Assembly (NCBI GenBank): GCA_016185545.1
Contig: JACPNJ010000005.1
Span: 271,717 to 335,716, forward strand
Source: Candidatus Yanofskybacteria bacterium
Lineage (GTDB): Bacteria; Patescibacteriota; Minisyncoccia; 2-02-FULL-40-12; IGHO2-01-FULL-4-A
Direction: 5' to 3'
Length of the DNA: 64,000 nucleotides
The notes beneath the pieces are model-generated. The model worked only from the letters and a program-made list of their open reading frames with translations. It made no database searches and was not told where the DNA came from. Positions 1-64,000 of this stretch are shown piece by piece (the stretch's first letter is position 1; each line of letters begins with the position of its first letter). The translations under genes were made by a program, and so were the position numbers.

Positions 1-74
1 ATTTTTTTCGTCCTCGCGAAACCAAAGTTCATTGGCAAAAAAGGGCTTTTTACGCTCTCCGCTTTCAGTTTTAT

Positions 75-665
75 TCATTTCGGCATAATCCTTATTAAAT
101 TGCGGTTTTTCGCAACAGTTAACCATTTTTTTATTATATCACCGCTTGAATAGATATTCAAGAGATTATTTCGCATTAACATATAACTTGATATCAATAT
201 CAACACCGCGCCGGCTACGGCCAATGTAAAAGTTACAGCAAACGGCCAATACAATAAACTTACAAGGACGAAGTAAAGGATATAGGAAACGTGGTCAATC
301 GGCCGGCGGGGAAAAAATAATTTTTTTTCAACAATCATTCTTTTTGTCAGTACCACTGTGCCCCAAATTACACCCGGCAAATACAATAAAGCAAAGCTGA
401 TAGACCCCGGTTTTAAAAACATCACAAAATAAACGCCTATAAAAAATGTGAGATCGGCCACAGTGTCCAGCATTTTACCTTTAGGACTTGCTCCGTTCCA
501 ACGCCGAGCCAAATATCCGTCTAAGCGGTCGCCGACTGCCTGAAATATGATAAAACCCAAAAATAAATTATTTGCTCCAAGCCAAAAATAAATCGCGGCC
601 GGTATGGCCGATATCAGCCTCGCCGAACTAATGGCGTTTGGAATATATTTTTTAATTTTAATCAC
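75..665 (-). CDS. CDP-alcohol phosphatidyltransferase family protein (PgsA-like)
   Basis: Multi-TM protein. Motif DRLDGYLARRWNGASPKGKMLDTVADL fits the D-G-x2-A-R-x8-G-x3-D-x3-D signature. Confidence 0.6.
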   Translation of the reverse strand: MIKIKKYIPNAISSARLISAIPAAIYFWLGANNLFLGFIIFQAVGDRLDGYLARRWNGASPKGKMLDTVADLTFFIGVYFVMFLKPGSISFALLYLPGVIWGTVVLTKRMIVEKKLFFPRRPIDHVSYILYFVLVSLLYWPFAVTFTLAVAGAVLILISSYMLMRNNLLNIYSSGDIIKKWLTVAKNRNLIRIMPK

Positions 666-669
666 GGTT

Positions 670-2157
670 TTAATATAAAATCCTTAATAATTTTTTAACA
701 AACGGCGTAAGCTGGCCGGCCATATGCTCACTGACGGCTTTTCGGTTTATTCTGGAAGCGACGGGGTAGGGATATATTTTATTAAACAAGGTGTTAATTT
801 TCAAACCGGCGCTATTGGCCAAAATCAGTTCCTGGATCATTTCCCCGGCATTTTTAGCCGCCATGGTGCCGCCGAGAATTTTTTTGTCGGAAGAGATAAA
901 TAACTTAAGCATACCTTCCGTGGATTCGTCTACAATCGCGCGGTCATCGTTTTTAAAAGATTTTCTAATTGTAAGATACTTTAACTGTTTTTTATTTAAA
1001 TCTTTCCCGTTTAGGCCGAATGTTGCTATCTCCGGGTCGGTATAAGTTACCCAGGACATTTTATCGGTTTCCAATTTTTTCTTAAATGGCGAGAAAAAAT
1101 TTCTTAAAACAAGTTTGGCGTGCAATTCCGCCGCGTGAGTAAATTGGTGCTGACCGGCAATATCGCCCACCAGGAAAACTTTTTTGTTTGTGGTTCTAAG
1201 ATACGAATCAACTTTTATTTTTCCGCCTTCCATTTCAACGCCGGCTTTTTCAAGATCCAGCCCTTCTGTGTTTAAAAATCTGCCGACAGCGACAAGTAAA
1301 GCGTCAAATTCCAAACTGACTTCTTTATCAGCTCCTACTTTAATAACAATTTTATTTCCGTCCGCAATCTTTTCCGGCTGGCTGTTTAAATAAAACCTGA
1401 TGCCGTCTTTAGAAAGTTTTTCAAAAATAAAACGGGAAACTTCGGGATCTTCTTTATTCAATATTGAATCGCCCTTAACTACGACCGAAACATCCGATCC
1501 GAGATATTTGAAGGCCTGGCCTAGTTCCATTCCGATCGGCCCGCCGCCGATAACCACCATTTTTTTAGGAAGAAAATTAATGTCAAAAATCGTTTCGTTG
1601 GTAAATATGTTGGGCACATCTTTGATACCTGGAATATCCAGCTCTTTGGGGCGCGAACCGGTGGCTATTATAATTTTTCGCGCCTTATATTCTTGTCCGT
1701 CAAGAATAACGGTGTTTGAAGAAATAAATTTAGCCAAACCCAATTTAACGGTAATCCCCTTTTTACTGAGCGCTTGAAAATTTTCGTCCTCTCTTATGGT
1801 GTCTTGTTTTTCTTTTATGTACGCGACGACTCTGCCGATATCAACCGTGCCGTCCGTTTTCAGTCCAAATCTTTCAACATCCCGTCCGTTTTTAATCATT
1901 CTTGCTACATGAATAAGCGCTTTTGACGGTACGCAGCCAAAATTCAAGCAATCGCCGCCGATATTTCTGTCGCTTTTATCAATTAGCAGAGTTTTAAAAC
2001 CAGCCTTGTTCATAAAAGAAGCCGCATTTAAACCGCCTGAACCGGCTCCGATTATGATAATATCAAATTCATTTCCTGATAATTTTCTGCCGATTTTTGA
2101 TCTTGCCCATATAAAAAATATGGCTAAGATCGCGATTGTAAATATAATTATTTGCAT
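670..2157 (-). CDS. Class I pyridine nucleotide-disulfide oxidoreductase (lipoamide dehydrogenase/mercuric reductase-like) with N-terminal TM helix
   Basis: GAGSGG FAD-binding fold, redox-active GGDCLNFGCVPSK CxxxxC motif, second GGGPIG NAD fold. Confidence 0.7.
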   Translation of the reverse strand: MQIIIFTIAILAIFFIWARSKIGRKLSGNEFDIIIIGAGSGGLNAASFMNKAGFKTLLIDKSDRNIGGDCLNFGCVPSKALIHVARMIKNGRDVERFGLKTDGTVDIGRVVAYIKEKQDTIREDENFQALSKKGITVKLGLAKFISSNTVILDGQEYKARKIIIATGSRPKELDIPGIKDVPNIFTNETIFDINFLPKKMVVIGGGPIGMELGQAFKYLGSDVSVVVKGDSILNKEDPEVSRFIFEKLSKDGIRFYLNSQPEKIADGNKIVIKVGADKEVSLEFDALLVAVGRFLNTEGLDLEKAGVEMEGGKIKVDSYLRTTNKKVFLVGDIAGQHQFTHAAELHAKLVLRNFFSPFKKKLETDKMSWVTYTDPEIATFGLNGKDLNKKQLKYLTIRKSFKNDDRAIVDESTEGMLKLFISSDKKILGGTMAAKNAGEMIQELILANSAGLKINTLFNKIYPYPVASRINRKAVSEHMAGQLTPFVKKLLRILY

Positions 2158-2207
2158 TTAACAAAAACGAAGGATTATTTTTCTTAAAAAATAAATCCTT
2201 CGTTTTA

Positions 2208-3227
2208 TCATATAGCTGTGATAAACGGGGCAAGAGAAATCACATGCCTGACCAGCATTGAAGCATATCCCCATTCGTTGTCATACCAGACCATCACTTT
2301 CACTAGTTCGCCGCCAACCACTCTGGTTAAGTTCAAGTCAACGGTCGCGCCATGGGCGTTTTTCAAAATATCCGAAGACACCAGCGGCTTATCCGTAACC
2401 GTTAAGATTCCTTGCCACTCCGGTTTCTTTGACTCTTCAATAAAAATATTATTTATTTCTTCCGCCGAAGTTTTTTGTTCGGCTATAAAAGTAAAGTCCA
2501 GGATTGACCCGCTGACAACCGGCACCCGCAAAGCCAAACCGTCAAACTTGTCTTTCATTCCGGGAATTGCTTTGGCGGTGGCAATAGTGGCGCCAGTCGT
2601 CGTTGGAACGATATTCTGAGCCGCCGCTCTTCCTTTTCGATAATCTTTACCGGGCCCGTCAACCAAACCCTGGCTCGAAGTATAACCGTGGACGGTGTTT
2701 AAAAGAGAAAACTTGATACCGGGCCTTAAGGTCATCACTGCGGCCACCGGCGTAATAGCGTTAGTGGTACAAGAGGCGTTGGTGGTGATTTTGGATCTGG
2801 CAATTGCCTCCTCATTTATGTTTGGGGTAACGGTAATTGTTTCGCCCTCATCATGAGCTGGCGCTGTAAGAACAACTCTTTTCGCACCCGCGCCAAGATG
2901 CGCTTTAGCCTTATCGTAAGAAGTAAATCGTCCCGTTGCCTCAATGACCACATCAATGCCCAGATCCTCCCACGGAAGCTTTAGCGGATCTGGTTCGCTC
3001 AAATATTTTATCATTTTGCCGTCAACAACAAGATTGTTCTCCTGAACTTCAATTTTTTTATCAAAACGTCCGTAAACGCTGTCAAACTCCAAAAGATAGG
3101 CTAGATTAGCCAGTGCGCCCAGGTCGTTGAGAGCGACGATTTCCAATTCTGGCCGTTCAAAAGCGACCTTAAAAAATTGTCTGCCGATGCGGCCGAAACC
3201 GTTGATTGCTATTTTTATTTTCTTCAT
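2208..3227 (-). CDS. gap: Glyceraldehyde-3-phosphate dehydrogenase
   Basis: INGFGRIGR N-terminus; active-site ASCTTN signature. Confidence 0.9.
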   Translation of the reverse strand: MKKIKIAINGFGRIGRQFFKVAFERPELEIVALNDLGALANLAYLLEFDSVYGRFDKKIEVQENNLVVDGKMIKYLSEPDPLKLPWEDLGIDVVIEATGRFTSYDKAKAHLGAGAKRVVLTAPAHDEGETITVTPNINEEAIARSKITTNASCTTNAITPVAAVMTLRPGIKFSLLNTVHGYTSSQGLVDGPGKDYRKGRAAAQNIVPTTTGATIATAKAIPGMKDKFDGLALRVPVVSGSILDFTFIAEQKTSAEEINNIFIEESKKPEWQGILTVTDKPLVSSDILKNAHGATVDLNLTRVVGGELVKVMVWYDNEWGYASMLVRHVISLAPFITAI

Positions 3228-3451
3228 TTTTTAATTACTTGGTTAAATAATACTATCACCGCTTAATGAACCTAACGAATCTATTGGGGAATAATAATTT
3301 TGGCGCTTTCGAAAGATTTTTTAATTCTTATCCTAATTGATTAACCGGTTATCGACCCTCAAACCAGGAATGTGTAATACTATATTTCCTTATTTTATCA
3401 CAATGGATTAGATATCACCAGTTACAGATAATAACTTATTAATCCGTTAGG

Positions 3452-4837
3452 TTATGAAAAATAGGCGTCTAGCGAAGTACTTCTGTTTGTTTCGCACGGA
3501 TAACCCCCGGCACATTCGTTTTCCATTGTGTACTTGTCAAAACTAAATTTATTATTAAAAAATTTCATTATCTCTTCAGTATCTCTAACGGCATTGAAAA
3601 GACAAACCGAAGCGCCAGGAGAAGGCGTCATGTTAAAGATGATATGGTTTCCAATAATTCTTCCTTCACCGAGTTGCAGTTCATGAGTTTCCGTGTCTAC
3701 TCTTTGAAGTCTCATCCCGCCAAAACCCTTGGCTTTTTTAAGATCCCGGGCTTTGATAGATGGAACAATTTTCCTGATATTTGCCAAAAACAAAATTTTG
3801 CCTACCAAAGGAAGATCGTATAGGGCGTTTTTTACCAAATATTTAAATCTCGTATGGTCGCTTAAAATTTTAATAAAACTTTTTGCCGTGCAGTATCTAA
3901 AAAGTCCTGCTGACTTAAAATAATCTACTGAAGTGGAAAGTTTTCCGCTTTCCAATACCGGAAAAAATTTAGCTGTCGGTCCCCATCTTGTTTTATTGGA
4001 AACTTGTACGTCAGGATCACCATGAACTGATGCAAAGGGCAATTTTTTGTTCTGTATAGTATAAACTTTTCCATTTAAAAGCCGGTCTGAAAAATAAAAA
4101 TTGCCAGCAATCGGAACAAGCGAAAACTTATTTCCATATCCGAGTGATTTAGCAAAAAGTAAACTGTAAGAGTCGGCATCCACCACAACAACACCAGCCT
4201 TGAATACTCCTTGATTGGTGGCTACCTGATATACATCGTCGGTTCTTTTTATATTTTTCACCTTGCATCCCAAAAATAAGTTCGACCAGTTGTTTGCTCC
4301 TCTTTTGACTTCTTTTACAAAAGATGCCGCCAGCATTTCATAATCAACTGCATATCCATCATGTGTATATAATGCCAAGATTTCTTCATTTTCTCTTCTT
4401 CCTTTTGTTATATTTGGTTCTACTTTTTCAATTCCTCTTTTATCTAACTTCTGCAAATCTGGATATAATTCTTTAATTTCTTCGTATCTTTTTTCCAGCT
4501 GAACAACTTCGTCTTTAGCTACCGCTAAAACCATCTTAGATACTTTAAATAAAATTTTGTTCTGCTCATCGGGGTGCAGTTTTTTCACATAAGTAGGAAT
4601 CATCATGGCCGCTGTTTTTACTATTTTTGCTTTTTCTAATGGATAGTTGGTTTCAATATCGCCCACATGAAGAGTCTGGCTGTTGTTTCTGCCCCTAGAA
4701 TTAACCTGCGCTACTTTATTATACTTTTCAAGAAGAGCCACACTAGAAATATCCGTGTATTTGGATAACACGTAAAAGAGGGCAGTGCCGCTCACGCCTC
4801 CTCCGATTATTAATACATCATATTTATCTTTATCCAT
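3452..4837 (-). CDS. FAD-dependent oxidoreductase, malate:quinone oxidoreductase-like
   Basis: DVLIIGGGVSGTA Rossmann motif; ~460 aa; overall Mqo-like layout. Start moved to internal MDKDKYDV. Confidence 0.5.
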   Translation of the reverse strand: MDKDKYDVLIIGGGVSGTALFYVLSKYTDISSVALLEKYNKVAQVNSRGRNNSQTLHVGDIETNYPLEKAKIVKTAAMMIPTYVKKLHPDEQNKILFKVSKMVLAVAKDEVVQLEKRYEEIKELYPDLQKLDKRGIEKVEPNITKGRRENEEILALYTHDGYAVDYEMLAASFVKEVKRGANNWSNLFLGCKVKNIKRTDDVYQVATNQGVFKAGVVVVDADSYSLLFAKSLGYGNKFSLVPIAGNFYFSDRLLNGKVYTIQNKKLPFASVHGDPDVQVSNKTRWGPTAKFFPVLESGKLSTSVDYFKSAGLFRYCTAKSFIKILSDHTRFKYLVKNALYDLPLVGKILFLANIRKIVPSIKARDLKKAKGFGGMRLQRVDTETHELQLGEGRIIGNHIIFNMTPSPGASVCLFNAVRDTEEIMKFFNNKFSFDKYTMENECAGGYPCETNRSTSLDAYFS

Positions 4838-5090
4838 AATTATATTCAAAATTATATTGTAAATTATATTGGAAATATATATTTTTATCATGAATTGACC
4901 GTTTTAAAGTTAAAATTTAATTCAAACTTACCTGCTATCTTGGCTACATAAACGCAAAGAACACGACGTTTGCGTGTTGTGTTGGGGAGCATTGCCGCGC
5001 GGTCGATCACGGCCGTATCAATCATAACAATCAATAGTTTTGTTAGTTTTGTTCAGAGCGTTTTTTTAAGAAAGGGGGTGTAATCATATC

Positions 5091-5540
5091 ATGAAAAAAT
5101 CCACGAAAATAGCGGTTTCAATGGCCATTTTTGGCGTGCTGGCAATGACCGCGATTGTCGCTTATCCCGGCAATAACGCCAAGGCGGCAGGTATTGACGG
5201 CATTTCCAGAGCCGCCCACGGCAATGTTTCGCGACTAGGCGAACTGCTTGTGTTAGACGGATTGTTTGCCAATGATTTCAACAGCATAGATAATCGTATC
5301 GACGGTCCTTCACGCTTGGGCGAACTGATCGTCTTAGACGGATTGTTCGGCTTCGGCAACGGGCTTAACGGCAACGGCACGAGAAACGTTTCGCGACTCG
5401 GCGAACTGCTTGTCTTAGACGGATTGTTCGGCAATAGTATAGACGGAGTAACCGGTAGCAGAATCGGCGGCGCCTCTCGCTTAGGCGAACTGTTAGTCTT
5501 AGACGGATTGTTCGGCTTCGGCAACGGATTTATCAGGTAA
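5091..5540 (+). CDS. Secreted repeat protein with 4x SRLGELLVLDGLFG motif
   Basis: Strong signal peptide (MKKSTKIAVSMAIFGVLAMTAIVA). Four ~28-aa repeats, visible also as DNA direct repeats. Confidence 0.5.
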   Translation: MKKSTKIAVSMAIFGVLAMTAIVAYPGNNAKAAGIDGISRAAHGNVSRLGELLVLDGLFANDFNSIDNRIDGPSRLGELIVLDGLFGFGNGLNGNGTRNVSRLGELLVLDGLFGNSIDGVTGSRIGGASRLGELLVLDGLFGFGNGFIR

Positions 5541-5601
5541 GTCCGGCAGCAAGAGAGAATTGCAAGTTTCTCTCTTGTGCCGGATTTGTCATTATACCAT
5601 C

Positions 5602-5991
5602 ATGAGCGTGAGAAATTTCTTTTCTACCCACAACAAATTATTACTTATTATATTATTTGGTTTGGCTCTGTTCGGCACGGGTTATTTTGCGTTGGCACGT
5701 ACTTCCAGCATTATTACTATAGTCAATGAGCGGCCTGCCCACCCCGTCCTAGACGGGAGGGCGGGCAGAGGCAGGATCGGTGGCAACTCCGGCGCCGAAC
5801 CCTACTGCTATAATGGCGATAACAATCTTGGCCAACTGATAGTTCTTGACAGCTTATTCGGCACAGATTACAAAAAAGCCGACGGCAGTGACAGGTTCTC
5901 GCGCCTGGAACGGCTGATTGTTCTAGACAGATTGTTCTCTAATCAATCTAATTCCGGCGGACGTTCCTGTCTGTCACCTCTTGAGGAGTAA
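5602..5991 (+). CDS. Secreted/membrane-anchored paralog with 2x LGQLIVLDSLFG / RLERLIVLDRLF repeats
   Basis: Hydrophobic N-terminus, same repeat motif as the 5091 gene. Start set to the internal Met. Confidence 0.45.
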   Translation: MSVRNFFSTHNKLLLIILFGLALFGTGYFALARTSSIITIVNERPAHPVLDGRAGRGRIGGNSGAEPYCYNGDNNLGQLIVLDSLFGTDYKKADGSDRFSRLERLIVLDRLFSNQSNSGGRSCLSPLEE

Positions 5992-7216
5992 CGACAATAA
6001 CGTTCAGACCTAATTTGTTAAGTTCTTTGGTCAATCCCTCTTCGTGGCCAGCGCCGAATTGTATAACTCCGACCGTCTGGCCTGATTCTTTCAGGGCGGA
6101 AACGAAGTTCTCGGCCGCCTCAAAATTACGTTTTTCCACGACAGTCCTCTCAATCTTGGTTTCTGAATCAACCAAAAGTCGGCGCAAAAGATCGGTATTA
6201 TAGACGGCATTATAAGGATTGTCGGCTCGCGATGACGCATTGCCGGCTAAGTTCAACGCTGAATTGCCTTGGCCGGTCCCGGTCATTTCAGAAAACAAAG
6301 AACGGCAAAGTTCTATTTGCTGGGCCAGTTCTTGTTTGCCTTGCTGGTTGGCTTCCGATTCCAAAGCATCAAACCGACGCGAGACATCACTACCACCGCT
6401 CAGGATTAGGGTTAAGGTTTCAAGCAATGAAGCGTCAAAAAACCTGCCCAAGTAAGGGCCGGAGGCGGCCAGGGTTTCAAGATTATCCAACCTGTCCTGT
6501 AGATAGATGTTATCTCTGACCAAAGCGGCACTTTCTTGAAGCGTGGCTTGGTTTTCGGAACCAAACAGAGTTATATCGCCACCCTCGGCCTTGTAAACCA
6601 GCGGCGCACCTTTCAAGATGATTTCACGGCCTGTTTTGGCCAGTTGTTTATCAACGCCAGTCCTGAGGTCATCCTCAAGTTGAGGGTTAATGCTACCCTG
6701 CTCAAGTTCTTGGTTAAGTTTGCGGTATGCGGCCAGAAAGCGATCGCGAGTGTCTATTTTTTCTTTAAGCGGTTCAATGACGCTTGACGGTACCGGGCCG
6801 GCTAACTGGCCCTCCACGACAAACAATTTGACCCCGAATTGTCCGGCCAGATGTTTAACTATCTGAAGGGTTTGTTCTTGGTTCTGTTGCGCCGAATCGT
6901 TAATGCCGTCTCCGGCCTCCGAACCCGGATTCCTGTGATATTGAGGAATCAAGACAGCAGTGCCGAAGGTGGCTGGCGCCGAATGAAAGGTAACTTTGCT
7001 AACGGGCAAGTTGCGATAAGCCGCTATGTCCGACAAAATCTCGGCCGGATTATCCCTATTACCGCTTTCGTGGCCAATATTAACAACTGTTTGTTTCTCG
7101 CTAACAGCAGAAACCCCGCCATTTAAGAAACCACCACCAGCAAAAACGCCCAATAACAAAAGAACGGCTGCGGAAAGAACAACTATGATGTTTTTGGTTC
7201 TGAAATATATAGACAT
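5948..7216 (-). CDS. Hypothetical exported protein, possibly ChaN/Tiki/TraB-superfamily-like
   Basis: N-terminal TM. N-terminal IGHESGNRDNP and C-terminal VIQFGAGHEEGL motifs are reminiscent of the GxxH motifs of that superfamily. GC clearly above flanks. Confidence 0.4.
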   Translation of the reverse strand: MSIYFRTKNIIVVLSAAVLLLLGVFAGGGFLNGGVSAVSEKQTVVNIGHESGNRDNPAEILSDIAAYRNLPVSKVTFHSAPATFGTAVLIPQYHRNPGSEAGDGINDSAQQNQEQTLQIVKHLAGQFGVKLFVVEGQLAGPVPSSVIEPLKEKIDTRDRFLAAYRKLNQELEQGSINPQLEDDLRTGVDKQLAKTGREIILKGAPLVYKAEGGDITLFGSENQATLQESAALVRDNIYLQDRLDNLETLAASGPYLGRFFDASLLETLTLILSGGSDVSRRFDALESEANQQGKQELAQQIELCRSLFSEMTGTGQGNSALNLAGNASSRADNPYNAVYNTDLLRRLLVDSETKIERTVVEKRNFEAAENFVSALKESGQTVGVIQFGAGHEEGLTKELNKLGLNVIVVTPQEVTDRNVRRN

Positions 7217-7482
7217 GGTTATTGAAACTAATATTGCGCCGCCTTGTCTTCATTATTTTAGAGCCGATAAGCACTAATTGGCTTGATTTCGACCGGTAAA
7301 ATAACGATTACCTGGCTTACGCGTGAAGATATTAGTTCATTCGTCCATTATAATTTCACGATCCAGACAGTCAATAGTTTTCTTCACGTTTCTTCATAAT
7401 AGAAAAACCGTCCGATGATAATGATAATCGGCCAAATAAAAAATCCGCCGTACGCGGCGGATTTTTAATAATATCTTGAGGC

Positions 7483-8190
7483 TTACTTTTCTGTATTTGC
7501 TCTGGGGTAGCGGCCGTAGACATTCAGCCGATAACCAACTCCGCGGATTGTTTCCAGCATATTTTCACGAGAATTATTGCCGATTTTCTTCCTCAAGTTC
7601 TTAATATGCACGTCAACAATATTGCTGAACGAGGCGAAACCGAAATCCCAAAGATGATCCAGGATTTGTTCGCGAGTGATCGTCTGGCCGGGATTGCGCA
7701 TAAAGTATTCCATCAGACTGAACTCTTTGAGCGTCAAGGGCAGTTCTTTACTGTCACGGTAGGCTCTGTGGGTGTTGAGATTGATGCAGATATCGTTGAC
7801 TTTCAGGGATTCGGTAATAGTTTCCGCCGGCCGACGAAGCAAGGCTTTGACTCTGGCGTTTAACTCCTCAAAGAAAAAAGGTTTGACCAGGTAATCATCG
7901 GCGCCGCTATTGAGGAGCGTAACCTTGTCTTTGACGTCAAAGCGGCCGGTTAAAATCAAGATCGGAATTTTGATGCCGCTTTGGCGGATGCTTTTACAAA
8001 TCGCGAAACCGTCTTTGTGCGGCAACACTAAATCCAGGATTAATAAATCGTAACCATCGTGATTGATCTGGATGCGCCGCTCGCCTTCTTCGCCGTCCAA
8101 CAGATAATCAACGGCGTAACCTTCGTCCTCAAGATTTTTCTTAAGGCCGCTGGCAAGATCCTGGTTGTCCTCAATAATCAATATCCTCAT
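7483..8190 (-). CDS. OmpR-family two-component response regulator
   Basis: REC domain (MRILIIEDN...LILDLVLP...K) plus winged-helix C-terminus (RGVGYRL). Start set to MRILII. Confidence 0.85.
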   Translation of the reverse strand: MRILIIEDNQDLASGLKKNLEDEGYAVDYLLDGEEGERRIQINHDGYDLLILDLVLPHKDGFAICKSIRQSGIKIPILILTGRFDVKDKVTLLNSGADDYLVKPFFFEELNARVKALLRRPAETITESLKVNDICINLNTHRAYRDSKELPLTLKEFSLMEYFMRNPGQTITREQILDHLWDFGFASFSNIVDVHIKNLRKKIGNNSRENMLETIRGVGYRLNVYGRYPRANTEK

Positions 8191-8242
8191 GGTTTTTAAC
8201 ATCTTAGATAAAAAACGTAGTCTACATAAATGATAATTAAAG

Positions 8243-8722
8243 TCAAGTCCTGTCAAAACGGATCCCGGACTTAACACCTTTCCCGTTCTTCGCAATAGCG
8301 GTATAAACTAGCCCCAGAATAAAACCATACACTAAATGTCCCCATAAGCTTGGCAAGGCCATTTGTATTCCTTGCTTTGAAAGCTGGCTGCCTATACCCA
8401 AAAGCCAGGGCATAATAATCAGCGGTCCCAAAAACCACAAGACTAGAGAGAAAGCCAGGCCAAGCGCGATGTTTTTTGTTTTACCTGTCGTTTTACATCC
8501 CAGAAAAACAGCAAAAAATAAACCAAAGACGACACTGAATAATGTGTTCGTCATTAAGCCGAAAATGACTGAATCTCCACCCAGGAGCCTGGCGATAGTC
8601 GGCAGCATTCCCGTCGCGCCGCTTATAGCGCCAAAGACGGCACCGGCAATAAAGCTGGCCGTTATGCCAGCCTTGATACTACGGTGGCAGCTATTAATTT
8701 TGATTGCTAAGGCGTTTTGCAT
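8243..8722 (-). CDS. Small multi-pass membrane protein
   Basis: Four hydrophobic helices; no recognised motif. Confidence 0.45.
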   Translation of the reverse strand: MQNALAIKINSCHRSIKAGITASFIAGAVFGAISGATGMLPTIARLLGGDSVIFGLMTNTLFSVVFGLFFAVFLGCKTTGKTKNIALGLAFSLVLWFLGPLIIMPWLLGIGSQLSKQGIQMALPSLWGHLVYGFILGLVYTAIAKNGKGVKSGIRFDRT

Positions 8723-8743
8723 GGTTTTTATAATTAACTTTGT

Positions 8744-9814
8744 TTATTTGTTATTCAATAAGCCTGATTGCGCCTGCTCTAAGGCCAGCTTTACTTGATT
8801 GGCCGGGATGGCAAGACTGATGTTTTTGGCGCCATCTACTATGGCGGTGTTGATTCCTATGACCTCTCCCTGAAGATTCAGCAAGGGTCCGCCGGAACTG
8901 CCTGAATTTATAGCAACATCAGTTTGGATCAATTTATCCAAGCGCGCCAATTGTTTGCCGTTAGCGTTACCGACAGCGACAGAACGAGACAAATTAGAAA
9001 TTACACCGCGCGAAACGGTATTGGCAAATTTTCCCAAAGCATTACCGATAGCGATAACCGTTCGTCCATTTTCCAACTTGTCCGAATCTCCCAAAGTCAA
9101 AAAGGGCAGATTTGAGCCGTCAATCTTTATAATGGCCAGGTCTTTGTCCGGATCTCGCGATAAAACCTTTATTTTGTGTTTGACACCATCCTCGGTAATC
9201 GCGAAAAGTTCGCCTTTGCCCGCGTCAATCACGTGTTTGTTGGTTACGATCAGGCCGTCCGGACTGGCAATGAAACCGGAACCGACACTGGTCAATTCAT
9301 CAGCTTGCTTGCCGGGAGCCTGTCTGGTGATTTGTTTAGACGGCGTTTGGAATTCGGCTTCCGAACATTGTTTTCCCAAAGCAAGCTTCAATATGGGGTC
9401 TTGGCAGGTATTAGCAATAATCTTGTTTTTAAAATCCTCTTCTCGCCGCGTTTCCTGGCTTCTCTGGCTTTGGCTTTCCTTCTGTGCCGCATCGTCAGGC
9501 GTTGTTTCTATATTTTTGCTAATATCCTCACTATTAGTAGTACCCAAAATAGCAATGCTGACTACAGACGGGTTAGCTTTTTTGACCACACTGACCACAA
9601 GCGACTCTTCGGTTGTCATCGCCAAACCCGCTTCGGCATTAATTTGCCGACGCGCCAACACGGCCGCATCAACACCAATAAATTTGAAACTGGAAACAAG
9701 ATAACCGAAAAGACCGCCAACAAGACCACCAACCGCAGCAGACATTATAAAACTGGCCAGTAATCCCTTGCTTCCCCTGTTAAGGTTAAGATTTTGTATT
9801 TCGTTCATATCCAT
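8744..9814 (-). CDS. Trypsin-like serine protease (HtrA/S1C-like, no PDZ), membrane anchored
   Basis: TNKHV (His), DLAII (Asp) and NSGSSGGPLLN (Ser) catalytic motifs; N-terminal TM. Confidence 0.8.
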   Translation of the reverse strand: MDMNEIQNLNLNRGSKGLLASFIMSAAVGGLVGGLFGYLVSSFKFIGVDAAVLARRQINAEAGLAMTTEESLVVSVVKKANPSVVSIAILGTTNSEDISKNIETTPDDAAQKESQSQRSQETRREEDFKNKIIANTCQDPILKLALGKQCSEAEFQTPSKQITRQAPGKQADELTSVGSGFIASPDGLIVTNKHVIDAGKGELFAITEDGVKHKIKVLSRDPDKDLAIIKIDGSNLPFLTLGDSDKLENGRTVIAIGNALGKFANTVSRGVISNLSRSVAVGNANGKQLARLDKLIQTDVAINSGSSGGPLLNLQGEVIGINTAIVDGAKNISLAIPANQVKLALEQAQSGLLNNK

Positions 9815-10229
9815 AAGCGTACTTTTAATATATGGGGGTTAGTTGCTGATGTATTAAAGAAATGACAATTCATAGAGTTCTCACGGCGCCGTGGTAATTT
9901 CTGCTGTATAGTTCTTTGTTGTCTTTGGTGTTGTAATTTGCATTGCATTATTACGCCATTGCCATTCGCACTTGTGAATTAACGCACTTGAGAATTCTTG
10001 AGAATTATCGCGTATCGTGCGGATTACGCGTTAAGCGTTTACCACGGCTTTCTGGGGAATCTGGCTGGGGAATCTGGGAAGGAGAAGCCCGGAAAGAGGA
10101 GCCCTTTAGATAATGACTTTATAGTGATCCCAGAAAGCCAAAAGCCAGCTCCTTATAAGGAGCTGGCTTTTGGCTTTCTTTTGGCTTTCTTCGGTCCGTA
10201 AGGATCAAATTAAATATTACCCATTAGCC

Positions 10230-10258
10230 TTGACACTAGTAATAAAGTGACTTATTAT
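10230..10258 (+). promoter_or_regulatory. Sigma70-like promoter for the hybrid kinase gene
   Basis: TTGACA, 17-nt spacer, TATTAT, 13 nt upstream of the ATG at 10272. Confidence 0.4.
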
Positions 10259-10271
10259 ATAATTATATTAA

Positions 10272-12959
10272 ATGTCGCGTATTTTTGAAGCAAAACTAAT
10301 ATATAGTAAAAAAATCGCCGAAGATACGGTGGAGGTTAGGTTCGGAATCATGATCGCGGATCAAAAGTTTTGTCATCAGCCGGGACAATACCTGCGGCTG
10401 ACCCTGCCCAAGTTTCTATTCATAGATTCCATAGAAAATTCCAGAGACTTTTCCATTTTATCTTGCCGGCGCGAACAGAGAAAACAGGCTACTAAACAAA
10501 AACAAAACGAAGACTGTAACTGTGAGAAAGAGGTTGCGATCGCTTTTAGATTAACAGAGCCCTTTAGTAAATTTAAGAAAACCCTTCTCAAACTGCCGGC
10601 CGGTTCGCCTGTTATAATCAGCGGTCCTTACGGCAATATGACCTTACCTAAGACAAAGGAGAGAATTTCTTTGATTTTTTTTGCCGGCGGCATCGGAATT
10701 ACCGCGTTTATAGACAAGATAACGTCTGTATGCGAAGAAGGTTTGCCCTACCAGCTTACCTTGATTTGGGCTGACCGAAGTCAGAAAAAGGCCGCCTACT
10801 ATGAAGTCGTCAGGAAATACGCCGAGATCTGCCCTGATCGATTCAGACTGATAACTCTGTTTAAGGACAAAGGCAAGGCAATAAAAATAGATTCGGCATT
10901 TATCAAAAAAAACGTTCCTAATTACCTGACCGCCTTTTGGCAGATAGCCGGCCCGACCCCGTTTGTTAAGACTTGTGACGTCCAACTTAGTAAATTGGGA
11001 ATATCCGACGACAAAATAACTTGCGAAGACTACATCGGTTACAATCTGACAAATGGCAAGCTAAGAACCAGAGGCAGAAACATCAAGCCGGAAAACGAAT
11101 TAGGCAGGAAACGTTTCGGCGGATTTTTGGAAGCTATTAACGCGGCAGCCATGGTAACCGAAACGGACGCCCGAGGTAATATTACTTTTGCCAATAAACA
11201 GTTCACGGAAATCTCCAAGTATAGCCAGGAAGAATTAATCGGCCAGAACCACAGACTTTTTAAGTCCGGCCATCATACTACTGAATTTTACCAAAATCTT
11301 TGGCGCACAATATCCAGCGGTCAAGTCTGGCGCGGAGAAATCAATAACATCGCCAAAGACGGCTCGTATTTCTGGGCGGATACCAGTATCGCGCCGGTTT
11401 TTGATAATAAAGGCAAAATCATGAAATACGTTGCCGTGCGGTTCCTGATAACCGACCGAAAAGAAGCGGAAGACAAGGCTCATTATCTCGTTTCAGTCGT
11501 TCAGTCGTCCAATGATGCCATAATTAGCAGTAATTTGGATAATATTATTACTACCTGGAATAAAGGCGCGGAAAACCTTTACGGCTATACGGCCACAGAG
11601 GCAATCGGCAGAAATCACAGTATCATCCTACCGATTGATTGTCATAATGAACTGGCCGAGATACATGAAAAATTACAAAAAGGAAAGGCCGTACCCAATT
11701 ATGAAACCAAAAGAAAGCACAAAGACGGATCAATTGTTGATGTAGCCATGATCGTTTCACTGGTCTTGGACGCCGATGGCGAAATCGTCGGTTTATCAAC
11801 CATCGCCCACGACATTACCGAAAAAAAGAAATTTGACAAAAAAAAAGATGATTTTCTGGCGGTTCTTTCTCACGAGTTAAGAAACCCGCTAGCCGCGATT
11901 TTGTTATACACCCAACTTGCTCAAGCCAAACTTAAAACCACGGCTGGTTATGACGTCTTGATACGCGCCGAATTAGCCGAAGCGATAGATACGATCAAGA
12001 AACAAGCCGGCAATATGACCAGTCTGATTAATGACTTGCTTGACATCGGCCGCGTCATAAACAATAAAATCATCTTGCATGTTAAAAAGACGGATCTGGC
12101 TGATTGTGTTCGCAACGCTGTCAAGACCTCGGAATCCTTTATCCGCGAACGGCAAAATACTCTGTCGGTATCAATGCCCGAGCAACCCTTAATCGTCGAG
12201 GTTGACCCGGTCAGAATGGAGCAAATCATTGTCAATATACTTAGCAACGCTTCAAGATACAGCGCGCCGGGCAAACCGATAGAGCTGACACTAGGGGCCG
12301 GCGAGTCTTTTGGCGAGATTCAGATCAAAGATTACGGCCGCGGCATCCGCAAAGATATGATCGGCAATATTTTTAATATGTTCATCCAGGCTGACAAAGA
12401 CTCCGCCGGCTACAATCAGAACTTGGGCTTGGGTATTGGTTTGTCTTTGATCAAAAACTTAGTTGAACTTCACGGCGGAACCATAACTGTCCAAAGCGAC
12501 GGCCCCGACAAGGGCAGCGTATTTACGGTACGAATCCCGCTTTATTATGTCAGCCAAGCTGAAAGCAAAAACCCAAATACCCAGATTCTGGTGGTTGACG
12601 ATGAGAAAGAAGCGGCCGACGGCCTTGCAGAATTATTAAAAATTAATCTGCCACACAATTATATTATTAAATCGACGTATAGCGGCGACATGGCTCTAGA
12701 AATGATAGCCGCCGGATCAGTCAGCCCCAAATTTATCATGTTGGATATCGCCATGCCCGGTAAAAACGGCTACGAAGTGGCCAAAATAATCAAAAGAGAT
12801 ACCAAATTAACTGGTACCTCGTTAATTGCCGTTTCCGGCTTTGGACAAGAAAACGACAAGCTCAAAGCTAAAGAAGCGGGCTTTGATTATTATTTCACTA
12901 AGCCGTTAGCCAACGTAGATGAACTGCTGCATATTATACAAAAATCAGATAACATATAA
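10272..12959 (+). CDS. Hybrid sensor histidine kinase with N-terminal FNR-like FAD/NAD(P) oxidoreductase domain, two PAS domains, HisKA/HATPase and C-terminal receiver
   Basis: RDFSILS (RxYS), GPYGN and GGIGITAF motifs in the FNR-like domain. Two PAS domains. HisKA box SHELRNPLAAI, G-boxes, and REC (VVDDE...LDIAMPG...K). Confidence 0.8.
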   Translation: MSRIFEAKLIYSKKIAEDTVEVRFGIMIADQKFCHQPGQYLRLTLPKFLFIDSIENSRDFSILSCRREQRKQATKQKQNEDCNCEKEVAIAFRLTEPFSKFKKTLLKLPAGSPVIISGPYGNMTLPKTKERISLIFFAGGIGITAFIDKITSVCEEGLPYQLTLIWADRSQKKAAYYEVVRKYAEICPDRFRLITLFKDKGKAIKIDSAFIKKNVPNYLTAFWQIAGPTPFVKTCDVQLSKLGISDDKITCEDYIGYNLTNGKLRTRGRNIKPENELGRKRFGGFLEAINAAAMVTETDARGNITFANKQFTEISKYSQEELIGQNHRLFKSGHHTTEFYQNLWRTISSGQVWRGEINNIAKDGSYFWADTSIAPVFDNKGKIMKYVAVRFLITDRKEAEDKAHYLVSVVQSSNDAIISSNLDNIITTWNKGAENLYGYTATEAIGRNHSIILPIDCHNELAEIHEKLQKGKAVPNYETKRKHKDGSIVDVAMIVSLVLDADGEIVGLSTIAHDITEKKKFDKKKDDFLAVLSHELRNPLAAILLYTQLAQAKLKTTAGYDVLIRAELAEAIDTIKKQAGNMTSLINDLLDIGRVINNKIILHVKKTDLADCVRNAVKTSESFIRERQNTLSVSMPEQPLIVEVDPVRMEQIIVNILSNASRYSAPGKPIELTLGAGESFGEIQIKDYGRGIRKDMIGNIFNMFIQADKDSAGYNQNLGLGIGLSLIKNLVELHGGTITVQSDGPDKGSVFTVRIPLYYVSQAESKNPNTQILVVDDEKEAADGLAELLKINLPHNYIIKSTYSGDMALEMIAAGSVSPKFIMLDIAMPGKNGYEVAKIIKRDTKLTGTSLIAVSGFGQENDKLKAKEAGFDYYFTKPLANVDELLHIIQKSDNI

Positions 12960-13029
12960 ATGGTTTTTTAACGGCTATTTCTTCGGGCGTAAGCTTGGCG
13001 CCGTTATTTATTATTTTAGAACAATCAAC

Positions 13030-13737
13030 CTACAGACCGCCGTTTATTAACAGTTGATCTATCAAGCCGGCGAAAACTTGATATGGCTGGGCGCCAACAA
13101 GTTGACGGCCATTGAGAAAAAAGTTGGGCGTGCCGCGAGCGCCTAATCGAGCCGCGTCTTGGCTGTCTTTGGCTATTTCCTGCCGATATTTGCCTGATTC
13201 ATAACAAGAGCTGAATTGTTCCGCATCAAGCCCCAGATCAGAAGCAAATTTTATAAGATTATCTTTTTTAAAAACTCCGACATTATAACCGCGGCGTTCA
13301 GAATAGAGCCGATCATGATATTCCCAATATTTCTCCTGTTCTCCAGCGCATTCTGCCGCTTCAGCGGCATTTTGGGACTCGCGACCGTTGATAGCAAGAT
13401 CACGAAACACAATCTTTAGCTTTCCGGTTTTAACATATTTATCAATTAGAGTTGGCTCCGTCTCATTAAAAAACTTGGTGCAAAAAGTACACTGGTAGTC
13501 GCCGAATTCCACCAAAGTTACCGGGGCATCGGGATTGCCAAGCACGGCATCATTGTCTTCAAGAGATGCTGTATCCGGAACGATTTGCGCGGTTTGCGGC
13601 GGGCGTGGCGCGCTGTTGCCCAAATGATTTCTTTCGGGTTGATTAGTGGCTTTACCGCCAGCCAAAATCAGTATCACTGACAGACCGATAGCGCCCGCTA
13701 TCACGCTTATTGAAATTATCAGGGATTTATTTTTCAT
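13030..13737 (-). CDS. DsbA-family thiol:disulfide oxidoreductase (exported)
   Basis: Thioredoxin-fold CTFC active site; N-terminal TM/signal. Confidence 0.75.
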   Translation of the reverse strand: MKNKSLIISISVIAGAIGLSVILILAGGKATNQPERNHLGNSAPRPPQTAQIVPDTASLEDNDAVLGNPDAPVTLVEFGDYQCTFCTKFFNETEPTLIDKYVKTGKLKIVFRDLAINGRESQNAAEAAECAGEQEKYWEYHDRLYSERRGYNVGVFKKDNLIKFASDLGLDAEQFSSCYESGKYRQEIAKDSQDAARLGARGTPNFFLNGRQLVGAQPYQVFAGLIDQLLINGGL

Positions 13738-13740
13738 AAT

Positions 13741-14508
13741 TTATAAAAATCTATTTATATATTCTTCGTAAAATTGAAATTGCAGCAGCCAACCGCGAAA
13801 TTGGTTAAAAACCGGCGTGAACTGGTTGCTGATAAGAAGAGCGCCGAGCGCGATAAGAAAAATACCGGCGACAACATTGATGACCTTGAGCATTCGTCCC
13901 CACTTGGCAAAAGCCGTAAACGCTTTGCCGATAAGAAGCGCGGTGATCAAAAAAGGTATGGCCAGCCCCAAAGAAAACATCATCAGAAGAAATGTGCCCT
14001 GAGCCACTGTGCCGGATCCAGACGCCAGAAAAAGAATGGAGCCCAACAGCGGTCCGACGCAAGGCGACCAACCAAGAGCAAAAAGCGCGCCGATACCGAA
14101 CGAGTTTGTTTTATTAGATGAAGTAAAAAGCTTAGGCAATCGAATCTGTTTTTCTGCGCTCAACCAGGGTAATTTTAATAATCCCGACAAAAATAGTCCA
14201 AACAGTATTATCAAGATACCGCCGATTCTTTGAAGCCATATCCGGATAACAAAAATTTTGCCCAGAAATGAGAAAGCCACACCGAATAATATAAATACCA
14301 GTGAAAATCCAAGAACATAGAAAACGGCGTTGCCGAATATTTTCCAGCGTAACTGTTTTAGTTTCTCGGGATTGTTCAGCTCTTCTGGCCCGACGCCGGC
14401 AATCACGCCCAAAAACGCCGGCACAAGCGGCAAGGTGCACGGCGCGAAAAAGGTAAATACGCCGGCAACAAATGAAGAAAGTATTAATGCGATACCAAAT
14501 TCTATCAT
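13741..14508 (-). CDS. ccdA: Cytochrome c-type biogenesis protein CcdA / DsbD transmembrane domain
   Basis: Six TM helices with conserved Cys in APCTLPLVP and WSPCVGPLL. Confidence 0.75.
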   Translation of the reverse strand: MIEFGIALILSSFVAGVFTFFAPCTLPLVPAFLGVIAGVGPEELNNPEKLKQLRWKIFGNAVFYVLGFSLVFILFGVAFSFLGKIFVIRIWLQRIGGILIILFGLFLSGLLKLPWLSAEKQIRLPKLFTSSNKTNSFGIGALFALGWSPCVGPLLGSILFLASGSGTVAQGTFLLMMFSLGLAIPFLITALLIGKAFTAFAKWGRMLKVINVVAGIFLIALGALLISNQFTPVFNQFRGWLLQFQFYEEYINRFL

Positions 14509-14511
14509 CGT

Positions 14512-15075
14512 TTATTTGATTATTTTATTTATTTTTTGGATTAACTCTGCCTCTGTAAGCGGCCCCAACTTCATATCTTGTATTACTCCTTCGCGATCAA
14601 TAAACACGCTATGAGGCATCGCAAATCCTCCGTAACGTCCATAGGTAGAGTCGGATTTATCGTTAAGTAAAACAAAGGCATCGGCTAAACCAAGCTGATC
14701 CGTGAATTTTCGGCCGGTTTTTTGATCTTCGCCCCGATTAATCGCCAAAGTAACATATTGATCGCCGGATTGTTTTTGAACACGGGCCATAAGCGGGAGC
14801 TCCTCAACGCAAAACGGACACCATGTCGCCCAAAAATTTATGAACACCGGTTTTTGTCCGCGAAAATCAGACAACCTTACGGTCTTGCCGTTATAATCTT
14901 TTAATTCAAAATCGGGCGCGAGATTGCCGATTCGTGTTCCCACCGTTAGCTCGCCTTGCGGTTCTTTCGCGGTTGAGGGCGTTGAAACTGATGTTTCTTT
15001 GTTGTTGCTGTCCCGTAAAACTAACGCCAAAACCGCCGTGATAATTATTACTATAATTGGAATAATTTTTTTCAT
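14512..15075 (-). CDS. TlpA/ResA-like thiol-disulfide oxidoreductase
   Basis: FWATWCPFCVEELP WCxxC motif; signal anchor. Confidence 0.8.
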   Translation of the reverse strand: MKKIIPIIVIIITAVLALVLRDSNNKETSVSTPSTAKEPQGELTVGTRIGNLAPDFELKDYNGKTVRLSDFRGQKPVFINFWATWCPFCVEELPLMARVQKQSGDQYVTLAINRGEDQKTGRKFTDQLGLADAFVLLNDKSDSTYGRYGGFAMPHSVFIDREGVIQDMKLGPLTEAELIQKINKIIK

Positions 15076-15588
15076 TTACTTATTTTTTAAAAATTTTTCT
15101 AGAGCTTTCTTCTGAATATCCTCGAGATGTATAGATGGCCGTTTCGATTTAATAAGATTCAACGCTTCGTTGGCACTTTTGCCTTGCTTCATAAAATAAG
15201 CCGCCACCAGGGTTGGCGCTCGGCCGTGGCCATTTTTACAATGAATATAAAATTTCATTTTATTCTTTACAAAAAAGTCCATTACTTCCACCCCCAGCTC
15301 CAATTGATTTGGAGTAGGCGCCTGATGATCTTCAACCGGTAGCCAAAGAAAATAGTCAATGCCTATGGGATTATCAATCCGGTTTTTTTCTAAACTTATA
15401 TCACCTAAAACATTTTTTTGAATCAATTCTCTGGCATAGCCGACGATACAGCACATATTTGTGCCGATAAAAATTTCGTCGGTTATTTGATCGTAATCAA
15501 AACTTTTATCGGCGCTAAAATGATGATCGCGTTCGTGAGTTTGAATATCATGCTCGCTTAATTGTTTTTCCAAATCTGACAGCTCCAT
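15076..15588 (-). CDS. Dual-specificity / tyrosine protein phosphatase
   Basis: HCKNGHGRAP = HCx5R P-loop. Confidence 0.75.
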   Translation of the reverse strand: MELSDLEKQLSEHDIQTHERDHHFSADKSFDYDQITDEIFIGTNMCCIVGYARELIQKNVLGDISLEKNRIDNPIGIDYFLWLPVEDHQAPTPNQLELGVEVMDFFVKNKMKFYIHCKNGHGRAPTLVAAYFMKQGKSANEALNLIKSKRPSIHLEDIQKKALEKFLKNK

Positions 15589-15662
15589 GGTTTTATTTAT
15601 TTCGGATATATACCGGCTTCATAATATTCTTGAAATTAACAATCATAAGTTTTTCATATTAC

Positions 15663-16292
15663 TCATCTCGAATGACCTCGCGGAGCATTTATTCTCTCCG
15701 GACCAAGATTTTGGTAACGAGAAATAAAATCTTTAATGCGTTGCTGATCGATGCTGCCGGCTTCAACATTGAATTTATCCAATCGTCCCCAAGCCGCCAG
15801 AGCAATATCAGTGTCATTTTTTGAACGCAAGGTAACTATAATATTTCCGCCGGCAAAATCTTTAAGAATATCAATAACCTCGCTTGATAAGTCTGGTTTA
15901 TAAGTAATCCAAACATGGCCATGTTCTAAATTATGGACTAGTTGCTCGTCGGGCAACTCTCTATCGTAAAATCTTGCCGGAGCCGCAACCGCATAATGAT
16001 CGCCGGATGTCGGTGGATTTGAGTTATAGGAACCCACCATGCCATCAGACACATGGTTCCTTCCTAAAATCGAGATTGCTTGGCTGTAATCCTGCCCTTT
16101 GGGCGTACCGGCACGAACTATTAACCATCCGCCACCAATCACAATCGCTAGACCGATAAGCCAGTAACTAATCTTTTTAAAAACTCTTTTGCGGCGCCCA
16201 CTTGAAATCTCGGCTTCTCTAACGACCTTCTTTTGCCTTTGCCGTTCTTCATATGGCACGTTATTTAATTTTTCAGTATTTTGATCTGACAT
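15663..16292 (-). CDS. DUF3105-like membrane-anchored protein
   Basis: PPTSGDH and LEHGHVW motifs; single TM. Confidence 0.5.
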   Translation of the reverse strand: MSDQNTEKLNNVPYEERQRQKKVVREAEISSGRRKRVFKKISYWLIGLAIVIGGGWLIVRAGTPKGQDYSQAISILGRNHVSDGMVGSYNSNPPTSGDHYAVAAPARFYDRELPDEQLVHNLEHGHVWITYKPDLSSEVIDILKDFAGGNIIVTLRSKNDTDIALAAWGRLDKFNVEAGSIDQQRIKDFISRYQNLGPERINAPRGHSR

Positions 16293-16298
16293 TTTTCT

Positions 16299-16490
16299 CT
16301 AATGACAATCGCAGGAAGGGGTGTTGTCCTGCTTATGGGGCGCGCCGCACGTTGAACAGGTTTTGCTTTCTTCGTGATGTTTTTCGTGCTCACCCATTTC
16401 TTCAACCGGATGGTTATGCTCTTTATGCATTTCGCATGGACACGAACACGCCATGCATTCTTCTGATTTTTGATTATGATTTTGATTCAT
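16299..16490 (-). CDS. Cys/His-rich small metal-binding peptide (metallothionein-like)
   Basis: 63 aa with 8 Cys (CxCxCxC..CxxC..CxC) and 10 His. Confidence 0.4.
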   Translation of the reverse strand: MNQNHNQKSEECMACSCPCEMHKEHNHPVEEMGEHEKHHEESKTCSTCGAPHKQDNTPSCDCH

Positions 16491-16547
16491 ATTTTGATTG
16501 TATAATTGAAGTTATCCAAAACGAGGTTTTGAGATAATCTTAATTAG

Positions 16548-16784
16548 TTATTTAATTCCAAGTAATTGTGAAAGGTGTGATTTGTCAAAACCGACAATGA
16601 TCGTACCATCAACATCAATAATCGGCACCGCCATTTGACCGGATTTTTCCATAGCTTCCTTCGCCGCTTCACGATCTGCCGCTACATTTTTCTCCTCATA
16701 AATAACGTCATGTTCTTTGAAGAAAGCCTTAGCCACCTTGCAATACACGCATGTGGGAGTTGTATATATTGTTACTTTAGCCAT
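16548..16784 (-). CDS. Glutaredoxin / NrdH-like redoxin
   Basis: 78 aa; CVYC active site; thioredoxin fold. Confidence 0.8.
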   Translation of the reverse strand: MAKVTIYTTPTCVYCKVAKAFFKEHDVIYEEKNVAADREAAKEAMEKSGQMAVPIIDVDGTIIVGFDKSHLSQLLGIK

Positions 16785-16815
16785 AGTTTTAGTTTTATTT
16801 ATTTATCGTTTTTTA

Positions 16816-17202
16816 TTAACTAATTAACCTGTAATATCCGCCGGCGGTGAAAAATATCGCCGCGTTAGCCGCCAGTAATATCAAATCAAATTCCCAGCCG
16901 GTTTTATCCATGGCGGCGAAAGGAATTTTCCATTTCATCATCTTCATGCCAATTGCCCCGACCATGACAATTGCCAACAAAACGGCGGCCGCTTGCATAT
17001 AAATCCCCAGAATAAGGCCTAAGCTGGAAAGACTCTCAACTATTCCTAAGAAAAATACGGCAGCTCCGGATACTCCCATCATCTGACCCATCATTTTTGC
17101 CTTCATAAGTTTCGGCAGGCCGTGATAAAGAAAGATTATTGCTACCGCCAATCTCAATATAAACAGACCAAGATTGGCGTTCAGGAAAACCGATGGATCC
17201 AT
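16816..17202 (-). CDS. DoxX-family membrane protein
   Basis: FILRLAVAIIFLYHGLPKL DoxX-type N-terminus; four TM helices. Confidence 0.7.
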   Translation of the reverse strand: MDPSVFLNANLGLFILRLAVAIIFLYHGLPKLMKAKMMGQMMGVSGAAVFFLGIVESLSSLGLILGIYMQAAAVLLAIVMVGAIGMKMMKWKIPFAAMDKTGWEFDLILLAANAAIFFTAGGYYRLIS

Positions 17203-17373
17203 TTTGTTTTATTTTAATTAAGCTGATGATTCTCTGTTTTGCCTGCCCCGTAGGGTCGTGAAGCGACTCCTTCGGGGGTTTTCAACTCAGAAAATACACC
17301 ATTCTTAATTATTAATTGATCTCGCACGAGATCGCGAGGACTCGCCCCGAGTCTCTATCTCGTGTGGGACTGA

Positions 17374-18387
17374 CTATTTGAAAAGCTCGGTTTCGGGATG
17401 AACCGCTAACCAACTAAACCAGAATCCTCCGATATACGGCAACGGTTCGCGGTTAGCGCCTATAAACATTCTAATCTCGCCCTCCGGTTTCTTTTGGATA
17501 AAAATCTGTTCACCGTTAAATATGTCTTTTGTTTCGCCGGCTTTCAGAGCTTTTGAATGATATGCTTTATATTTTCCCTTAATTTGAACCCCCAAAACAA
17601 ATTCTTTTTGGTGTAATCGTTTATCATTAAATGAGGCGCCGAATGAGACATCGTTTGATGTATAGTAATCACCATAAGGGTCATAACCGTATGACCTGAT
17701 AGTTCCGGTGTCTTTGGAAAGAACCGTTGTGTTAGGATGAAGTTTTTTCCAATCCCCGTACCTAATAACATCCGAAGGAATAACTTTTAGTTTGGTACCC
17801 GTAAATTTTCCGACAATAGCTTCTCCCAATACTTGAGACCAAAGTGATTCTTTTTTCTCATCTTCGGTTCGATTATACATTACCAGATTTGATTTCCAAA
17901 GTTTGCCGGAAGTGCCGAATTCCACGACTTGACCTTCCAATTTTCTTTCAAAAACGATACCTGTCAAACAAAGGGGGCAATACGTAATCAATACTGGTTG
18001 GTTGCCAACGGTGTCATTCACAATTTCATGCCAAACCAATATTTGATAGGGATAAAATCGGCAATCATTACCAACACAAAGTCCCGTTCCTGTTTCTTCA
18101 TCTTTCAGAAAATCCGCTTCTTCGGTAGACAAAAATTTAGGATCATCAATTGATGGAATCCCGTCTTTGGGCGGACCGCCTGACAGGATTTCATCTAATG
18201 GCACGGAATGTTTTACCCCATCGGTAATCAGAATTTGTTTTTCGGATGTTTCTAAATCCGAATTATTTGGCATAGTCTCTAAAACTTGGGTATCGCCTTT
18301 GGGTAATTTAAACTGGCGAGATTGGTTATAAAAATAAAATCCGCCAATTCCAAGCATTAACACAAGTATTATAATCCACTTTTTCAT
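17374..18387 (-). CDS. DUF3179-like exported protein
   Basis: GGPPKDGIPSIDDPKF motif and CPLC pair; signal anchor. Confidence 0.5.
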   Translation of the reverse strand: MKKWIIILVLMLGIGGFYFYNQSRQFKLPKGDTQVLETMPNNSDLETSEKQILITDGVKHSVPLDEILSGGPPKDGIPSIDDPKFLSTEEADFLKDEETGTGLCVGNDCRFYPYQILVWHEIVNDTVGNQPVLITYCPLCLTGIVFERKLEGQVVEFGTSGKLWKSNLVMYNRTEDEKKESLWSQVLGEAIVGKFTGTKLKVIPSDVIRYGDWKKLHPNTTVLSKDTGTIRSYGYDPYGDYYTSNDVSFGASFNDKRLHQKEFVLGVQIKGKYKAYHSKALKAGETKDIFNGEQIFIQKKPEGEIRMFIGANREPLPYIGGFWFSWLAVHPETELFK

Positions 18388-18749
18388 TTTACCATTTTTA
18401 TAAGTTTTATTAAATGACTGGTCAGCTTATTTTCCCGATTCAAACAATAACATATTTCTTGACCGTAGCGGCATCCGGAAACAACGCCCAAAAGTTCTAA
18501 CTTCTTTAACTGGTGAGAAACGGCGGATAAAGACGAGTTCGTCATCTCGGATATTCTGCCTACGCACGGCTCTTTTTCGGAAATCAATACCTTAAAAATA
18601 CTTATCCTGGTAGGATCCGATAGGAGGCTAAAAATCTCCGCCGGTTCCAATTGTTTGTATTGTTTAGTCATCCCGTTAGAAGTCCTACGCAATCCAAAAA
18701 TGACTCGTTTATAAGCAGGGCTATTGCTGTTATTTATTCGATATTCCAT
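18384..18749 (-). CDS. ArsR/SmtB-family transcriptional regulator
   Basis: HTH (LSDPTRISIFKVL ... VSHQLKKLELLGVV). 4-nt overlap with the upstream gene. Confidence 0.6.
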   Translation of the reverse strand: MEYRINNSNSPAYKRVIFGLRRTSNGMTKQYKQLEPAEIFSLLSDPTRISIFKVLISEKEPCVGRISEMTNSSLSAVSHQLKKLELLGVVSGCRYGQEICYCLNRENKLTSHLIKLIKMVK

Positions 18750-18755
18750 TCGTTT

Positions 18756-18787
18756 AATCCGTTAGGGGGGTGCCTTCTAACGGGATT
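18756..18787 (-). promoter_or_regulatory. CCGTTAG hairpin 6 nt upstream of arsR-like start
   Basis: aatccgttag gggggtgcctt ctaacgggatt. Confidence 0.5.
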
Positions 18788-18839
18788 CATTGATTATTAG
18801 TAGAACTTAACATAAGTTGAATGTTTGAGCAACTACTCA

Positions 18840-18868
18840 AGTATACTGCCAAGCAAACATAAAGTCAA
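18840..18868 (-). promoter_or_regulatory. Near-consensus sigma70 promoter (TTGACT-17-TATACT) reading toward arsR-like gene
   Basis: The reverse complement reads TTGACTTtatgtttgcttggcagTATACT. The same 30-nt motif recurs at 20838-20866. Confidence 0.45.
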
Positions 18869-18949
18869 GCAAAAGCAATGTAAAAGAGAAAACCGAACCA
18901 ATTTCTGTTGGAAAGCACGAGTTATTCGTGAGTTTGCGCTTGGGATTGA

Positions 18950-19314
18950 TTAAATAATAAGTGTTTCCCAGCCGCTTGCGATGCGCGCGCCGATATCCGG
19001 ATGGCCGTTGTTTTCATCCATAAAATTTGCTCCAAGCGCCTTGAGTTCGTCCTCTACTTTGAATGCCTTGGAGCAAAAAGAGCACACGCCTTTAACGACA
19101 CCGCCCTCAAGAAGTTCTTGGTAGAGTCCTTTGAAGTGATCGTTCTTGGGAAACTCCGCGGCCCACTGTGTGCCGCCACCGTCAAATATGAGCTCGACCT
19201 CCAGGCCTTTTGCTTTTGCCTGTTTGGCTTGGCGTAAAGGAGCGCGTGCAAAGCGCGACCCATATTTTCGTGCGTGCTTTTGTCCGCCAGCAAAATGATT
19301 AAAAGTTTTTTCAT
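18950..19314 (-). pseudogene. DsrE/DsrF-like family gene interrupted by a 1-nt frameshift
   Basis: The N-terminus MKKLLIILLADKSTHENMGRALHALLYAK runs in one frame. GLEVELIFDGGGTQWAAEF...VCSFCSKAF...GHPDIGARIASGWETLII continues in another frame after an A-rich run near 19195-19215. Confidence 0.5.
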
Positions 19315-19472
19315 GAGTATTTATTTTAATCTGTTAATTTATTTCCAGCAAAATATCAATTAAATTTATAATTAAATGCTAATAAGCGTATCGTTGCGAA
19401 ATATGGGCCCCACCTCGACGCCAATCTCTGGCCCACACCCCGTTTCTTAACAAGACGCTGTTTGCTATGTCT

Positions 19473-19796
19473 TTAACGGGATTGTGTTATTTGTCGTTTT
19501 ACAGTACCAAAGAGAGGCGACTCTTTATCAATGCGATAATAAACGGATTTAATGTCCCTTCTTGATTTTACCAAACAACACTTTCTAAGCGCCTTCAGAG
19601 AGTGAGAAACAGCGGAAACGGAAACCCCTACCAACCCAGCGATCTCTGACACTGACAGTTCCTTATGTTTGCACAACAAATAACAAATCTTCATTCTTGT
19701 TAAATCGCCGAGAACATTAAAATCACAAGCGCATTTTACGAGGGCCTTTTTATTGCTAAGCTCTTTTTTTATTCTATTTCTGGTTTTTATATCCAT
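19473..19796 (-). CDS. arsR: ArsR-family metalloregulator with CxCD metal site
   Basis: KCACDFNVLGDL matches the ELCVCDL-type arsenite-sensing motif; HTH follows. Confidence 0.75.
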   Translation of the reverse strand: MDIKTRNRIKKELSNKKALVKCACDFNVLGDLTRMKICYLLCKHKELSVSEIAGLVGVSVSAVSHSLKALRKCCLVKSRRDIKSVYYRIDKESPLFGTVKRQITQSR

Positions 19797-19916
19797 CCCG
19801 TTAGAGACAGGTTGCGACTCTGTCGCAACCGTACCAAATTAATTTATAATTACTTCCCGTTTAAGTACAATAGCCACCGCTTTTTAGTTTTCGATACGCG
19901 CTATGTCTCTAACGGG
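19797..19916 (-). promoter_or_regulatory. CCCGTTAG terminal-inverted-repeat leader element abutting the arsR start codon
   Basis: cccgttagagaca (19797-19809) and tgtctctaacggg (19904-19916) flank an inner hairpin ggttgcgactctgtcgcaacc. Confidence 0.6.
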
Positions 19917-19927
19917 ATCCACTGGTA

Positions 19928-20512
19928 TTATTGGTTATATTTACTTGGCAGATTTTGACGACCCCAACGAAGCGTTTTGGCCATCCAAACCAGCTCTTCA
20001 AGAAAATTATCTACTCGCCGATAAACGGCTTCTTCTTTGGGTTTTCCGTTTTCATCAAAAAAATCTTGGACCTTGAAAAAGTTAAGGTCAGAAAATGTAA
20101 CCGCCAAACCAAGTTCCCTGACAACCTGAACCAGTTGTTCAATAACCCGCGCTCCTCCAAATCCGCCGGCTGATACGCCGACAAGTCCGACTGTTTTGTG
20201 AATATATTCCTTAAGAAGAACATCAAGAGCCCGCTTTAAACTTCCCGGGTAGCCATGATTATACTCCGGCGCAATGACAATAAGCCCGTCGGCACGGATT
20301 ATGGCATCGCGCCACTTTGTATTTTTTTCTTTCAAACCGCTATAACCCCCTTCGTCATCCATCGGCAAATCCATTTCACGCGGATCAAAAAGTTCCGTTT
20401 CAATTTCGGTATGTTTGGAAACCTGTTCAAATAAAAACTTAGCAACTTTTTCGCTTTGCCTATCTTTCCGGACAGTACCCAAAAGAATCGGTATAAATAA
20501 TTTTCTATCCAT
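19928..20512 (-). CDS. NAD(P)H-dependent FMN reductase (ArsH/SsuE-like flavodoxin fold)
   Basis: IVIAPEYNHGYPGSLKRALD motif. Confidence 0.75.
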   Translation of the reverse strand: MDRKLFIPILLGTVRKDRQSEKVAKFLFEQVSKHTEIETELFDPREMDLPMDDEGGYSGLKEKNTKWRDAIIRADGLIVIAPEYNHGYPGSLKRALDVLLKEYIHKTVGLVGVSAGGFGGARVIEQLVQVVRELGLAVTFSDLNFFKVQDFFDENGKPKEEAVYRRVDNFLEELVWMAKTLRWGRQNLPSKYNQ

Positions 20513-20837
20513 ATTGATTGAATGGTTACTGAAATTATATTCTAGCTATTAATATTTGACAATAAATAAATATTTCTGGATTAAACTTTCAGGAGGAAGA
20601 ACGATTTCGTTCTTCCTCCTGTGTTCCAGCCCTCGCTCTTTCTAATAAGAGGAGGGCTCCATACAGCAGCCCTCTTGGCAGTGGGCTACCGCGCGCAGGA
20701 ACCACTTTTTGCGCTGTGGCATGACTTTTCCCTCCTTTCCCTATGTAGTTGCTATAGACCAATGGACTTTTTAAGTCCGTGGCAATTTAGCAACCCATAG
20801 CAAGACAAGCAGGTGTTATCATTTGAACAACCATTCA

Positions 20838-20866
20838 AGTATACTGCCAAACGGACATGAAGTCAA
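20838..20866 (-). promoter_or_regulatory. Second copy of the TTGACT-17-TATACT promoter motif, followed by a ~300-nt structured leader
   Basis: The reverse complement reads TTGACTTcatgtccgtttggcagTATACT. The leader at 20513-20830 contains a perfect 12-bp hairpin (20591-20620). Confidence 0.4.
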
Positions 20867-20900
20867 TGTGGATAAAAATTACCCCTTTTGAAGGGGTAAT

Positions 20901-21602
20901 TTATTTGTCATCATTTGGTTTTTCTTTCAATAGCGCTTCGGTTCCTCCTCTGGTGCCGACCCTGGCAACATGTTTTTCTTCAAATTCGTTTATTTCTCCT
21001 TTGCGCGCTTTAATCAGCATGGCATAATTCATTAAATTACGGGCCATCACGTCTAGCATCGCTTTGGTGGCTTGATTTTTGCGGCGCTTTGTCGCGTCCA
21101 CATTCATGCCTCCGCCAACCTCGCCCACCCAATAAGCGACACTCTCGGGCGGTATGACAAATCCGAGCCACTGCAAGAAATTATACAAATTCCCTACAAT
21201 ATGCTGAACTCCGTCTTCGTGGCCGGTAATAACCAAACCGGCGACTTTATGATAGAGATCTGATTTTCCGGTCATAATATACGACTCGTCAAAATGAGTC
21301 ATTCGTTCCATAACTCGCTGAATCAAACTTGATTGTCCGCCCCACCAAATGGGCGTGGCGAAAATAACAATGTCCGCTTGTCGCAAAGCGTCGGCAATTT
21401 TGAGCCATTCATCGTCGTCAGACATCTTTTCCTCCAAGCCCACCGGAATATTCATATTGGCCAAACGAAACTTCTCTACCTCAACTCCATATTCGGCAAA
21501 ATGATTCAAAAGATCATTAACAAGCTCATCAGTATTAGACGGCTCATTCCCGGTCTTAAGAGTTCCCAATAAAACTATTGCTTTTAGTTTTTGTTCCGCC
21601 AT
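20901..21602 (-). CDS. Flavodoxin-like NAD(P)H:quinone oxidoreductase family protein
   Basis: IVIFATPIWWGGQSS motif. Confidence 0.7.
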   Translation of the reverse strand: MAEQKLKAIVLLGTLKTGNEPSNTDELVNDLLNHFAEYGVEVEKFRLANMNIPVGLEEKMSDDDEWLKIADALRQADIVIFATPIWWGGQSSLIQRVMERMTHFDESYIMTGKSDLYHKVAGLVITGHEDGVQHIVGNLYNFLQWLGFVIPPESVAYWVGEVGGGMNVDATKRRKNQATKAMLDVMARNLMNYAMLIKARKGEINEFEEKHVARVGTRGGTEALLKEKPNDDK

Positions 21603-21605
21603 AAT

Positions 21606-21839
21606 TTATTCGGTATTTATCTTGCAAAATTTGCAAAACTTGTGCCAAAAGTCAGGATGATCAACAATTAACTCTTCCAGTATAGCAAATGGGATAACGA
21701 TAACAACGGCTCCCAATACAACACGGGGATTTATTATTTGATCGGTCAAAAAATGCAAAGACAACAAATTGTCGGCCAGATTGGATATCAGACCAAAAAT
21801 TATAAATTCTAAAATTCTGAATTTAGTCCGTGTTTTCAT
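21606..21839 (-). CDS. Small hydrophobic protein
   Basis: 77 aa, two TM segments. Confidence 0.35.
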   Translation of the reverse strand: MKTRTKFRILEFIIFGLISNLADNLLSLHFLTDQIINPRVVLGAVVIVIPFAILEELIVDHPDFWHKFCKFCKINTE

Positions 21840-21845
21840 GAGGTT

Positions 21846-22229
21846 TTATTTTATCTGCCACTTGAAAATTAAATAGGATAAGATGCCAAGCTGAATAGTT
21901 GGCGTTAGGCCGGTATTTATCAACGGAATAATGGGCATAAATTCATTATACGCCCATCGGCCGGTTTTTAAAGCAGATAACTCTATTATAATTGCAACGA
22001 TAATGCCCATCAGCAACACATACCATTTTCTTTCTCTAAAGTAGACGATCTTAATAAATAATATGGCTAAAAGTGTTATAAAAACTGCATCAAAAAGTGT
22101 AGCTCGCAACAAAATGAGTCGAGTTATTTCTCCTGCCTTATAATGGATATACAGATATGAATGAAGATTTTCCCAAACCAAATTCAGTAAAAAGGCAACT
22201 GCAAATATTATGGAAAGTTTTTTGATCAT
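21846..22229 (-). CDS. Multi-pass membrane protein
   Basis: Four TM helices. Confidence 0.4.
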   Translation of the reverse strand: MIKKLSIIFAVAFLLNLVWENLHSYLYIHYKAGEITRLILLRATLFDAVFITLLAILFIKIVYFRERKWYVLLMGIIVAIIIELSALKTGRWAYNEFMPIIPLINTGLTPTIQLGILSYLIFKWQIK

Positions 22230-22304
22230 AGTCCTATTTTATATGATATATCTAGGTATTTAAATTGAGCTGAGAGCATTGGCAAGATCTTAACTAAATT
22301 CCAG

Positions 22305-22865
22305 CTATAATCTCCAACACACTGCCTTCGGTGTCCACACCCCATAATGGAAAGACTCGGGACCGTCAATTATACAGTAATCGGACCCGCCATCCCAAGC
22401 CGGATCCCTAAATTGAGAAAAATATTTTCCTTGGGGATGGGTTATAAGCTTAAAATCTATCCCGTCAGACGCATACACCCACGAATGGGCAATACCTCCA
22501 CAATTCAGGGATGGATCACTGGGCAATCTGAGGATGTATTTGGGAGCAAGGCCGGGAATATATTCCTGGCCAGAGCATTCCATCAGCTTAACTAACGGCC
22601 CTCCCGGCTCAAAGGTTTTAGGATAATTATAGTTTTCGGAACGATAAACCTCCAAAGCGATCTGAAGCTGTTCCAAATTAGTAATACGGGTCGTGTCTCT
22701 ATTTTTTAACCGTATTACATTTAATTGAATTGCAAATTGAGTTGATAAAATTCCCATAATTGATATGACCACCAAAAGCTCTATTAAAGTGAATCCTTGG
22801 TTATTTTTAATTATTTGGTAAATTTTCACTTGGTAAATTTTCCCGTAAATGGCTTTGAATACCAA
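22305..22865 (-). CDS. Type IV pilin / pseudopilin (prepilin N-terminal methylation motif)
   Basis: G|FTLIELLVVISIMGIL class III signal sequence. Confidence 0.7.
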   Translation of the reverse strand: MVFKAIYGKIYQVKIYQIIKNNQGFTLIELLVVISIMGILSTQFAIQLNVIRLKNRDTTRITNLEQLQIALEVYRSENYNYPKTFEPGGPLVKLMECSGQEYIPGLAPKYILRLPSDPSLNCGGIAHSWVYASDGIDFKLITHPQGKYFSQFRDPAWDGGSDYCIIDGPESFHYGVWTPKAVCWRL

Positions 22866-23067
22866 TAGTTTCTTCAGGATACTTTATTTGTAAAGATTTA
22901 TAAACAAAATACAAGCCAACCGACAGCGATATCGAGAATATCACAATAACCCATATCAATTTTTCTATCAAAAGATCTTTTTCTGACTTAATAGAGCCGG
23001 GTTTATATTGTAAGAAGGGAAAATTAAACTTCTTGTTAAAACCTAATATTTTTTCTAGTATCCTCAT
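22807..23067 (-). CDS. Hypothetical small membrane protein
   Basis: ORF with one TM; overlaps the pilin 5' end. Confidence 0.3.
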   Translation of the reverse strand: MRILEKILGFNKKFNFPFLQYKPGSIKSEKDLLIEKLIWVIVIFSISLSVGLYFVYKSLQIKYPEETIGIQSHLRENLPSENLPNN

Positions 23068-23457
23068 ACTTATTATTTTAAATTATTCCTGAAAAATTGA
23101 GAAGTGTATGCAGACCACAAGCCAATTCTGTCGCTTTGGGAGATAATAATTCTCTCAAGAAAAATTATCTTGAAAAAGTCGGCTCGAACCCCCAGCTCAC
23201 GGAGCGAGCGGTTTCGGTTTCGTTCAAAAATGACTGGCAAATTCTCGCTGAATTCAATGCCGAGCGGCGACTTGTCCGCTGAAGCCCGCAGGGCGAAGGA
23301 GGAAGCCGCGAGGCAACTTCTGATGTTTGTATTACTTGGCTGCGGAGTTAGAACACTCTCAAACTCTGAAGGAGAACAAGTTCCCTACGGGGCATGCTTT
23401 TGAAATCATCTTACCAAATCTGATACACAAATCCAAAAAGCGAAATCTCCGCTGATT

Positions 23458-26142
23458 TTACGGAATTTGCAGAGGCAGAGATGGTGCAAAAACTTTTTTC
23501 TTAGAAAACTCAATGAGCAAAATTTCCACCAAGCTTATGCTAAAGATAATTGACCACTCAATTATATCCAGCGGCTGGGTAGATAAAAGTTTCTGCAGTG
23601 GCGGCAAGTAAATCGCGCCAATGAGCAACAGAAAACTTATGACCACCGCCCCGACAAGATAACGATTTGAAAAGATATCCTTTCTGAAAATAGTTCGCTT
23701 AAACGAGCGGACGCTGAACACGAAAACGAGAGAATCGAGACCCATAAGGGCAAATACTATTGTCCGTGTTTTTTGTATGTCGCCCGTCAGTTTCCAAAGG
23801 ATAAAGAAAGAAAGAAATGCCGCTATCCCCGTAATTAAAAATATGGCGGCCATCCAATGCTTCATGGGTTTATTCAGTATCGGCTCTTTTGGATTTCTGG
23901 GCTTCTCTTCCATCACTCCTTTGGTTTCCTGCTCGATGGTAAGGGCGATATCAGGGAGGCCGTCTTCCACGAGATTGATCCAAAGAATTTGCGCAGGAAG
24001 CAACGGCAGCGGAAATCCCATCGCCATGCTTCCTAAAAATAAAAAGAGTTCGGAAAAATCATCGGCAACTAAATACACGAAAACTTTTCGGATATTACCA
24101 AAGACAACTCGGCCCTGCTCGATCGCTTTTACCACGGTTTTGAAATTGTCATCCAAAATAACCAGATCAGCCACTTCTTTCGCCACATCGGTGCCGGAAC
24201 CGACCGCCACACCGATATCCGCGGCTTTCAAGGCCGGCGCGTCGTTTACCCCGTCTCCAAGCATCGCCACCACTTCCTCGTTTGCCTGAAGCGCGGCAAC
24301 GATTCTTAATTTATGACGCGGGGAAACGCGGGCATAAATGGAAAGATGTTTGGCTTTTTCTCTCAATTTCTCGTCGCTCGTAGTTTCCAACTCTTTGCCG
24401 TCAATTATGTTTTCGTCTCCGGCGTCAAGGCCGATTTCTTCGGCAATGGCTTTGGCGGTTAATCGGTGATCGCCGGTTACAATGACGGTGCGGATTCCGG
24501 CCTTTTTGGTGATTCTAATATATTCTTTGGCATCTTGGCGAAGGGGATCTTTTAGGGCGATAAATCCCACCAGCGTGAGTTCTTTTACCAAGTCGGCAAG
24601 ATTTTGGTATTTTGTGTCGGCGTTGTAATCCTTGTGAGCGCAGGCAAGCACTCGCAATCCTTTTTGAGTCAGCGATTCGAATTTTCGGATCAATTTGTCG
24701 AATTCCGAAGTGCCGAGTTTTTCTTTTCGTCCGTCAATATCCAAATCAATGGAACGCGCGATGATTTCTTCCGGCGCGCCTATGACATAGAGCGAATTTT
24801 TATATTCGCTTACGCGATGGAAAGCGGCGGCGTATTTATAGTCCGACTCAAAACTGATCCTATCGATGACCGGGTATTGTTTTTCGAGTTCGTGCTTGTT
24901 TAAGCCGGCCTGCATTCCCGCTAAAAGCAGGGCACGCTCGGTCGGTCTACCGCGCATTATCCATTCCTGCAATTCGGCTTCTGGATTTTCTACAAAGGCA
25001 TCGTTTGCCAAGGTGGCAATTTTGAGCGCGGCAATGTGGGATTCTACTCCGTTGACATTCTCTCCTTTGGCAAGTCCATTAAGACCGTCGCTCATCAATT
25101 CCCTCGTGCTCGTCAAAATATGGCTCACTTGCATCTTGCCCTCGGTTAGCGTGCCGGTTTTATCGGTACAGATAACGGTTACGCCACCCAGTGTTTCTGT
25201 CGCAGATAATTTTCTTACTAAGCCGTTTGTTTTGAAAATGCGCCGCATTCCCAACACAAGAATAACGGTTATCGCTGGAAGCAAGCCCTCCGGGATTGCC
25301 GAAACCACCAAAGCCAGAGATGCCACAAAAACCTCTGCTAAATTTTTCTCGGTGAAATAACCTTCAATGAGAATAATGAAAATAATAGAGAGAATAAAAA
25401 CGCCGAGCCAGCGCGAAAGTAAAACGATCTTTTTTTGAAGCGGGGTCTGCCGCTCTTTTGTTTCTTTGAGGAGCGAAACAACTTCGCCGATTTGCGTATT
25501 GATTCCCGTTGCAACAATAACGGCAGTTGCCCGTCCTTCTTCAATAATCGTTCCCATGAAAATCATGTTGTTTCGCTCGGGAAGCGGCGCGTCTTTCGGG
25601 AGTAAATCAACAACTTTCTTTTCAACTGCTTGGGATTCACCAGTGAGGCTGGCCTCATTTATTTTCAGACCCTTTGAATTGATAATTCGGCCATCGGCTG
25701 GCACTTTGTCGCCTGATTGTAAAAGCACGATGTCTCCCGCGACCAATTCCTCGCCGTCAATTTCTTTCTCATAACCATCCCGTAAAACTCTCGCTCGGAT
25801 TTTTACCATTCTTTTGAGAGCTAGAAGCGATTGGTTGGCTTTATTTTCTTGATAAAACCCGACGGTTGTATTAATGAGCAAAACAACAATTATAAATATA
25901 GAGTCGGAGTAATGTCCTAACGAAAAAGAAATGAGCACTGTTGTGATTAGGATATACATCAAAGGACTATTGAACTGACCCAAAAAGAGCCGTATTTTTG
26001 AATACGGTTTTTCTTGGGGAAGAGTATTGCGTCCGGATTTTTTCAGCCGCCGATTTGCTTCCGAATCGGTAAGCCCGATCTCTTTCGTTTTTAATTCAGC
26101 GACAACACTGTTCAGTGGAATCGCATACCAATTTTTACCCAT
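23458..26142 (-). CDS. P2-type cation-transporting P-type ATPase (Ca2+/Mg2+-type)
   Basis: DKTGTLT phosphorylation site, TGES, GDGVNDAPALK hinge, 10 TM. Confidence 0.9.
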   Translation of the reverse strand: MGKNWYAIPLNSVVAELKTKEIGLTDSEANRRLKKSGRNTLPQEKPYSKIRLFLGQFNSPLMYILITTVLISFSLGHYSDSIFIIVVLLINTTVGFYQENKANQSLLALKRMVKIRARVLRDGYEKEIDGEELVAGDIVLLQSGDKVPADGRIINSKGLKINEASLTGESQAVEKKVVDLLPKDAPLPERNNMIFMGTIIEEGRATAVIVATGINTQIGEVVSLLKETKERQTPLQKKIVLLSRWLGVFILSIIFIILIEGYFTEKNLAEVFVASLALVVSAIPEGLLPAITVILVLGMRRIFKTNGLVRKLSATETLGGVTVICTDKTGTLTEGKMQVSHILTSTRELMSDGLNGLAKGENVNGVESHIAALKIATLANDAFVENPEAELQEWIMRGRPTERALLLAGMQAGLNKHELEKQYPVIDRISFESDYKYAAAFHRVSEYKNSLYVIGAPEEIIARSIDLDIDGRKEKLGTSEFDKLIRKFESLTQKGLRVLACAHKDYNADTKYQNLADLVKELTLVGFIALKDPLRQDAKEYIRITKKAGIRTVIVTGDHRLTAKAIAEEIGLDAGDENIIDGKELETTSDEKLREKAKHLSIYARVSPRHKLRIVAALQANEEVVAMLGDGVNDAPALKAADIGVAVGSGTDVAKEVADLVILDDNFKTVVKAIEQGRVVFGNIRKVFVYLVADDFSELFLFLGSMAMGFPLPLLPAQILWINLVEDGLPDIALTIEQETKGVMEEKPRNPKEPILNKPMKHWMAAIFLITGIAAFLSFFILWKLTGDIQKTRTIVFALMGLDSLVFVFSVRSFKRTIFRKDIFSNRYLVGAVVISFLLLIGAIYLPPLQKLLSTQPLDIIEWSIIFSISLVEILLIEFSKKKVFAPSLPLQIP

Positions 26143-26291
26143 ATATTTTTATTGTGGTATTTCTCAATCTTTTTTGTAGAAGGACTAAAAATTTCTTTAG
26201 AAATAGAAATGGTATTACCTAGGGTAGCGGGGTCATTAATTTTGTATTCAACATTGTCCATTTTAACTTTAGGTTCTAACTTACTAGCCTC

Positions 26292-26597
26292 CTAGATTAA
26301 ATAATTTCGTAATTGCTTTTTTAGATAAGTACGGCCAGAACCACTTTTCAAAAACTTCTCTCGACCTACTGCATCACGTCTATCAAGATAGGCTTCAGCG
26401 TAAATAAGTTTCCATTCGCCACTCTTTATTCTTGTGGTACGACCGCCTTGTTTAATATTATGCTCCTCGATACGCCGTTTTAAGTTATCGGTTTGCCCGA
26501 TATACCAAGATTTATCATTTTGATTTTCTAAAAGGTAGACGGTAAACATAAAATTGGCCCCGAAAAGTTCACTTCGTTCACCTCGGGGCTCACTCAA
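26292..26597 (-). CDS. GIY-YIG nuclease family protein (UPF0213-like)
   Basis: FTVYLL...WYIGQTDNLKRRIEEHN GIY-YIG core. Confidence 0.7.
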   Translation of the reverse strand: MSEPRGERSELFGANFMFTVYLLENQNDKSWYIGQTDNLKRRIEEHNIKQGGRTTRIKSGEWKLIYAEAYLDRRDAVGREKFLKSGSGRTYLKKQLRNYLI

Positions 26598-26650
26598 AAT
26601 AACGTTCTCGGCTCGCCACGAGATGAGCGAGCCTGCGAGCGAATTTTTCG

Positions 26651-26724
26651 TGGCTGCCGGGCTTGGATTCGAACCAAGATGATGTGATTCAGAGTCACAT
26701 ATCCTACCGTTAGATGACCCGGCA
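26651..26724 (-). tRNA. tRNA-Gln (CUG)
   Basis: Cloverleaf: acceptor UGCCGGG/CCCGGCA, D AUCU/GGAU, anticodon stem UGUGA/UCACA with loop CUCUGAA, T CUUGG/CCAAG with UUCGAAU; CCA encoded. Confidence 0.7.
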
Positions 26725-26795
26725 AATTTACTTAACTTTATAACAAAAAAGACGTTTTTACAACGCCCTAATTATCAATTACCAGTTACTAATTA

Positions 26796-27704
26796 CTAAA
26801 TCTTGAGGTGTTTTCTTATCGCAATCGCGCTTGAAACCATACCGAGAAACATACCGAGTAGAGTTACCATCAACACAACCTGCGGCACTCCTGTAATAAA
26901 ATAACCGAAGAGATTAATGCCGGGCGCAAAAGCCGCTATTTTATCGGAAGCAAAATAAACAGCAGGGTAAAAAATGGCAAGAGCGATAAACGCCGCGAAC
27001 AATCCATACAATCCCCCCTCGGCCAAATACGGCCCGCGGATATGCCAGTTGGAAGCGCCGACCAGCCGCATTATTTCAATCTCCTGCTTCTGGCTGAAAA
27101 TTGTGAGGCGAACAGTATTAAATGTCACTAAAACGGCAACCAGGGCAAGCACCAACGTAACTATCAAACCCCAGCTTCTGACCCCGCGTGAAATACTTTC
27201 AATTCTATCAATTACCCCCCGATTTTCATAAAAATTAATTTTGTCAATTACACCGCGCAGAGAACTATTTTCCAAAAATTGAGCAATTGACGCGTACTGT
27301 GACGGATCTTTAGTTTTTATATTAAGTGACGCCGCTAGGGGGTTAGAGTCAAGCTGTTCCAATGACTCTTGGATCAGCTCTTCTTGCGCGTGGCGCGCCT
27401 TGAAATCAGCCAAAGCTTCTTCCTGTGAAATATAGGTTACATCGGCTACTTCTGGAAGTATTGAAAGGTCGGATTTAATTTTAAGCGCCTGCTCTTCGGT
27501 GGCATCAGTTTTGAAGTAGGCACTGATGTCAATTTTTTCCTGCAGTGATGTAACGACTTGCAAACTTAAAAACTGAAGCGACAAAAGTCCAAGAAACAGA
27601 ACCAAAACCAGCGCCATAATACTGGTCGCGGCAAAACTTAAATAGCTATTTCGCTTAAAATTCGTCCACCCGGAATCAATAATTTTTTTGAAATTTATAG
27701 CCAT
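26796..27704 (-). CDS. ftsX: Cell division permease FtsX
   Basis: Four-TM FtsX topology with large periplasmic loop; downstream of ftsE. Confidence 0.75.
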   Translation of the reverse strand: MAINFKKIIDSGWTNFKRNSYLSFAATSIMALVLVLFLGLLSLQFLSLQVVTSLQEKIDISAYFKTDATEEQALKIKSDLSILPEVADVTYISQEEALADFKARHAQEELIQESLEQLDSNPLAASLNIKTKDPSQYASIAQFLENSSLRGVIDKINFYENRGVIDRIESISRGVRSWGLIVTLVLALVAVLVTFNTVRLTIFSQKQEIEIMRLVGASNWHIRGPYLAEGGLYGLFAAFIALAIFYPAVYFASDKIAAFAPGINLFGYFITGVPQVVLMVTLLGMFLGMVSSAIAIRKHLKI

Positions 27705-27824
27705 TTAATTTTACATAATCTATAATTTGACGGAGTTCAAGGCGGGCATGAGGAGCGAACCGAGACGTAGTTTGATGCTACGTCGAGGAAACACCGGAAT
27801 GCCCAACGCAGAAATCCGGCAAAT

Positions 27825-28508
27825 TTAGATTACGTAGCGACCGTTATGGGTCTGGTCGCGGACTATCTTCCCCCTATCCATACTCACCACCCTTTTCCCG
27901 ATAGAATTAACGATATTAGTATCATGCGAAGCCAAAACCACCGTCGTGCCAAGCTCGTTTATCTTCAATAATAATTTTACCACATCATAACTGTTAACCA
28001 AATCAAGGTTACCGGTCGGTTCATCGGCCAGAAGTATGCTGGGCCGGTGTATCATGGCGCGTGCAATCGCCAGCCGTTGTTTTTCACCGCCGGATAACTG
28101 CTCCGGGAAACTCTCTAACTTGTCACCCAATCCCACAATAGATAAAATCTGCGGCGCATCTTTCTCTATTTCTTCAGGCGCGGCATCAGACACCTCCATG
28201 GCAAAAGCAACATTTTCGTAGGCAGTTTTTCTGGATAATAACTTAAAATCCTGATAAACCGTGCCAATTTTGCGTCTTAAGTAGGGTATTTCTCTGTCCC
28301 TTATTTCGTCCAAGTCAGCACCTTCAATAAAAACCTTGCCGGATGTCGGACGTTCCTCTTTGGTCAGCATCTTGAGAAGGGTTGATTTACCCGCACCCGA
28401 CACCCCCACCAGGCAGACGAACTCCCCGGGTTTGATTTCCAGGTCAATGTTATCCAAAACCACATTGTGCGGTTCATATATTTTTTTTACTTTTTGGAAA
28501 CGTATCAA
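27825..28508 (-). CDS. ftsE: Cell division ATP-binding protein FtsE
   Basis: Walker [13 protein letters not shown] signature LSGGEKQR, Walker B ILLADEPT. Confidence 0.85.
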
Positions 28509-28559
28509 AAGCTATAAAGCTATAAAGTTATAAAGTTATAAAGCGGATGCTTTAAAATT
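28509..28559. repeat. Octamer tandem repeat spacer (gctataaa)2(gttataaa)2 between prfB and ftsE
   Basis: Seen directly in sequence. Confidence 0.85.
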
Positions 28560-29637
28560 TTACGGCTTTACGTCTTGTATTGCTTGGATCTCGGCCTCAA
28601 TAAAATCTTCCAGTTCCCCTTCTAACACCTTATCCGGCTGGCTGGATTCAATTCCCGTACGATGATCTTTGACCTGTTTGTAGGGATTCAGGACATAGGA
28701 ACGTATCTGGCTTCCCCATTCTATTTCACGCGATTCGGCACGCAATTGGGTCAGTTCGGCGACTTTTTTGTCTTCCATCAATTTGGCCAGCCGCGATTTG
28801 AGAATCTGCATAGCTTTTTCTTTATTCTGCGCCTGCGAGCGTTCTGATTGCACAGCAACCGCTATGTTTGTAGGAATATGCGTAATACGCACTGCGGTTT
28901 CAAGCTTATTAACATTCTGGCCGCCAGGACCGGATGAACGGAATGTGTCCACACGCAAATCCTTGGAATCAATTTCTATTTTAACATCTTCCAGCTCCGG
29001 CAAAATATCCACCAGCACAAATGAAGTATGGCGCAAACCTTTGGCCGAAAACGGCGAAATTCTCACTAAGCGGTGTACGCCCGATTCACCTTTCAGATAT
29101 CCGTAGGCAAACTGTCCACCGATTTCTGCAACCGCGTTTTTAGTGCCGTTTTGTTCACCAAGTGATTGGTCAAGAATTGTAAAACTCCAACCGTTATTCT
29201 CCGCATATTTCTGATACATCCTCAAAAGCATGCTAGCCCAATCTTGCGCATCAACCCCGCCAGCGCCGGAATATACGTAAAGTAAGGCATGCCCGCGATT
29301 ATACTTACCGGAAAGAAAAGCTCCGATATATCGTTTATCAAATTTTTTTTTAAACTGCAGGATCTCGGAAGAACGGCTAGAAAGCTCGAAATCGCTTAAT
29401 TGCAAAAAATCATCAAGTTTTTTGTTAAAATTGCCCCAGAAAACCGTTTCCTCTTTCAAATTATTTAATTCTTTTGATAATCGGCCGGCTTTTTCATGGT
29501 CTTTCCAAAAATCAGGCGACTGCATCTGGAATTCAATGTCACTGATTTTCAACCGCATTTCGTTCAATTCAAAGACGGTCCCAGATGGTCTGGGCTTTAT
29601 TTGCTATTTTATTCAACTCTAGGCGCAAATTTGTCAT
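28560..29637 (-). CDS. prfB: Peptide chain release factor 2 with programmed +1 frameshift
   Basis: ORF0 MTNLRLELNKIANKAQTIWDRL ends at CUU UGA (29569-29574). The +1 frame continues ELNEMRLKISD..., carrying the SPF and GGQ motifs. Confidence 0.85.
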
Positions 29638-29706
29638 AGTCTTATTTTATCAAATAAAATTCCATAAATCAAAAAGCGGCTTAAGCCGCTTTTTGATTTA
29701 TGGAAT

Positions 29707-31470
29707 TCAATAAGATCCGAGCAAAAATCTTATTATCGCTCCCAGATAAACACTATTCAGCAATGATTGCGGCTGTTCTGTTTCCGGCGGCAAAGGAGGA
29801 GGCACTTGAATTTCTGACGGGATAAACTGACCTTCGCCCGGCTGCGGCGGCAGTGGCAACGACCGGCCTTCAAATTCCAGTGGCTGATTTAATTCTTGGG
29901 GATGCTGATTTTGTTTTTCGGGGAAAGGTTGATTGAAAGGTTGATTGAAATTTTCAGGAAACGGCGGCCTATCCATGGACCTATCTCCTGGCATTGGCGA
30001 AAACTCCGGAGGTATTGGGAACGTTCGTGGCATCAATGGCCTTTCTCCCTGTTCTTCCAACGATTTATTAAAATCGCGACATTTTTCTGGATTTTGCAAA
30101 CATAAATTTTGGCATTCTTTTGGTGAACTGCAGCCTCCTGGACCTCGAAACCCACCTTGCTTACCTGGCGGAAAGCCTTCAGGCGGCATACCTTCTGGCG
30201 GCATATTTTCCGGCGGACCGTTCTCTTCACCCCGTCTATGGTTTATATCCGCCGGGGATTCCATTTCTCTGGGCGGAAATTTATCAAAGCAACTTTTCAT
30301 TTGGTTTCCTATCTGCGGACCAGGCGTTAGCTCTCCGGACTGTATTTTATTTATGATGTTTTCCCCCAATGCTGATTTGAGACAATCTTTTATTTCGGGC
30401 GGAGCATTATTCAAACCTTCCCGCATCCTGCCCATTCCCTCTTTCATTTCATTTATTTGTTCTGCCGGTATTAAGCCGTTTTCTTCGGCAAATTTAAAGC
30501 ATGCTTCCTGATTGGCAGAGTTGTTACAGAATGATTCGCATTCTTCTTTTCCCTTGCAGCCGCCGGGTCCCTTACCACGCGTTTTGCGAGCTATTTCGGC
30601 CTCCTTGCCGTCAATAAATCCGGCCGCTTCGGCAAAATTGGCACATTCATCAAAATGTTCATCGCTTTGGCAATAACTGTCGCACTCCGTTTTTCCTCTG
30701 CAATTTGGCGGTTTTATTCCTTTCTTAATGGCTGAGAGCATTTTTTGAGAATCTTCTTTCTCCTTGTCGTTCATCAACCCGGCTTCTATGGCAAAATTCA
30801 TACAGACCTCCAAATTGTCCGGCTGTTGGCAGTACTGATCGCATGCTTCCTTTCCTCTGCAAGGCGGCGGCTTAACTCCTCTTTTAACGGCTTGCAAAAC
30901 TTTTCGTGATTCCGCAAGTTCCCGGTCATCCATAAAACCGGCCTCTTGGGCAAAGGCAATGCATTCTTCCATGTGGTTTTGGTCTTCGCAATAACTGTCA
31001 CAAGCCTTCTTATTTCCGCAGGACGGAGGTTTAACCCCTCTTTTAATGGCGGCTCTAACCTTTTTTGCCTCTTCCAGTTCCTTAGGAGGCAGAAAATTAT
31101 TTTGTTCCGCGAAAGAAACGCATTCATCTATATTTGAAATATCGTTACAATAAGATTCGCATGAATCTTTCCCTGTGCATCCGCCTGGACCTTTATTGCC
31201 GGCAGCCGTGAATTTTCTTGCCATCTCTATCTCTTCTTTGGGCATCAGATTATTCTCTTCGGCAAAGTTAAGACACGCTTCGGTGTTTTCCGATTTATCA
31301 CAAAAATTGCGGCAATCTGTTTCACTTCTACAATTGCCGAGTTGGAGAATAGGATATTGAATATTGGCAGTACTAGTAGCTGCTGTTTGGGCAAAAACTA
31401 TGCTGATAAAAAACACTGATACTGCAGCAGTTAAGCCCAAAATGGATGTTTTTAAAATTTTATTTATCAT
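29707..31470 (-). CDS. Secreted cysteine-rich tandem-module protein with Pro-rich C-terminal region
   Basis: Signal peptide. ~7 repeats of a ~45-aa four-Cys module (GC.GK..C..YC...N..EC..FA...G...KE.E..RK). P/E/Q-rich tail. Confidence 0.6.
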   Translation of the reverse strand: MINKILKTSILGLTAAVSVFFISIVFAQTAATSTANIQYPILQLGNCRSETDCRNFCDKSENTEACLNFAEENNLMPKEEIEMARKFTAAGNKGPGGCTGKDSCESYCNDISNIDECVSFAEQNNFLPPKELEEAKKVRAAIKRGVKPPSCGNKKACDSYCEDQNHMEECIAFAQEAGFMDDRELAESRKVLQAVKRGVKPPPCRGKEACDQYCQQPDNLEVCMNFAIEAGLMNDKEKEDSQKMLSAIKKGIKPPNCRGKTECDSYCQSDEHFDECANFAEAAGFIDGKEAEIARKTRGKGPGGCKGKEECESFCNNSANQEACFKFAEENGLIPAEQINEMKEGMGRMREGLNNAPPEIKDCLKSALGENIINKIQSGELTPGPQIGNQMKSCFDKFPPREMESPADINHRRGEENGPPENMPPEGMPPEGFPPGKQGGFRGPGGCSSPKECQNLCLQNPEKCRDFNKSLEEQGERPLMPRTFPIPPEFSPMPGDRSMDRPPFPENFNQPFNQPFPEKQNQHPQELNQPLEFEGRSLPLPPQPGEGQFIPSEIQVPPPLPPETEQPQSLLNSVYLGAIIRFLLGSY

Positions 31471-31473
31471 ACA

Positions 31474-31740
31474 TCATTTGAACGGATTGGTTTTTACATT
31501 CTTGAATGGGTTTGTTTGGGACAAGGGGTTGGTATCGGGCTTGTTGCTTAATGGATTTAACTCTGGAAGTTTATCGCCGGGATTTTCCGCTTTCTGGTAA
31601 AGATCGCTGCCAATGCCGCCAGGGGTTGGCGTAACGACCGGCGCGATAACTTGTTGTCGGATTCGTAGCCGCCACAAAAGAACGGCAATTGCCGCAATGA
31701 TTATAATTGCAAAAACATACAATTTTACGCGATCAACCAC
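31474..31740 (-). CDS. Small membrane-anchored protein with NPL/NPF repeats
   Basis: N-terminal TM; C-terminal NPLSNKPDTNPLSQTNPFKNVKTNPFK. Confidence 0.4.
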   Translation of the reverse strand: MVDRVKLYVFAIIIIAAIAVLLWRLRIRQQVIAPVVTPTPGGIGSDLYQKAENPGDKLPELNPLSNKPDTNPLSQTNPFKNVKTNPFK

Positions 31741-31798
31741 ACATTTATTATATTACCTTGTGACTCGGCCGTAAAAACAAAATTGTTGATAACCAATA

Positions 31799-31846
31799 TC
31801 CTCCCTAAATCAAAACGGCCCACTGGGCCGTTTTGATTTAGGGAGG
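31799..31846. terminator. Perfect 23-bp-arm palindromic hairpin
   Basis: tcctccctaaatcaaaacggccc a ctgggccgttttgatttagggagga, directly abutting tRNA-Thr. Confidence 0.4.
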
Positions 31847-31918
31847 AGCCGGAGGTGAGACTCGAACTCACGGCCTGAGCTTTACGAAAGCCCTGCTCTG
31901 CCTCTGAGCTACTCCGGC
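31847..31918 (-). tRNA. tRNA-Thr (CGU)
   Basis: Acceptor GCCGGAG/CUCCGGC, D GCUC/GAGC, anticodon loop UUCGUAA, T GUGAG/CUCAC with UUCGAGU; CCA not encoded. Confidence 0.8.
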
Positions 31919-31998
31919 ATGAAAAGGTTGGTTTTCTAAAACCGCATATTTATGTTACTCTATTTTTAGCAATTTTAAAAGATCATGGGGGCGCTAAA

Positions 31999-32262
31999 AT
32001 GACCCAGATAGAAAAAAATTTAATAATAAAAACATCGTCTCACAGAATGCAACATCTTATACGCAGTGGGGCTAGAGTTATAGAATTCCAAAAATTCTTG
32101 GGCGTTCAGGGAGCTCAAATGTACAAAACGACAGTAAGCTGTAACTCACAAGTTTTTTATACTATCCAAGAAAAACCTTTTTCATATATGATCGATGCAG
32201 AGGGTCAATTGTTCACCGCTAATAAATGCGAATGTGCTCAATCTATTTCGTGCCTATTGTAA
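31999..32262 (+). CDS. Hypothetical protein
   Basis: Isolated plus-strand ORF, no motif. Confidence 0.25.
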   Translation: MTQIEKNLIIKTSSHRMQHLIRSGARVIEFQKFLGVQGAQMYKTTVSCNSQVFYTIQEKPFSYMIDAEGQLFTANKCECAQSISCLL

Positions 32263-32333
32263 GATAGGTTTTTTTATTTTGATAAAAAAACGGGCGTTGG
32301 CCCGCGTATAACATTCGAGGTTTTTTGCAAATA

Positions 32334-33506
32334 TCAATTTTCCAGCTGAAATATTCCAGCCGCGCCCATACCGCCGCCTATACACATTGTTTCAAGACCG
32401 AATTCCACGCCACGCCGCCGCATTTCGTAAATTAGCGTTGCGGCAATCCGCACACCCGAACATCCTAGCGGATGACCTAGCGCTATTGCTCCACCGTTCA
32501 CGTTGAGACTGCCACGATTAAGGGGAATCTCACGCAATACCGCAAGCGCTTGCACCGCAAATGCTTCATTAAGTTCAATCAAGCCAATTTGACTCAAGTA
32601 AAGCGAAGTCCTCCTTGATACTTCTTTAATCGCAGTCACCGGTCCAACGCCGAAAAGTTCAGGTTGCACACCAATAACTGCGTAATCAATTAGCCGCGCC
32701 AGCGGTTTTACACCGATTTCATTTGCACACTCGCGGGACATAAGCATTACCGCCGCCGCTCCATCGCTCATCTGGGAAGCATTGCCTGCCGTCACGGTTG
32801 AATCAGGGTCTTTATCTTTTTCTATTGGTTCAAGCTTAGCCAGTTTTTCCAAAGAAGTATTGCGCCTCGGTCCCTCATCAAGGTTAACCCAGCCGAGAAG
32901 TGTATTAACCGGTACAATTTCTTCTTTAAATTTTGAGTTATCTTGCGCTCGTACGGCTTTCCGGTGGCTTTCAAACGCAAATTTATCCTGTTCCTGACGC
33001 GAAATCCCGTATTTCTTTCTTAAAACTTCTGCGCCGCCGATGGTTGAGATGTATGCATGCGTTTCATTAAGAAGCACGGGATGGGGTTCAAACTTATTGC
33101 CCATCATAGGCACCATACTCATACTCTCCACGCCCCCGGCGATAATGACTTCAGCTCCTCCGGCTTTGATTCTGTCGGTTCCAAGCGAGATCGCCTGCAG
33201 TCCGGATGAACAGAAACGATTAACGGTCATGCCCGGAATAGTAATCGGTAATCCGGCTAATAGACAGATATTACGGGCAATATTCATGCCTTGCTGGGCT
33301 TCGGGAAAGGCACAGCCAAAAATAACATCATCAATACAAAATGGGTTGAGCTGTGGAACCATTTTCAAAAGATTCCTCACGACAATTGCGCCAAGATCAT
33401 CAGGACGGATTTGGCTTAATGCTCCCCTTATTTTGCCTACCGGCGTACGACATGCCGCCACAATAACCGCATCGTTATCAGACCCGCAAAAACACCTATG
33501 AGACAT
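32334..33506 (-). CDS. Acetyl-CoA C-acetyltransferase (thiolase)
   Basis: VNRFCSSGLQAI active Cys region, NVNGGAIALGHPLGCSG C-terminal signature. Confidence 0.85.
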   Translation of the reverse strand: MSHRCFCGSDNDAVIVAACRTPVGKIRGALSQIRPDDLGAIVVRNLLKMVPQLNPFCIDDVIFGCAFPEAQQGMNIARNICLLAGLPITIPGMTVNRFCSSGLQAISLGTDRIKAGGAEVIIAGGVESMSMVPMMGNKFEPHPVLLNETHAYISTIGGAEVLRKKYGISRQEQDKFAFESHRKAVRAQDNSKFKEEIVPVNTLLGWVNLDEGPRRNTSLEKLAKLEPIEKDKDPDSTVTAGNASQMSDGAAAVMLMSRECANEIGVKPLARLIDYAVIGVQPELFGVGPVTAIKEVSRRTSLYLSQIGLIELNEAFAVQALAVLREIPLNRGSLNVNGGAIALGHPLGCSGVRIAATLIYEMRRRGVEFGLETMCIGGGMGAAGIFQLEN

Positions 33507-33659
33507 CGACTACCCCCATGTTTTAAAGTCCAGTTTCACAGTCTAAACCTAAATAAAAACAGGAAAAAAGTCAAAAAATACACCAGTCAGCTGGTGTATT
33601 TTTTATTTTGAGCGGGCCGCCCTGTGGGCGAGCCTCGCTCAAAAATGCTAGCATTTTTG

Positions 33660-33730
33660 AGCGGGGTACGGGAGTTGAACCCGTTTCTCAACCTTGGGAA
33701 GGTCGTGTTAGGCCGTTTAACTAACCCCGC
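33660..33730 (-). tRNA. tRNA-Gly (CCC)
   Basis: Acceptor GCGGGGU/ACCCCGC, D GUUA/UAAC, anticodon loop UUCCCAA, T ACGGG/CCCGU with UUCAACU. Confidence 0.7.
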
Positions 33731-33734
33731 TTAT

Positions 33735-34133
33735 TTATCTGTTTATCAAATATTTCCACCATTGTTTTAGATTCGTGACAAATTTATTTTCAAAAATTTC
33801 CTGTGCTCGCCCCACTTCTAAACCAGTCTGGTGGAAGGGTGTGGTTTCCGTGTTTTTCCGATACACATAAACTACTCTCTCGTCGGGTTTTTTGTAATTA
33901 AGCTTCAGCCGCGCTTGTCTTTCCAAATAGTCATTACTTTTCAGATAATCACTGAGTTCTTTTAACTCTAAACTTGTTTTTTCCGCCTCGTTAATTTTTT
34001 GATCAAGGTTTTTAAGCTCTTTGCGAACAATCATAATCGGCGGCCCAAGTTTTATGGTAGAAATCAAAAAAAACCCGATTATTACCAAAACAATAACCGT
34101 AAACGATTTGGATTGTAAAATCTCTTTTAACAT
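33735..34133 (-). CDS. FtsB/DivIC-like septum formation initiator
   Basis: TM, then coiled coil, then a DYLERQARLKLNYKKPDERVV C-terminal motif. Start set after the palindrome. Confidence 0.45.
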   Translation of the reverse strand: MLKEILQSKSFTVIVLVIIGFFLISTIKLGPPIMIVRKELKNLDQKINEAEKTSLELKELSDYLKSNDYLERQARLKLNYKKPDERVVYVYRKNTETTPFHQTGLEVGRAQEIFENKFVTNLKQWWKYLINR

Positions 34134-34149
34134 TTCGGTCTGTACGTCT

Positions 34150-34195
34150 GTACGACATCGCAAGTCGTGCAATTGCACGACTTGCGATGTCGTAC
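34150..34195. repeat. Perfect 46-bp palindrome
   Basis: gtacgacatcgcaagtcgtgcaa|ttgcacgacttgcgatgtcgtac, preceded by a gtctgtac x2 tandem. Confidence 0.9.
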
Positions 34196-34247
34196 ATATT
34201 GTCATATATATGCCGTATATTCATTCGCAATTCATCGTCAAGCCTTA

Positions 34248-34733
34248 TTAGATTGTGCTTCTATTTTGCCTGATATTGTTTATTAGCTCTATCGTTTCAT
34301 CCGGGTTAGCGATTTTTTCCAAGATAATCTCGTTTTCCGCGGCAGTTCTGATTTTCAGGTCTCCATAATCATAAAGCGATGCGTTCATTCCACGCTTACT
34401 GTAAGTAATTTCCACGATGTCTTGGTACAAAAGTTCGGTTACAGTCTTTGAAAAAAATCCATGCTGCTCATTTTCAACAACACGCTGATTCGTTATAATC
34501 AAAGCATCATTTTTCCATATAAAACATTTCTGCAGTATAATGAAAGTAACAATGAGTGCGCTGAGAATTAAAGTTAAAGTCCAATAACCGAAGAAATCAA
34601 AATCTAGCGAATATCTGACCAGGAACAGTCCGACAACAATTAGCGGCCAGGTAAAAAACACCGGGATTAAAAACATCACGTGTTTCCGTGCAATTTTGAT
34701 TAATTCTTCATCCTGGCGTAAGATAATAGGCAT
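34248..34733 (-). CDS. Membrane protein with bacterial PH domain (YdbS/YdbT-like)
   Basis: Two TM helices followed by a ~90-aa PH-like domain. Confidence 0.45.
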   Translation of the reverse strand: MPIILRQDEELIKIARKHVMFLIPVFFTWPLIVVGLFLVRYSLDFDFFGYWTLTLILSALIVTFIILQKCFIWKNDALIITNQRVVENEQHGFFSKTVTELLYQDIVEITYSKRGMNASLYDYGDLKIRTAAENEIILEKIANPDETIELINNIRQNRSTI

Positions 34734-34946
34734 ATTCGTGTGCGCTATTCGTCAAGCGTATGTAACTATGTTTTCCAAAAAAGCTATTAAATATATCTCC
34801 ATAGTTGTAGCCGTCCTCACCATTGTCTCCATGGTCGCCTTTTTGCTTATTCCCCTTCTTCGTTTTTAAACTTCAGCAGGCAAATCTTCTTGAAATTAGA
34901 TAAATTATAACCCCGGGATATAAAAAAATAAATGATAGGGGGTCAT

Positions 34947-36764
34947 TTATTTTTTTAGCATTTCCAAAAATACCTTCTGTGGTATTTCCACTTTACCCCG
35001 CTCCTTCATTTTAGCTTTCCCGCGTTTTTGTTTTTCTAGCAACTTCTTTTTGCGGGTCACATCGCCGCCATACAGGTAACCCGTAACATCTTTGCGCAAA
35101 GCGGGTATGGTTTCTCGGGCAATGATTTTACCTCCGATAGCCGCCTGTAAAGATACCGCAAACCATTGCCGCGGCAATATCTTTTTCAATTTTTCAACAA
35201 TCCGCCTGCCTTCATGATATGTCCGCTCGCGCGGCACAATTTTGGAAAACGGCTCAACTTTTTCCTCGGCGACTAAAATATCCAGCCGTACCAAATCATA
35301 AACTTGATAACGAGCCGGCTCATAGCTCATGGAGGCGTAGCCGGAACTGACACTTTTGAGCCGGTCGTAAAAGTCTGTAATTATTTCTGACAATGGCACA
35401 AGGTACTTCAATATCGCCACCTCCTTGCTTAAATAATCGGTCGATCTATACTGGCTCCGCAATTCCGACAAAAGTTTCATTAATTGTCCCATGTACGATA
35501 CTGGGCTTAAAATTTCCAAATCAACCATCGGCTCTTCTATACTCTCTATTATGCCGGGGTCGGGTAGAGCGGCGGCTGAACGCACCTTTAGAACCTCACT
35601 TTTTTTTGTAGCAACATGATATTCCACAGATGGTGTGGAAACAATAAGAGCAAGGCCGAATTCACGACGCAAACGTTCGCTGACTATTTCAATATGCAAC
35701 ATGCCGAGAAATCCCAGACGAAAACCGCGCCCTAACGCCGGCGAAGATTCGGGTTCATAAACCAGCGAAGCATCGGTAAGCTTCAATTTGCCAAGTGCGT
35801 CTTTAAGTACGTCGTAATCATCGCTAGATTCAGGATAAAAACTGGCAAACACCATAGGTTTTGGCTCTTGATAACCGGATAGAGGTTTTAAAATTTCATT
35901 TTGAGATTTGAGATTTGAGATTTGAGATTTAAATATCGTATCGCCGACTCTAATTTGCCCGGGATCTTTTAGACCCGTAGCAATATAACCAATCTCACCG
36001 GCAGACAACATCGATTCCTTTTTAAGTTGCGGCGCAAAATAGCCGACTTCCACAACATCAGAAGTGGCCCTTGAGGCAAATAACTTAATTTTCTCTCCCG
36101 CTTTTATGGAACCGCCGAAAACTCTGACAAAAGCAATAACACCCTTATAAATATCAAAGGCTGAGTCAAAAATCAGAGCACGAAATGATGAGGGTTTAGG
36201 GTCTAGGGTATAGGGTATAGACGGCGTAATTTTGGCAATTACTGCTTCAAGAACTTGTTCCACTCCTTCGCCGGTTTTGGCGGAAATTTTTAAAATATCC
36301 TCGCGCGGCATGGTTAATAAATTTACCAGTTCTTCCTCCGCTTCGGCGACTCGCGCATTCGGCAAATCAATTTTGTTAATCACTGGAATAATTGCCAGCC
36401 CTTGTTTCTGCGCCAAATGTAAATTCGCCAGTGTCTGCGCCTGCACGCCCTTAGTCGCATCCACCAACAAAATCACTCCCTCAACAGCGGCAAGTGAACG
36501 GGAAACTTCATAAGAGAAATCCACATGACCCGGAGTATCAATAAGATTAAGCGTGTAACGGTTGGCATTTAGGGCGTAGGACATTCTAACAGGCTGGAGT
36601 TTAATGGTAATCCCCCGCTCGCGTTCCAGTTCCATCTGGTCTAAAAACTGCTCGTGCATCTTCCGTTTCTCAACCGTTCCAGTTAATTCCAAAAACCTGT
36701 CGGCTAAAGTTGACTTGCCGTGATCAATGTGGGCAACGATACAGAAATTGCGGATATTTTGCAT
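34947..36764 (-). CDS. lepA: Elongation factor 4
   Basis: AHIDHGKSTL G1 motif, DTPGH, NKID, LepA C-terminal domain. Contains in-frame tandem-heptamer stretches. Confidence 0.9.
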   Translation of the reverse strand: MQNIRNFCIVAHIDHGKSTLADRFLELTGTVEKRKMHEQFLDQMELERERGITIKLQPVRMSYALNANRYTLNLIDTPGHVDFSYEVSRSLAAVEGVILLVDATKGVQAQTLANLHLAQKQGLAIIPVINKIDLPNARVAEAEEELVNLLTMPREDILKISAKTGEGVEQVLEAVIAKITPSIPYTLDPKPSSFRALIFDSAFDIYKGVIAFVRVFGGSIKAGEKIKLFASRATSDVVEVGYFAPQLKKESMLSAGEIGYIATGLKDPGQIRVGDTIFKSQISNLKSQNEILKPLSGYQEPKPMVFASFYPESSDDYDVLKDALGKLKLTDASLVYEPESSPALGRGFRLGFLGMLHIEIVSERLRREFGLALIVSTPSVEYHVATKKSEVLKVRSAAALPDPGIIESIEEPMVDLEILSPVSYMGQLMKLLSELRSQYRSTDYLSKEVAILKYLVPLSEIITDFYDRLKSVSSGYASMSYEPARYQVYDLVRLDILVAEEKVEPFSKIVPRERTYHEGRRIVEKLKKILPRQWFAVSLQAAIGGKIIARETIPALRKDVTGYLYGGDVTRKKKLLEKQKRGKAKMKERGKVEIPQKVFLEMLKK

Positions 36765-36797
36765 AAACCACAAAACCTGCCTCTCGAAAGGCAGGTT

Positions 36798-37082
36798 TCA
36801 TTTTTCCAAAGTTTGATCCCCCGATTTGTCACTCAATTTTTCTAAAGATTCCATTTCAACTATTCTTTTTCTTTCTTTCATTCCCCTTTCTTTGCCTGCC
36901 CATATATCTCTTTCTTCTTTTTTAACTAAAACCTTACCCGCGAAAGGAGTATTTTCCCCAAAAATTTTTGTGATTTTCCAGCCGCTATCTTTTATACCGC
37001 GACCCAAAAGAATTGAAACCTCTTGGCCAATCTCGAAACTCGATTTGCTTACTTTTTTCTCGTTAAAATTTTCTTGATTCAC
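36798..37082 (-). CDS. Hypothetical protein
   Basis: 94 aa, Lys/Glu-rich, no motif. Confidence 0.3.
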   Translation of the reverse strand: MNQENFNEKKVSKSSFEIGQEVSILLGRGIKDSGWKITKIFGENTPFAGKVLVKKEERDIWAGKERGMKERKRIVEMESLEKLSDKSGDQTLEK

Positions 37083-37087
37083 GGATA

Positions 37088-39766
37088 TTAGTCTAACAAA
37101 ATATCAATCTCCCGGTCAACCGACAAATCAGAATTTAAAATTAAACTGTTGCCGATAGTCTGTAACTCGGCACTTTTGTTTAGCATGCTTTTACCATCAG
37201 GTAACTTGAAACTGAAACCAATCTGATCTTGGCCGGTACCGGATTGTTTCTGCCACAATAGACTATATTTCCCATCAGCAACAGAAGTCGGCGTTTTGTA
37301 TTTTAGTGTAACTGATTTGGTCTGTTTTGGTTTTGTAATCAGCCAAAAACCAAAAACTGTCTTGCCCGATTCCTCAAATACATCCACGCCGGCAAACGGC
37401 TTTTTGATACTGGATTCTATTCGTTCTAGTTCTTGATCACGCTTAAACCCAAAATCCTCATGGTCAATAAGGGGTCTGAAATCGGTTATTGATTGACCCT
37501 GGATACTTTCCAAAACCGATCCCTTGGGAACATAAACTTTAATATACGCCGAGTTGTCACGGTTATAAAACCCGTATTTGGAATCGCCGCCATTATGCAC
37601 CCTATTAACAGTAAGCACATGGTTTAATGTTCCGCCATCACCGATACTGGTTTCCAAATCCATTAGGTTTTCGGTCACAAAATCAGTTTTTGAACCCTTT
37701 ATATTAGAAAACACGACTTGCAGGTAATCTTCAAGTATTTGCTCAATCTCTCCGCCTAATCCGTTTTTAACCGCGACTTTTTCTAAATTAGAGTTTTCGA
37801 AGTATGCCAGAATGTGCTTTTGCTCCGCGGCCTCTGAAATAATTCTAAAAATCGCAAGCCATTGGTCTTTATTCTGTCGGGCAAGTCGTTCAAAAAACTT
37901 AGGCTGGAGGTCGGAAAGTATTTGTTTGGGAGCGGAACGGTTGGCTTCGTACTCAACCTCATTCTGGATTTTTGTCAGAAAATTACCGGCATCAAGCGTT
38001 AAACCGTATTCCGGCATTTCAATCGGACCGATAATATCTAAAATCTTGGCAATAACATCCGGCGTAATTGTAAGCACACCGTCCACTTCCGGCCCTCCGT
38101 CCAATTTGTAAAACTCCGTCACCTTGCGCGCCGAGGTGGGAAAATCGGCAAACCAAGCGGCATCGCGCATTCCCCAGTTTGGCGTGATATGCTGAAGCGG
38201 AATCGGAGGAATGATCTTTTCTTTCAAATTGGCATCAGCTCGGTAAACATCCTCAACAAAAATTTTCTTAAGAGAGCCGTTTTCAAAGGTTATCAGACCA
38301 TATGTGCCGGGAAAACCGCCAGTCGGCCTTAATTCGCTGTTATTTTGAAGCAAAACTAAATAGGTTTTAATGCCATCAGTACCAACAAACTTAAGCAGAA
38401 AGTCCGAATAATCAACCGCTTCGCCTATATATTTTTGAAACTCCGGAATTTTTTCTTTGAAATTCAAAAAAAGCTTTTGTTTATCAGCCGGAATAGCGGA
38501 AGCGTCAATATCGGCAAGCAAACTATCAGCATTTTTTATGTTCTTTTCGGCAAAAACCAAAATATCCTTGAACTCAGTAAGAAGTTTAGACAGTGAAAGA
38601 GATTGCGATGCACCCGAAGGGTCTAAAAATACAAGTAAGTTGGTTTTATAAAGAGTCCCGAATGCCAGCGATAAATTCTCCCCCGCCTTTGATAAATTTT
38701 GGCCCGCTTCAACCAGATTACTCGCCGCCTTGACCTTGTTAAGGCCGGGCAGATTACCGAAAAAAGAAAGAAAAGACGCGCCAAGCTGGCTAAGCGTTCC
38801 GGACGCCCTGTTAAGATCATCGTATGCCAGGGCAAAACTGTCAGCCGCTTTGATAAAATTAAAATTTTCCAGTTCTTGTTTGGCTTTTTCAAAATTCGCC
38901 ACAGCATTACTACCATTTTGAATAATGTTACTACGAGCCCAAATGCTCCGATGCCTGATTACGATACCGATTGATAGACTGGCCACAGCAATAGTTAGCA
39001 CCCAAACCATCGGCCGGCGATTAAATCTGAACCACGATAGCCACTTGGTTCCACTCTTGAAAGGGGTTTTTCTGGATTTTGCGTCTGAAAAACGCTTGCC
39101 ACTTTCAAAGATGGGATTGTGTGATAGCGACTGACGACCTTTCTGCAAATTTTCAAGCCATATTTCTATTTCGCGCGAAGCGGGTGAATGAACTCCATAG
39201 TGAAAATCAGAATGGCCTTCGGCATTACCCGCGTCTGCGACACGGGTAGCTTCAATTTCTACTGCGGGGAAAGTAAACTTGGTAAGTTCGGCGACCGGTT
39301 CGGCAGGTAATGTGCTGGGAAATAGTTCGGTCCCGGCGTTTTTTTCGGTTATCTTCCTACGATAAGCAATTTTAGATCTGGACTTTGTATTAAAAACCTC
39401 ATAAACGCGGCCACCAACGCGAGTTAATTCAACCGCAGCATCAATCGGTTCTGAAATAGTTTTTTCAAACTCCTCTAATATCGATTCTTTGCTGAATGCT
39501 GTTAATTCATATTTTTGAGAAAAGTCTGGACGTTGGGGCAATTTAACTATTAACTCTTCCCAATAGTCGTCATCTGACAGGGTTTCGGGTTTTTCAATAG
39601 TTGTTTTTGGTTTGCCAAGCCTTAGTTTAGGTTTATCCAAACTGGGGCTGGATTTATTCTCCCGCCGTAAATCAAGTTCGTTTTTAATTTGTTCCAAAAC
39701 TAAAGCTGCCGACTTACCTATCGGTCTGACATCAAACATCGCCAACAAGATATTTCTCTTTGGCAT
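37088..39766 (-). CDS. Large membrane protein with ~620-aa extracytoplasmic domain (DUF4012-like?)
   Basis: Single TM near aa 250; located in an envelope glycosylation cluster. Confidence 0.45.
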   Translation of the reverse strand: MPKRNILLAMFDVRPIGKSAALVLEQIKNELDLRRENKSSPSLDKPKLRLGKPKTTIEKPETLSDDDYWEELIVKLPQRPDFSQKYELTAFSKESILEEFEKTISEPIDAAVELTRVGGRVYEVFNTKSRSKIAYRRKITEKNAGTELFPSTLPAEPVAELTKFTFPAVEIEATRVADAGNAEGHSDFHYGVHSPASREIEIWLENLQKGRQSLSHNPIFESGKRFSDAKSRKTPFKSGTKWLSWFRFNRRPMVWVLTIAVASLSIGIVIRHRSIWARSNIIQNGSNAVANFEKAKQELENFNFIKAADSFALAYDDLNRASGTLSQLGASFLSFFGNLPGLNKVKAASNLVEAGQNLSKAGENLSLAFGTLYKTNLLVFLDPSGASQSLSLSKLLTEFKDILVFAEKNIKNADSLLADIDASAIPADKQKLFLNFKEKIPEFQKYIGEAVDYSDFLLKFVGTDGIKTYLVLLQNNSELRPTGGFPGTYGLITFENGSLKKIFVEDVYRADANLKEKIIPPIPLQHITPNWGMRDAAWFADFPTSARKVTEFYKLDGGPEVDGVLTITPDVIAKILDIIGPIEMPEYGLTLDAGNFLTKIQNEVEYEANRSAPKQILSDLQPKFFERLARQNKDQWLAIFRIISEAAEQKHILAYFENSNLEKVAVKNGLGGEIEQILEDYLQVVFSNIKGSKTDFVTENLMDLETSIGDGGTLNHVLTVNRVHNGGDSKYGFYNRDNSAYIKVYVPKGSVLESIQGQSITDFRPLIDHEDFGFKRDQELERIESSIKKPFAGVDVFEESGKTVFGFWLITKPKQTKSVTLKYKTPTSVADGKYSLLWQKQSGTGQDQIGFSFKLPDGKSMLNKSAELQTIGNSLILNSDLSVDREIDILLD

Positions 39767-39883
39767 CTTATTTAATTATACAATGAATCTCACTTTGCTA
39801 GCTGTGGATTGCCGCTCCACCGTTTCAAAAATAAAAGCCCCGATTGGGGCTCTGAAAAAAAGGGCGGTTTCGGTTTCAACGCG

Positions 39884-40414
39884 CTACTGATTCCTGTATG
39901 AGCCAACGAACATAGCTGCGCCCGCTCCAACCTTGTTTCCTCTCAAATCAATGTCGAAACGATTTGCCGCCATTTGTACGGCCATATAGGTACGGCCTAA
40001 TTCAATTGCAAGTTCGTGGATGCTCATGGATTTGCCATGTTGCTCTAGAAATTCAATTTCCTTTATTGTCCATCGCTGCCAGTGGTTTTTGGCTAAAGGC
40101 CGGGTTATATTCTGATGAAAATCTAAAATCTTTTTTCTTTCTTTGCTCTTTATTTCCGGATTCTTTTTGAGCCATTCTCGGCGTCTTTCGGGATATTTTT
40201 GGCGGAATTTAGAAATAGAAGCGCTTAAACAGCTCGGATGTCTTAAATCCATAGCAATATTGGCGACATACTGGTAAGAAGACCGGATTCGCTCTGCTAT
40301 TTCTTTATAGTTAAGTCCTTCTTTTAAAAGAGCCGCGATTTGCTGCCTTTTTGTCACAATTTCACCTCCGAAGCTCAATAGCCAAACACACCATACAGTA
40401 TCATTCATTAGCAA
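39884..40414 (-). CDS. Putative HTH DNA-binding protein
   Basis: Two helix-turn-helix-like segments; overlaps the GT4 start by 14 nt. Confidence 0.35.
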   Translation of the reverse strand: MLMNDTVWCVWLLSFGGEIVTKRQQIAALLKEGLNYKEIAERIRSSYQYVANIAMDLRHPSCLSASISKFRQKYPERRREWLKKNPEIKSKERKKILDFHQNITRPLAKNHWQRWTIKEIEFLEQHGKSMSIHELAIELGRTYMAVQMAANRFDIDLRGNKVGAGAAMFVGSYRNQ

Positions 40415-41480
40415 TCATGTCAACTATCTTGGTTTTGAAAATCGTTTTATCAAACTCAAGGGCGTGGGTGCGGATGGCGGCAGAATCCCATTGGGTCTGA
40501 TAGTATTGGCCTACTGCTTGGGCAAGAGCAATCTCGGTTTGTTCGTCAAAGAATATACCGGTTTTATTTTCTAAAATAGTTTCCAATGCTCCGCCGCCGT
40601 GATAGGCAATTACTGGCCGTCCGGAAGCCATTGATTCAAGCGGGACAATGCCGAAATCCTCTTCTTGCGGAAAAATCACTGCCTGCGCATGGGCATAAAG
40701 TTCCGGCATTTTGTAATCCGAAACCAAACCAAGGAAACTTATATTCGGCTTAGCCATTTTCTCCAACCGCTTGCGTTCCGGGCCATCACCGACAATTTTA
40801 AGGGGTTTCCCTATGGCATTGAATACCTTGACTGCCAAGTCAAAACGTTTATATGGCACTAGCCGACCAACCATTAAAAAATAATCTCCGGCTTCGTTAC
40901 TTATATAATATTTATGAGCATCAACCGGCGGATAGATGACTTCGGCATCGCGATTATAATATTTTTTGACTCTGGATTTCACAAAATTTGATATCGCCAT
41001 GAACTTGTCAACCCGCAATGCCGCCTCTTGGTCCCAAATACGAAGATAGGTTATGAAAAACGGCACAAGTTTTCTAATCGGCCAGGGATGGTTGAATTCT
41101 TCAATATAACGATGGCTATCATCCCAAAGAAATCTTGTCGGGGTCAGACAATAATTAATGTGTTTGGCATACGGTTTGGTTATGATGCCCTTGGCAAAAG
41201 ATGCCGATACCGACAAAACGATGTCATAATACGACAAATCAAACTGTTCAACCGCAAACGGCATAAGAAGTGAAAAAACACGGTGGTATTTGCGCGCGAA
41301 AGGAAGTTTTTGCAAAAAAGAGGTGTGTATCTCGCGGTTACAAAAAACACCGCCGGTCATACGCTCATCATAAAGCAAGGTATAAATCGGGGCATCTGGA
41401 AAAATCTCGCACAAAACCTCCAGCACTCTTTCTGCTCCCCCATACTGATTAAGATAATCATGAACCAAAGCAATTTTCAT
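40401..41480 (-). CDS. Glycosyltransferase family 4 (GT-B fold)
   Basis: N-terminal MKIALVHDYL...GGAERV and C-terminal E-x7-E type motif. Confidence 0.8.
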   Translation of the reverse strand: MKIALVHDYLNQYGGAERVLEVLCEIFPDAPIYTLLYDERMTGGVFCNREIHTSFLQKLPFARKYHRVFSLLMPFAVEQFDLSYYDIVLSVSASFAKGIITKPYAKHINYCLTPTRFLWDDSHRYIEEFNHPWPIRKLVPFFITYLRIWDQEAALRVDKFMAISNFVKSRVKKYYNRDAEVIYPPVDAHKYYISNEAGDYFLMVGRLVPYKRFDLAVKVFNAIGKPLKIVGDGPERKRLEKMAKPNISFLGLVSDYKMPELYAHAQAVIFPQEEDFGIVPLESMASGRPVIAYHGGGALETILENKTGIFFDEQTEIALAQAVGQYYQTQWDSAAIRTHALEFDKTIFKTKIVDMIANE

Positions 41481-41586
41481 CCCGTTAGAAGTGGCAATAG
41501 CGACATATAAACTAAACTTACAATCGCTGTTTTAACTTTTATTAAATAAAATTTGATTCGCGAACCCGTTAGGGCTACTTCTAACG
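41481..41586 (-). promoter_or_regulatory. CCCGTTAG leader element abutting the GT4 start codon
   Basis: cccgttagaagtggc at the ATG; distal aacccgttagggctacttctaacg. Confidence 0.6.
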
Positions 41587-41664
41587 AAATTCGTTGCTCA
41601 AAGCGTACCAAATTTATAAGCAAAAACAAAACCGGTTTACTGACTGACGAAATATTAATATTTA

Positions 41665-43086
41665 TCAGGCTGCGGATTTATCACGGAAAATTTTAAGAGC
41701 GGTTAGGATAATGATTTTGATGTCGTGCCAAAAAGACCAGTTTTCAATGTAAAACGTATCCAAGGCAACTTCTTCTTCAAAGGGCAAATCCGAACTGCCG
41801 GAAATTTGAGCTATTCCGGTTACGCCGGCTTTAATTGCTAATACGCGGCGGTGACGTTTTTGGTAACGCTCGATCTCGTCCGGCTGATGGGGACGCGGAC
41901 CAACGAGTGAAATTTCACCTTTTAACACATTCCATAATTGCGGAAATTCATCCAGACGGTAACAACGCAGAAAACGTCCGACACCGGTTATGCGCGGATC
42001 ATTTTTAATTTTGAACAACGGACTGTCGGCGCGCTCGTTAAATAAAATCAACTGTGCTTTATATTTTTCGGCGTCTTTCATCATTGAACGAAATTTGTGC
42101 AATTTAAAAAGTCTGCTTCCGCTTAGTCGGTCCAGATGGACAAAAACCGAACCTTCTGTTTCCCATTTAATCGCAAACGCGACGATCCCAAAAAAAGGCG
42201 CCAATATTACCAACCCGATCAGTGAACCGATAACATCAATTATCCTTTTGGTAATTCTCCCCCATCCGTCCAACGCCGTTCTTTTAAGTTCCACCAGCGG
42301 CACACCGGCCAGCGCGTCAAAAGCAAAATTTGCCGTCAAGGTCTGATAAATATTAGGTACGAATCTGAAGGTCAAATGGTTTTCGTGGCAAAATTCCACA
42401 ATTTCTATAACTTTATCGGCGGGATAATTGGGATTTGCCAATAAAACCTCATCAATCCCCGGGTTACCGATAGCAGATTTAACTTCAGCCACTTCGGGAT
42501 TGCTCAAATGCTTGACTATGCGATAACCGAAAGCCGGATTATCCCTGATATGCCGGACAACTTTTTGGGTAGTCTGGTCCTCGCCGATTATCATAACTTT
42601 GTGTATGCCAAAGTCACGCTGAGAAACAAGATATTTCTGGATATAGCGCATAATCAATCGCCCCAGCGAAACGAAAATAATTGTAAAAAACCACGCACCT
42701 AAAACCAAAAATCTGGAATCAAATAATTCCTGCCTTAAGAAAATAAAGATGATGATCGCCATTATACCGGCTGATGACGCAATCACAACTTTGGAAAATT
42801 CTTCAAGGGTTTTGCGCGTACTGGTAAGTTGGTAAAGCCCGGAAACGGCATAAGTAACAATGAACACGGCCGACATAACAATTATTAAAATCAAATATCT
42901 CTCAAACGGTAAGTTGAATTCAAAAAGCACTGGCCTGAATGATGACAATATCCGGGTACGCAAAAAGTAGGTGGTAATACCCGCCGCCATCAGCATCACA
43001 AAATCCACCGGCAAGAGCAACGTGCTGAATATGAGTTCACTGCGTTTCATTGGAATAAAACTACAACATAAAGAAACAGGATTCAA
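41665..43086 (-). CDS. Polyprenyl-phosphate glycosylphosphotransferase (WbaP/CpsE-like sugar transferase)
   Basis: Five TM plus a C-terminal bacterial sugar transferase domain (KRIIDVIGSL...GPRP). Confidence 0.85.
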   Translation of the reverse strand: MNPVSLCCSFIPMKRSELIFSTLLLPVDFVMLMAAGITTYFLRTRILSSFRPVLFEFNLPFERYLILIIVMSAVFIVTYAVSGLYQLTSTRKTLEEFSKVVIASSAGIMAIIIFIFLRQELFDSRFLVLGAWFFTIIFVSLGRLIMRYIQKYLVSQRDFGIHKVMIIGEDQTTQKVVRHIRDNPAFGYRIVKHLSNPEVAEVKSAIGNPGIDEVLLANPNYPADKVIEIVEFCHENHLTFRFVPNIYQTLTANFAFDALAGVPLVELKRTALDGWGRITKRIIDVIGSLIGLVILAPFFGIVAFAIKWETEGSVFVHLDRLSGSRLFKLHKFRSMMKDAEKYKAQLILFNERADSPLFKIKNDPRITGVGRFLRCYRLDEFPQLWNVLKGEISLVGPRPHQPDEIERYQKRHRRVLAIKAGVTGIAQISGSSDLPFEEEVALDTFYIENWSFWHDIKIIILTALKIFRDKSAA

Positions 43087-43121
43087 GCCACTAAAAATCG
43101 CGTGTTGCGCGATTTTTAGTG

Positions 43122-43670
43122 GCTTGGTAAATCTATAAGCCGAATTCTGTCACCCTTCGCTCGGCTATGCCGAGCTTCGGACGGACAAGTATTTGTGCTT
43201 GTCCTCCGTAGCTTTAGCGTAGGATGGATGATTATTTATCTGGGCCAATTATCGCTAATTAGCTCTAGCGTACGAACTTTTCGGGGTATCGCATTGCTGT
43301 GATACGACGCTGTACTTGCACTAGGCAGGGTTTAGCGCGACACCCATGTTGCCATGGGGCGTTCCCGTTCGGGAACTTTTCACCCGCAGTCCTCGGACTT
43401 GCGCCAAAGGAGCTCGGAATAGTTTCTGTGCCACTTTCCCTAAGCTTCGATTAGTAGCTCTTCTCTTAAGAGGAAGAAGTACCAACCTTATACTCGGTGG
43501 CCGTTAGCCACTGCCTTGCTGACGCAATCACTAATCACTAACCTCCAATCACCAATTTTGTTAGTAATTGACGACTAGCAGTTGGTGATTGCGTCAGCGG
43601 TGTTCGGACTTTCCTCTACCTTGCTCTTTCCAAAGAAAGGGCTGGGCAGAAATCACCCGATTTACCAAGC
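43122..43670 (-). ncRNA. rnpB: RNase P RNA (bacterial), unusually long (~550 nt)
   Basis: P1 pairing GCUUGGUAAAUC / GAUUUACCAAGC. P4 strands GAGGAAAGUCCGAACACC and ACAGAAUUCGGCUUA. GGGUGAAAAG J11/12-like segment. Long extra helix at 43500-43605. Confidence 0.7.
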
Positions 43671-43678
43671 TAATTTAA

Positions 43679-44119
43679 TTATAGCAATTTATTCAGCTCT
43701 TTGTCCAGTGCTGCATTCACCAGCTTGTCGGCACCGCGATTGTCTTCGCGGGGTATATGCTTGAAAATCACATCAGCAAAATCCACCTTTAGATTCCAGA
43801 GTTCAATAAAATGCTTCTGGATATTTTTATCCATAATTTTGTAATAGCCATTTAGCTGACGCTCAAGAAGTTCGCTGTCAACATGCGCTTCTACCGTAAC
43901 TTCGCCGACGGCCTTCTTGCCGATTAAAAGTTTCAATTTTTTCAAAGCAAAAATTACCGCACGATATTCGGCATCGTTATTGGTGGTTTCACCGATATAT
44001 TCGCCGTATTCCTTCTTGAACGATCCGCCACCGGCCTCAATCACCACACCAATTGCCGCCGGCCCCGGATTGCCACGCGAACCGCCATCGGTATGAATTA
44101 TATATTTTAATTCAGCCAT
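43679..44119 (-). CDS. rnhA: Ribonuclease HI
   Basis: HTDGGSRGNPG, NNDAEYRAV, HIPREDNRGADKLVN catalytic DEDD residues. Confidence 0.8.
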   Translation of the reverse strand: MAELKYIIHTDGGSRGNPGPAAIGVVIEAGGGSFKKEYGEYIGETTNNDAEYRAVIFALKKLKLLIGKKAVGEVTVEAHVDSELLERQLNGYYKIMDKNIQKHFIELWNLKVDFADVIFKHIPREDNRGADKLVNAALDKELNKLL

Positions 44120-45062
44120 TTTTATTCAAATATTCTATAATTTCTCCGGTAATTTTCATAATTTCTTTTTTTGAATTACTTTGGGTAGCGCCCACGTTTT
44201 TGTGACCGCCGCCTTTGTATTTTGACATCAACTCTCCAATATTCGTTTTTTCAGATTGACCAATCCAAGGATTTTTGCCTACACCAAGATGGTAATAATC
44301 ATTTCCCTTGCCCCTTTTGAGAATAACAGAATACTTAACACTGGGGTATAAGAAGTAGCTCATATAATGGGAAACATCAGGGCTAATATCAGAAACATCA
44401 AAAAAAATCGTAGAACCATAAGGCTTGGAAATAGTTTTCAAATCTTTAATCAACTTTTTTAATTTTAATATAAAATCAGAAACTCTTGTTTTGATTCGCG
44501 GCTCTTTAACTATTTTAGCCATAGATTTTTCCGCAAGTTTTTTTATTAAATCATGCGTGTTTTTAGAATTATTCTCGTCGGTGACAATAGCCATAAGTTG
44601 AAAAGCTGGTTTGCTATAACTAATGGCTTCTCGGGCGGATTTATAGCCAGCGGCATCAATAATGTCAGCCCATTTGGCCAATTCTGCAATATGTTTAGGC
44701 AGTTTAAAACCAAAATGTTTTTTAAGGTGGGCCAAAATAAGACCGCAACAAGATTTACGCTTCCGGTCCCAGCAATGTGTTTGATCATTTCTGAAATGTT
44801 TTTTCCATTCCGTTTTAACAAGCCGCGGAAATGACACTTCGTGATGATCAAACCACCAATCGGCTTTGGGATGATAACGAAAATCAACCAGAATAAATGG
44901 CTTTTTGAATTTGTAACCAACCCAGCTTGCTATTAATTTGGGGGTATAATCAATGGGGTTGAAGGACGCGATACTATCGCCGCGAGAATACAAAAAATTA
45001 AGTATTATTGCTCCCGATGCCGTACCGTCAAAATCGTTGTGATAGTAAAGATGATAATTCAT
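44112..45062 (-). CDS. DHH-family phosphoesterase (NrnA-like, DHH + DHHA1)
   Basis: HNDFDGTASG motif I, WWFDHHE motif III, GGGH DHHA1 motif. Confidence 0.75.
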   Translation of the reverse strand: MNYHLYYHNDFDGTASGAIILNFLYSRGDSIASFNPIDYTPKLIASWVGYKFKKPFILVDFRYHPKADWWFDHHEVSFPRLVKTEWKKHFRNDQTHCWDRKRKSCCGLILAHLKKHFGFKLPKHIAELAKWADIIDAAGYKSAREAISYSKPAFQLMAIVTDENNSKNTHDLIKKLAEKSMAKIVKEPRIKTRVSDFILKLKKLIKDLKTISKPYGSTIFFDVSDISPDVSHYMSYFLYPSVKYSVILKRGKGNDYYHLGVGKNPWIGQSEKTNIGELMSKYKGGGHKNVGATQSNSKKEIMKITGEIIEYLNKNG

Positions 45063-45110
45063 AAAATCCTAATTACCTTTTTAAAAGCGATCGCTTTTAA
45101 AATAACATTC

Positions 45111-46367
45111 CTAATTTTTATAATAATCAAGAACCTCTAACCCAGGCAGCCTGTTGCCGGCTAAAAATTCTAACATTGCCCCTCCGCCGGTTGAGACGAA
45201 ACTATAGCGGTCAAGTAAATCCAGCTTGTCTACTGCGGCAACAGTATCCCCGCCGCCAACAATAGATTTCGCCGCCGAAGCCACTGCTTTGGCAATGTCG
45301 CGGGTACCCTCGGCAAAAACTTCCACTTCTGATAATCCCATCGGCCCGTTCCAGATTACCATCTTGGCCGTTTTTATAATTTCGGCGTAATGTTTTGCCG
45401 TCTCCGGTCCGATATCAAGAATCAGATGACTGGAATCAATATTTTCTATCGGAGAAGTCTCTGCGCCAGAATCGCCAGTTTTATCTTCTGAAATCAAAAC
45501 ATCTTCCGGCAATATTATTTTCTCACTTTCCACGTCAAGCAAAAATTCATTATCAACCATTGACGCACCAACATTTATTCCCCGAGCCTTAAAAAAATTA
45601 TTGGCAACCGCACCGCCAATCAGGATTTTTTCCGCTTTATCCAAGAAATTTTTGATTACCGGCAATTTGGTTGAGATTTTAGCGCCACCGAGAACTAAAA
45701 CCTTACCGTCAACCGGCGCCTCCAGCGCCCGTCTAAGACTTTCGGTTTCTTTTTTTATTAAAAATCCGGCAAAAGAGGGTAGGTGTCTGGTTATTGCCAC
45801 AACGGATGCATGATTGCGATGCATTACCGCAAAAGCGTCATTTACATAATAGTCAAAACCGTTCGACAAGCTCACGGCGAGTTCCTCATTATTTTGAATC
45901 TCGCGCGAATTTTGGCGAATATTATCCAGAAGTAAAAGTGGGCCAACTCCAAAAAGTTTATCAACCCCGTACAAGGCAGAGGCACGCTGCGTGCCCTCGC
46001 GGCCTCGTTCGGGGTTAATTCCGTCCAATTCAGAATGCGGCACCAATGTAAGTGTTTGCCCCAAAATTTCACCCAACTCTTCAACAATCGGGCCAAAACT
46101 TGCCCCCGAAACATCATGCCCCAAGTGGCCCACCAATAAAACTTTAGCACCGAAGCTAATCAAATAATCAATCGTCTCCTTTTGCGCTTTGATTCTGAAA
46201 TTATCACCGATCTTGGTTAGCGATTGGCGACCTGCCCCGTAGGGAGACAAAGTCTCTCCTTCAGGGTTGGTAGTTGGTGATTGCGTCAGCGGCACGTCAA
46301 AATCAACCCGCAACAGGATTTTTTTGTTATTAAGCTCTTCTTTTTTTAATTCGTTAATATATTTCAT
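45111..46367 (-). CDS. pgk: Phosphoglycerate kinase
   Basis: RVDFDVPL, GHLG, GGGD and hinge motifs. Carries an in-frame ~20-aa insertion near the N-terminus. Confidence 0.9.
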   Translation of the reverse strand: MKYINELKKEELNNKKILLRVDFDVPLTQSPTTNPEGETLSPYGAGRQSLTKIGDNFRIKAQKETIDYLISFGAKVLLVGHLGHDVSGASFGPIVEELGEILGQTLTLVPHSELDGINPERGREGTQRASALYGVDKLFGVGPLLLLDNIRQNSREIQNNEELAVSLSNGFDYYVNDAFAVMHRNHASVVAITRHLPSFAGFLIKKETESLRRALEAPVDGKVLVLGGAKISTKLPVIKNFLDKAEKILIGGAVANNFFKARGINVGASMVDNEFLLDVESEKIILPEDVLISEDKTGDSGAETSPIENIDSSHLILDIGPETAKHYAEIIKTAKMVIWNGPMGLSEVEVFAEGTRDIAKAVASAAKSIVGGGDTVAAVDKLDLLDRYSFVSTGGGAMLEFLAGNRLPGLEVLDYYKN

Positions 46368-46515
46368 CCCGTTAGAAGTAGCTGCTTGCCCCGCAATTCG
46401 CCAGAGGCGATGGTTCGGGGCTGCGCAGTTTTACACACAAGTTGCGGCCGCACAACAAGCTTAAGATTATTTACAAATTATATTTGCAAACCCGTTAGGG
46501 CTACTTCTAACGGGA
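46368..46515 (-). promoter_or_regulatory. CCCGTTAG leader element filling the tpiA-pgk spacer, abutting the pgk start codon
   Basis: cccgttagaagtagc at the ATG. Distal cccgttagggctacttctaacggga can pair either locally or with the ATG-proximal copy (15-bp perfect). Inner hairpin gccccg...cggggc. Confidence 0.6.
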
Positions 46516-46519
46516 TTAA

Positions 46520-47326
46520 TCACAAACTAGAAACAATTTTTAAAACATCTCCAAATTCTTTTTTTCTCAAACTGGCGCCACCGATAACTGCGCCGAAGAT
46601 TTCCGGATATTTGAGGAAATCAGCAACATTTTTTTTGTTAATTGACCCTCCGTATAAAAACCTGAAACCTGAAACCTGCCCGGCCTTCGCAGCCGAAGCT
46701 ACTTCGGCGGAGTAGGCAAGCCCGAAACCTAATAACTCTTGAATAATTTTTATCGCTTCAAGCGTATTTTCGGGAGTATCTGGCTCCGCACCAGGTGTTG
46801 TGCTTATCGCCCAAACCGGTTCATAAGTAATCAAAACTTTGCCAACTTGATCGGCGGTTAAACCGGCTAAATCGGCGGTGAGTTGGGTTTCAAGGACTTG
46901 CTTGCGATCATCGCCACGGTTACGTTCACCCACCAAAAGCACCGGCGTAACTCCGGCTCCAAGCGCTGCCCCAATTTTCTTGTTTATTACCTCATCCGTT
47001 TCGCCAATTTTGTATCGCCTATCCGAGTGGCCGACAAGCACATGGGTTACACCAAAGTTCTTGAGCATATCAATCGATACTTCTCCCGTGTACGGCCCTG
47101 ATTTTTCCCAAAATAAGTCCTGACCACCCAAACTGATAGATGATGACTGACGGTTGACGGCTGGAACTTGCCTTGCGAGTTCTTCAAGGTAAACAAATGG
47201 CGGACAAATCACTACTTTCAGATTCTGATGCTTTGACGCTTCAGCAACCGAAAATTTAAAAAGTTCCAGGGCTTCCTCAAGATTAACGGGATTCATTTTC
47301 CAATTGGCAATAATAATCTTATTCAT
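46520..47326 (-). CDS. tpiA: Triosephosphate isomerase
   Basis: ANWKMN, GHSDRR, EPVWAI, YGGS motifs. In-frame palindromic insertion before YGGS. Confidence 0.9.
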   Translation of the reverse strand: MNKIIIANWKMNPVNLEEALELFKFSVAEASKHQNLKVVICPPFVYLEELARQVPAVNRQSSSISLGGQDLFWEKSGPYTGEVSIDMLKNFGVTHVLVGHSDRRYKIGETDEVINKKIGAALGAGVTPVLLVGERNRGDDRKQVLETQLTADLAGLTADQVGKVLITYEPVWAISTTPGAEPDTPENTLEAIKIIQELLGFGLAYSAEVASAAKAGQVSGFRFLYGGSINKKNVADFLKYPEIFGAVIGGASLRKKEFGDVLKIVSSL

Positions 47327-47945
47327 GAGTAAGGTGGCGTTTCTTGAGGTGGCGATAAATATACCAAATTACAAGTGCCGCTAAAATTAACATGGCAGCT
47401 TTCTCAGCAATATCAAGGTAAGGTTTAATTACGGCAAAGTTTTCCCCGGTTTTTTCGCCTAGTAACAACAAAAAAAAATTATAAGGCAACATCCCCAAAA
47501 AACTATAGACAGCAAAATTTTTAAAATTTAATCTTGATATGCCGGCCGGAATGGCAATTATTGACCTGGCAAACGGCAGGAAACGCCCCCAAAAAACCAA
47601 TTTTGTACCATACTTGACGAACAATCTGTCCAAATGATCTAAATCGTGTTTATAAACTAAAAAATATCTGCCGTATTTTTCTAAAAATGGCCGGCCGCCT
47701 TTGGCAAAAATTAAATAAAGAATTGATTCGCCAATCAGGGAGCCGATATTTATAACTATATAAATGAGCCAGATAGGGAAAACACCGCGTCCGCTTAGGA
47801 AACCGTAAAGAGGCAATAACACCTCGGATGGAATTAAAGAAATACTGACCCTATCTAGAATGGATAATAAAAAAGCTCCACCATAACCCCATCGCTCTAA
47901 AAGTTCCAATGACTTGGCGCCGATTGTACCTATTAAAAAATTCAT
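47319..47945 (-). CDS. DedA/SNARE-associated family membrane protein
   Basis: Typical DedA G-x3-RF...P loop. Confidence 0.7.
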   Translation of the reverse strand: MNFLIGTIGAKSLELLERWGYGGAFLLSILDRVSISLIPSEVLLPLYGFLSGRGVFPIWLIYIVINIGSLIGESILYLIFAKGGRPFLEKYGRYFLVYKHDLDHLDRLFVKYGTKLVFWGRFLPFARSIIAIPAGISRLNFKNFAVYSFLGMLPYNFFLLLLGEKTGENFAVIKPYLDIAEKAAMLILAALVIWYIYRHLKKRHLTHE

Positions 47946-48970
47946 TCCGTAGGATTAACTTCAATTGGATCTGTTTCACGCAATAATTTAGCCGCTTCAT
48001 CCGGATCAATAATATTCACGTCAATCCCGCTGCCCAACTCAAAAGCCCCGAATGTGGAAATCTTGGGTAAAACTTCGACGTGCCAAGTATAAAAATCGTG
48101 TACGTCTATCACTGTGTCTTCAAGCGGAGCAGTATGTACGAAAAAATTATAATCAGGATTTTTGAGAGCTAGCTGTATTTTTTTAAGAATCAACAGTAAA
48201 ATTTCGCCAAGATACACAAGCTGCTCCTCTGGCATTTTCTCAAAATGGGCATGACTTTCCTGCGGAAAAATTCTCACTTCGTAAGACGTCTTGGAAACGA
48301 AAGGACAAAAAGCGATAAAATACTTGTTTTCATAGACAATCCTTTTTCTCTCTTTCCTTTCCCAGTCAATCATCACATTATATATTCTTTTTTTATATTC
48401 ACGATAAAATTTTTCAGAACCGTTAATACTTCTTTTAACATCGGGAGGCAAGACTGGAATTGATATAATCTGCGAATGGGGATGCGACATGCTGGCTCCG
48501 GCGCGAGAACCATGATTATGGAAAATTAAAGCGTATTTACCATATGCGCCGCCGTCAGTCATAGTTCGGTATCTTTCCTGATAAACCTTTAATGCTTCAG
48601 CCAACTCTTCTTTGGAAAACTCGTGCAAAAATCTGTCATGATTCCTGAATATGACAACTTCATGCCTGCCCTTGGCTTCTTGAACATTAAAGGGGCCGAT
48701 AGACTCCGGCAGACTGGCTTTGCCTTCCAAAACTGCCGGGTATTTATTCTTTACCACCTTTATTGCCCAATCATTACGTTCTTTATTTAAGTATTCAGCC
48801 ACCACAATATTGCCGTATTTTTCCGGGTTCTCAAAGGGGCACTTGCTCTTAGGCAATGTTTTAGTTTTCGGTTTTTCTTGTTTAACCTGTTCCGGCCTTT
48901 GGGCTCGGCCCGTAGCAAAAAGCACCCATTCGCCGGAAACCAGGTCTTCTCTAAACTCGTTAACCACCAC
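47942..48970 (-). CDS. Galactose-1-phosphate uridylyltransferase-like (GalT/HIT superfamily)
   Basis: HNHGSRAGASMSHPHSQI HxHxQ-type active site, two half-barrel halves. Confidence 0.6.
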   Translation of the reverse strand: MVVNEFREDLVSGEWVLFATGRAQRPEQVKQEKPKTKTLPKSKCPFENPEKYGNIVVAEYLNKERNDWAIKVVKNKYPAVLEGKASLPESIGPFNVQEAKGRHEVVIFRNHDRFLHEFSKEELAEALKVYQERYRTMTDGGAYGKYALIFHNHGSRAGASMSHPHSQIISIPVLPPDVKRSINGSEKFYREYKKRIYNVMIDWERKERKRIVYENKYFIAFCPFVSKTSYEVRIFPQESHAHFEKMPEEQLVYLGEILLLILKKIQLALKNPDYNFFVHTAPLEDTVIDVHDFYTWHVEVLPKISTFGAFELGSGIDVNIIDPDEAAKLLRETDPIEVNPTE

Positions 48971-49031
48971 TAGTCACTAGCCACTAGCCACTAGCCACTA
49001 GTAATTTAACTAGTCGCTAGGCACTAGTCCG
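48971..49031. repeat. Heptamer-arm spacer element (cactagc)n
   Basis: cactagtcactagccactagccactagccactag + taatttaa + ctagtcgctaggcactagtccgctaggcac. Confidence 0.85.
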
Positions 49032-49793
49032 CTAGGCACTATACTTGTAAGTCCACAGATTCCACCTTACCTGCAATACCTCAAACAGCATTTTAATCAT
49101 CCCGCTTAATTTGACCTTACTTTCCGTATCATTCACCCATCGTATCGGCGCTTCTTCTATTTTAAAACCCAGTTTGAGGGCAATCGCCAAAATCTCCACG
49201 TCAAACGCCCAACGGAAAATTGTCTGTTTTTGAAATACCGCCTCGGTGGCTTTGCGTGAAAAACATTTGAATCCTGCCTGTGAATCTTTCACGCCAAGCG
49301 GTACGAGAGTATGCACGATCAGACGAAAAATTCCACCGAGAAAATCTCTGATCCATGGCTGCTTAACCGCTATATCAGCCCCGGCAATTCTACGGGAACC
49401 AATCACAATATCAGATCCTTGTGAAAAATATGGAAGAAAATTCTCAATTTGATCAATGGTTGTAGAATTATCCGCGTCCATAAATAAGCGGTAATCCCCC
49501 TGCGCCTCCAACATTCCCCGCCGCACCGCCCAGCCCTTGCCGTGATTTTCTTTGTCATCAATTATTTTCAGATTTGGGATTTGCCCGGCCTTCGTAGCCG
49601 AAGCTGCTACTTCATCGGGGTAAGTGGATTTGAGATTTGAAACAACGCCAACGGTATTGTCCTTTGATCCGTCACTAACCACAATGATTTCATAATCATA
49701 AGATTGCCGTGACAAATACTCGTGCACGCTCAAAAGCGTCTTTTCAATGCGTTTTTCCTCATTATAGGCAGGAATTATTACAGAAATATACAT
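49032..49793 (-). CDS. Family 2 glycosyltransferase (dolichol-phosphate mannose synthase-like)
   Basis: VIIPAYNEE, IIVVSDGS, DADN motifs. In-frame insertion PDEVAASATKAGQIP. Confidence 0.8.
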   Translation of the reverse strand: MYISVIIPAYNEEKRIEKTLLSVHEYLSRQSYDYEIIVVSDGSKDNTVGVVSNLKSTYPDEVAASATKAGQIPNLKIIDDKENHGKGWAVRRGMLEAQGDYRLFMDADNSTTIDQIENFLPYFSQGSDIVIGSRRIAGADIAVKQPWIRDFLGGIFRLIVHTLVPLGVKDSQAGFKCFSRKATEAVFQKQTIFRWAFDVEILAIALKLGFKIEEAPIRWVNDTESKVKLSGMIKMLFEVLQVRWNLWTYKYSA

Positions 49794-49811
49794 GAAACAA
49801 TTATAGCAGAA

Positions 49812-50585
49812 TCAGGGGGCGGTTAAAATTTGCGGTCCGTCTTCAGTTATCGCTACCGTATGCTCAAAGTGGGCGGCGGCAGAGCCGTCGGCGGTGTTGT
49901 AGGAGAAGCCGTCCTTGCCTTTGACTAATCGCCAATTGCCGACAACAACCATTGGCTCAATGGCAATTACCATGCCAGCCTCAAGTTTTGGACCGGCTTC
50001 GGCTGGACCGTAATTGGGCACTTGCGGTTCCTCATGCAATTCCCGACCAATGCCGTGACCGACTAAATCCCGGATAACATTGAAACCATTTTTTTCAACA
50101 ACGGTTTGGACAGCATGGCCTATTTTACCGATATGATTTCCTGCTTTTGCCTGTTTTATTCCGGCATTGAGAGCTTCTTTCGTAACTTCTATCAATTTGT
50201 AAAGTTGGGAATTAGACTTTGACCATTTTTCATAATCACCACCGCCCGTTACCGGCACTGTTACCGCCGCATCCAAATTAAACCCCTTATAAACCACGCC
50301 CATGTCCAAACTTATGGTTTCTCCTTCTTTCAATTCACGCTCTGACGGCACGCAATGCACCACTTCGTTATTAACGGATGTGCAGACAGCCGCCGGGTAA
50401 CCGCCATAATCCAAAAAGGCCGGCTTAACCTTATAAAACAAAACGAGCTCGCGCGCGAGCTTATCAAGATTTTTGGTGGTAATTCCTGGTTTCACCGCCT
50501 CTGACAGTTTTTTCAAAATTTCGGCCAGGATTCTGCCGCCTTCTCTCATGATTTCTATTTCTTGCGTAGATTTGAGATGAATCAA
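49812..50585 (-). CDS. map: Methionine aminopeptidase type I
   Basis: Pita-bread metal ligands (D, D, H, E, E) in conserved blocks. Confidence 0.9.
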   Translation of the reverse strand: MIHLKSTQEIEIMREGGRILAEILKKLSEAVKPGITTKNLDKLARELVLFYKVKPAFLDYGGYPAAVCTSVNNEVVHCVPSERELKEGETISLDMGVVYKGFNLDAAVTVPVTGGGDYEKWSKSNSQLYKLIEVTKEALNAGIKQAKAGNHIGKIGHAVQTVVEKNGFNVIRDLVGHGIGRELHEEPQVPNYGPAEAGPKLEAGMVIAIEPMVVVGNWRLVKGKDGFSYNTADGSAAAHFEHTVAITEDGPQILTAP

Positions 50586-50672
50586 CCATTCAGGTTATAG
50601 GTTATAGATTATAGGTTATAGCATTCTTCCATTATTTTTAACTATCACCTGTCACCTATTAGCTATCACCTC
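50586..50672. repeat. Heptamer-arm spacer element (ggttata)n ... (ctatcacc)n between map and adk
   Basis: caggttataggttatagattataggttatagc + loop + ctatcacctgtcacctattagctatcacc. Confidence 0.85.
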
Positions 50673-51341
50673 TCATAGATGTTTCATAATGTCTTCCTGT
50701 ACCTTCCCGATTGGCTGCTCGCCTTCAATAGTTATGGCATCATAGTCATTTTTTTTCAAAAAATCCAGCACCGGTTTGGTGTCTTTTAAAAATACGCGAT
50801 ATCTTTCCCTGATGATTTCCGGTTTGTCCAACGTCCTTGTGATTATCGGCGAACCATCTTCCGGACAGATGACAAGGTCACGGTACTGGGGAAAACCGGG
50901 TATGGGGTGCCTGCTTTTTTCACAAATCCTGCGGCTAGAATTTCGCCTAATTGATTCATTTTCGCTTAGCTTAATGTAAAAAATTTTTATGTTTTCTTTG
51001 CCATATAATTTTTCTAATTCCGGCATTTCATTTTCCGCTTCATATAAAGTGCGTGGTGAGCCGCTAAAAACTATGCCCCTGCCGACAGAAGCCAATTCCC
51101 TGATTTTTTCCACAATCAACTTGACAATCCACGGCGGCGGAAAGAGCTCGCCCATATTATATCTTCTTTTGGCTTCAGCGACTTCGGGGTCTTTTTTAAC
51201 AAGTTCTGGGTCGTTGATTTTAACTTCTCCCAGATTAGACGTTTCAATGTGCTCCAATCCAAATTTTTTAGCAATCAATTCCGCTTGCGTCCCCTTGCCC
51301 GCTCCCGGCGGCGCAATAAAAATTATGACTTGCTTAGACAT
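50673..51341 (-). CDS. adk: Adenylate kinase
   Basis: APPGAGKGTQ P-loop, FSGSPRT, Cys-containing LID. Confidence 0.85.
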   Translation of the reverse strand: MSKQVIIFIAPPGAGKGTQAELIAKKFGLEHIETSNLGEVKINDPELVKKDPEVAEAKRRYNMGELFPPPWIVKLIVEKIRELASVGRGIVFSGSPRTLYEAENEMPELEKLYGKENIKIFYIKLSENESIRRNSSRRICEKSRHPIPGFPQYRDLVICPEDGSPIITRTLDKPEIIRERYRVFLKDTKPVLDFLKKNDYDAITIEGEQPIGKVQEDIMKHL

Positions 51342-51413
51342 GCTACCTGAATTTTATCACAAAATTTTTAAAAACCAAAAACCGGCCTAACGCCGGTTTT
51401 TGTAATTTTAGAT

Positions 51414-52673
51414 TTAGTATTCATACATACTCAACTGGGCATCCGCTGACTTCATCGTTTCCAAGATAACACTGACAACAATCAGGATAGAAGTGCCGCC
51501 AACAGCAAAAGTGGTAATACCAGTTGCGCCTTGGACAATCTGCGGTAAAACAGCAATCAGACCCAAAAATATGGCACCCACCAATGTTACCCGATTTAAC
51601 AAGTGGAGCAGAAACTGCGATGTTGGTTGGCCCGGACGAATACCTGGTATGTAGCCGCCCTGTTTTTGAATATTTTCAGAAATTGACTTTGGGTCAAAAG
51701 TAACGGCAGTGTAAAAATAAGTGAATAAAACCACCAATAAAAAGTAGGATATGCCGTAAATTAACTGATTTTGCACAAAATTATTAAAAAATCCAGCGAT
51801 ACGGGCTACAAAAACGACACTTGAACCGCTTAAAAAACTGGCAATCATCCCGGGAAAAAGCAAAATAGACAAAGCAAAAATTATCGGCATCACACCAGCG
51901 TTATTTACTCTCATCGGCAGATAAGTGGAAACTCCGCCAAACACCCGTGAACCACGTATACGCCTGGCATAGTTAATCGGTATATTTCTTTGGGCTTCGG
52001 TAAGATAAACCACACCCGCAATAACGATAAGCGAAATTATTACGAATCCAATATAAGTAAATATCTGCTGGGAACTATAGGTTAAAAGTAATTGCCTAAC
52101 CGTAGTTGGAAAACCAGCGACAATGCCGGCAAAAATCAGAAGCGAGACTCCATTGCCTAGATTTTTCTCCGATATCAGTTCACCTAGCCACATCAAAAAT
52201 ACCGAACCGGCCGCAATTACCAAAAGTGAACCTGCCCAAGTGAATAAATCCAGCTGGCCTATCACCCCCTGACGTGACAAAAGAACAATAAAGGCATAAC
52301 CCTGAAGCATTGCCAATGGCACGGTCAAAAGCCGTGAATACTGATTAAATCTCTGCCGGCCGGCTTCACCCTCATATTTGTACATTTGTTCCAATGAAGG
52401 AAAAATCATGGTTAAAAGCTGCATTATAATTGAGGCAGTTATATAAGGTCCCAAACCAAGCATAGCTATTGAAAAGTTATCCAGTCCTCCGCCGGTAAAA
52501 GCGCTGATTAAACCGAAAAGCTGGTTATTCGCCAGAAAATCCTTGAGCCGCGACGGATCAATGCCGGGAATAGGGATTGCGGCGGTAACACGAAAAACCA
52601 CCAACATGGCCAAAATAAACAACACTTTGTTTCGCAGATCTTTGATTTTAAAAATTTTGAGTAAGCGGTTCAT
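51414..52673 (-). CDS. secY: Preprotein translocase SecY
   Basis: 10 TM; conserved SecY N-terminus and plug region. Confidence 0.9.
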   Translation of the reverse strand: MNRLLKIFKIKDLRNKVLFILAMLVVFRVTAAIPIPGIDPSRLKDFLANNQLFGLISAFTGGGLDNFSIAMLGLGPYITASIIMQLLTMIFPSLEQMYKYEGEAGRQRFNQYSRLLTVPLAMLQGYAFIVLLSRQGVIGQLDLFTWAGSLLVIAAGSVFLMWLGELISEKNLGNGVSLLIFAGIVAGFPTTVRQLLLTYSSQQIFTYIGFVIISLIVIAGVVYLTEAQRNIPINYARRIRGSRVFGGVSTYLPMRVNNAGVMPIIFALSILLFPGMIASFLSGSSVVFVARIAGFFNNFVQNQLIYGISYFLLVVLFTYFYTAVTFDPKSISENIQKQGGYIPGIRPGQPTSQFLLHLLNRVTLVGAIFLGLIAVLPQIVQGATGITTFAVGGTSILIVVSVILETMKSADAQLSMYEY

Positions 52674-52786
52674 TAAAATTTTAGCTTAAAATTCAAAACT
52701 CAAATTTCAAATTTTTATTGAAACTTAAAATCTAGATTTTAAAATGATTTGAGTTTTGAATTTTAGATTCCATTTAAAATTTGTGA
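52674..52786. repeat. AT-rich inverted-repeat spacer (aaattcaaaactcaaat ... atttgagttttgaattt); related copy at 57942-58064
   Basis: 18-bp near-perfect IR arms separated by ~40 nt. Confidence 0.85.
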
Positions 52787-53248
52787 TTACTCAATGGCTC
52801 CACCAGCTTTTAGTACTTTCTCCCTTGCTGACTTAGAAAATTTAAAACCTGAAAAACTAAGCTTCTTTGTTAATTCTCCATCACCCAAAATTTTTACGCC
52901 ATTTTTAGAATTTTTTATAATGCCTAACTTAACCAAAACTTTAGGTTCAACCCTGTTGCCATCTTTAAAATTAGAATTCACAGTATTAAGATCAATAATT
53001 ACTGGCTTATTGTACTTAACCTGAAATGCCCGATGTTTAATGTCAACTTTCTTGGTTGCGCCACGCTGTTTCGGAAAAAGTTTCCAAATTGGGTTGTCGC
53101 CGCCGCGAAAACCCGGCCGTATTCTAGCGCCGGCACGAGACTTCTGGCCCTTTGAGCCATGGCCTGAGTAGGTGCCACGCTTGCCACCCCGACCTACCCG
53201 CTTTCGTTTTTTATTTTTAGTTGTGTATTTTAGTTGGTGAAGCTGCAT
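52787..53248 (-). CDS. rplO: 50S ribosomal protein L15
   Basis: RVGRGG...GHGSKGQKSRAG motif. Confidence 0.9.
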   Translation of the reverse strand: MQLHQLKYTTKNKKRKRVGRGGKRGTYSGHGSKGQKSRAGARIRPGFRGGDNPIWKLFPKQRGATKKVDIKHRAFQVKYNKPVIIDLNTVNSNFKDGNRVEPKVLVKLGIIKNSKNGVKILGDGELTKKLSFSGFKFSKSAREKVLKAGGAIE

Positions 53249-53313
53249 TATTCAGGTTACAGGTTACAGGTTACAGGTTCAAAAAATTAAACCTAGCACC
53301 TGACACCTGACAC
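53249..53313. repeat. Heptamer-arm palindromic spacer element (caggtta)n ... (cctgaca)n, copy A
   Basis: (caggtta)3 + ttcaaaaaattaaacc + tagcacctgacacctgacacctag. Near-identical to 57614-57692. Confidence 0.9.
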
Positions 53314-53820
53314 CTAGTTTTTGAGCTTGCTCAACGCTCCTATCGTTGCTCTTGCTATATTTATCTTATTTCCGGTTCTTTTTATAAGCTTTGCGGAAAT
53401 ATTTTCAATACCAGAAAGTTTAGCCACTACACGTACCGCTCCTCCAGCCTTAACTCCGTTGCCAACTGGCGCGGGCTTAAGTAAAACCACCGCGCTGCCG
53501 TATTTATATTCAATTATGTGTGGTATTGTGCCGTTTTTTATCGGCACTGTGACCATGTTTTTACGTGCTTGATGTGTCGCTTTTTGCATTGACTGAGCCA
53601 CGTCATGACCTTGAGCAACTCCAACTCCTACCCTGCCCTTACCATCACCTATAGCAATAGTGGCACGGAAACTGAATCGCTTGCCACCCTTGGTTACACG
53701 AGTTACCCTAGCAATATCCAAAACTTTGGAATCAAATTCCGATTTTTCTTTGGGTGTCCCCCGATCTCTGCCGAAGCCTCTTCTGCCTCCGGTTTTTTTA
53801 TTATTTTTTTGTTCCTCCAT
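53314..53820 (-). CDS. rpsE: 30S ribosomal protein S5
   Basis: S5 dsRBD plus C-terminal domain. Confidence 0.9.
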   Translation of the reverse strand: MEEQKNNKKTGGRRGFGRDRGTPKEKSEFDSKVLDIARVTRVTKGGKRFSFRATIAIGDGKGRVGVGVAQGHDVAQSMQKATHQARKNMVTVPIKNGTIPHIIEYKYGSAVVLLKPAPVGNGVKAGGAVRVVAKLSGIENISAKLIKRTGNKINIARATIGALSKLKN

Positions 53821-54026
53821 GCCAGTTTGTCCAAACGCAGCGTTAACGAGTATTGGCTAACAAACTGCGCACCCCGCTCTTTCTAATCACTAATCGAGAT
53901 AAATAAAGTAGAAACTTTACCGATAGGCATTTATTACTTAATCTCGAATATCAATCAGAAAGAGCGGGGTTAAGTATTTTTTACTATGCTCGGCTCGCAA
54001 TAGCTCGCCTGCGCGTGGAAAAATAC
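53821..54026. repeat. GC-capped long inverted repeat spacer (accccgctctttc ... gaaagagcggggt) with the atgctcggctcgc...ctcgcctgcgcgtgga tail
   Basis: IR arms ~30 nt; tail motif shared with 55139-55170. Confidence 0.85.
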
Positions 54027-54398
54027 TTAAAATTTTAGTCCTCCCCTTCTTAATCCTTCCGCCAATGCTCTTATTCTCCCGTGATATTTGTAGCCCCCCC
54101 TATCAAATACGACCTTGCTTATCCTCATGTCTTTGGCTTTTTTTGCCAACGTTTCTCCGATTAAATCAGCTCTTGCGGTTTTACTTTCTTTTTTTATTTT
54201 AGTTCCGCTTTTCATACTATTTTTTACTTTCAGGATATCACTGGCACTTATCAGTGTTTTTCCGGTCGCATCATCAATTATCTGAACAAAAACGTGACGA
54301 CTACTGCGAAAAACCGAAACTCGCGGAGTCTCTTTTGTTCCACGCACTTTTGCCCTAACACGGTTATGTCTTTTTTCTCTGTGTTGCTTTTTATTCAT
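54027..54398 (-). CDS. rplR: 50S ribosomal protein L18
   Basis: L18 family; C-terminal RIRALAEG. Confidence 0.9.
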   Translation of the reverse strand: MNKKQHREKRHNRVRAKVRGTKETPRVSVFRSSRHVFVQIIDDATGKTLISASDILKVKNSMKSGTKIKKESKTARADLIGETLAKKAKDMRISKVVFDRGGYKYHGRIRALAEGLRRGGLKF

Positions 54399-54470
54399 GC
54401 TAAAGTTTCTAGTTTCTAGTTTTTAGTTTCTAGTGAATTTTACTAGCAACTAGAACCTAGAACCTAGCAA
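54399..54470. repeat. Heptamer-arm spacer element (tagtttc)4 ... (ctagaac)n
   Basis: Tandem 7-mers followed by an imperfectly complementary tandem arm; loop gtgaatttta. Confidence 0.9.
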
Positions 54471-55025
54471 CTATCCTGCCGTTGCTACCGCCTTCTTGCC
54501 CGCCTTTCTTAAAATAACTTCGTTCTTGTATTTAATGCCGGAACCCTTATACGGTTCCGGCGGTTTAGCCGCCCTTATTAAAGCCGCGACATGACCGACT
54601 TTTTCTTTATCCGGTCCAGTTACTTTTATAACATTTTTCTCCACCCGGAAAGTCACTCCTTCAGGCGCTTTTACCGAAACTGGATTGGTATAACCCAGAC
54701 TTAATTCAATGGAATCTTCCTTTACTTGAGCCTTGAAACCCACTCCATTAAACTCCAGTACCTTTTCAAAACCGCCAAAAACACCCTTTATCATTGTTGC
54801 CGCCAGCGCCCTGCCCAATCCCCAAAATTTAGAAGTTTCTTTGCTGGCATCAATGCCTTGTTTTAATCCAATAACAACGGCACCATCTTCCACTCTGGCA
54901 ATTAAAACATCCGGAAGAATTTTTTCCAGTTCGCCCTTGGGACCCTTGGCGTGAATTTTTTGACCGTCAATTTCCACTTCCACACCATCCGGAATTTTGA
55001 TTAGTTTTTTACCTATTCTAGACAT
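54471..55025 (-). CDS. rplF: 50S ribosomal protein L6
   Basis: MSRIGKKLIKIP; two L6 repeats. Confidence 0.9.
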   Translation of the reverse strand: MSRIGKKLIKIPDGVEVEIDGQKIHAKGPKGELEKILPDVLIARVEDGAVVIGLKQGIDASKETSKFWGLGRALAATMIKGVFGGFEKVLEFNGVGFKAQVKEDSIELSLGYTNPVSVKAPEGVTFRVEKNVIKVTGPDKEKVGHVAALIRAAKPPEPYKGSGIKYKNEVILRKAGKKAVATAG

Positions 55026-55179
55026 GCAAATTTGTCCAATCGGACAAGCGTAATCGCGTAGTCCGATTGGGTAACAGATTTAGCACCCCGCCCTCTAAGC
55101 ACTTTAATAGCTTAGAGGGCGGGGTAACTAACTGTTACCATGCTCGGCTCGCTTTGCTCGCCTGCGCGTGGACAGCTAT
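55026..55179. repeat. GC-rich multi-hairpin spacer element, copy 1 (paralog at 59432-59583)
   Basis: ccaatcggac..gtccgattgg; accccgccctctaagc...gcttagagggcggggt; ggtaactaactgttacc; atgctcggctcgc tail. Confidence 0.9.
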
Positions 55180-55578
55180 TTACCAAACCTCAAAAAGCAC
55201 CTCTCCTCCCAGTTCGGCTTTCCTTGCATCTTCGCCCGCCATTATCCCCTTGGATGTTGAAATCACAGAAATACCATAACCATTTTTCACGGGTTTTAAA
55301 TCTTTTTTACCGGCATACATTCTTCGCGATGGTTTTGAAACCAACTTAATTCCCTTGATTGCGCCTACACCGTTATCATATTTTAATTCAATTGCCAGCA
55401 TATTAAATTCGGATTTTTTGGTTTTTATTTTTCTCTTGTCAACACCGGCGATAAATCCTTTGGTTTTTAAAATTCCGGCAATTTCAAATTTAATTTTTGA
55501 AAAAGGTGAAACTATCTCGCTTTTACCGCGAGCCTGCGCATTTTTTATTTGGGTCAGCATGTTTGCGATTGGACTCAA
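55180..55578 (-). CDS. rpsH: 30S ribosomal protein S8
   Basis: DPIADMLTQIKNA-like N-terminus. Confidence 0.9.
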   Translation of the reverse strand: MSPIANMLTQIKNAQARGKSEIVSPFSKIKFEIAGILKTKGFIAGVDKRKIKTKKSEFNMLAIELKYDNGVGAIKGIKLVSKPSRRMYAGKKDLKPVKNGYGISVISTSKGIMAGEDARKAELGGEVLFEVW

Positions 55579-55687
55579 GTTAGTTTATCAAGTTTATAAA
55601 GTTTTAAAGTTTACAAAGTTAGATTCTGAATAACTTTACAAACTTTATGAACTTTATGAACTTTATGAACTTTTTACTGGTCGTGGT
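55579..55687. repeat. Heptamer-arm spacer element (aagttta)n ... (gaacttt(at))n
   Basis: caagtttataaagttttaaagtttacaaagtt ... aactttacaaactttatgaactttatgaactttatgaacttt. Confidence 0.9.
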
Positions 55688-55873
55688 TTACCACGAACTT
55701 TTATGTATTCCGGGCAGTAATCCTTGGCTAGCCAGCTCTCTGAAATGCACCCGGCACAAACCGAATTTCCTGATATAGCCGTGCTTGCGCCCGCACATAA
55801 AACAGCGGTTTACGATTCTGCTTGAAAACTTGGGCTTCTTATTTGATCTTGCGATTGTGGATTTTTTCGGCAT
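55688..55873 (-). CDS. rpsN: 30S ribosomal protein S14 (Zn-type)
   Basis: 61-aa form with CxxC...C..H; start set to MPKKST. Confidence 0.8.
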
Positions 55874-55946
55874 GCCAATTTTCTCAACGAGGCAAGCGTA
55901 TGCTCGCGACGCCGAGTTGTTAGAAAGCTTGAGCACCCCGCTGCAT

Positions 55947-56534
55947 TTAAAGGTTCCGCTTAATTGGAAACCCCGTCAATCTCAATAACTCCACGCCTTC
56001 TTCCTTAGATTTAGCCGTCGTTACCACTGTAACTTCCAAAGGAAATATGTCCTTCAGCGATTCATATGTAACTTCCGGAAAAATCGTCTGTTCTTTGATA
56101 CCGATGTTAATATTTCCGTGCTGGTCAAACACCTTCTGTTCCAAACCATGGAAATCCCGCGAACGCGGCAAAGCTATTGAAATTAACCTATCTATAAAAT
56201 CATACATTCGCCTTCCGCGCAAGGTCACCACCATTCCAACATCCAGTCCTTGGCGCACCTTAAAACCGGAAATTGATTGTTTCGCTTTGCGCATCGCGGC
56301 TTTTTGGCCGGTTATTTTAGCCAAGTCCTGCTCAATTTTTTCAATTGCTTTTGTCTCCTTGGCCACCGCCTTGCGCCCATAGCCGACATTAACCACGACT
56401 TTCTCAATCTTCGGCACCGCCATCACATTCTTGTAACCGAACTTAGCCTTCATCAAGGGTAGTACTTCTTTACGATACTTTTCTAATAATCTAGGTTGTT
56501 GTGTTTTCATTTTCATAAAAGGATCCCGCCCCAT
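55947..56534 (-). CDS. rplE: 50S ribosomal protein L5
   Basis: L5 family; true start probably a few codons downstream (MKMKTQQ). Confidence 0.9.
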
Positions 56535-56756
56535 CCGGGGTCATGGCTTCCTTGGCAATTTGGTTTTAACAAAACTCGCCTTCGGCTTTGATTTTATTTT
56601 GTCTAAAACTCTGCTACCAGAAGGGGCGGGATTGCGCTTGTTACCAGTGCTCGCCTCGCCATGCTCGGCTCCGCCCTGACAAGCTTACCTCTTTTCGGTA
56701 TTTAGTTAGTAATCTTGGTGTATTTAACATAATTAAATACTAGCAAAGCTAGTTTG
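56535..56756. repeat. GC-rich hairpin spacer (cccgcccc...ggggcggg) with atgctcggctc motif
   Basis: ggatcccgccccatccggggtc...gaaggggcgggattgcg; ccatgctcggctccgccc. Confidence 0.8.
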
Positions 56757-57062
56757 CTAGTTTTCTGATCCACATTTTTTGCATATTCTCTCTTTATTAT
56801 CTCCAACAATCTTATGCCCCACTCTTGTCGGCTTCCCGCAACTCTTGCATACTAACATAACTTTTGACGCATCCACCGCCCGCTCTTTATGAATTATCTG
56901 CCCCTTCTGCCCTTGCTTTCTGGCCCGCAAATGCCTGGCAACGGTATTCAATTTTTCAACCACAATTTTACCTTCGCGCGGAAAAACAAACAAAACCTTA
57001 CCCGTCTTGCCCCGGTCTTTACCGTTCAACATCACCACGTTGTCGCCTTTTTTGATGTTCAT
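56757..57062 (-). CDS. rplX: 50S ribosomal protein L24 with C-terminal CxxC...CxxC zinc-ribbon extension
   Basis: KOW motif IKKGDNVVMLNGKDRGKTGKV; C-terminus CKSCGK...CKKCG. Confidence 0.85.
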   Translation of the reverse strand: MNIKKGDNVVMLNGKDRGKTGKVLFVFPREGKIVVEKLNTVARHLRARKQGQKGQIIHKERAVDASKVMLVCKSCGKPTRVGHKIVGDNKERICKKCGSEN

Positions 57063-57241
57063 TTCTTATAAATTAAGTTTGAACTTTGTAAATTTTTCTT
57101 TTCTGGGCGAGCAGGAACAAATATTATCAAATTTCTGAAGTTTTTCGCTGATGGGAATCCACTATTGGAGCACATCTAGAAAAACGAGAAAATTTGATAA
57201 ATATTTGTAAGCGAGAACAAACAAAGAAAAATTTACAAAGT
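57063..57241. repeat. Nested perfect inverted repeats in the rplX-rplN spacer
   Basis: gtttgaactttgtaaattttt ... aaaaatttacaaagttcaaac (21 bp) enclosing atattatcaaatttc ... gaaaatttgataaatat. Confidence 0.85.
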
Positions 57242-57613
57242 TCAAACGATCTCTTGCGCCAAACTTGCAATGGTGTCAAATCCTCTTTCTTTTATTTCTC
57301 TGGGTATCGGCCCGAAAATTCTGCCGCCCTTAGGTTCCTTGCTAGTACCCTCTAATATCACTACTGCATTATCGTCAAATCTGACATAACTTCCATCTTT
57401 TCTTCTGAAATTATTCCTCTGGCGGACAATCACGGCCCTGAGTACATCTTTCTTTTTGACTTGTTTGCGCGGTTCGGTTTCTTTGACGGATATTACGATA
57501 ATATCGCCAAGCTGGCCGTATCTATGCCTCGTTCCGCCCAAAACCTGAATCACGCCAACCTTTTTGGCTCCACTATTATCAGCAACATTTAAAATTGAAC
57601 GCAGTTGAATCAC
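57242..57613 (-). CDS. rplN: 50S ribosomal protein L14
   Basis: MIQ..S.L.VADNSGAK. Confidence 0.9.
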   Translation of the reverse strand: MIQLRSILNVADNSGAKKVGVIQVLGGTRHRYGQLGDIIVISVKETEPRKQVKKKDVLRAVIVRQRNNFRRKDGSYVRFDDNAVVILEGTSKEPKGGRIFGPIPREIKERGFDTIASLAQEIV

Positions 57614-57692
57614 TTAATCAGGTTACAGGTTACAGGTTACAGGTTACAGGTTAAAAAATTAAACCTAGCACCTGACACCCGAAACCTGACAC
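57614..57692. repeat. Heptamer-arm palindromic spacer element, copy B
   Basis: (caggtta)4 + taaaaaattaaacc + tagcacctgacacccgaaacctgacacc. Confidence 0.9.
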
Positions 57693-57941
57693 CTATACTT
57701 TTCCTATGATTTGCCATCTCTTGTCTTTCGACATCGGCTTTGTTTCCCGAATAACAACTTTATCCCCAATATGATACTCCCCCTTCTCATCATGCGCCTT
57801 AAATCGTTTGGTAATTTTGTAATATTTCTTGTATTTTGGGTGCTTCTTTAATCTTATAACCGAAACCACCACAGTTTTGGTCATTTTGTCCGACACTACG
57901 ATTCCCTTTAATTGTCTTATCTTTTTGATCAATTGTTTCAT
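57693..57941 (-). CDS. rpsQ: 30S ribosomal protein S17
   Basis: S17 OB fold; GIVVSDKMTKT. Confidence 0.9.
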   Translation of the reverse strand: MKQLIKKIRQLKGIVVSDKMTKTVVVSVIRLKKHPKYKKYYKITKRFKAHDEKGEYHIGDKVVIRETKPMSKDKRWQIIGKV

Positions 57942-58064
57942 GGCTTATTAAATTCAAAACTCAAATTTTAAATTTTAATTGAAATTTCGAATTCAAAATA
58001 TAAAATAACATTTTAATTTTAAGTTTGCGGTTTCATTTGATTTTTTGAATTTTGTAATTTGAAT
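57942..58064. repeat. Second copy of the aaattcaaaactcaaat spacer family
   Basis: ttaaattcaaaactcaaatttt ... ttgattttttgaattttgtaatttgaat. Confidence 0.8.
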
Positions 58065-58274
58065 CTATTTATTTTTGGGTTTCGCGATTCGTGCTTCAAT
58101 CTTAATTGCTGTTAAAATTCTCGCTATGTCTTTTTTGGTTTTTTTAATTTGGCTCACATCTTTCACTGACTTATTTGCCAGCTCAAATCTCAATTTCCCC
58201 AGCTTAATCTGCAACTCCTTAAGCATTTCGTTTAATTCAACTTGGGATTTAGATTGTATATCGCTAAATTTCAT
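58065..58274 (-). CDS. rpmC: 50S ribosomal protein L29
   Basis: 69 aa coiled-coil; ELNEMLKELQ. Confidence 0.85.
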   Translation of the reverse strand: MKFSDIQSKSQVELNEMLKELQIKLGKLRFELANKSVKDVSQIKKTKKDIARILTAIKIEARIAKPKNK

Positions 58275-58303
58275 AAGCTGTAAAGCTATGGATCCGGAAA
58301 GTT

Positions 58304-58711
58304 TTATAGCTTTTTAATAAATCTGGTCTTAATCGGCAATTTGTGCGCCGCCAATCTTAATGCCTCCATAGCCGTTTTTTCGGTAACGCCATCCATCTCA
58401 AATAATATCCTGCCCGCTTCAACCGGTGCCACAAAATGAGATAACGATCCGGCACCACCGCCCATTCCGACTTCCGCGCCCTTTTGCGTCCGTGGTTTAT
58501 CGGGGAACACTCTTATCCATATCTTGCCACCGCGCTGAATGAAGTGGGTAATTGCTCGCCGTGCCGCTTCCAGCTGATTGGCCTTAAGCCAGCTTGATTC
58601 CATTGCCTTAAGACCGTAACTGCCAAAGCTCAAATAATACCCGCGCGTTGTGGTTTTTTTCAACGTTCCCTTGTGAACCTTGCGGTGTTTTATGCGTTTG
58701 GGCTGTAGCAA
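58304..58711 (-). CDS. rplP: 50S ribosomal protein L16
   Basis: MLQPKRIKHRK. Confidence 0.9.
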   Translation of the reverse strand: MLQPKRIKHRKVHKGTLKKTTTRGYYLSFGSYGLKAMESSWLKANQLEAARRAITHFIQRGGKIWIRVFPDKPRTQKGAEVGMGGGAGSLSHFVAPVEAGRILFEMDGVTEKTAMEALRLAAHKLPIKTRFIKKL

Positions 58712-58798
58712 ACTAGCTGATAGCTGATAGCTGATAGCTGATAGCTTTTTGAAGTCAAGCTATAACCCATCACCTAAAAACTATAACCTTTGCGATTG
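58712..58798. repeat. Heptamer-arm spacer element (tagctga)4 ...
   Basis: ctagctgatagctgatagctgatagctgatagc + loop + gctataacc...ctataacc. Confidence 0.85.
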
Positions 58799-59431
58799 TT
58801 AAAATCGCAAACCTTTATATATCCATACCTTAATTCCTACCGTTCCGTATGTCGTGTATGCGGTTGATTTTGCAAAATCTATGTCCGCCCTCAGTGTCTG
58901 CAACGGCAAGCTTCCTTGTTCAAGATGCTCCGTTCTCGCTATGTCATTGCCGTCCAGCCGTCCACCAACTGTAACTTTAGCGCCTTTTACATCACGGTTG
59001 GATATGATTTTAGCAAGTGATTGCTTTAACACGCGACGGTAAGGTAATCTTTTTTCTATCTGCTCAGCCATTTGTTCAGCAACTATTCTGGCTGAAGTTT
59101 CCGGATTTTTAAACTCCTGTATATCCAACCGAATCGCTGTTTTTCTCTTAATAAGTTTGATAACTTCGGCTTTTAAATCTTCGATGCCCGTACCGCCGCG
59201 GCCTATAATCAAACCCGGCCTTGCGGTGCGTATGGTAATGGCTAGAACATCCGGACTTCTTTCAATCTCTATATCATCTACACTCATGTTTTTGAGTTTT
59301 TTATCTAGAAATTTTCTGATTTCAACATCTTCTTTTAAAAATTCCGGATAATTTCTAACCTTAAACCAGCGGGATTTCCAATCCTTGTTTATCGAAACTC
59401 TTAATGATGTTGGGGAAATTTTCTGTCCCAT
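58799..59431 (-). CDS. rpsC: 30S ribosomal protein S3
   Basis: MGQKISPTSLR; KH domain. Confidence 0.9.
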   Translation of the reverse strand: MGQKISPTSLRVSINKDWKSRWFKVRNYPEFLKEDVEIRKFLDKKLKNMSVDDIEIERSPDVLAITIRTARPGLIIGRGGTGIEDLKAEVIKLIKRKTAIRLDIQEFKNPETSARIVAEQMAEQIEKRLPYRRVLKQSLAKIISNRDVKGAKVTVGGRLDGNDIARTEHLEQGSLPLQTLRADIDFAKSTAYTTYGTVGIKVWIYKGLRF

Positions 59432-59583
59432 GCAAATTTGTCCAATCGGACAAGCGTAATCGCGTAGTCCGATTGGGTAACAGATTTAGCACCCCGCCCT
59501 CTATGCACTTTAATAGCTTAGAGGGCGGGGTAACTAACTGTTACCGTACTCGTTCGCGTTGCTCACTGCGCTCGGACATTTAA
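59432..59583. repeat. GC-rich multi-hairpin spacer element, copy 2
   Basis: ~110 nt nearly identical to 55026-55135 (caaatttgtccaatcggacaagcgtaatcgcgtagtccgattgggtaacagatttagcaccccgccctct...). Confidence 0.9.
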
Positions 59584-60102
59584 TTAGATGGCTTTTCTTC
59601 TAAAAAACTTTTTTATCTTGCCTACCTGTCCGAATATTCCTCCCTTTTTGCCTAGTTCTTTTTTGATTTCCGGTTTTGATTTAGTTGGCATATTAACTTC
59701 TTTTGTTGTTTCGGTTATTTCTGCCGTTTCGGATTTTGGTATTATTTGTGATTTGGCTTTCAGACCGGGTACTTTTTCCTCCAACACAATCTTGATATGC
59801 GATGTCTTTTTCTCTATTGGTGAAGCCATGCCAAATCCTTTTGGCCTAAACCTTTTTAGTTTGGACCCTTCATTGACTATCACATCCTTAATAAACATAT
59901 TTTCCTTAACAAGGCCAAAACCATTATGCGCGTTAGCCATGGCCGAATCAAGCAATTTAGAAATAGGTTTGCTGGATTTTTTTATGATATAATCCAACTG
60001 GAACTTAGCCGAAATCGCGTCCATGCCCTTAATTGCACGCGCCACCAACCTAACCTTGCGCGGCGATATTCTTAGATTGTTTAATTGGGCTGTTATCTGC
60101 AC
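59584..60102 (-). CDS. rplV: 50S ribosomal protein L22 with C-terminal extension
   Basis: L22 core ARAIKGMD... plus a ~50-aa K/E-rich tail. Confidence 0.85.
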   Translation of the reverse strand: MQITAQLNNLRISPRKVRLVARAIKGMDAISAKFQLDYIIKKSSKPISKLLDSAMANAHNGFGLVKENMFIKDVIVNEGSKLKRFRPKGFGMASPIEKKTSHIKIVLEEKVPGLKAKSQIIPKSETAEITETTKEVNMPTKSKPEIKKELGKKGGIFGQVGKIKKFFRRKAI

Positions 60103-60173
60103 TTATTCAGGTTACAGGTTACAGGTTACAGGTTACAGTTTTTAACTGTCCACTGATCACTGGAAACTGGTCA
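60103..60173. repeat. Heptamer-arm spacer element sharing the (caggtta)3 left arm with a different right arm
   Basis: caggttacaggttacaggttacagtttttaactgtccactgatcactggaaactggtcac. Confidence 0.85.
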
Positions 60174-60512
60174 CTACTTTTTCTCTGGTTCCGCCTTTGC
60201 CGCTTGTGCCGCTTCAATCTCTTTTTGTTTGGCTGCGGCTTCTATTTCTTTTTGCATTCGTCCGCCGTGACGACTGAATCTTCTCGTCGGTGAAAACTCT
60301 CCCAACTTATGCCCAACCATATCTTCCGTCACAAAAACCGGTAAATGCGTCTTTCCATTATGCACCCCGAAAGTAAATCCGACCATTTGCGGTGTTATTG
60401 TTGATGCCCGCGCCCATGTCTTAATAATCGTTTTATCTCCAACCCTAAGCCGGCCGAGTTTTTTCAGCAACTTTTCATCCACATATACGCCTTTTTTAAT
60501 TGATCTGCTCAT
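60174..60512 (-). CDS. rpsS: 30S ribosomal protein S19 with C-terminal extension
   Basis: S19 core [11 protein letters not shown]; EIEAA repeat tail. Confidence 0.9.
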
Positions 60513-60514
60513 GT

Positions 60515-61342
60515 TTATTTCTTTCTTCTTCGTACTATAAATTTACTTGATTTCTTTTTCTTGTTACGAGTTTTGACGCCAAGCGCAGGTTTGCCCCAAG
60601 GGGTTTTGGGGTGCGGCATACCAATGGGTTGTCTGCCTTCGCCGCCGCCGTGCGGATGGTCAACCGGATTCATAGCCGTTCCGCGCACCTTCGGCCGCCT
60701 TCCAAGATACCTTGCCCTGCCCGCCTTACCAAGCACAATTGAACTGTGCTCTGCATTTGACAACTGGCCGATTGACGCCATTACCTCACCGTGAAACCTA
60801 CGCACTTCAGAAGAAGGCATAACCACTTGCACATACTCACCCTCATGCGCCAATACCGTTGCTCCGCCGCCAGCCGATCTGACTGCTTGGCCGCCCCTGC
60901 CCGGCTGCAGTTCAATATTATGAATGATCGCGCCTTGTGGGATATTTTTAAGTTTCATCCGATTTCCCGGTTCTAACGCTGTTTTATCGGCAACAGTTAT
61001 GTTTCCGCCAGCTCTCAATCCTTCCGGAGCCAATATATATCTCTTATCCCCGTCAGCATAATGCAGCCGCGCGATCCTGACGGTGCGATTGGGATCGTAT
61101 TCAATTGAAAAAACTTTCGCTGGAACATTTATCTTATTCTGCTTGAAATCAATGATACGATACAACCGCTTAACCCCAGCTCCTCGGTGACGCGAAGTAA
61201 CTCTGCCTTGATTATTTCTGCCAACAGCACGACGAAAACCGGCCGTTAATGATTTTAACGGTTCCACGCGCGACAAATTAGAAAAATCATATCCCACCAT
61301 TTGTCTGCGCCCGGGGGTTGTAGGCTTATATATTTTGGACAT
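60515..61342 (-). CDS. rplB: 50S ribosomal protein L2
   Basis: L2 signatures [16 protein letters not shown]; HPHGGGEG. Confidence 0.95.
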
Positions 61343-61451
61343 AATTTAAAATGTAAACATCAAAGTGTAAAATTCTAGTATTCATTCGGGACAATTTTTT
61401 TAATTTTAAATTTTATATTGTCATTTTGCATTTTGATTTTTGAATTTTACA

Positions 61452-61850
61452 TTATTGAACAATATCTATCTTACTTCCCTCCTTCAACGTAACTATCGCT
61501 TTCTTAAATCCCGGCTTTCTTCCTTCATGTCTGCCAACCTGCCTGTGTTTTGACGGCATATGCAAGACGCGGACTTCGGCAACTTCTACCTTGTATAAAT
61601 TGCCGACAGCTTTCTTGATGTCGATTTTATTAGCATTTTCGGTAACCTTAAAAATATATTTATTCTGTTCACCCAAAACTGTTCCTTTTTCAGAAATGTG
61701 CGGCGACAAAACTACCCGATAAGAATGAGCGTCACCGCCCTTGGGCAAAGACGCCCCAGCCGGAAGCTCCGCACTTTCTTCCTTCTTTGGGATTTCTTTT
61801 TCTTTGTCAGCCACTTCTTTTTCTTTTATTTTTCGCTTAAATAAAGCCAT
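61452..61850 (-). CDS. rplW: 50S ribosomal protein L23 with N-terminal extension
   Basis: L23 core in the C-terminal 95 aa. Confidence 0.85.
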   Translation of the reverse strand: MALFKRKIKEKEVADKEKEIPKKEESAELPAGASLPKGGDAHSYRVVLSPHISEKGTVLGEQNKYIFKVTENANKIDIKKAVGNLYKVEVAEVRVLHMPSKHRQVGRHEGRKPGFKKAIVTLKEGSKIDIVQ

Positions 61851-61923
61851 GGTCAGTTTCTAGTTTACAGCTTACAGTTTACAGTGAATTCTTAACTGAA
61901 AACTGACAACTGTAAACTGAAAA
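61851..61923. repeat. Heptamer-arm spacer element (tttacag)n ... (ctgNaaa)n
   Basis: gtttctagtttacagcttacagtttacagtgaattcttaactgaaaactgacaactgtaaactgaaaac. Confidence 0.9.
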
Positions 61924-62583
61924 CTATAATCGAAAGGTTCTTTCGATTATAGGCACCGCATCTTTTAACAAAATCAGATATTTCTTTGTTAGCACATCTT
62001 TGATATTCAAACTATTCGCCGACGTTATTTCTATAAACGACAAATTATTTACCGCCCGCGCAATGTTTTTATCTTGGGCTGGAGCCACAAGCAAAATAGA
62101 GTTTTTTTTCTTTTTTGTCTCTCTGTAACCATCCAGTTTGGACGATAACATCTTGATTGAATTATTGGCAGCTTTTGTTTTGGGAGTTTCAAACCGTAAT
62201 TCGTCCAAAACAAGCAGTTCTTTATCATTTGCCTTACTGGATAGAGCCATAAATAAAGCCTTGCGCTTCATTTTTTTATTGATTTTCTTCTCAAAATTTC
62301 TTTCCTTGGTCGGTCCGAATGCCACACCCCCGTGTCTCCATATTGGCGAACGTATTGAGGCGTGCCTAGCCCGACCAGTTCCCTTCTGCCGCCATGGCTT
62401 CCGACCGCCACCACGCACCTCGCTACGATCCTTGGCGTGAGCAATCACCTGCCTTGAATTAGCCGCCTGCGCGTCAATCACTTGTTTAACTAATTCGGCG
62501 TTCATTGCCACACCAAAAATTTTGTCTGGCAAATCAACATCGCCAATTATTTCGCCTGATTGATTGAAAAGTTTTGTTTTCAC
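61924..62583 (-). CDS. rplD: 50S ribosomal protein L4
   Basis: L4 family; PWRQKGTGRAR. Confidence 0.9.
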   Translation of the reverse strand: MKTKLFNQSGEIIGDVDLPDKIFGVAMNAELVKQVIDAQAANSRQVIAHAKDRSEVRGGGRKPWRQKGTGRARHASIRSPIWRHGGVAFGPTKERNFEKKINKKMKRKALFMALSSKANDKELLVLDELRFETPKTKAANNSIKMLSSKLDGYRETKKKKNSILLVAPAQDKNIARAVNNLSFIEITSANSLNIKDVLTKKYLILLKDAVPIIERTFRL

Positions 62584-62607
62584 TTTTTATAATTTAAAAT
62601 TTATAAT

Positions 62608-63207
62608 TTATAATTTTTGAATTTCTAATAATGTTCCTCTCCTCCCCGGTAGCGCTCCCTTAACTGCCAACAAATTATTTTCTTTATCAATGTTCACGAT
62701 TTTTAATCCTCTCGCGGTTATTCGCTTGCCACCCATGCGGCCGGGCATTCGCATTCCTTTTAATGTGTGCTGTGGAAACCGCTGGCCGATTGAACCGCCG
62801 TGTCGCAAAACATGATGATGACCGTGGCTGGCGGGCATACCGTGAAATCCGTGTCTTTTAACAACACCCTGGAAACCCTTGCCCTTTGAAACTCCAGAAA
62901 CTTTAATAACATCACCGACATTAAAAACTGAAACATCTAACTCGTCACCCCTCTTTTTGCCACCAAGCGTCTTGGTTTCTTTTAATGTTTTAAGCGGCTT
63001 CAAATCTTTCAAGTGCCCGGACTTGGGCTTGTTGGGCTTCTTTTCTTTGCCAAAACCGACTTGCACCGCCTCATAGCCGTCTTTTCCCTTGGTTTTTATT
63101 TGCGTCACCGTAACAGGCCCGGCCTCAATTAAAGTTACCGGCGTAACCACTCCGTCTTCGTTGAAAATCTGGGTCATTCCAATTTTTTTGCCTAATAAGA
63201 ACGCCAT
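62608..63207 (-). CDS. rplC: 50S ribosomal protein L3
   Basis: L3 family; GKGFQGVVKRHGF. Confidence 0.9.
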   Translation of the reverse strand: MAFLLGKKIGMTQIFNEDGVVTPVTLIEAGPVTVTQIKTKGKDGYEAVQVGFGKEKKPNKPKSGHLKDLKPLKTLKETKTLGGKKRGDELDVSVFNVGDVIKVSGVSKGKGFQGVVKRHGFHGMPASHGHHHVLRHGGSIGQRFPQHTLKGMRMPGRMGGKRITARGLKIVNIDKENNLLAVKGALPGRRGTLLEIQKL

Positions 63208-63377
63208 TGTAACAAAAAACCGGACTTAGCCGGCACATTTAAAATACCAACTAAATCAAAAGGATAGCTTAGGTTTTATTAAAAATTAAAACCATTTATT
63301 ATATTATTCTGTTGCTCTCACAGAGATAAGAGTAACAAAGATGGCTGTACAAATTTTGCACAGTCATCTTTGTTTCC

Positions 63378-63713
63378 CTACATTTTTAATTCTATGTCTA
63401 CTCCTGCTGGTAGATTCAAGTTCATGAGCGAATCAATAATTTTGGAATTGGGACTGGAAATATCAATCAGCCGTTTGTGGACACGCATTTCAAATTGTTC
63501 CCGGGAATTTTTGTCTATGAAGGATGAGCGATTAACGGTATACTTGTGAATCTCTGTCGGTAACGGCACCGGACCGGTAACAGCACCACCGTTTCGCTCA
63601 ATTGTCTCAACGATCTGTTTGGCAGATTTATCTAAAATCTTATTATCATAAGCCCGCAGTTTTATTCTGATACGCTGGGCTGGTTCCGATGGTTTTTCTT
63701 TCTTAGTTGCCAT
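63378..63713 (-). CDS. rpsJ: 30S ribosomal protein S10
   Basis: [11 protein letters not shown]...GPVPLPT. Confidence 0.9.
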
Positions 63714-63756
63714 AATATAATGAGCTAAAGAACAGATTTCGTTTTATGGACTAAAC

Positions 63757-63800
63757 GAGCCCCTCCCCAGTTTGTGTCACAAACTGGGGAGGGGCTCGTC
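63757..63800 (-). terminator. Hairpin between tuf and rpsJ
   Basis: cgagcccctccccagtttgtgtcacaaactggggaggggctcg, a perfect 17-bp stem. Confidence 0.5.
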
Positions 63801-63802
63801 GT

Positions 63803-64000
63803 CCTAAGTAATAATCTTGGTCACAACGCCTGCCCCTACTGTCTTGCCTCCTTCCCTGATGGCAAAGCGCTGCTTTTCTTCCATGGCAATCGGAGCAATG
63901 AGTTTAATCTTCACATTAACTGTATCTCCCGGCATTACCATTTCGGTTCCTTCCGGCAGGGTTACATCCCCGGTTACATCGGTCGTCCTAAAGTAAAATT
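63803..64000 (-). CDS. tuf: Elongation factor Tu, C-terminal fragment (5' part outside window)
   Basis: ...[53 protein letters not shown]. Confidence 0.85.

Follow-up and report, generated by a model that had tools for sequence, protein, structure and literature searches.

PrgY of plasmid pCF10 and TraB of pAD1 and pPD1, members of PF01963 (TraB_PrgY_gumN) engaged in pheromone shutdown in Enterococcus faecalis, act on hydrophobic pheromones of 7-8 residues, and PrgY is thought to degrade such a peptide, short and very hydrophobic, at the cell wall or cell surface (PMC7117660). Tiki-fold enzymes, peptidases among them, use a His/Glu catalytic set, which in the RRSP endopeptidase is a 2His/2Glu set made up of E3900, H3902, E3930 and H4030 (PMC6254334), and the presence of Tiki/TraB peptidases in RiPP loci has been pointed out (PMC8939145). 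Other systems with which the locus described here can be compared are the curli, Fap and chaplin systems and multi-core peptide precursors of the cyanobactin PatE type. Functional-amyloid and surface-fibre operons often include an associated protease, and the chaplin genes are controlled by the ECF sigma factor BldN.

A large share of bacterial diversity belongs to the Patescibacteria (CPR), whose members live attached to host cells. To our knowledge, CPR surface biology is largely unknown and most CPR lineage-specific genes have no assigned function. The region analyzed here carries a copy of a three-gene cell-envelope module that has not been described before and that is conserved across Patescibacteria; it does not represent a recently acquired bacteriocin island.

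Organization and composition of the locus

The locus is located in a 64-kb stretch of DNA (the window) and contains three ORFs, which exist exactly where a previous sequence-only reading of this DNA had placed them:

5091-5540, plus strand: gene A, ORF with a translation of 149 aa
5602-5991, plus strand: gene B, ORF with a translation of 129 aa
5948-7216, minus strand: gene C, ORF with a translation of 422 aa

Genes A and B are convergent with C, and the 3' ends of B and C overlap by 44 bp. The region had been described as a GC-rich segment in an otherwise minus-strand context, and calculation agrees on both counts: the GC content reaches 0.490 in 5091-7216, the top stretch of the 64 kb, whereas the window averages 0.424 (SD 0.020, 2.1-kb windows), and among 47 ORFs of at least 150 aa the plus strand is otherwise used only at 10272-12959, so A and B are rare plus-strand genes. 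An Rfam scan of the region gave sub-threshold matches only, driven by the terminator hairpin described below.

Promoters, flanking elements and the response regulator

The sequences surrounding the three genes contain the following elements:

5027-5054, no strand assigned: left shared promoter/operator-like element, 36-64 nt upstream of the A start
7347-7374, minus strand: sigma-70-type promoter of C, TTGACT, 16-nt spacer, TATAAT (11/12 match, best in the region)
7367-7395, no strand assigned: right shared element, overlapping the -35 box of the C promoter and lying immediately upstream
7436-7469, minus strand: intrinsic terminator of the response regulator (RR) transcript, arms 7436-7450 and 7455-7469
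7483-8202, minus strand: OmpR-family RR (Pfam Response_reg and Trans_reg_C)

The imperfect direct repeats that had been proposed as boundaries of the region are present, with 16 of 18 nt matching between 5027-5044 and 7367-7384, a looser similarity outside these 18 nt and a common 11-mer, TCAATAGTTTT, found nowhere else in the 64-kb window; it is their role as borders of a unit that does not stand. The reverse complement of the left element reads TGAACAAAAC-TAACAAAAC-TATTGATTGT, and the sequence of the right element, given for the minus strand, is TGAAGAAACG-TGAAGAAAAC, which repeats in tandem every 10 bp (TGAAG-N5-TGAAG). Since both are sited in the promoters of A and C, and the right one with its TGAAG element overlaps the -35 box, the repeats resemble operators and not island borders. 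The right element is a candidate operator, which the OmpR-type RR may bind. At locus L001, TGAAC-N6-TGAAC lies upstream of the TTGACT -35 box in the C promoter and the RR promoter contains CTTCA-N6-CTTCA; the TGAAS pattern is absent in L012, L020 and L023, other two-component-linked loci, and the operator idea concerns two loci only. The RR is probably part of the module, with 48-57% identity between the window RR and the module-side RRs of L001, L012, L020 and L023, C itself being less conserved. The terminator noticed earlier is well supported (-20.5 kcal/mol, z = -3.9, 15-nt arms with 93% complementarity, followed by a U-tract on the minus strand), and it parts the RR unit from the C promoter.

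Extent and origin of the variable block

The sequence-only reading considered the region to be a recent, horizontally acquired secreted-effector or bacteriocin-like cassette of ~2.3 kb bounded by the direct repeats. Such an origin agrees with the GC maximum, with the export of the proteins, with the exact 11-mer common only to the two flanks and with the outcome of the empty-site check, in which 30 related contigs were found to lack the cassette beside the Mqo-like gene, and hence gain or rearrangement occurred. However, the DUF1440-like gene abuts the Mqo-like gene in five relatives, so that the variable block spans 4838-8242, includes the RR and contains only RR, C, B and A, and the repeats, with the right one on the -35 box of C, are internal to it. 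Codon usage did not reveal a clean foreign signature either, with GC3 values of 0.49 for C and 0.58 for the RR against a window mean of 0.43 (SD 0.05), and since the GC3 of C is close to that of the genes to the right (0.47-0.58), there is no compositional edge on this side. No integrase or other mobility gene was found in the block, no tRNA within 16 kb and no copy of the C-family gene on the viral contigs, phages or plasmids searched. Defence-system families gave no match (PADLOC, for A, B or C), and in PHROGs only one weak match was obtained, of A to phrog_23040 (unknown function; E=6e-4). As to a bacteriocin, the genes are without a double-glycine leader, an ABC/C39 exporter or an immunity gene, and A carries a Sec-type signal peptide. 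With the gene pair, in addition, conserved and co-diversifying across CPR classes, recent acquisition as an effector cassette is very improbable.

Repeat proteins A and B and their motif

Features of the A and B genes relevant to their products are:

5235-5267, 5316-5348, 5397-5429 and 5481-5513, plus strand: four repeat units of A, separated by G/N/S/D-rich linkers
5536-5590, plus strand: stem-loop across the stop codon of gene A, between A and B (-34.2 kcal/mol)

The signal peptide and the four SRLGEL[LI]VLDGLF units earlier ascribed to A were both borne out, the N-terminus consisting by inspection of MKKSTK, a hydrophobic core and AKA↓A, and GGGGGTG provides the gene with a strong Shine-Dalgarno sequence. 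The protein is predicted to be Sec-exported and disordered, and its AF2 model, from a shallow alignment of 10 sequences, has a pLDDT of 45.8 and is without secondary structure or fold. Between the units of A, 23 synonymous and 3 non-synonymous codon differences are observed, which indicates selection on the peptide sequence and hence strong purifying selection on the motif. B is a paralogue of A with two units, as had been recognized, both of which are degenerate (NLGQLIVLDSLF and SRLERLIVLDRLF); it comprises an N-terminal TM helix as membrane anchor, a 43-aa spacer, these two units and two Cys residues. It is the representative of its own cluster, P0036, the B gene is also called in L003, and the same class (C-proximal, long spacer, degenerate units) was found again in 10 loci. 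The stem-loop between A and B (z = -7.4; as stable in 0/200 shuffles) is probably an attenuator or an mRNA-stabilising element setting the A:B ratio.

The motif had been called unfamiliar, and indeed no Pfam or NCBIfam model matches it and there is no literature on the repeat family, which comprises about 200 homologous clusters. The consensus, [ST][ND]-L-G-[DE]-L-[FI]-[VI]-L-D-x-L-F-G, defines a strictly conserved hydrophobic-acidic unit of 11-13 residues, present in 2-7 tandem copies per protein and joined by linkers rich in G, N, S and D, with the last unit at the C-terminus followed by a tail of median 6 aa. A LysM fusion occurs in 33 of 83 long family representatives, including P0002 and P0010; the Pfam search found LysM (PF01476) in neither A nor B of the window. 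Since the spacing from unit to unit is irregular, ranging from 15 to >100 aa, and LysM domains sit between units, the motifs are best taken as independent linear motifs. Two candidate identities of the unit were rejected: the type IV pilin N-terminus (LGELLV resembling L-I-E-L-L-V), as the family consensus LGDLFILDQLF misfits and is without a G↓F cleavage site, and a C-terminal sortase/exosortase-type sorting signal, as the same unit recurs internally and contains two acidic residues.

A structural role in a surface assembly could be read from these proteins, with A as the major subunit and B as the membrane-anchored nucleator or anchor of a wall-associated structure (fibre, matrix or amyloid-like layer) or of a tether between wall and membrane, resembling CsgA/CsgB, FapC/FapB and short/long chaplins, and with C being merely an accessory maturation enzyme or chaperone. 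The LysM fusions (~40% of long members) and the anchored paralogue, taken jointly, are as compatible with a structural role at the wall as with a role as partners of C, and a canonical distal paralogue combined with a divergent anchored C-proximal one is found in 10 loci. The linker composition, the very strong ribosome-binding sites, which suggest abundant proteins, the hairpin after A, compatible with a high A:B ratio, and the ECF sigma factor near 13/24 loci point in the same direction. The AF2 model of A is nevertheless without a solenoid, the variable spacing and the LysM inserts speak against a regular stacked repeat fold, and two acidic residues are placed within each hydrophobic unit. 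A structural assembly would also leave unexplained why a TraB/Tiki-type enzyme with invariant His/Glu is the sole universally linked partner, and such a role is considered rather unlikely.

Protein C, a probable divergent member of the TraB/PrgY/Tiki superfamily

A TM helix at aa 8-25 anchors C at its N-terminus; a disordered linker (aa 27-54) follows, and then an alpha/beta domain with a long helical insert. The AF2 model of C has a pLDDT of 82.3 overall with a confident core (>90). The single N-terminal TM helix preceded by R/K places the domain outside the cell. Of the two motifs previously pointed out in C, FGAGHEEG holds up, being invariant across the family, whereas 'GHE...NP' (aa 48-58) falls in the non-conserved, low-confidence linker. 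The C-family alignment defines the real motifs as hhhPQYH94, vvE135, R363-N364 and GAGH391, and in C the TraB/PrgY signature motifs follow in the order LIPQYH94, FVVE135G, KR363N364 and QFGAGH391EEG, invariant or nearly so in 17-24 sequences; invariant residues of the family include Q92, H94, E135, R197, E221, N333, P334, R363 and H391. By inspection, the same order is seen in PrgY (LVGTAH, CLEWD, ERD, IGQAHLRG) and in YbaP (LIGSIH, IVEAD, QRN, VGALHLYG), a comparison made by eye, the profile comparisons having had single-sequence templates (Neff=1). In the first signature motif C has P-Q where the TraB/PrgY family has G-x. Mapped by motif position only, C has invariant H94, E135 and H391, with Gln92 where the RRSP set has its first Glu.

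Profile searches with the window C gave no match to PF01963 at E<=1 and a match to TIGR00261 at E=0.078 (11.9 bits, below the 178-bit cut-off). Among 17 C-family members, PF01963 weakly matches nine (best 18.4 bits, E=1.6e-4, cut-off 26.8), the match being confined to the C-terminal third of the protein, and TIGR00261 matches four (best E=5.2e-6); no other family recurs likewise. The top Foldseek PDB match of the C model is erythromycin esterase EreC (6xcs_A), a weak one (E=0.039, probability 0.69, TM 0.23). The C family, searched as a profile against PDB sequences, matched nothing beyond coiled-coil and designed-repeat noise, and the C alignment, used as a profile against a 5.8-billion-protein set, went no deeper than a single-sequence query and gave no Pfam-annotated bridging homologues among the matches listed. 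The placement of the 422-aa protein in the TraB/Tiki/ChaN/Ere superfamily, suggested earlier, is supported by the recurrent weak PF01963/TIGR00261 matches and the EreC top fold match. C is probably a divergent member of the TraB/PrgY/Tiki superfamily, below the cut-offs in profiles, and is a candidate membrane-anchored, outward-facing hydrolase. Columns 93, 127 and 380 of C perfectly split two motif types, and all are within 11 residues of H94, E135 or H391; three or more such columns also arise in 8/120 phylogeny-matched control partitions, so that finding three is without significance, and L014 is an exception to the Y93 rule.

Conservation of the module across Patescibacteria

The survey covered 24 non-redundant loci from many CPR lineages, of which 21 were found via C alone and 3 via A alone. 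A repeat-protein gene adjoins C in 23/23 assessable loci: it lies beside C in 20 of the 21 C-found loci, the exception being L021, where the locus ends at C, and a C-family gene is present in 3/3 A-found loci. In 22/23 loci the repeat gene closest to C converges with it, with gaps of 17-204 bp as compared to the 3' overlap in the window, and the motif variant follows the C tree. The A/B-C pair is a deeply conserved, co-diversifying CPR module and not strain-specific. The only conserved neighbours of the repeat genes are C and regulators; within 5 kb of the module, 13 of the 24 loci have an ECF sigma factor, 6 have two-component genes and 3 a regulator of the Crp type, and in L006 both repeat genes have identical ECF-type promoters.

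These regulators bear on the possibility that A is the precursor of a peptide signal, a polyprotein that C would cut at the units to yield 2-7 identical hydrophobic peptides, or whose peptides C would destroy, with the neighbouring two-component system or ECF sigma factor sensing the peptides in a pheromone-like CPR circuit. Consistent with this are the consistently adjacent regulators and the RRs co-travelling with the module, the near-identity of the units under purifying selection, the C-terminal position of the last unit, and the precedents of PrgY/TraB with their 7-8-residue hydrophobic pheromones (PMC7117660) and of Tiki/TraB peptidases in RiPP loci (PMC8939145). However, LysM-tethered and membrane-anchored forms are unexpected for a diffusible signal, no conserved peptide transporter or peptide-binding receptor is found near the surveyed loci, and no conserved cleavage-site residues are evident outside the unit. 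Furthermore, ECF, two-component and Crp regulators replace one another from locus to locus, which suggests generic transcriptional control and not a dedicated sensor. A peptide signal is improbable on this evidence.

Proposed mechanism and significance

The reading favoured here, held tentatively and at somewhat below even probability, is that of a Patescibacteria-wide envelope module in which C recognises and probably cleaves the motif of A and B, and an adjacent regulator sets their expression. A and B would be substrates or ligands of C. Secreted A and membrane-anchored B may serve as disordered displays of several independent copies of the motif, which would be the recognition and probably the cleavage site of C, and C would process, trim or turn over both proteins at the cell surface. 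In other lineages, a LysM domain may keep A at the wall, replacing the paralogous membrane anchor. Expression would be set by the adjacent envelope-type regulator, here the OmpR-type RR and elsewhere usually an ECF sigma factor, with the tandem TGAAS boxes, that is the 'direct repeats' in the A and C promoters, as candidate RR targets.

The analysis delineates a compact CPR module made up of a new repeat-motif protein family, a putative new branch of TraB/PrgY/Tiki hydrolases and a linked envelope regulator, and it provides a biochemically testable hypothesis of an enzyme with a built-in multivalent candidate substrate. C would be among the few bacterial TraB/PrgY-type proteins with an obvious genetically linked partner, and this partner could clarify the bacterial role of a poorly understood family. 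Cultivated, genetically tractable members of the Saccharibacteria now exist, and the presence of the module in Saccharibacteria contigs L024 and L025 makes experiments feasible. If the peptide-signal reading were true, the module would represent the first circuit in Patescibacteria for cell-cell (or epibiont-host) signalling by peptides and an ancient chromosomal counterpart of the enterococcal pheromone/PrgY system.

Comparison with known systems

The curli CsgA/CsgB, Fap and chaplin systems share with A/B a secreted repeat protein and an anchored or divergent paralogue, and functional-amyloid operons share with the module Gly/Asn-rich segments, frequent ECF-sigma control and, with C as the candidate, an associated protease. 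Unlike these, A is without a predicted beta-solenoid and has irregular unit spacing with domains between units; A and B have no sequence similarity to curli, Fap or chaplin families (Pfam, NCBIfam), and the module is without a dedicated secretion pore. Multi-core precursors of the PatE type resemble A in having tandem near-identical short units in one small precursor, and in both cases the precursor gene adjoins a (putative) peptidase gene. However, A carries a classical Sec signal peptide and PatE-type precursors a leader peptide, and unlike PatE-type clusters the module loci are without nearby modification enzymes or exporters. In contrast to PatE-type precursors, it is the unit itself that is conserved in A and the low-complexity linkers that vary.

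In common with Tiki-fold hydrolases of solved structure (EreB/EreC, Bcr135/136 and the RRSP endopeptidase), C retains, by motif position, the His-Glu pair and the second His, and in the model H94, E135 and H391 are placed on a beta-alpha-beta core, as described for the Tiki-fold family (PMC6254334). The substrates of these hydrolases, a macrolide ester for Ere and the Ras switch I loop for RRSP, differ from the presumed one of C, and enzymes of the Ere/RRSP type are cytoplasmic or toxin-delivered, whereas C would be a membrane-anchored ecto-enzyme.

PrgY and TraB, like C, are membrane-bound with an extracellular Tiki-type domain, have the four motifs in equal order (hhhGxxH, hhhhE, R[DN], GxxHxxG) and have genes for transcriptional regulators next to their own. 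The C neighbours at the surveyed loci included neither components of the PrgX or PrgZ kind nor oligopeptide-binding proteins or regulators of the RRNPP type. C has a single N-terminal TM where PrgY has a C-terminal multi-TM domain, contains a helical insert of roughly 170 residues unlike PrgY, and falls below the Pfam threshold unlike PrgY/TraB. The presumed partner of C is a dedicated, Sec-exported protein with 2-7 tandem copies of the motif, while that of PrgY is a lipoprotein signal-peptide fragment, and the module is chromosomal and restricted to CPR, whereas the enterococcal system resides on a pheromone-responsive plasmid.

Organization and composition of the locus

The three ORFs A, B and C proposed by the sequence-only reading are all present in this stretch of a Candidatus Yanofskybacteria (CPR) genome, and lie between a gene for a Mqo-like FAD oxidoreductase (3452-4837, minus strand) and that for an OmpR-type response regulator (RR; 7483-8202, minus strand):

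5091-5540, plus strand: gene A, ORF of 149 aa
5602-5991, plus strand: gene B, ORF of 129 aa counted from the ATG
5948-7216, minus strand: gene C, ORF of 422 aa

The convergence of A and B with C in a mostly minus-strand window, also pointed out earlier, is conspicuous, because just one further plus-strand ORF is present among the 47 ORFs ≥150 aa in length. At their 3' ends, B and C share 44 bp (5948-5991) with no terminator in between; the convergent transcripts must hence overlap, with potential for antisense effects or transcriptional interference at this point. An exceptionally stable hairpin across the A stop codon just 5' of B (5536-5590, plus strand; -34.2 kcal/mol, z=-7.4), without a clear U-tract, may act as an attenuator or RNA-stability element that sets the A:B ratio. 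The hairpin terminator noted previously is a good minus-strand terminator at 7436-7469, and a terminator-like hairpin between A and the Mqo-like gene (4960-4978, minus strand) would block read-through from the C/RR direction.

The claimed GC enrichment was borne out by computation, since 5091-7216 has 49.0% GC, the maximum of the entire 64 kb, where 2.1-kb sliding windows have a mean of 42.4% (SD 2.0) and none elsewhere is as high. GC3 is high in A (0.58) and B (0.53). The sharp left compositional edge is owed largely to the very AT-rich Mqo-like gene, whose GC3 of 0.32 is the lowest in the window (mean 0.43, SD 0.05) and exaggerates the step. Directly 5' of the probable start of this gene are three tandem 12-nt AT-rich repeats (AATTATATTNNAAAT; 4838-4876); the true start is likely the ATG at 4837, the longer ORF call from 4891 reading through these repeats.

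Variability of the site

The GC-rich, convergent block had been taken for an acquired bacteriocin or effector island. Such an origin is very unlikely: the GC3 of C (0.49) is ordinary as compared to the window mean, RR and the genes beyond it have GC3 values as high as those of A and B, neither an integrase nor a tRNA is present at the window locus, and no viral, phage or plasmid copies of the module were found. The suggested search for an empty site covered 30 metagenome contigs on which a Mqo-like gene with 44-87% identity was found (≥62% in 29 cases). No C-family or repeat gene lies within 8 kb of it on any of these contigs, and therefore the cassette is not ancestral at this site. The borders earlier assigned to the cassette are not supported, as the similar flanking sequences are internal to the variable block. 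Synteny around the Mqo-like gene is generally fluid, with different neighbours in every related contig examined. In five relatives, the immediate neighbour of the Mqo-like gene is a gene for a DUF1440-like membrane protein, while in the window RR, C, B and A (4838-8242) intervene, and hence the variable block includes the response regulator. In the window, genes for an HtrA-like protease and the DUF1440-like membrane protein (8243-9814, minus strand) are situated directly upstream of RR in a tight co-directional array.

Pairing of C with repeat-protein genes across CPR

The locus set comprises 24 non-redundant loci with a C-family gene, 21 found via C alone and three via A-family proteins. A repeat-protein gene adjoins C in 20 of the 21 loci found via C alone, the exception being a locus whose contig ends at C (L021), and each of the three loci found via A-family proteins contains a member of the C family (E from 1e-88 to 1e-119). 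In 22/23 loci, C converges with its nearest repeat gene at a distance of 17-204 bp, and in the remaining one (L023) the two are divergent and 278 bp apart. Ten loci have the window-like order of a canonical distal copy (A-like), a divergent C-proximal copy (B-like), in which the spacer is long and the units are degenerate, and C. The 24 loci are distributed over Levy-, Falkow-, Nealson-, Peregrini- and Saccharibacteria as well as other Parcubacteria. The LGE-L[IL]V-LD motif type corresponds to a single clade of the C tree, and hence the two partners diversify together. A test for co-variation between motif type and residues of C highlighted positions adjacent to H94, E135 and H391, but was not significant after phylogeny control.

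Four MAGs (loci L010, L017, L019 and L022) are titled 'uncultured Gammaproteobacteria bacterium'; these labels are probably wrong, the module being otherwise CPR-only and the neighbours CPR-like. At three loci, the first small gene encodes a membrane-anchored protein of ~160 aa that is not a paralogue of the repeat proteins (L005, 7368-7856, plus; L007, 10040-10519, minus; L008, 2353-2865, minus), has the motif 'QLYxQGITV' without a Pfam match, and is accompanied by a Crp-type regulator in all three.

The repeat-motif protein family

Consistent with the earlier description, A combines a classical signal peptide with four SRLGEL[LI]VLDGLF units (for example NVSRLGELLVLDGLFGN), and B an N-terminal membrane anchor with two degenerate units. 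Elsewhere in the window, the motif has just two isolated single matches (21515-21547 and 31776-31808), which look like chance. No Pfam or NCBIfam model covers the A/B family, and the motif strings were absent from about 8 million full texts searched. Exhaustive profile searching across 1.84 billion representatives yielded 200 clusters, with the consensus [ST][NDS]-L-G-[DE]-L-[FI]-[VI]-L-D-x-L-F-[GN] over 454 units. Family members mostly contain 2-6 units, the final one at the C-terminus, with spacing commonest at 23-30 residues (range 15 to >100) and linkers composed of 26% Gly, 13% Asn, 10% Ser and 10% Asp. Among the longer members, 33/83 contain a peptidoglycan-binding LysM domain, in many cases placed between units. 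AlphaFold yields no structure for A (pLDDT 46). The four units of A differ by 23 synonymous versus 3 non-synonymous codon changes, the latter all L/I, and therefore selection acts on the peptide sequence itself. These features indicate that each unit is a short linear motif independent of the others, borne on a flexible chain that is held at the cell wall or close to it. A structural assembly, amyloid-like or tethering, with C as an accessory factor, is a somewhat unlikely explanation of such proteins, and it is improbable that A is a multi-copy peptide-signal precursor.

Two proteins from the profile search, P0123 and P0162, carry related yet distinct variants, IGEWIVLNGLF, and LGGLI[VT]LNGLF alternating with LAGLIAVNNL, a hint that linear-motif proteins of this type make up a larger superfamily. 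Residues 73-85 of A weakly match phrog_23040, a family of phage proteins without known function (E=6e-4); the match stems from the repeat unit and is probably due to chance. An A allele of the same species from another sample (L004; product P0001) lacks exactly 165 nt, equal to two units, and contigs L002 and L003 are broken within the repeat array, reflecting either copy-number polymorphism or short-read assembly collapse.

Protein C

The C product is 100% identical to NCBI HYX20_03420 and has no curated Pfam or NCBIfam match of its own. Its family, about 20-30 sequences, has the invariant residues Q92, H94, P97, N106, Q113, E135, G136, R197, E221, N333, P334, R363, Q386, G388, A389 and H391. 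When 17 members were scanned singly, nine gave weak matches to Pfam TraB_PrgY_gumN (best E=1.6e-4) and four to TIGR00261 traB (best E=5.2e-6), with no other family recurrent; in the TraB-profile matches, all under the Pfam cut-off, the RN.E…QFGAGHEEG segment always falls on the C-terminal third of the profile. The 'GHE…NP' motif (aa 48-58), earlier described as reminiscent of the ChaN/Tiki/TraB superfamily, lies in a low-confidence, non-conserved linker.

The AlphaFold model of C (pLDDT 82, >90 in the core) has an α/β core with a long helical insert, preceded by a TM helix at the N-terminus and a disordered linker, and its best PDB match, a weak one (E=0.039, TM 0.23), is the erythromycin esterase EreC of the Tiki superfamily. 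By inspection, the four motifs seen in bona fide TraB proteins, namely PrgY of pCF10 and E. coli YbaP, can be recognized in C in unchanged order. Tiki-fold enzymes, which include peptidases and esterases, have a His/Glu set (PMC6254334). We conclude that C is a divergent, outward-facing branch of the TraB/PrgY/Tiki superfamily with a putative catalytic activity.

Regulators and promoter elements

Besides the pair itself, only regulators recur as neighbours, namely an ECF sigma factor in 13/24 loci, a histidine kinase and/or response regulator in six and a Crp-type regulator in three. The window RR is 48-57% identical to module-side response regulators of four other loci, a conservation exceeding that of C. 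A PAS-containing hybrid histidine kinase ~2 kb away (10272-12959, plus strand) is the sole kinase candidate for this otherwise orphan RR. In locus L006, with an adjacent ECF sigma gene (11048-11584), an ECF-sigma-type promoter, GTAACATTC-N15/16-ACGTAATATA, precedes both repeat genes, 10786(-) and 9789(-).

The flanking repeats do exist, with 16 of 18 positions identical between 5027-5044 and 7367-7384, and share the 11-mer TCAATAGTTTT, unique to these two sites. As island borders they fail, both being internal to the block 4838-8242: the right copy, containing TGAAGAAACG-TGAAGAAAAC, overlaps the −35 box of the C promoter (TTGACT-16-TATAAT, the best promoter in the region), and the left copy is located 36-64 nt 5' of A. 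In locus L001, tandem TGAAC/CTTCA pairs with an 11-bp period are found upstream of C and of the L001 RR. The flanking repeats are hence regarded as putative promoter/operator elements; confidence in this is moderate, given that the evidence is confined to two loci.

Repeat-gene 5' leaders contain a long conserved stem just before the ribosome-binding site in locus L012 (GAGGGCCATAAT ... ATTATGGCCCTC, upstream of 8551(-) and 7600(-)) and in L020 (GAGGGCTGCA ... TGCGGCCCTC, upstream of 7684(-)), which may constitute a structured regulatory leader.

Proposed function and relation to known systems

In the favoured, though tentative, model, C would be an ecto-hydrolase for which the repeated unit of A and B would serve as the recognition and probably the cleavage site, and a regulator of the envelope type would switch the module. 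C represents a novel branch, scoring below threshold, within an established superfamily. For the repeat family and for the complete module, the available libraries and literature contain no description. PrgY is considered to be an extracellular peptidase eliminating a hydrophobic pheromone at the cell wall (PMC7117660), and the module is likened to a TraB/PrgY-type enzyme with a peptide partner.

Follow-up and report, generated by a model that had tools for sequence, protein, structure and literature searches.

A start-codon-targeting MITE-like element of Patescibacteria that rebuilds the ATG and seems to be tolerated through the way ribosomes read it

Four full copies and one remnant of a short element with inverted terminal arms lie in the 64,000-nucleotide stretch of a Candidatus Yanofskybacteria MAG analysed here (the window; all positions are those of this stretch). 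The full copies adjoin two ArsR-family genes, a GT4 glycosyltransferase gene and the PGK gene, pgk. The window contains the motif CCCGTTAG 10 times where 1.4 occurrences are expected, a count of 10 being reached in 0 of 100 shuffles, and the longer arm, TCTAACGGGAT/ATCCCGTTAGA, has exactly eight occurrences. The report in an earlier note of leader elements that end at start codons is confirmed as real and far above chance, as is its remark that the downstream genes are functionally unrelated. The elements and their parts are:

E1, 19795-19918, minus strand: full element of 124 nt between an FMN-reductase gene (stop codon 19930-19928) and an arsR-family gene
E1 arms, minus strand: proximal 19795-19805, distal 19908-19918
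E1 P2 hairpin, 19810-19830, minus strand: GGTTGCGAC-AGA-GTCGCAACC
E1 left flank, 19919-19922, minus strand: GTGG, counterpart of the usual retained ATGR
E2, 41479-41590, minus strand: element of 112 nt before the GT4 glycosyltransferase gene
E2 internal competing arm, 41565-41572, minus strand
E3, 46366-46516, minus strand: element of 151 nt that fills the tpiA-pgk spacer
E3 arms, minus strand: proximal 46366-46376, distal 46506-46516
E3 internal third arm, 46491-46498, minus strand: CUAACGGG on the mRNA, local pairing with the distal arm possible
E4, 18670-18786, minus strand: full element of 117 nt before an ArsR-like gene
E4 arms, minus strand: proximal 18670-18680, distal 18776-18786
E4 retained old start and duplicated base, 18787-18790, minus strand: ATGA, on the distal side
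E5, 19440-19482, minus strand: remnant mini-copy, ATCCCGTTAAAGAC...GTCTTGTTAAGAAACGGGG
Unoccupied target, 47942-47945, minus strand: ATGA stop/start overlap of the GalT and VTT-domain genes

Three elements had previously been placed at 19797-19916, 41481-41586 and 46368-46515; all are present on the minus (gene) strand and each adjoins an ATG, but the limits were wrong, since the arms are 11 nt long including the terminal AT and the elements extend over 19795-19918 (E1), 41479-41590 (E2) and 46366-46516 (E3). A supposedly reduced copy at 18756-18787 is merely the distal end and hairpin of the full-length E4, which also ends in an ATG. Perfect long-range pairing of the arms holds for E1 and E3 but not for E4 (13 bp) or for E2, in which the proximal arm (41479-41489) is intact and the distal arm (41580-41590) is degenerate (TTCGTTAG; also given as TCTAACGAAAT).

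The ATG of arsR consists of the last AT of E1 and G19794, and the P2 hairpin of E1 comes after TAC, with a single T between it and the 14-nt proximal arm; this is the gene-proximal architecture typical of the family. The E1 flank GTGG stands where ATGR is usual, therefore the old start codon is now GTG, and the GG of this flank is repeated after the new AT (ATGGAT). E4 ends in CTAACGGG followed by ATG; this new ATG (18671-18669) is likely the true start of the ArsR-like gene, for which a longer ORF from 18749 begins within E4, while the retained ATGA opens an 18-codon ORF, MNPVRRHPPNGLNEWNIE. Decay has turned the old start into ACG (41594-41592) at E2 and into ATT at E3, which begins 3 nt downstream of the tpiA stop codon TGA. 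The old ATG is lost in three of the four window copies, and pgk must be expressed all the same. Meanwhile, the arsR ORF (19473-19796) terminates at a TAA at position +7 of the E5 distal arm. Judged from orthologues, which share the first residue, the element-adjoining ATGs of the window are true starts (PGK begins MKYINELKKEEL... and the GT4 protein MKIALVHDYL...).

Beyond the window, the element, ATCCCGTTAGA…TCTAACGGGAT, is about 105-150 nt long (82-151 nt overall), and its final AT doubles as the first two bases of the gene's ATG. Exact 11+11-nt arm pairs occur at at least 120 loci each in genomes and in metagenomes, where a back-of-envelope estimate gives about one match by chance, and the element is present in hundreds of genomes, among the matches listed mostly of the ultra-small Patescibacteria (CPR) with a few of Omnitrophota, Sedimentisphaerales and WOR-3. 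An ATG is formed at exactly one end in 248 of 262 sampled copies (130/137, plus 118/125 from metagenomes; about 95%), where copies within one subfamily do not count as independent data points, and nearly all of these ATGs open long ORFs (110/118 in the metagenome sample). Start codons account for 21 of the 68 non-intragenic ATGRA sites in the window, and target sequence combined with purging of intragenic copies would therefore give an expected start-codon share of about 31%. By the test that the earlier note had set, the copies are placed not at random but at the start codons of real genes. Furthermore, the interior faces the gene one way in 167 of 181 diagnosable copies (92%).

The left flank A-T-G-R is kept in 209 of 246 copies, a 2-bp direct repeat (GA or GG) is exact in 192 of 246, and position +3 is A in 91-93%. 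The tpiA/pgk junction lacks the element at loci L121 and L122, where it reads ...ttgttATGAAgtat, and the GT4 orthologues of L121 and L125 also lack it and start ATGAAAATTGC; in the reverse case, the relative L121 carries a family element of ~70 nt at the GalT/VTT junction, where the window has only the bare ATGA overlap. Three junctions are thus filled in one genome and empty in another. Copies whose interiors are 85-98% identical have unrelated flanks and, within one subfamily, either GG or GA as the duplication, and tandem copies have exactly GA between them. Only short, unconserved ORFs are found inside the elements, without coding capacity for a transposase. The suggestion that the element might be a MITE is upheld by its terminal inverted repeats, target-site duplication, empty orthologous sites, copies at unrelated loci and huge family: the copies belong to a non-autonomous MITE-like mobile element of ~105-150 bp. 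Its integration target is the pentanucleotide ATGRA at a gene start codon, of which the G(R) is duplicated. The old ATG is left beyond the distal end, and the terminal AT of the element together with the duplicated G rebuilds an ATG that leaves the coding sequence unchanged.

No autonomous partner, in the form of a long arm pair or an arm-flanked transposase gene, was found in ~1.8 Mb of loci, and the ends of the one IS30-like gene checked, in L121, are unrelated to the element arms. The sequences favour a DDE-type transposase acting in trans as the mover, because the 2-bp duplication differs within the same subfamily. A DDE element with symmetric ends should insert both ways, so selection or a mechanism specific to one orientation must be invoked for the 92% bias, and no known DNA-level mechanism explains why true start codons are preferred to other intergenic ATGRA sites. 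A PATE or REP of the IS200/IS605 type was rejected: the flanking dinucleotide matches left and right and varies within a subfamily, and the element ends pair together in place of separate subterminal hairpins.

Within operons, most copies occupy tiny spacers or stop/start overlaps and are therefore probably transcribed as part of the operon mRNA. An upstream same-strand ORF ends at most 90 nt away from 156 of 225 copies, at the TGA of the retained ATGA in 16 of these and at a distal-arm TAG in 14, and the copies are dispersed over the gene starts of ordinary operons. The earlier description of a MITE turned 5′ UTR was right in placing a MITE before genes, but a leader is an imprecise term for copies that mostly separate operon cistrons. 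The element ends would form a 14-bp helix, P1, in which the 11-nt arms are extended to 14 bp and the AU of the AUG would be buried. P1 is 99.7% paired and its positions 12-14 covary between A-U and G-C, as the stems of P2 also covary. Mismatches of the G-U and A-C kinds are equally frequent in P1 and P2, from which it follows that the helices could be selected in DNA, not in RNA.

The ORF from the old ATG reaches the TAA of the arm, 4 nt before the new ATG, in 52 copies against 13.1 expected from dinucleotide shuffles, and reaches the TGA overlap in 15 against 4.6. The interior is free of stops in the frame from old ATG to TAA in 72 copies, compared with 22 and 20 in the other two frames; stop codons per frame number 360/259/212 and 217/192/114 in two samples. 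The phase that would put the old ATG in frame with the gene is the rarest (24 vs 39 and 50; 16 vs 26 and 54). Both the frame-specific depletion of stops and the phasing of element length with the arm stop were replicated in an independent sample. Of the copies that keep the old ATG, only about a third have a full read-through ORF, and none of the four window copies has one. Frames that begin at the retained ATG run open across the element to a stop beside the new AUG in 52 copies where 13 are expected, which suggests translational coupling.

An ATGRA-targeting MITE-like element neutralised by termination and restart at the rebuilt AUG is the best explanation of these data, and is judged reasonably probable. 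In the mRNA, the ends would form P1 (14 bp) and so hide the AU of the new AUG, with P2 to follow. Ribosomes that start at the retained old AUG, or that come from the upstream cistron, would translate into the element and melt P1 on entry; they would then stop at the arm-borne UAA or at the UGA of AUGA, and reinitiate at the new AUG. The third frame would continue in frame into the gene. By these routes the insertion would be nearly silent for the host gene, and the apparent tolerance of the element would rest on ribosomes that often read on from the old start and stop beside the new one.

An unlikely alternative is that the element is purely selfish, with no role in expression, that its link to start codons reflects ATGRA preference plus purging, and that the hairpin is a pair of transposase binding sites. 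All the hallmarks of a MITE agree with this, as do the equal frequency of wobble and A-C mismatches in the stems and the window copies without intact read-through ORFs. However, preference and purging predict the ~31% share given above and not the ~95% that is seen; nor do they account for the orientation bias, the replicated stop depletion and the replicated length phase bias, and protein binding alone needs no compensatory change at arm positions 12-14.

Movement of the module by a tyrosine or serine site-specific recombinase is also quite unlikely. The joined ends, TCTAACGGG-ATGRAT-CCCGTTAGA, would constitute an 11-6-11 site of the dif/lox kind that recombines with the ATGRA of a start codon, with orientation set by the asymmetric core. 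The junction of tandem copies has exactly this form of palindrome plus core, no transposase-bearing parent was found in the ~1.8 Mb of loci, and strong orientation bias and target regeneration would follow naturally; elements that rebuild tRNA gene ends are a parallel for target regeneration by site-specific recombination. Against this, the flanks are GG or GA within one subfamily and the spacer varies by 1-3 bp, which better fits duplication at a staggered cut, the targets lack conserved arms, and no recombinase gene is linked to any copy.

The earlier note had offered a riboregulator or thermosensor-like design as one option. In this reading the distal arm would toggle between a local hairpin, formed with an internal third arm, and the long-range helix, so that temperature or a factor exposes or hides the AUG. 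A copy of the proximal arm does directly follow the distal arm in E3, where its pairing with the distal arm is the competing hairpin of that proposal, and imperfectly so in E2 and E4; the same arrangement in the same orientation is found in the Yanofskybacteria-type loci L056, L089, L107 and L121:14896, and the local hairpin would form first during transcription. But the hairpin is perfect in E3 only and absent from E1, and the competing third arm (AACGGG) occurs in 13 of 128 copies (~10%) as a trait of a Yanofskybacteria-type subfamily. In the four window copies, opening the AUG-proximal arm is predicted to cost 10.9-19.5 kcal/mol and the arm of each to remain paired between 10 and 50 °C, and the hairpin loop is complementary to the proximal-arm extension, which would be expected to speed strand displacement towards P1. 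No conserved ligand-binding-like core is present, interiors being highly variable across family copies with no conserved core of any kind, and no Rfam match was found at the elements (in the window at the gathering score, and at four copy-bearing loci at E ≤ 1). The switch fails because the open form is too costly to be thermodynamically competitive and the competing arm is confined to ~10% of copies, leaving this reading highly improbable. Scarcely credible is an immobile host cis-regulatory site (an operator pair, or an invertible promoter or inverton, bound by a conserved protein). The conservation of the arm sequence across phyla and a few copies with an inverted interior speak for it, but the latter number only 14 of 181 diagnosable, orthologous sites are empty, flanking duplications are present, downstream genes share no function and sigma-70-like promoters (31 forward, 27 reverse) are without forward excess.

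The element can be set beside several known systems. Correia/NEMIS of Neisseria and ERIC/IRU of enterobacteria are bacterial MITEs that are transcribed into mRNAs. They resemble the present element in length (~100-150 bp), terminal inverted repeats, short target duplication, many dispersed copies, lack of an encoded transposase and formation of a long hairpin once transcribed, and can change the expression of neighbouring genes. In contrast, the present elements go precisely into start codons, where they restore the ATG, their arms bear stop codons beside the new AUG, their interiors are highly variable, no parent IS is known for them, and the arms span many Patescibacteria classes and a few other phyla, not one genus. 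REPIN/RAYT systems share ~100-nt hairpin-forming inverted doublets with conserved ends, no autonomous copy with the same ends and, presumably, movement in trans by a single-copy enzyme, whereas REPINs are extragenic without start-codon precision, lineage-specific in sequence and not known to make a target duplication. Integron attC sites likewise combine short conserved inverted cores (GTTRRR/YYYAAC-like: GTTAGA/TCTAAC) with a variable interior of similar length and a conserved hairpin form in which one strand has unpaired bases; identity with attC was rejected, since the core order is reversed on either strand (GTTAGA...TCTAAC vs RYYYAAC...GTTRRRY), and the present sites lie at scattered gene starts, not at cassette 3′ ends in an array, nor is an integrase or attI known to be linked to them.

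Rickettsia palindromic elements (RPE) keep the frame when they insert and become a translated segment of the host protein. They too are small palindromic mobile elements tolerated through the way the ribosome reads them, but the present element lies outside the protein, upstream of a regenerated start, and in-frame read-through into the gene is disfavoured. The 'byp' elements of Magnusiomyces mitochondria and the phage T4 gene 60 gap are comparable as structured, probably mobile inserts with matching end codons that are neutralised at the level of translation; the process proposed here is ordinary termination and reinitiation at an adjacent stop and start, not ribosome hopping, and the duplicated codon is a start codon. 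Translational coupling in operons (AUGA, UAAUG) similarly places a stop 4 nt upstream of, or overlapping, the next AUG, and a ribosome coming from upstream can open a helix that masks the start. Unlike in ordinary operons, the coupling signals would here, if the proposal is true, be carried by a mobile element and installed by its own insertion.

The window has a G+C content of 42%, carries nearly all of its genes on the minus strand and lacks a Shine-Dalgarno sequence at most of them. CCCGTTAG occurs in it 10 times against 1.4 expected, and the extended arm TCTAACGGGAT (complement ATCCCGTTAGA) has eight exact occurrences. On the gene strand the four full elements take the form ATCCCGTTAGA...TCTAACGGGAT, and the copies lie as follows.

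Copies of the element in the window
18670-18786: E4, full copy; downstream gene arsR-like
19440-19482: E5, remnant copy
19795-19918: E1, full copy; downstream gene of the arsR family
41479-41590: E2, full copy with a degenerate distal arm (the arm on the side away from the gene); downstream gene a GT4 glycosyltransferase
46366-46516: E3, full copy; downstream gene pgk

In all window cases the AT of the start codon is the final AT of the element, and the N-termini of PGK and GT4 are canonical, agreeing residue for residue with their orthologues. Over its length this PGK shows 100% identity to a protein from a Candidatus Yanofskybacteria MAG. An earlier note had described inverted-repeat leaders that end exactly at start codons; this is confirmed and extends far past the window. 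What it took for a reduced copy is the distal hairpin of E4, a full element that also ends in CTAACGGG followed by ATG, with the ArsR domain 3' of that ATG. The longest-ORF rule adds a 26-residue N-terminal extension to this arsR-like gene (18672-18749, minus strand) from an ATG within E4, an example of how the element affects start-site calls in Patescibacteria, and automatic annotation of element-bearing genes may often choose the wrong start. Two ORFs, 45 and 86 aa long, overlap at 18950-19314 (minus strand), downstream of the E5 remnant and with E4 and the arsR gene on either side; they look like one frameshifted or decaying gene; the 86-aa ORF has no Pfam match. Back-to-back arm mini-hairpins, with the arms 8-10 nt apart, are found at 46491-46516, 41565-41590, 18758-18786 and 19440-19482 of the window and at 14896-14930 of L121, a fetched locus of a relative with orthologous junctions. 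They stand alone (E5, L121) or form the distal end of full copies, occur in Yanofskybacteria-type copies only and could be excision or deletion footprints.

Written with the gene at the right, the flanks read ...ATGR, then ATCCCGTTAGA...TCTAACGGGAT, then GRA.... The left-flank ATG is kept in 209 of 246 copies, the dinucleotides before and after the element are identical in 192 of 246 (mostly GA or GG, with a few flank repeats of 1 bp, G, or 3 bp, GCA) and an A stands at position +3 in 91-93%. The left ATG, the flank dinucleotide repeat and the +3 A together define the target as ATGRA; insertion leaves the old ATG on the far side and assembles a new one from the AT of the element and the duplicated G. 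Comparison of orthologous junctions, empty in one genome and filled in another, confirms insertion at ATGRA.

Orthologous junctions with and without the element
tpiA/pgk: filled in the window (...ttgtgATTAA[T...element...]ATGAAatat); empty in GCA_016181175.1 (...ttgttATGAAgtat, with an ATGA overlap)
GT4 start: filled in the window (E2); empty in two relatives (...ATGAAAATTGC)
GalT/VTT: empty in the window, with an intact ATGA overlap at 47942-47945; filled in GCA_016181175.1 by a copy of approximately 70 nt

Copies with 85-98% identical interiors are present at loci with unrelated flanks, and their flank dinucleotides differ (GG versus GA), as they should if the target is truly duplicated. Exactly GA lies between tandem copies because the target is recreated at each insertion, and a copy nested within a second, degenerate copy (L072, another fetched locus, 7263-7580) indicates repeated insertion in the same region. 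The tpiA-pgk junction, the site of E3 in the window, seems to be a recurrent insertion site. At this junction in other Yanofskybacteria (L123/L124 7021-8686; L125/L126) an RVT_1 reverse transcriptase gene lies directly upstream of pgk, in L123/L124 together with a bAvd-like gene as a cassette resembling a diversity-generating retroelement. One option in the earlier note was a MITE exapted as a 5' UTR, and the flank duplication, the empty orthologous sites and the similar copies at unrelated loci bear out its MITE part: the element is best classed as a new MITE variant, which targets and regenerates start codons and probably relies on translational coupling.

A scan of one genome per species for both exact arms 85-115 nt apart returned at least 120 loci, where our own estimate predicts about one match by chance, and a second scan, of metagenome contigs, also returned at least 120. 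Among the matches listed, the hosts are chiefly Patescibacteria of many classes, comprising Paceibacteria lineages (including Yanofsky-, Kaiser-, Nomura-, Zambryski-, Jorgensen- and Wolfebacteria) as well as Saccharimonadia and Levy-, Kerfeld- and Moranbacteria; the other hosts among these matches are two Omnitrophota, two Sedimentisphaerales (Planctomycetota) and one WOR-3. The viral contigs scanned held no copies, no Rfam family matched at the elements, and full-text literature searches combining the arm sequences, CPR/Patescibacteria, MITE and start codon found no description of the element. Variant arms, ACCCCGTTAGA...TCTAACGGGGT, were seen at L050 432-512, L071 3875-3896 and 4166, L003 7481 and L072 7467; they carry a compensatory change in the second base pair, and the junction codon is GTG, not ATG.

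In the first sample (n=137) an ATG is made at exactly one end of 130 copies, at both ends of four and at neither end of three, and a long ORF follows nearly every element-made ATG, the exceptions being chiefly first copies in tandem pairs. An independent metagenome sample gave an ATG at exactly one end in 118 of 125 copies, with 110 of the 118 leading into an ORF that has at least 60 codons or runs off the contig. The 285 ATGRA pentamers of the window comprise 21 start codons, 47 intergenic sites and 217 intragenic sites; about 95% of copies lie at starts, against about 31% expected were intragenic insertions alone purged. True starts are preferred over other intergenic ATGRA sites, and this preference is not accounted for by any test run. 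Where copies have imperfect arms, the mutation lies in the distal terminal AT and the AT belonging to the ATG is spared.

The two ends of the element pair in a 14-bp helix, P1, the outer 11 bp of which are set by the search arms. Positions 12-14 are variable and covary (A-U or G-C, more than 90% Watson-Crick, all eight combinations seen); when 46 copies of the 122-nt class were aligned without gaps, P1 proved 99.7% paired and each of the three variable pairs showed 18-21 double changes, values that no shuffle or slid register approached. On its 3' side P1 continues into an unpaired YCU bulge, and a second helix, P2, comes next, either as a local hairpin built from many different stem sequences (TAC-GGNNNNN-loop-NNNNNCC-U-P1) or as a long-range helix that keeps the register and is 69% paired. 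This asymmetric interior has the same orientation to the gene in 167 of 181 diagnosable copies, and the remainder shows little conservation beyond being rich in A on the gene strand. In P1 and P2 alike, G-U mismatches are as frequent as A-C mismatches, a count that does not tell selection in RNA from selection in DNA.

The earlier note had also read the element as a riboregulator or thermosensor with mutually exclusive pairings, a claim for which the folding gives no support. If the whole element is transcribed, the fold is predicted to be dominated by the long-range helix, with the proximal (gene-side) arm of the window copies remaining paired throughout 10-50 C and a cost of opening of 10.9-19.5 kcal/mol.

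Predicted cost of forcing the proximal arm and AUG open
E1: 12.6 kcal/mol
E2: 10.9 kcal/mol
E3: 19.5 kcal/mol
E4: 12.0 kcal/mol

Only 13 of 128 copies have the internal third arm from which the competing local hairpin arises, and this arm is not family-defining. Its position is constant within the Yanofskybacteria-type subfamily, where it may have a kinetic, co-transcriptional role.

The reading frames of the element suggest translational coupling instead. At 156 of 225 copies an upstream ORF on the same strand, 80 codons or longer, ends no more than 90 nt away, and about half of these ORFs stop inside the distal arm or at most 16 nt from the element. The retained ATGA supplies the stop (TGA) of 16 ORFs, and a TAG within the distal arm that of 14; the window arsR gene likewise ends within the E5 arm. 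Since most copies are intercistronic, the mRNA very probably includes the element. The arm, ...UC-UAA-CGGG-AUG-A, stops frame one at UAA, 4 nt before the AUG, and frame two at the UGA of AUGA (the A is there in 72% of copies), while frame three continues in frame into the gene. Peptides from the retained ATG begin M-N/D-P-V-R. Among the 209 copies with a retained ATG, and with dinucleotide shuffles supplying the expectations, the ORF from the old ATG crosses the entire element and reaches the UAA in 52 (13.1 expected) or the UGA in 15 (4.6 expected); entry into the gene is not favoured (4 copies, 4.7 expected). Interiors without a stop were counted in 72 copies for the old-ATG frame and in 22 and 20 for the others; interior stops number 360, 259 and 212 by frame (p ~1e-9, still significant with both ends trimmed), and 217, 192 and 114 in a replicate sample. 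The length phase that would place the old ATG in frame with the gene is the least common (24 against 39 and 50; 16 against 26 and 54), and the commonest length, 122 nt, places it in phase with the UAA. From these sequence statistics we infer termination-reinitiation coupling through the element, in which ribosomes from the old AUG or from the upstream cistron would open P1 and, after terminating next to the new AUG, reinitiate. A full read-through ORF is present in only about one third of copies and in none of the four in the window; at E3 this role may fall to a ribosome that terminates on the tpiA stop codon, which lies 3 nt from P1. An internal promoter, with AT-rich interiors and TAC before the P2 hairpin as its possible signals, found no support in a count of sigma-70-like sites (31 on the gene strand, 27 on the opposite strand), and the window copies contain no sigma-70-like promoter. 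TAAATTTGGTACG, similar to a Bacteroidetes-type -7 motif, is present in E1 and upstream of E2.

As to how the element moves, a DDE transposase acting in trans is favoured by the variable 2-bp duplication. A site-specific recombinase is the rival still in play, and the palindromic junction with its asymmetric core and the orientation bias of the copies speak for it. Integron attC sites, IS200/IS605-type insertion, archaeal-type bulge-helix-bulge introns and a leaderless-mRNA promoter within the arm are each at odds with the sequence, the flanking duplication or the order of the arms, as arm pairing with 16S rRNA or initiator tRNA probably is too. No arm-flanked transposase gene was found in about 1.8 Mb of fetched loci, nor were unpaired arms that would indicate a longer element, the candidates at L072 and L087 being nested or indel-bearing copies. 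L121 holds a 317-aa ORF (16470-17423) with a Pfam HTH_38 match, which we take to be IS30-like; it was rejected as an autonomous partner, its terminal repeats being unrelated to the element arms. A 176-aa ORF in the window (39884-40414, minus strand) has weak HTH_23/HTH_38 matches.

It is tentatively proposed, as a serious possibility, that these elements form an undescribed mobile-element class that homes to start codons in the Candidate Phyla Radiation and beyond, and that their 11-nt ends hold all that is needed for harmlessness. If so, those ends would combine a replacement AT, stops in two frames beside the new AUG and a helix that ribosomes from the old AUG can open; as many as several per cent of the genes of some tiny genomes (four of about 68 in the window) would be expressed via an element-installed leader ORF with termination-reinitiation coupling, and recognition of start codons at the DNA level would be a new targeting mechanism. 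A known parallel is the group of elements that insert in tRNA genes and restore the end of the gene, of which no start-codon equivalent was found in the searchable literature; confirmation would establish a transposable element that has the start codon as its practical target and mends its own damage. It would naturally supply leader ORFs and translational coupling to organisms in which most genes lack a Shine-Dalgarno sequence. Furthermore, the 11-nt ends, common across Patescibacteria classes and rarer elsewhere, could mark DNA exchange among uncultivated lineages, and an enzyme recognising ATGRA at gene starts is a possible targeting tool.

Two further features of the window lie outside the element family. 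Tandem repeats with a period of 7 (sometimes 9) and 4-10 copies occupy most intergenic spacers of the ribosomal-protein gene stretch (47,900-62,700) and occur also at 28508-28544.

Examples of tandem-repeat spacers
28508-28544
48968-49041
53253-53279
54404-54473
57619-57653
58714-58746
60108-60138

On the gene strand the units are TAACCTG and relatives; the arrays stop at or just short of start codons, and two different arrays often adjoin. Intergenic heptamer repeats are reportedly present in Beggiatoaceae, and the period-7 spacers of the window recall them. Finally, an RNase P RNA match at 43120-43668 (minus strand) is 549 nt long against a model of 367 positions and must therefore contain large insertions, one of which holds a CAATCAC repeat of 4.6 copies (43525-43556).

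Follow-up and report, generated by a model that had tools for sequence, protein, structure and literature searches.

What does a large, cysteine-rich repeat protein with an apparent export signal do in a Candidatus Yanofskybacteria bacterium, and does it act alone? We addressed this question for a locus within a 64-kb window (the whole stretch of DNA analyzed, 64,000 nucleotides), for which an initial annotation had been made from the letters and their open reading frames.

A predicted exported protein with six full four-cysteine modules

The large gene (positions 29707 to 31470, minus strand) was delimited by the open reading frame list, its NCBI identity, and a cysteine map. Its product, present at the length of 587 amino acids (aa) given in the initial annotation, is 100% identical to HYX20_03565, an NCBI "hypothetical protein" of Candidatus Yanofskybacteria bacterium. 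The signal peptide proposed for it also held up. As read from the sequence, the N terminus passes from MINKILK through a hydrophobic core to a Sec-type site with predicted cleavage between VFA and QT (residues 1 to 27; 31390 to 31470, minus strand), and a simple heuristic recovered a comparable Sec-like N terminus in 234 of 248 family members. A sequence motif scan detected no twin-arginine motif in the large protein, which thus falls outside the class of Tat-exported cofactor proteins; an RR-like pattern occurs in only 4 of 248 relatives. The protein contains 30 cysteines in total, and the number of cysteines is even in 69 of the 77 complete open reading frames of relatives. Given its Sec signal and its even set of conserved cysteines in repeated units, it would belong to the generic class of disulfide-rich extracytoplasmic repeat proteins.

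An N-terminal cap motif, NIQYPILQLG (31336 to 31365, minus strand), was recognized by homologue alignment and structure prediction, and its Y39, P40, and L44 are invariant or nearly so among homologues. It is followed by an array of six four-cysteine, three-helix modules (30403 to 31335, minus strand) defined by cysteine spacing, homologue alignment, and AlphaFold2, with module boundaries at 31183 to 31335, 31024 to 31182, 30865 to 31023, 30706 to 30864, 30562 to 30705, and 30403 to 30561 (all minus strand). The modules are 48 to 53 residues long, and a K/R-rich helix follows each set of four cysteines. While the initial annotation was therefore right about tandem four-cysteine modules with K/R helices, its count of about seven has to be amended to six full modules, a truncated seventh, and a two-cysteine cap. 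The spacing of C-x5-C-x3-C-x9-10-C that it gave was likewise incorrect, since the last gap is x8 and C-x5-C-x3-C-x8-C is exact in 6/6 full modules. This pattern is far beyond chance: a relaxed version of the motif occurs 7 times in the large open reading frame versus once in the remaining six-frame translation of the window.

The initial annotation had suggested examining the four-cysteine spacing among homologues, and in an alignment of 107 homologues all 24 of the 24 module cysteines proved invariant; family-wide, none of the four is lost in 1986 of 2049 module instances. Modules at the same position are 59 to 71% identical across lineages (medians), versus 27 to 47% for neighboring modules, and on sequence comparison the modules are positionally orthologous, each with its own conserved identity across lineages. 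Tandem Repeats Finder reported no ~159-nucleotide (nt) period in the large gene, only 12-nt and 15-nt micro-repeats in its tail, and we rejected a recent DNA repeat as the source of the modules because the ~159-nt period was absent.

The array is predicted to be rigid and all-alpha

AlphaFold2 modeled the whole protein with a pLDDT above 90 for residues ~40 to 400 and a pTM of 0.58, with about a third of the chain disordered; two modules modeled alone gave a pLDDT of 88.9 and a pTM of 0.75. Every module was modeled as three helices, and for the first ~400 residues the confident prediction is a rigid, all-alpha array of six three-helix modules and a helical cap. The statement that the module matches no recognized family was sustained. 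Pfam and NCBIfam returned no significant match for the large protein (Pfam to an E value of 1; 36 family members to an E value of 0.1), PDB sequence and profile searches returned no match, and Foldseek against the PDB gave best E values of 0.9 (whole model) and 3.8 (two modules), none of them significant. Weak Pfam matches of the large protein to AtDEF-like, ADAM10 Cys-rich, and Nodulin_late models were discarded as compositional, below curated cutoffs, and nonrecurrent, and a full-text literature search found nothing on the Cys-module protein family. With no enzyme-like or known domain matched in the large protein by the Pfam, NCBIfam, and PDB searches, we interpret it as a structural docking platform in the envelope, not as an enzyme.

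The array is followed by a helical cap domain (30271 to 30402, minus strand; alignment and AlphaFold2) with two conserved cysteines, C363 and C394, and helices at residues 358 to 368, 370 to 378, and 385 to 397, predicted at a pLDDT of about 90 to 97. A first disordered Pro/Gly/Glu-rich spacer (30148 to 30270, minus strand; pLDDT below 50 and composition), which includes the 15-nt micro-repeat encoding MPPEG, leads to the truncated seventh module (30052 to 30147, minus strand; cysteine map and AlphaFold2). This unit has two helices and the pattern GPGGC-x5-C-x3-C-x6-C, its C-x5-C-x3-C-x6-C part spanning residues 447 to 464; truncated GPGGC-type units are present 1 to 5 times in relatives. The second disordered region, rich in Pro, Gln, and Glu (29770 to 30051, minus strand; pLDDT, composition, and repeat scan), contains the 12-nt micro-repeat encoding NQPF and is unalignable between relatives. 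The P/E/Q-rich low-complexity end noted previously is thus real, the C-terminal third being P/E/G/Q-rich with 35 prolines per 135 residues.

The protein ends in a short hydrophobic to amphipathic helix (QSLLNSVYLGAIIRFLLGSY; 29710 to 29769, minus strand), which AlphaFold2 placed with low confidence at residues 574 to 586. The hydrophobic segment is only about 14 to 17 residues long. Its hydrophobic moment is 0.27 in the Yanofskybacteria protein, where the low-confidence helix is hydrophobic and lacks a clear amphipathic character, versus a family median of 0.45. In 167 of 269 relatives, with fragments counted in, the last 18 residues are hydrophobic after a Pro-rich stretch. There is no LP.TG anywhere in the large protein, and its C terminus (...RFLLGSY) has no basic tail.

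A small membrane protein gene apparently forms an obligate pair with the large gene

The initial annotation had also mentioned an adjacent small transmembrane (TM) protein with an NPL/NPF tail; the adjacency and the tail were confirmed, but the gene lies upstream rather than downstream, both genes being on the minus strand. It encodes an 88-aa bitopic membrane protein from a GTG start (31474 to 31740, minus strand; open reading frame list and locus comparison). A hydrophobicity scan predicted its TM helix at residues 7 to 23 (LYVFAIIIIAAIAVLLW; 31672 to 31722, minus strand), in keeping with a family median hydrophobicity of 2.75 over 19 residues from near residue 6. The NP-repeat C-terminal tail (LPELNPLSNKPDTNPLSQTNPFKNVKTNPFK; 31477 to 31569, minus strand) was recognized as conserved by alignment, with P72, N77, P78, N85, P86, and F87 invariant in 32 diverse sequences, and it always ends 0 to 2 residues past the last NPF. 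The small-protein family has 363 members, all about 85 to 105 aa long and all annotated as hypothetical. Weak matches to TPR_21, SpoIIIAH, and PilO and a "FliL" source label were set aside as compositional and below cutoff. By the positive-inside rule, the K+R content flanking the TM helix across the family averages 3.15 on the N side versus 2.93 on the C side; with so nearly equal a charge bias, the tail could be cytoplasmic.

The stop codon of the small gene is 3 nt from the ATG of the large gene, and this gap is 0 to 11 nt in most related loci. In 83 of 85 related loci, the gene immediately before the large one is a homologue of the small gene, and even the two very divergent P0265 and P0291 loci have this arrangement. 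When flanking genes of 85 loci were clustered, the large gene was found in 85/85 and the small gene in 82/85, and any other gene was found in at most 6 loci. The genes form a two-gene cassette in which a small N-terminal-TM NP-x...NPF protein is encoded directly upstream of the module protein, and the small gene is apparently an obligate, translationally coupled partner of the large one. This linkage had been overlooked in the initial annotation. A Rosetta-stone search found no natural fusions of the small-protein tail with the large protein, and module count was not correlated with NP-motif count across relatives (r = -0.10).

A sigma-70-like promoter match, TTTACG-17-TATAAT, with 10 of 12 consensus matches lies upstream of the small gene (31747 to 31775, minus strand), its -10 element (a consensus match only) ending 6 nt before the GTG. 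At the other end of the pair, immediately past the large gene, is a long palindromic terminator-like hairpin (29661 to 29704, minus strand) whose 20-bp stem leads into a T run; hairpins of this long type stand behind the large gene at about 35 of 78 related loci. The pair is bracketed by one terminator hairpin and its own terminator, and the two flanking hairpins, which we treat as putative terminators, have AAATCAAAA...TTTTGATTT arms in common, an arrangement seen at no other site in the window. We considered whether repeats might bracket a mobile cassette but rejected this, since in related loci there is usually just a long palindromic terminator of the ordinary kind on the downstream side, with nothing on the upstream side.

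The cysteines probably form disulfides rather than metal sites

The genome encodes a membrane-anchored DsbA-like protein (CTFC), CcdA, and a TlpA-like protein (CPFC); thiol-disulfide oxidoreductases of CPR bacteria have been described (bioRxiv 10.1101/335083). The Dsb-like genes of the window (13030 to 15075) lie about 16 kb from the large gene with no synteny in other genomes, so the association with a nearby Dsb system that the initial annotation had raised did not bear out. Linkage of the pair to the Dsb genes or to the adjoining ftsEX/prfB/divIC was dismissed as unconserved in other genomes.

Some relatives contain isolated two-cysteine "GPGGC-x5-C" units in disordered regions, the total number of cysteines staying even, and one degenerate module in relatives retains C1 and C2 only. 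Since the genome has DsbA-like, CcdA, and TlpA-like proteins and since these isolated two-cysteine units exist, stabilization of the modules by disulfides is plausible. The most likely pairing, drawn from the variant patterns only, would be C1-C2 and C3-C4 within each module.

Alternatively, the array could serve in extracytoplasmic metal binding or storage, with the four cysteines of each module coordinating Zn, Cu(I), or Fe. Each module does have four invariant cysteines, of which the C-x3-C pair lies on one face of a helix and an additional one on the helix that follows, and conserved acidic or His residues occur near them (CD.YC and HMEEC); moreover, copper storage proteins use cysteines arrayed on helices. 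Nevertheless, we consider a metal-binding array improbable: the signal is Sec and not Tat, the two-cysteine mini-units and the C1/C2-only module fit disulfide pairs and not half a metal site, and an extracytoplasmic DsbA-like oxidase is encoded in the genome. In addition, no metal transporter was found in the conserved neighborhood by flank clustering of 85 loci, and Pfam and NCBIfam gave no match to known metal-binding families.

The pair may form an envelope scaffold of Parcubacteria

The large-protein family comprises at least 1,675 cluster representatives, annotated as "hypothetical" throughout, and its named sources are all Parcubacteria/Patescibacteria save a few doubtful assembly labels. 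The pair has so far been found only in Patescibacteria of the Parcubacteria/Paceibacteria type, and the episymbiotic type of host that the initial annotation supposed is in line with the NCBI identity and the family sources, which indicate Patescibacteria. Because neither protein matches any described family, the two together look like a previously undescribed cell-envelope component specific to the lineage. The C-terminal half of the large protein is highly variable among relatives: some have a Laminin_G_3 lectin domain at the C terminus, and the terminal hydrophobic helix is kept even in these; others have extra mini-modules or huge Cys/Thr/Pro-rich extensions; and one has a Kazal-like segment.

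We propose, at a confidence slightly short of even, that the large protein is an extracytoplasmic scaffold, stapled by disulfides and held at the membrane, and that a conserved partner docks onto its conserved array; the tail of the small protein would be the probable partner. Once the protein has been exported, two disulfides would form in each module, with C1-C2 and C3-C4 as the likeliest pairs, and would staple small helical units having no large hydrophobic core. The outcome would be a stiff scaffold, resistant to proteases and stress, on the outer side of the membrane. This scaffold might be tethered by its own short hydrophobic C-terminal helix, beyond the long Pro-rich spacer, and the presumably coexpressed small bitopic protein may help hold it at the cell surface. 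By analogy with other helical repeat proteins, the invariant NP-x-x...NPF tail would be the best candidate ligand for the conserved charged surface of the array, and the variable C-terminal region may be the lineage-specific, outward-facing part.

A different function, as a host-attachment adhesin, would have the array or the region beyond it bind a host surface molecule, with the Pro-rich region as a stalk. The protein is predicted to be extracytoplasmic in an episymbiont lineage, and Yanofskybacteria relatives attach to Methanothrix (PMC10936435). Its Pro-rich stalk and C-terminal hydrophobic segment recall Gram-positive surface proteins, its C-terminal half is highly variable, and the Laminin_G_3 lectin of some relatives could have a surface-binding role. 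We nonetheless regard an adhesin as unlikely. The strong, module-specific conservation of the array spans many candidate lineages with presumably different hosts, Tandem Repeats Finder revealed no DNA-level repeat instability, the family is absent from the highly expressed secreted candidates listed in PMC10936435, and the obligate small partner would be left unexplained. Because the 24 cysteines are invariant and the modules are positionally orthologous, a conserved partner or housekeeping role in the envelope fits better than a fast-evolving adhesin. Host binding would be compatible with the docking platform if only the variable C-terminal part bound the host.

The large protein might instead be secreted or shed as a soluble factor (an inhibitor, a toxin-like effector, or a substrate of thiol-disulfide exchange), with the small protein merely helping its export or maturation. 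Small disulfide-rich helical units are common among secreted inhibitors and toxins, the weak compositional matches include defensin-like and ADAM Cys-rich models, and a Kazal-like segment is present in one relative. We find this very improbable, given that the defensin-like and ADAM matches all fall under curated cutoffs and do not recur, that a rigid multimodule array with a long spacer and a conserved C-terminal hydrophobic helix points to a tethered structure, and that effectors are seldom conserved to such a degree.

A broader version of the scaffold model, which we offer as a doubtful possibility, is a Parcubacteria-specific envelope complex in which a new disulfide-stapled solenoid of three-helix repeats captures the NP-repeat tail of a membrane anchor and bears lectins or Pro-rich fibrils. 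If so, this complex would be a core surface apparatus by which ultrasmall episymbionts organize their envelope or contact their hosts. The Parcubacteria/Paceibacteria are a huge group of tiny bacteria that depend on hosts, have hardly been cultivated, and have a little-explored surface biology, and the pair has been kept together over the whole breadth of the family under strong constraint. Because it is linked, strongly constrained, confidently predicted, and matched by no described family in sequence or structure, the pair is a concrete and tractable target, and both the array and the tail peptide can be produced recombinantly. Were our model true, a new disulfide-stapled helical repeat fold would be added, along with a lineage-specific envelope complex that might be useful for marking these organisms or as a handle on them (antibody, labeling); were it false, the pair would stay one among many conserved hypothetical CPR families.

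Comparison with known systems

Like the Sel1-like repeat (SLR)/Helicobacter cysteine-rich proteins (Sel1, PF08238), the large protein would be an exported bacterial array of tandem alpha-helical repeats, elongated and stapled by cysteines, and the SLR protein LpnE is among its weak Foldseek matches (rank 21; E value of 6.5, nonsignificant). SLR repeats, however, are about 36 to 44 residues long with two helices and one disulfide, whereas those of the large protein have 48 to 53 residues, three helices, and four cysteines. Pfam gave no Sel1 match in the large protein at an E value up to 1, nor in 36 family members at 0.1.

The twin CX3C/CX9C (CHCH) proteins resemble the modules in being small helical units with two disulfides (putative in our case), one helix bearing a C-x3-C. 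In the mitochondrial intermembrane space, where they occur, CHCH domains stand as single helix-turn-helix units whose disulfides are nested, in contrast to the tandem, bacterial C-x5-C-x3-C-x8-C modules with their proposed sequential pairing (C1-C2, C3-C4). The Csp1/Csp3 copper storage proteins are also helical and display many cysteines on helices. In these proteins, a four-helix bundle encloses a core lined with cysteines, and Csp1 is Tat exported, whereas the large protein carries a Sec signal, its cysteines are grouped in discrete four-Cys modules, and the variant patterns speak for disulfides.

In overall layout, the large protein resembles LPXTG surface proteins and the amphipathic anchors of Escherichia coli PBP5/6, with a signal peptide, a folded N-terminal region, a Pro-rich spacer, and a C-terminal hydrophobic segment; unlike the LPXTG type, it has neither the LPXTG motif nor a basic tail, and its anchoring is putative.

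In overall kind of fold, the array is closest to the TPR/ARM/PPR alpha-solenoids. The best Foldseek matches, all nonsignificant, were the TPR domain of LGN, a designed PPR, RapH/NprR, and NlpI, and the comparison with the PDB gave no significant superposition on a solved structure. The large protein differs from these families in being probably extracytoplasmic and Cys stapled and in its repeat length and helix count, and it is from them that the proposed binding of an extended peptide tail by the array is borrowed, as an analogy.

Results

The region from 29707 to 31740 holds two genes on the minus strand rather than one. The larger ORF (29707-31470) encodes a 587-residue product identical to the NCBI entry 'hypothetical protein HYX20_03565 [Candidatus Yanofskybacteria bacterium]', which places the window in a Patescibacteria (CPR) genome of the Parcubacteria/Paceibacteria group. 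The smaller, an 88-aa ORF at 31474-31740, had been placed downstream in the initial annotation, but the minus-strand order puts it upstream of the large gene, with 3 nt between its stop codon and the ATG of the latter.

As first proposed, the large protein starts with a signal peptide, which is of the Sec type (MINKILK, a hydrophobic core and VFA/QT) and lacks a twin-arginine motif; 234 of 248 relatives have a comparable N-terminus in a simple n-region/h-region test. An N-terminal cap with the conserved motif NIQYPxxxLG is followed by six modules, each exactly C-x5-C-x3-C-x8-C, with cysteines at 47/53/57/66, 98/104/108/117, 151/157/161/170, 204/210/214/223, 257/263/267/276, and 305/311/315/324. 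A helical cap with two more cysteines (363 and 394) comes next, and a Pro/Gly/Glu-rich disordered stretch lies between it and a truncated module (residues 447-464, C-x5-C-x3-C-x6-C). The protein ends in a second disordered stretch (~95 residues, Pro/Gln/Glu-rich) and a hydrophobic segment, QSLLNSVYLGAIIRFLLGSY. The tandem four-cysteine modules of the initial annotation are therefore genuine, although its count of about seven resolves into six full modules plus the truncated one, and the spacing before the last cysteine is x8 in all six rather than x9-10. The cysteine pattern occurs seven times in the large ORF versus once elsewhere in the window's six-frame translation and is not due to chance.

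Since the large gene's DNA contains no tandem repeat of ~159 nt and its different modules are only 27-47% identical to one another, the array is old rather than recently expanded. Two in-frame micro-repeats, at 29923-29950 (12 nt, 2.3 copies, encoding NQPF) and 30176-30216 (15 nt, 2.7 copies, encoding MPPEG), lie in the part of the gene encoding the disordered tail and are possible sites of spacer length variation.

With a promoter-like site upstream of the small gene (31747-31775) and long hairpins after tRNA-Thr (31800-31846) and after the large gene's stop (29661-29704), the two-gene cassette looks like a discrete transcription unit in the window. The hairpins have common arms, AAATCAAAA...TTTTGATTT, found only at these two sites in the 64-kb window (chance expectation, none). 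Because most related loci carry an ordinary long palindromic terminator on the downstream side only, we treated both hairpins as bidirectional terminators. Just 6 nt separate the -10-like TATAAT from the small gene's GTG start (31740-31775); were this a genuine promoter, its transcript would have little or no leader and would begin with GUG.

Beyond the cassette, a complete thiolase (acetyl-CoA acetyltransferase-like) gene at 32334-33506, unusual in a metabolically reduced Patescibacteria genome, lies just upstream of tRNA-Thr, and the 290-nt stretch between them contains only an unannotated 87-aa ORF (31999-32262, plus strand). At 37088-41480, a large DUF4012 protein (892 aa) is encoded beside a group-1 glycosyltransferase and an HTH protein, possibly a locus for surface polysaccharide; it is unrelated to the cassette.

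AlphaFold2, given an alignment of 107 homologues, modeled residues ~40-400 of the large protein with pLDDT above 90 (whole-model pTM 0.58, with about a third of the chain disordered); two modules modeled alone gave a pLDDT of 88.9 and a pTM of 0.75. Each module is predicted to form three helices: a short first helix bearing C2 and C3, with C1 just before it; a second bearing C4 and an invariant F-A; and a longer, K/R-rich third. The model suggests that the six modules and cap pack as one defined body, not as beads on a string.

The module had been described as matching no recognized family, and our searches bear this out. Neither protein had a significant match in Pfam or NCBIfam, no recurrent Pfam family emerged across 36 scanned members of the large-protein family, and neither phmmer nor two profile searches of the full PDB sequence set returned a match to the large protein. 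In Foldseek searches of the PDB, the best E values were 0.9 for the whole model, whose weak matches were generic alpha-solenoids (TPR, PPR, SLR, and HEAT), and 3.8 for the two-module model. The module thus has no sequence or PDB-structure relative in the libraries searched. Family members are named only 'hypothetical' or 'proline-rich domain-containing' in the protein database, and full-text searches of the literature turned up no account of the family.

The family is nevertheless large. A word-indexed search recovered 1,677 relatives. Among 1.84 billion cluster representatives, a profile of one module matched 1,675 proteins at E ≤ 0.001, of which 867 reached E ≤ 1e-30 (5-13 module hits per protein; lengths of 362-1555 residues). 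Relatives occur in at least 197 species-representative genomes, a lower bound because the scan depends on exact pattern seeds; the named sources are Yanofsky-, Jorgensen-, Nealson-, Staskawicz-, Azam-, Gribaldo-, Taylor-, Nomura-, Harrison-, Kaiser-, and Magasanikbacteria, or generic Patescibacteria/Parcubacteria, and a few carry doubtful assembly labels. This uncharacterized family has so far been found only in Parcubacteria/Patescibacteria. Several 'binchicken' assemblies labeled 'uncultured Candidatus Saccharibacteria' or 'Gammaproteobacteria' carry the cassette (loci L007, L014, L018, L061, L072, and others), with L007 encoding a small protein of Yanofskybacteria type and a large protein of 65% identity; these taxon labels are probably wrong.

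The initial annotation asked whether the four-cysteine spacing is conserved among homologues; all 24 module cysteines are invariant across the 107 homologues, as are many charged residues (e.g., E184, K190, E221, and E275). Modules at the same position in different lineages have a median identity of 59-71%. The C-terminal half is variable and unalignable among relatives, in which it carries 1-5 extra mini-modules; in P0291, it includes a ~1000-residue Cys/Thr/Pro-rich extension. A sub-branch of the family (P0265 and P0316; locus L086, 3001-6189) has a Laminin_G_3 lectin domain after the array and, preceding it, an extra N-terminal domain of ~190 residues (motif ...GLFTLT(M/I)..PQGI(Q/K)EFSL.P...) that has no Pfam match.

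The initial annotation read the protein as a candidate adhesin. Its placement outside the cell of an episymbiont and the lectin fusions would suit a host adhesin, but the array is strongly conserved module by module across lineages and has an obligate small partner, so the array, at least, does not appear to be the variable host-binding part. We consider this role unlikely, although the protein is indeed exported, modular, and unrecognized.

That partner has an N-terminal predicted transmembrane helix and the C-terminal tail LPELNPLSNKPDTNPLSQTNPFKNVKTNPFK. A homologous gene occupies the same position in 83 of 85 related loci, the sequence ending upstream in the other two, and in most loci the two genes are 0-11 nt apart. 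It is also found with P0265, which bears the lectin domain, and P0291 (1555 aa), the two relatives that diverge most among those checked. When flanking ORFs were clustered, the small and large genes were the sole conserved neighbors, any other cluster covering at most 6 loci. The small homologues at these 83 loci all share the N-terminal helix and the tail ...NPLENKPDxNPxxxxNPFKxIKTNPF(E/K), and the 363 detectable family members are all about 85-105 aa and stand-alone. Four homologues (P0148, P0188, P0212, and P0220; ~90 aa, one helix, NP tail) carry the JGI name 'flagellar basal body-associated protein FliL'; their Pfam matches are weak and of TM/coiled-coil type, and the name looks like an annotation artifact.

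Discussion

All four cysteines are kept in 1,986 of 2,049 module instances (269 family proteins). Two kinds of exception are informative. Self-contained units of the form 'GPGGC-x5-C-(Q)(K/N)F' have C1 and C2 only and lie by themselves in disordered regions, with any further cysteine more than 25 residues away, in proteins with an even cysteine total; and one otherwise complete module is missing exactly C3 and C4. These observations agree with C1-C2 and C3-C4 disulfides and poorly with a four-ligand metal site. Four invariant cysteines per module could instead bind metal, but given the Sec signal and the two-cysteine variants, we regard this as improbable; on this indirect evidence, disulfide stapling is the better reading.

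Membrane-anchored DsbA-like (CTFC), CcdA, and TlpA-like (CPFC) proteins are encoded at 13030-15075; a preprint reports an enrichment of such oxidoreductases among CPR bacteria (10.1101/335083). The initial annotation called this system nearby; the genes lie 16 kb from the cassette and are not linked to it in other loci. They belong to a minus-strand run of envelope redox/metal-type genes (13030-18749) encoding the DsbA-like protein, CcdA/DsbD_TM, the TlpA-like redoxin, a dual-specificity phosphatase, DUF3105, DoxX, DUF3179 (CPLC), and an ArsR-type regulator, which may be an extracytoplasmic thiol-redox island.

Strict pairing and tight start-stop spacing are a signature of proteins that work together, usually in a complex, and by this analogy the small and large proteins probably do so. 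We tentatively propose, with somewhat less than even confidence, that disulfides staple the array into an extracytoplasmic scaffold whose invariant charged surface would bind a conserved partner. Either the transmembrane helix of the small protein or the C-terminal helix of the large one, or the two together, would keep the complex at the membrane; a short hydrophobic/amphipathic C-terminal helix preceded by prolines is found in 167 of 269 sequences, fragments counted. That the large protein is instead a shed soluble factor seems still more improbable than metal binding, and part of the probability goes to none of these readings. In the scaffold model, the variable C-terminal region would serve lineage-specific outward functions. 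The model has weak points: the number of modules does not track the number of NP motifs, no fusions of the large and small proteins were found, and the small protein's tail may lie on either side of the membrane.

The cassette is a solid, tractable lead, although until an interaction or function is demonstrated, it is one among many conserved hypothetical CPR families. TPR and ARM solenoids bind extended peptides, and by analogy, the small protein's invariant NP-repeat tail would be the obvious candidate ligand of the array. We assign the large protein to a known kind, the exported, cysteine-stapled helical repeat proteins.
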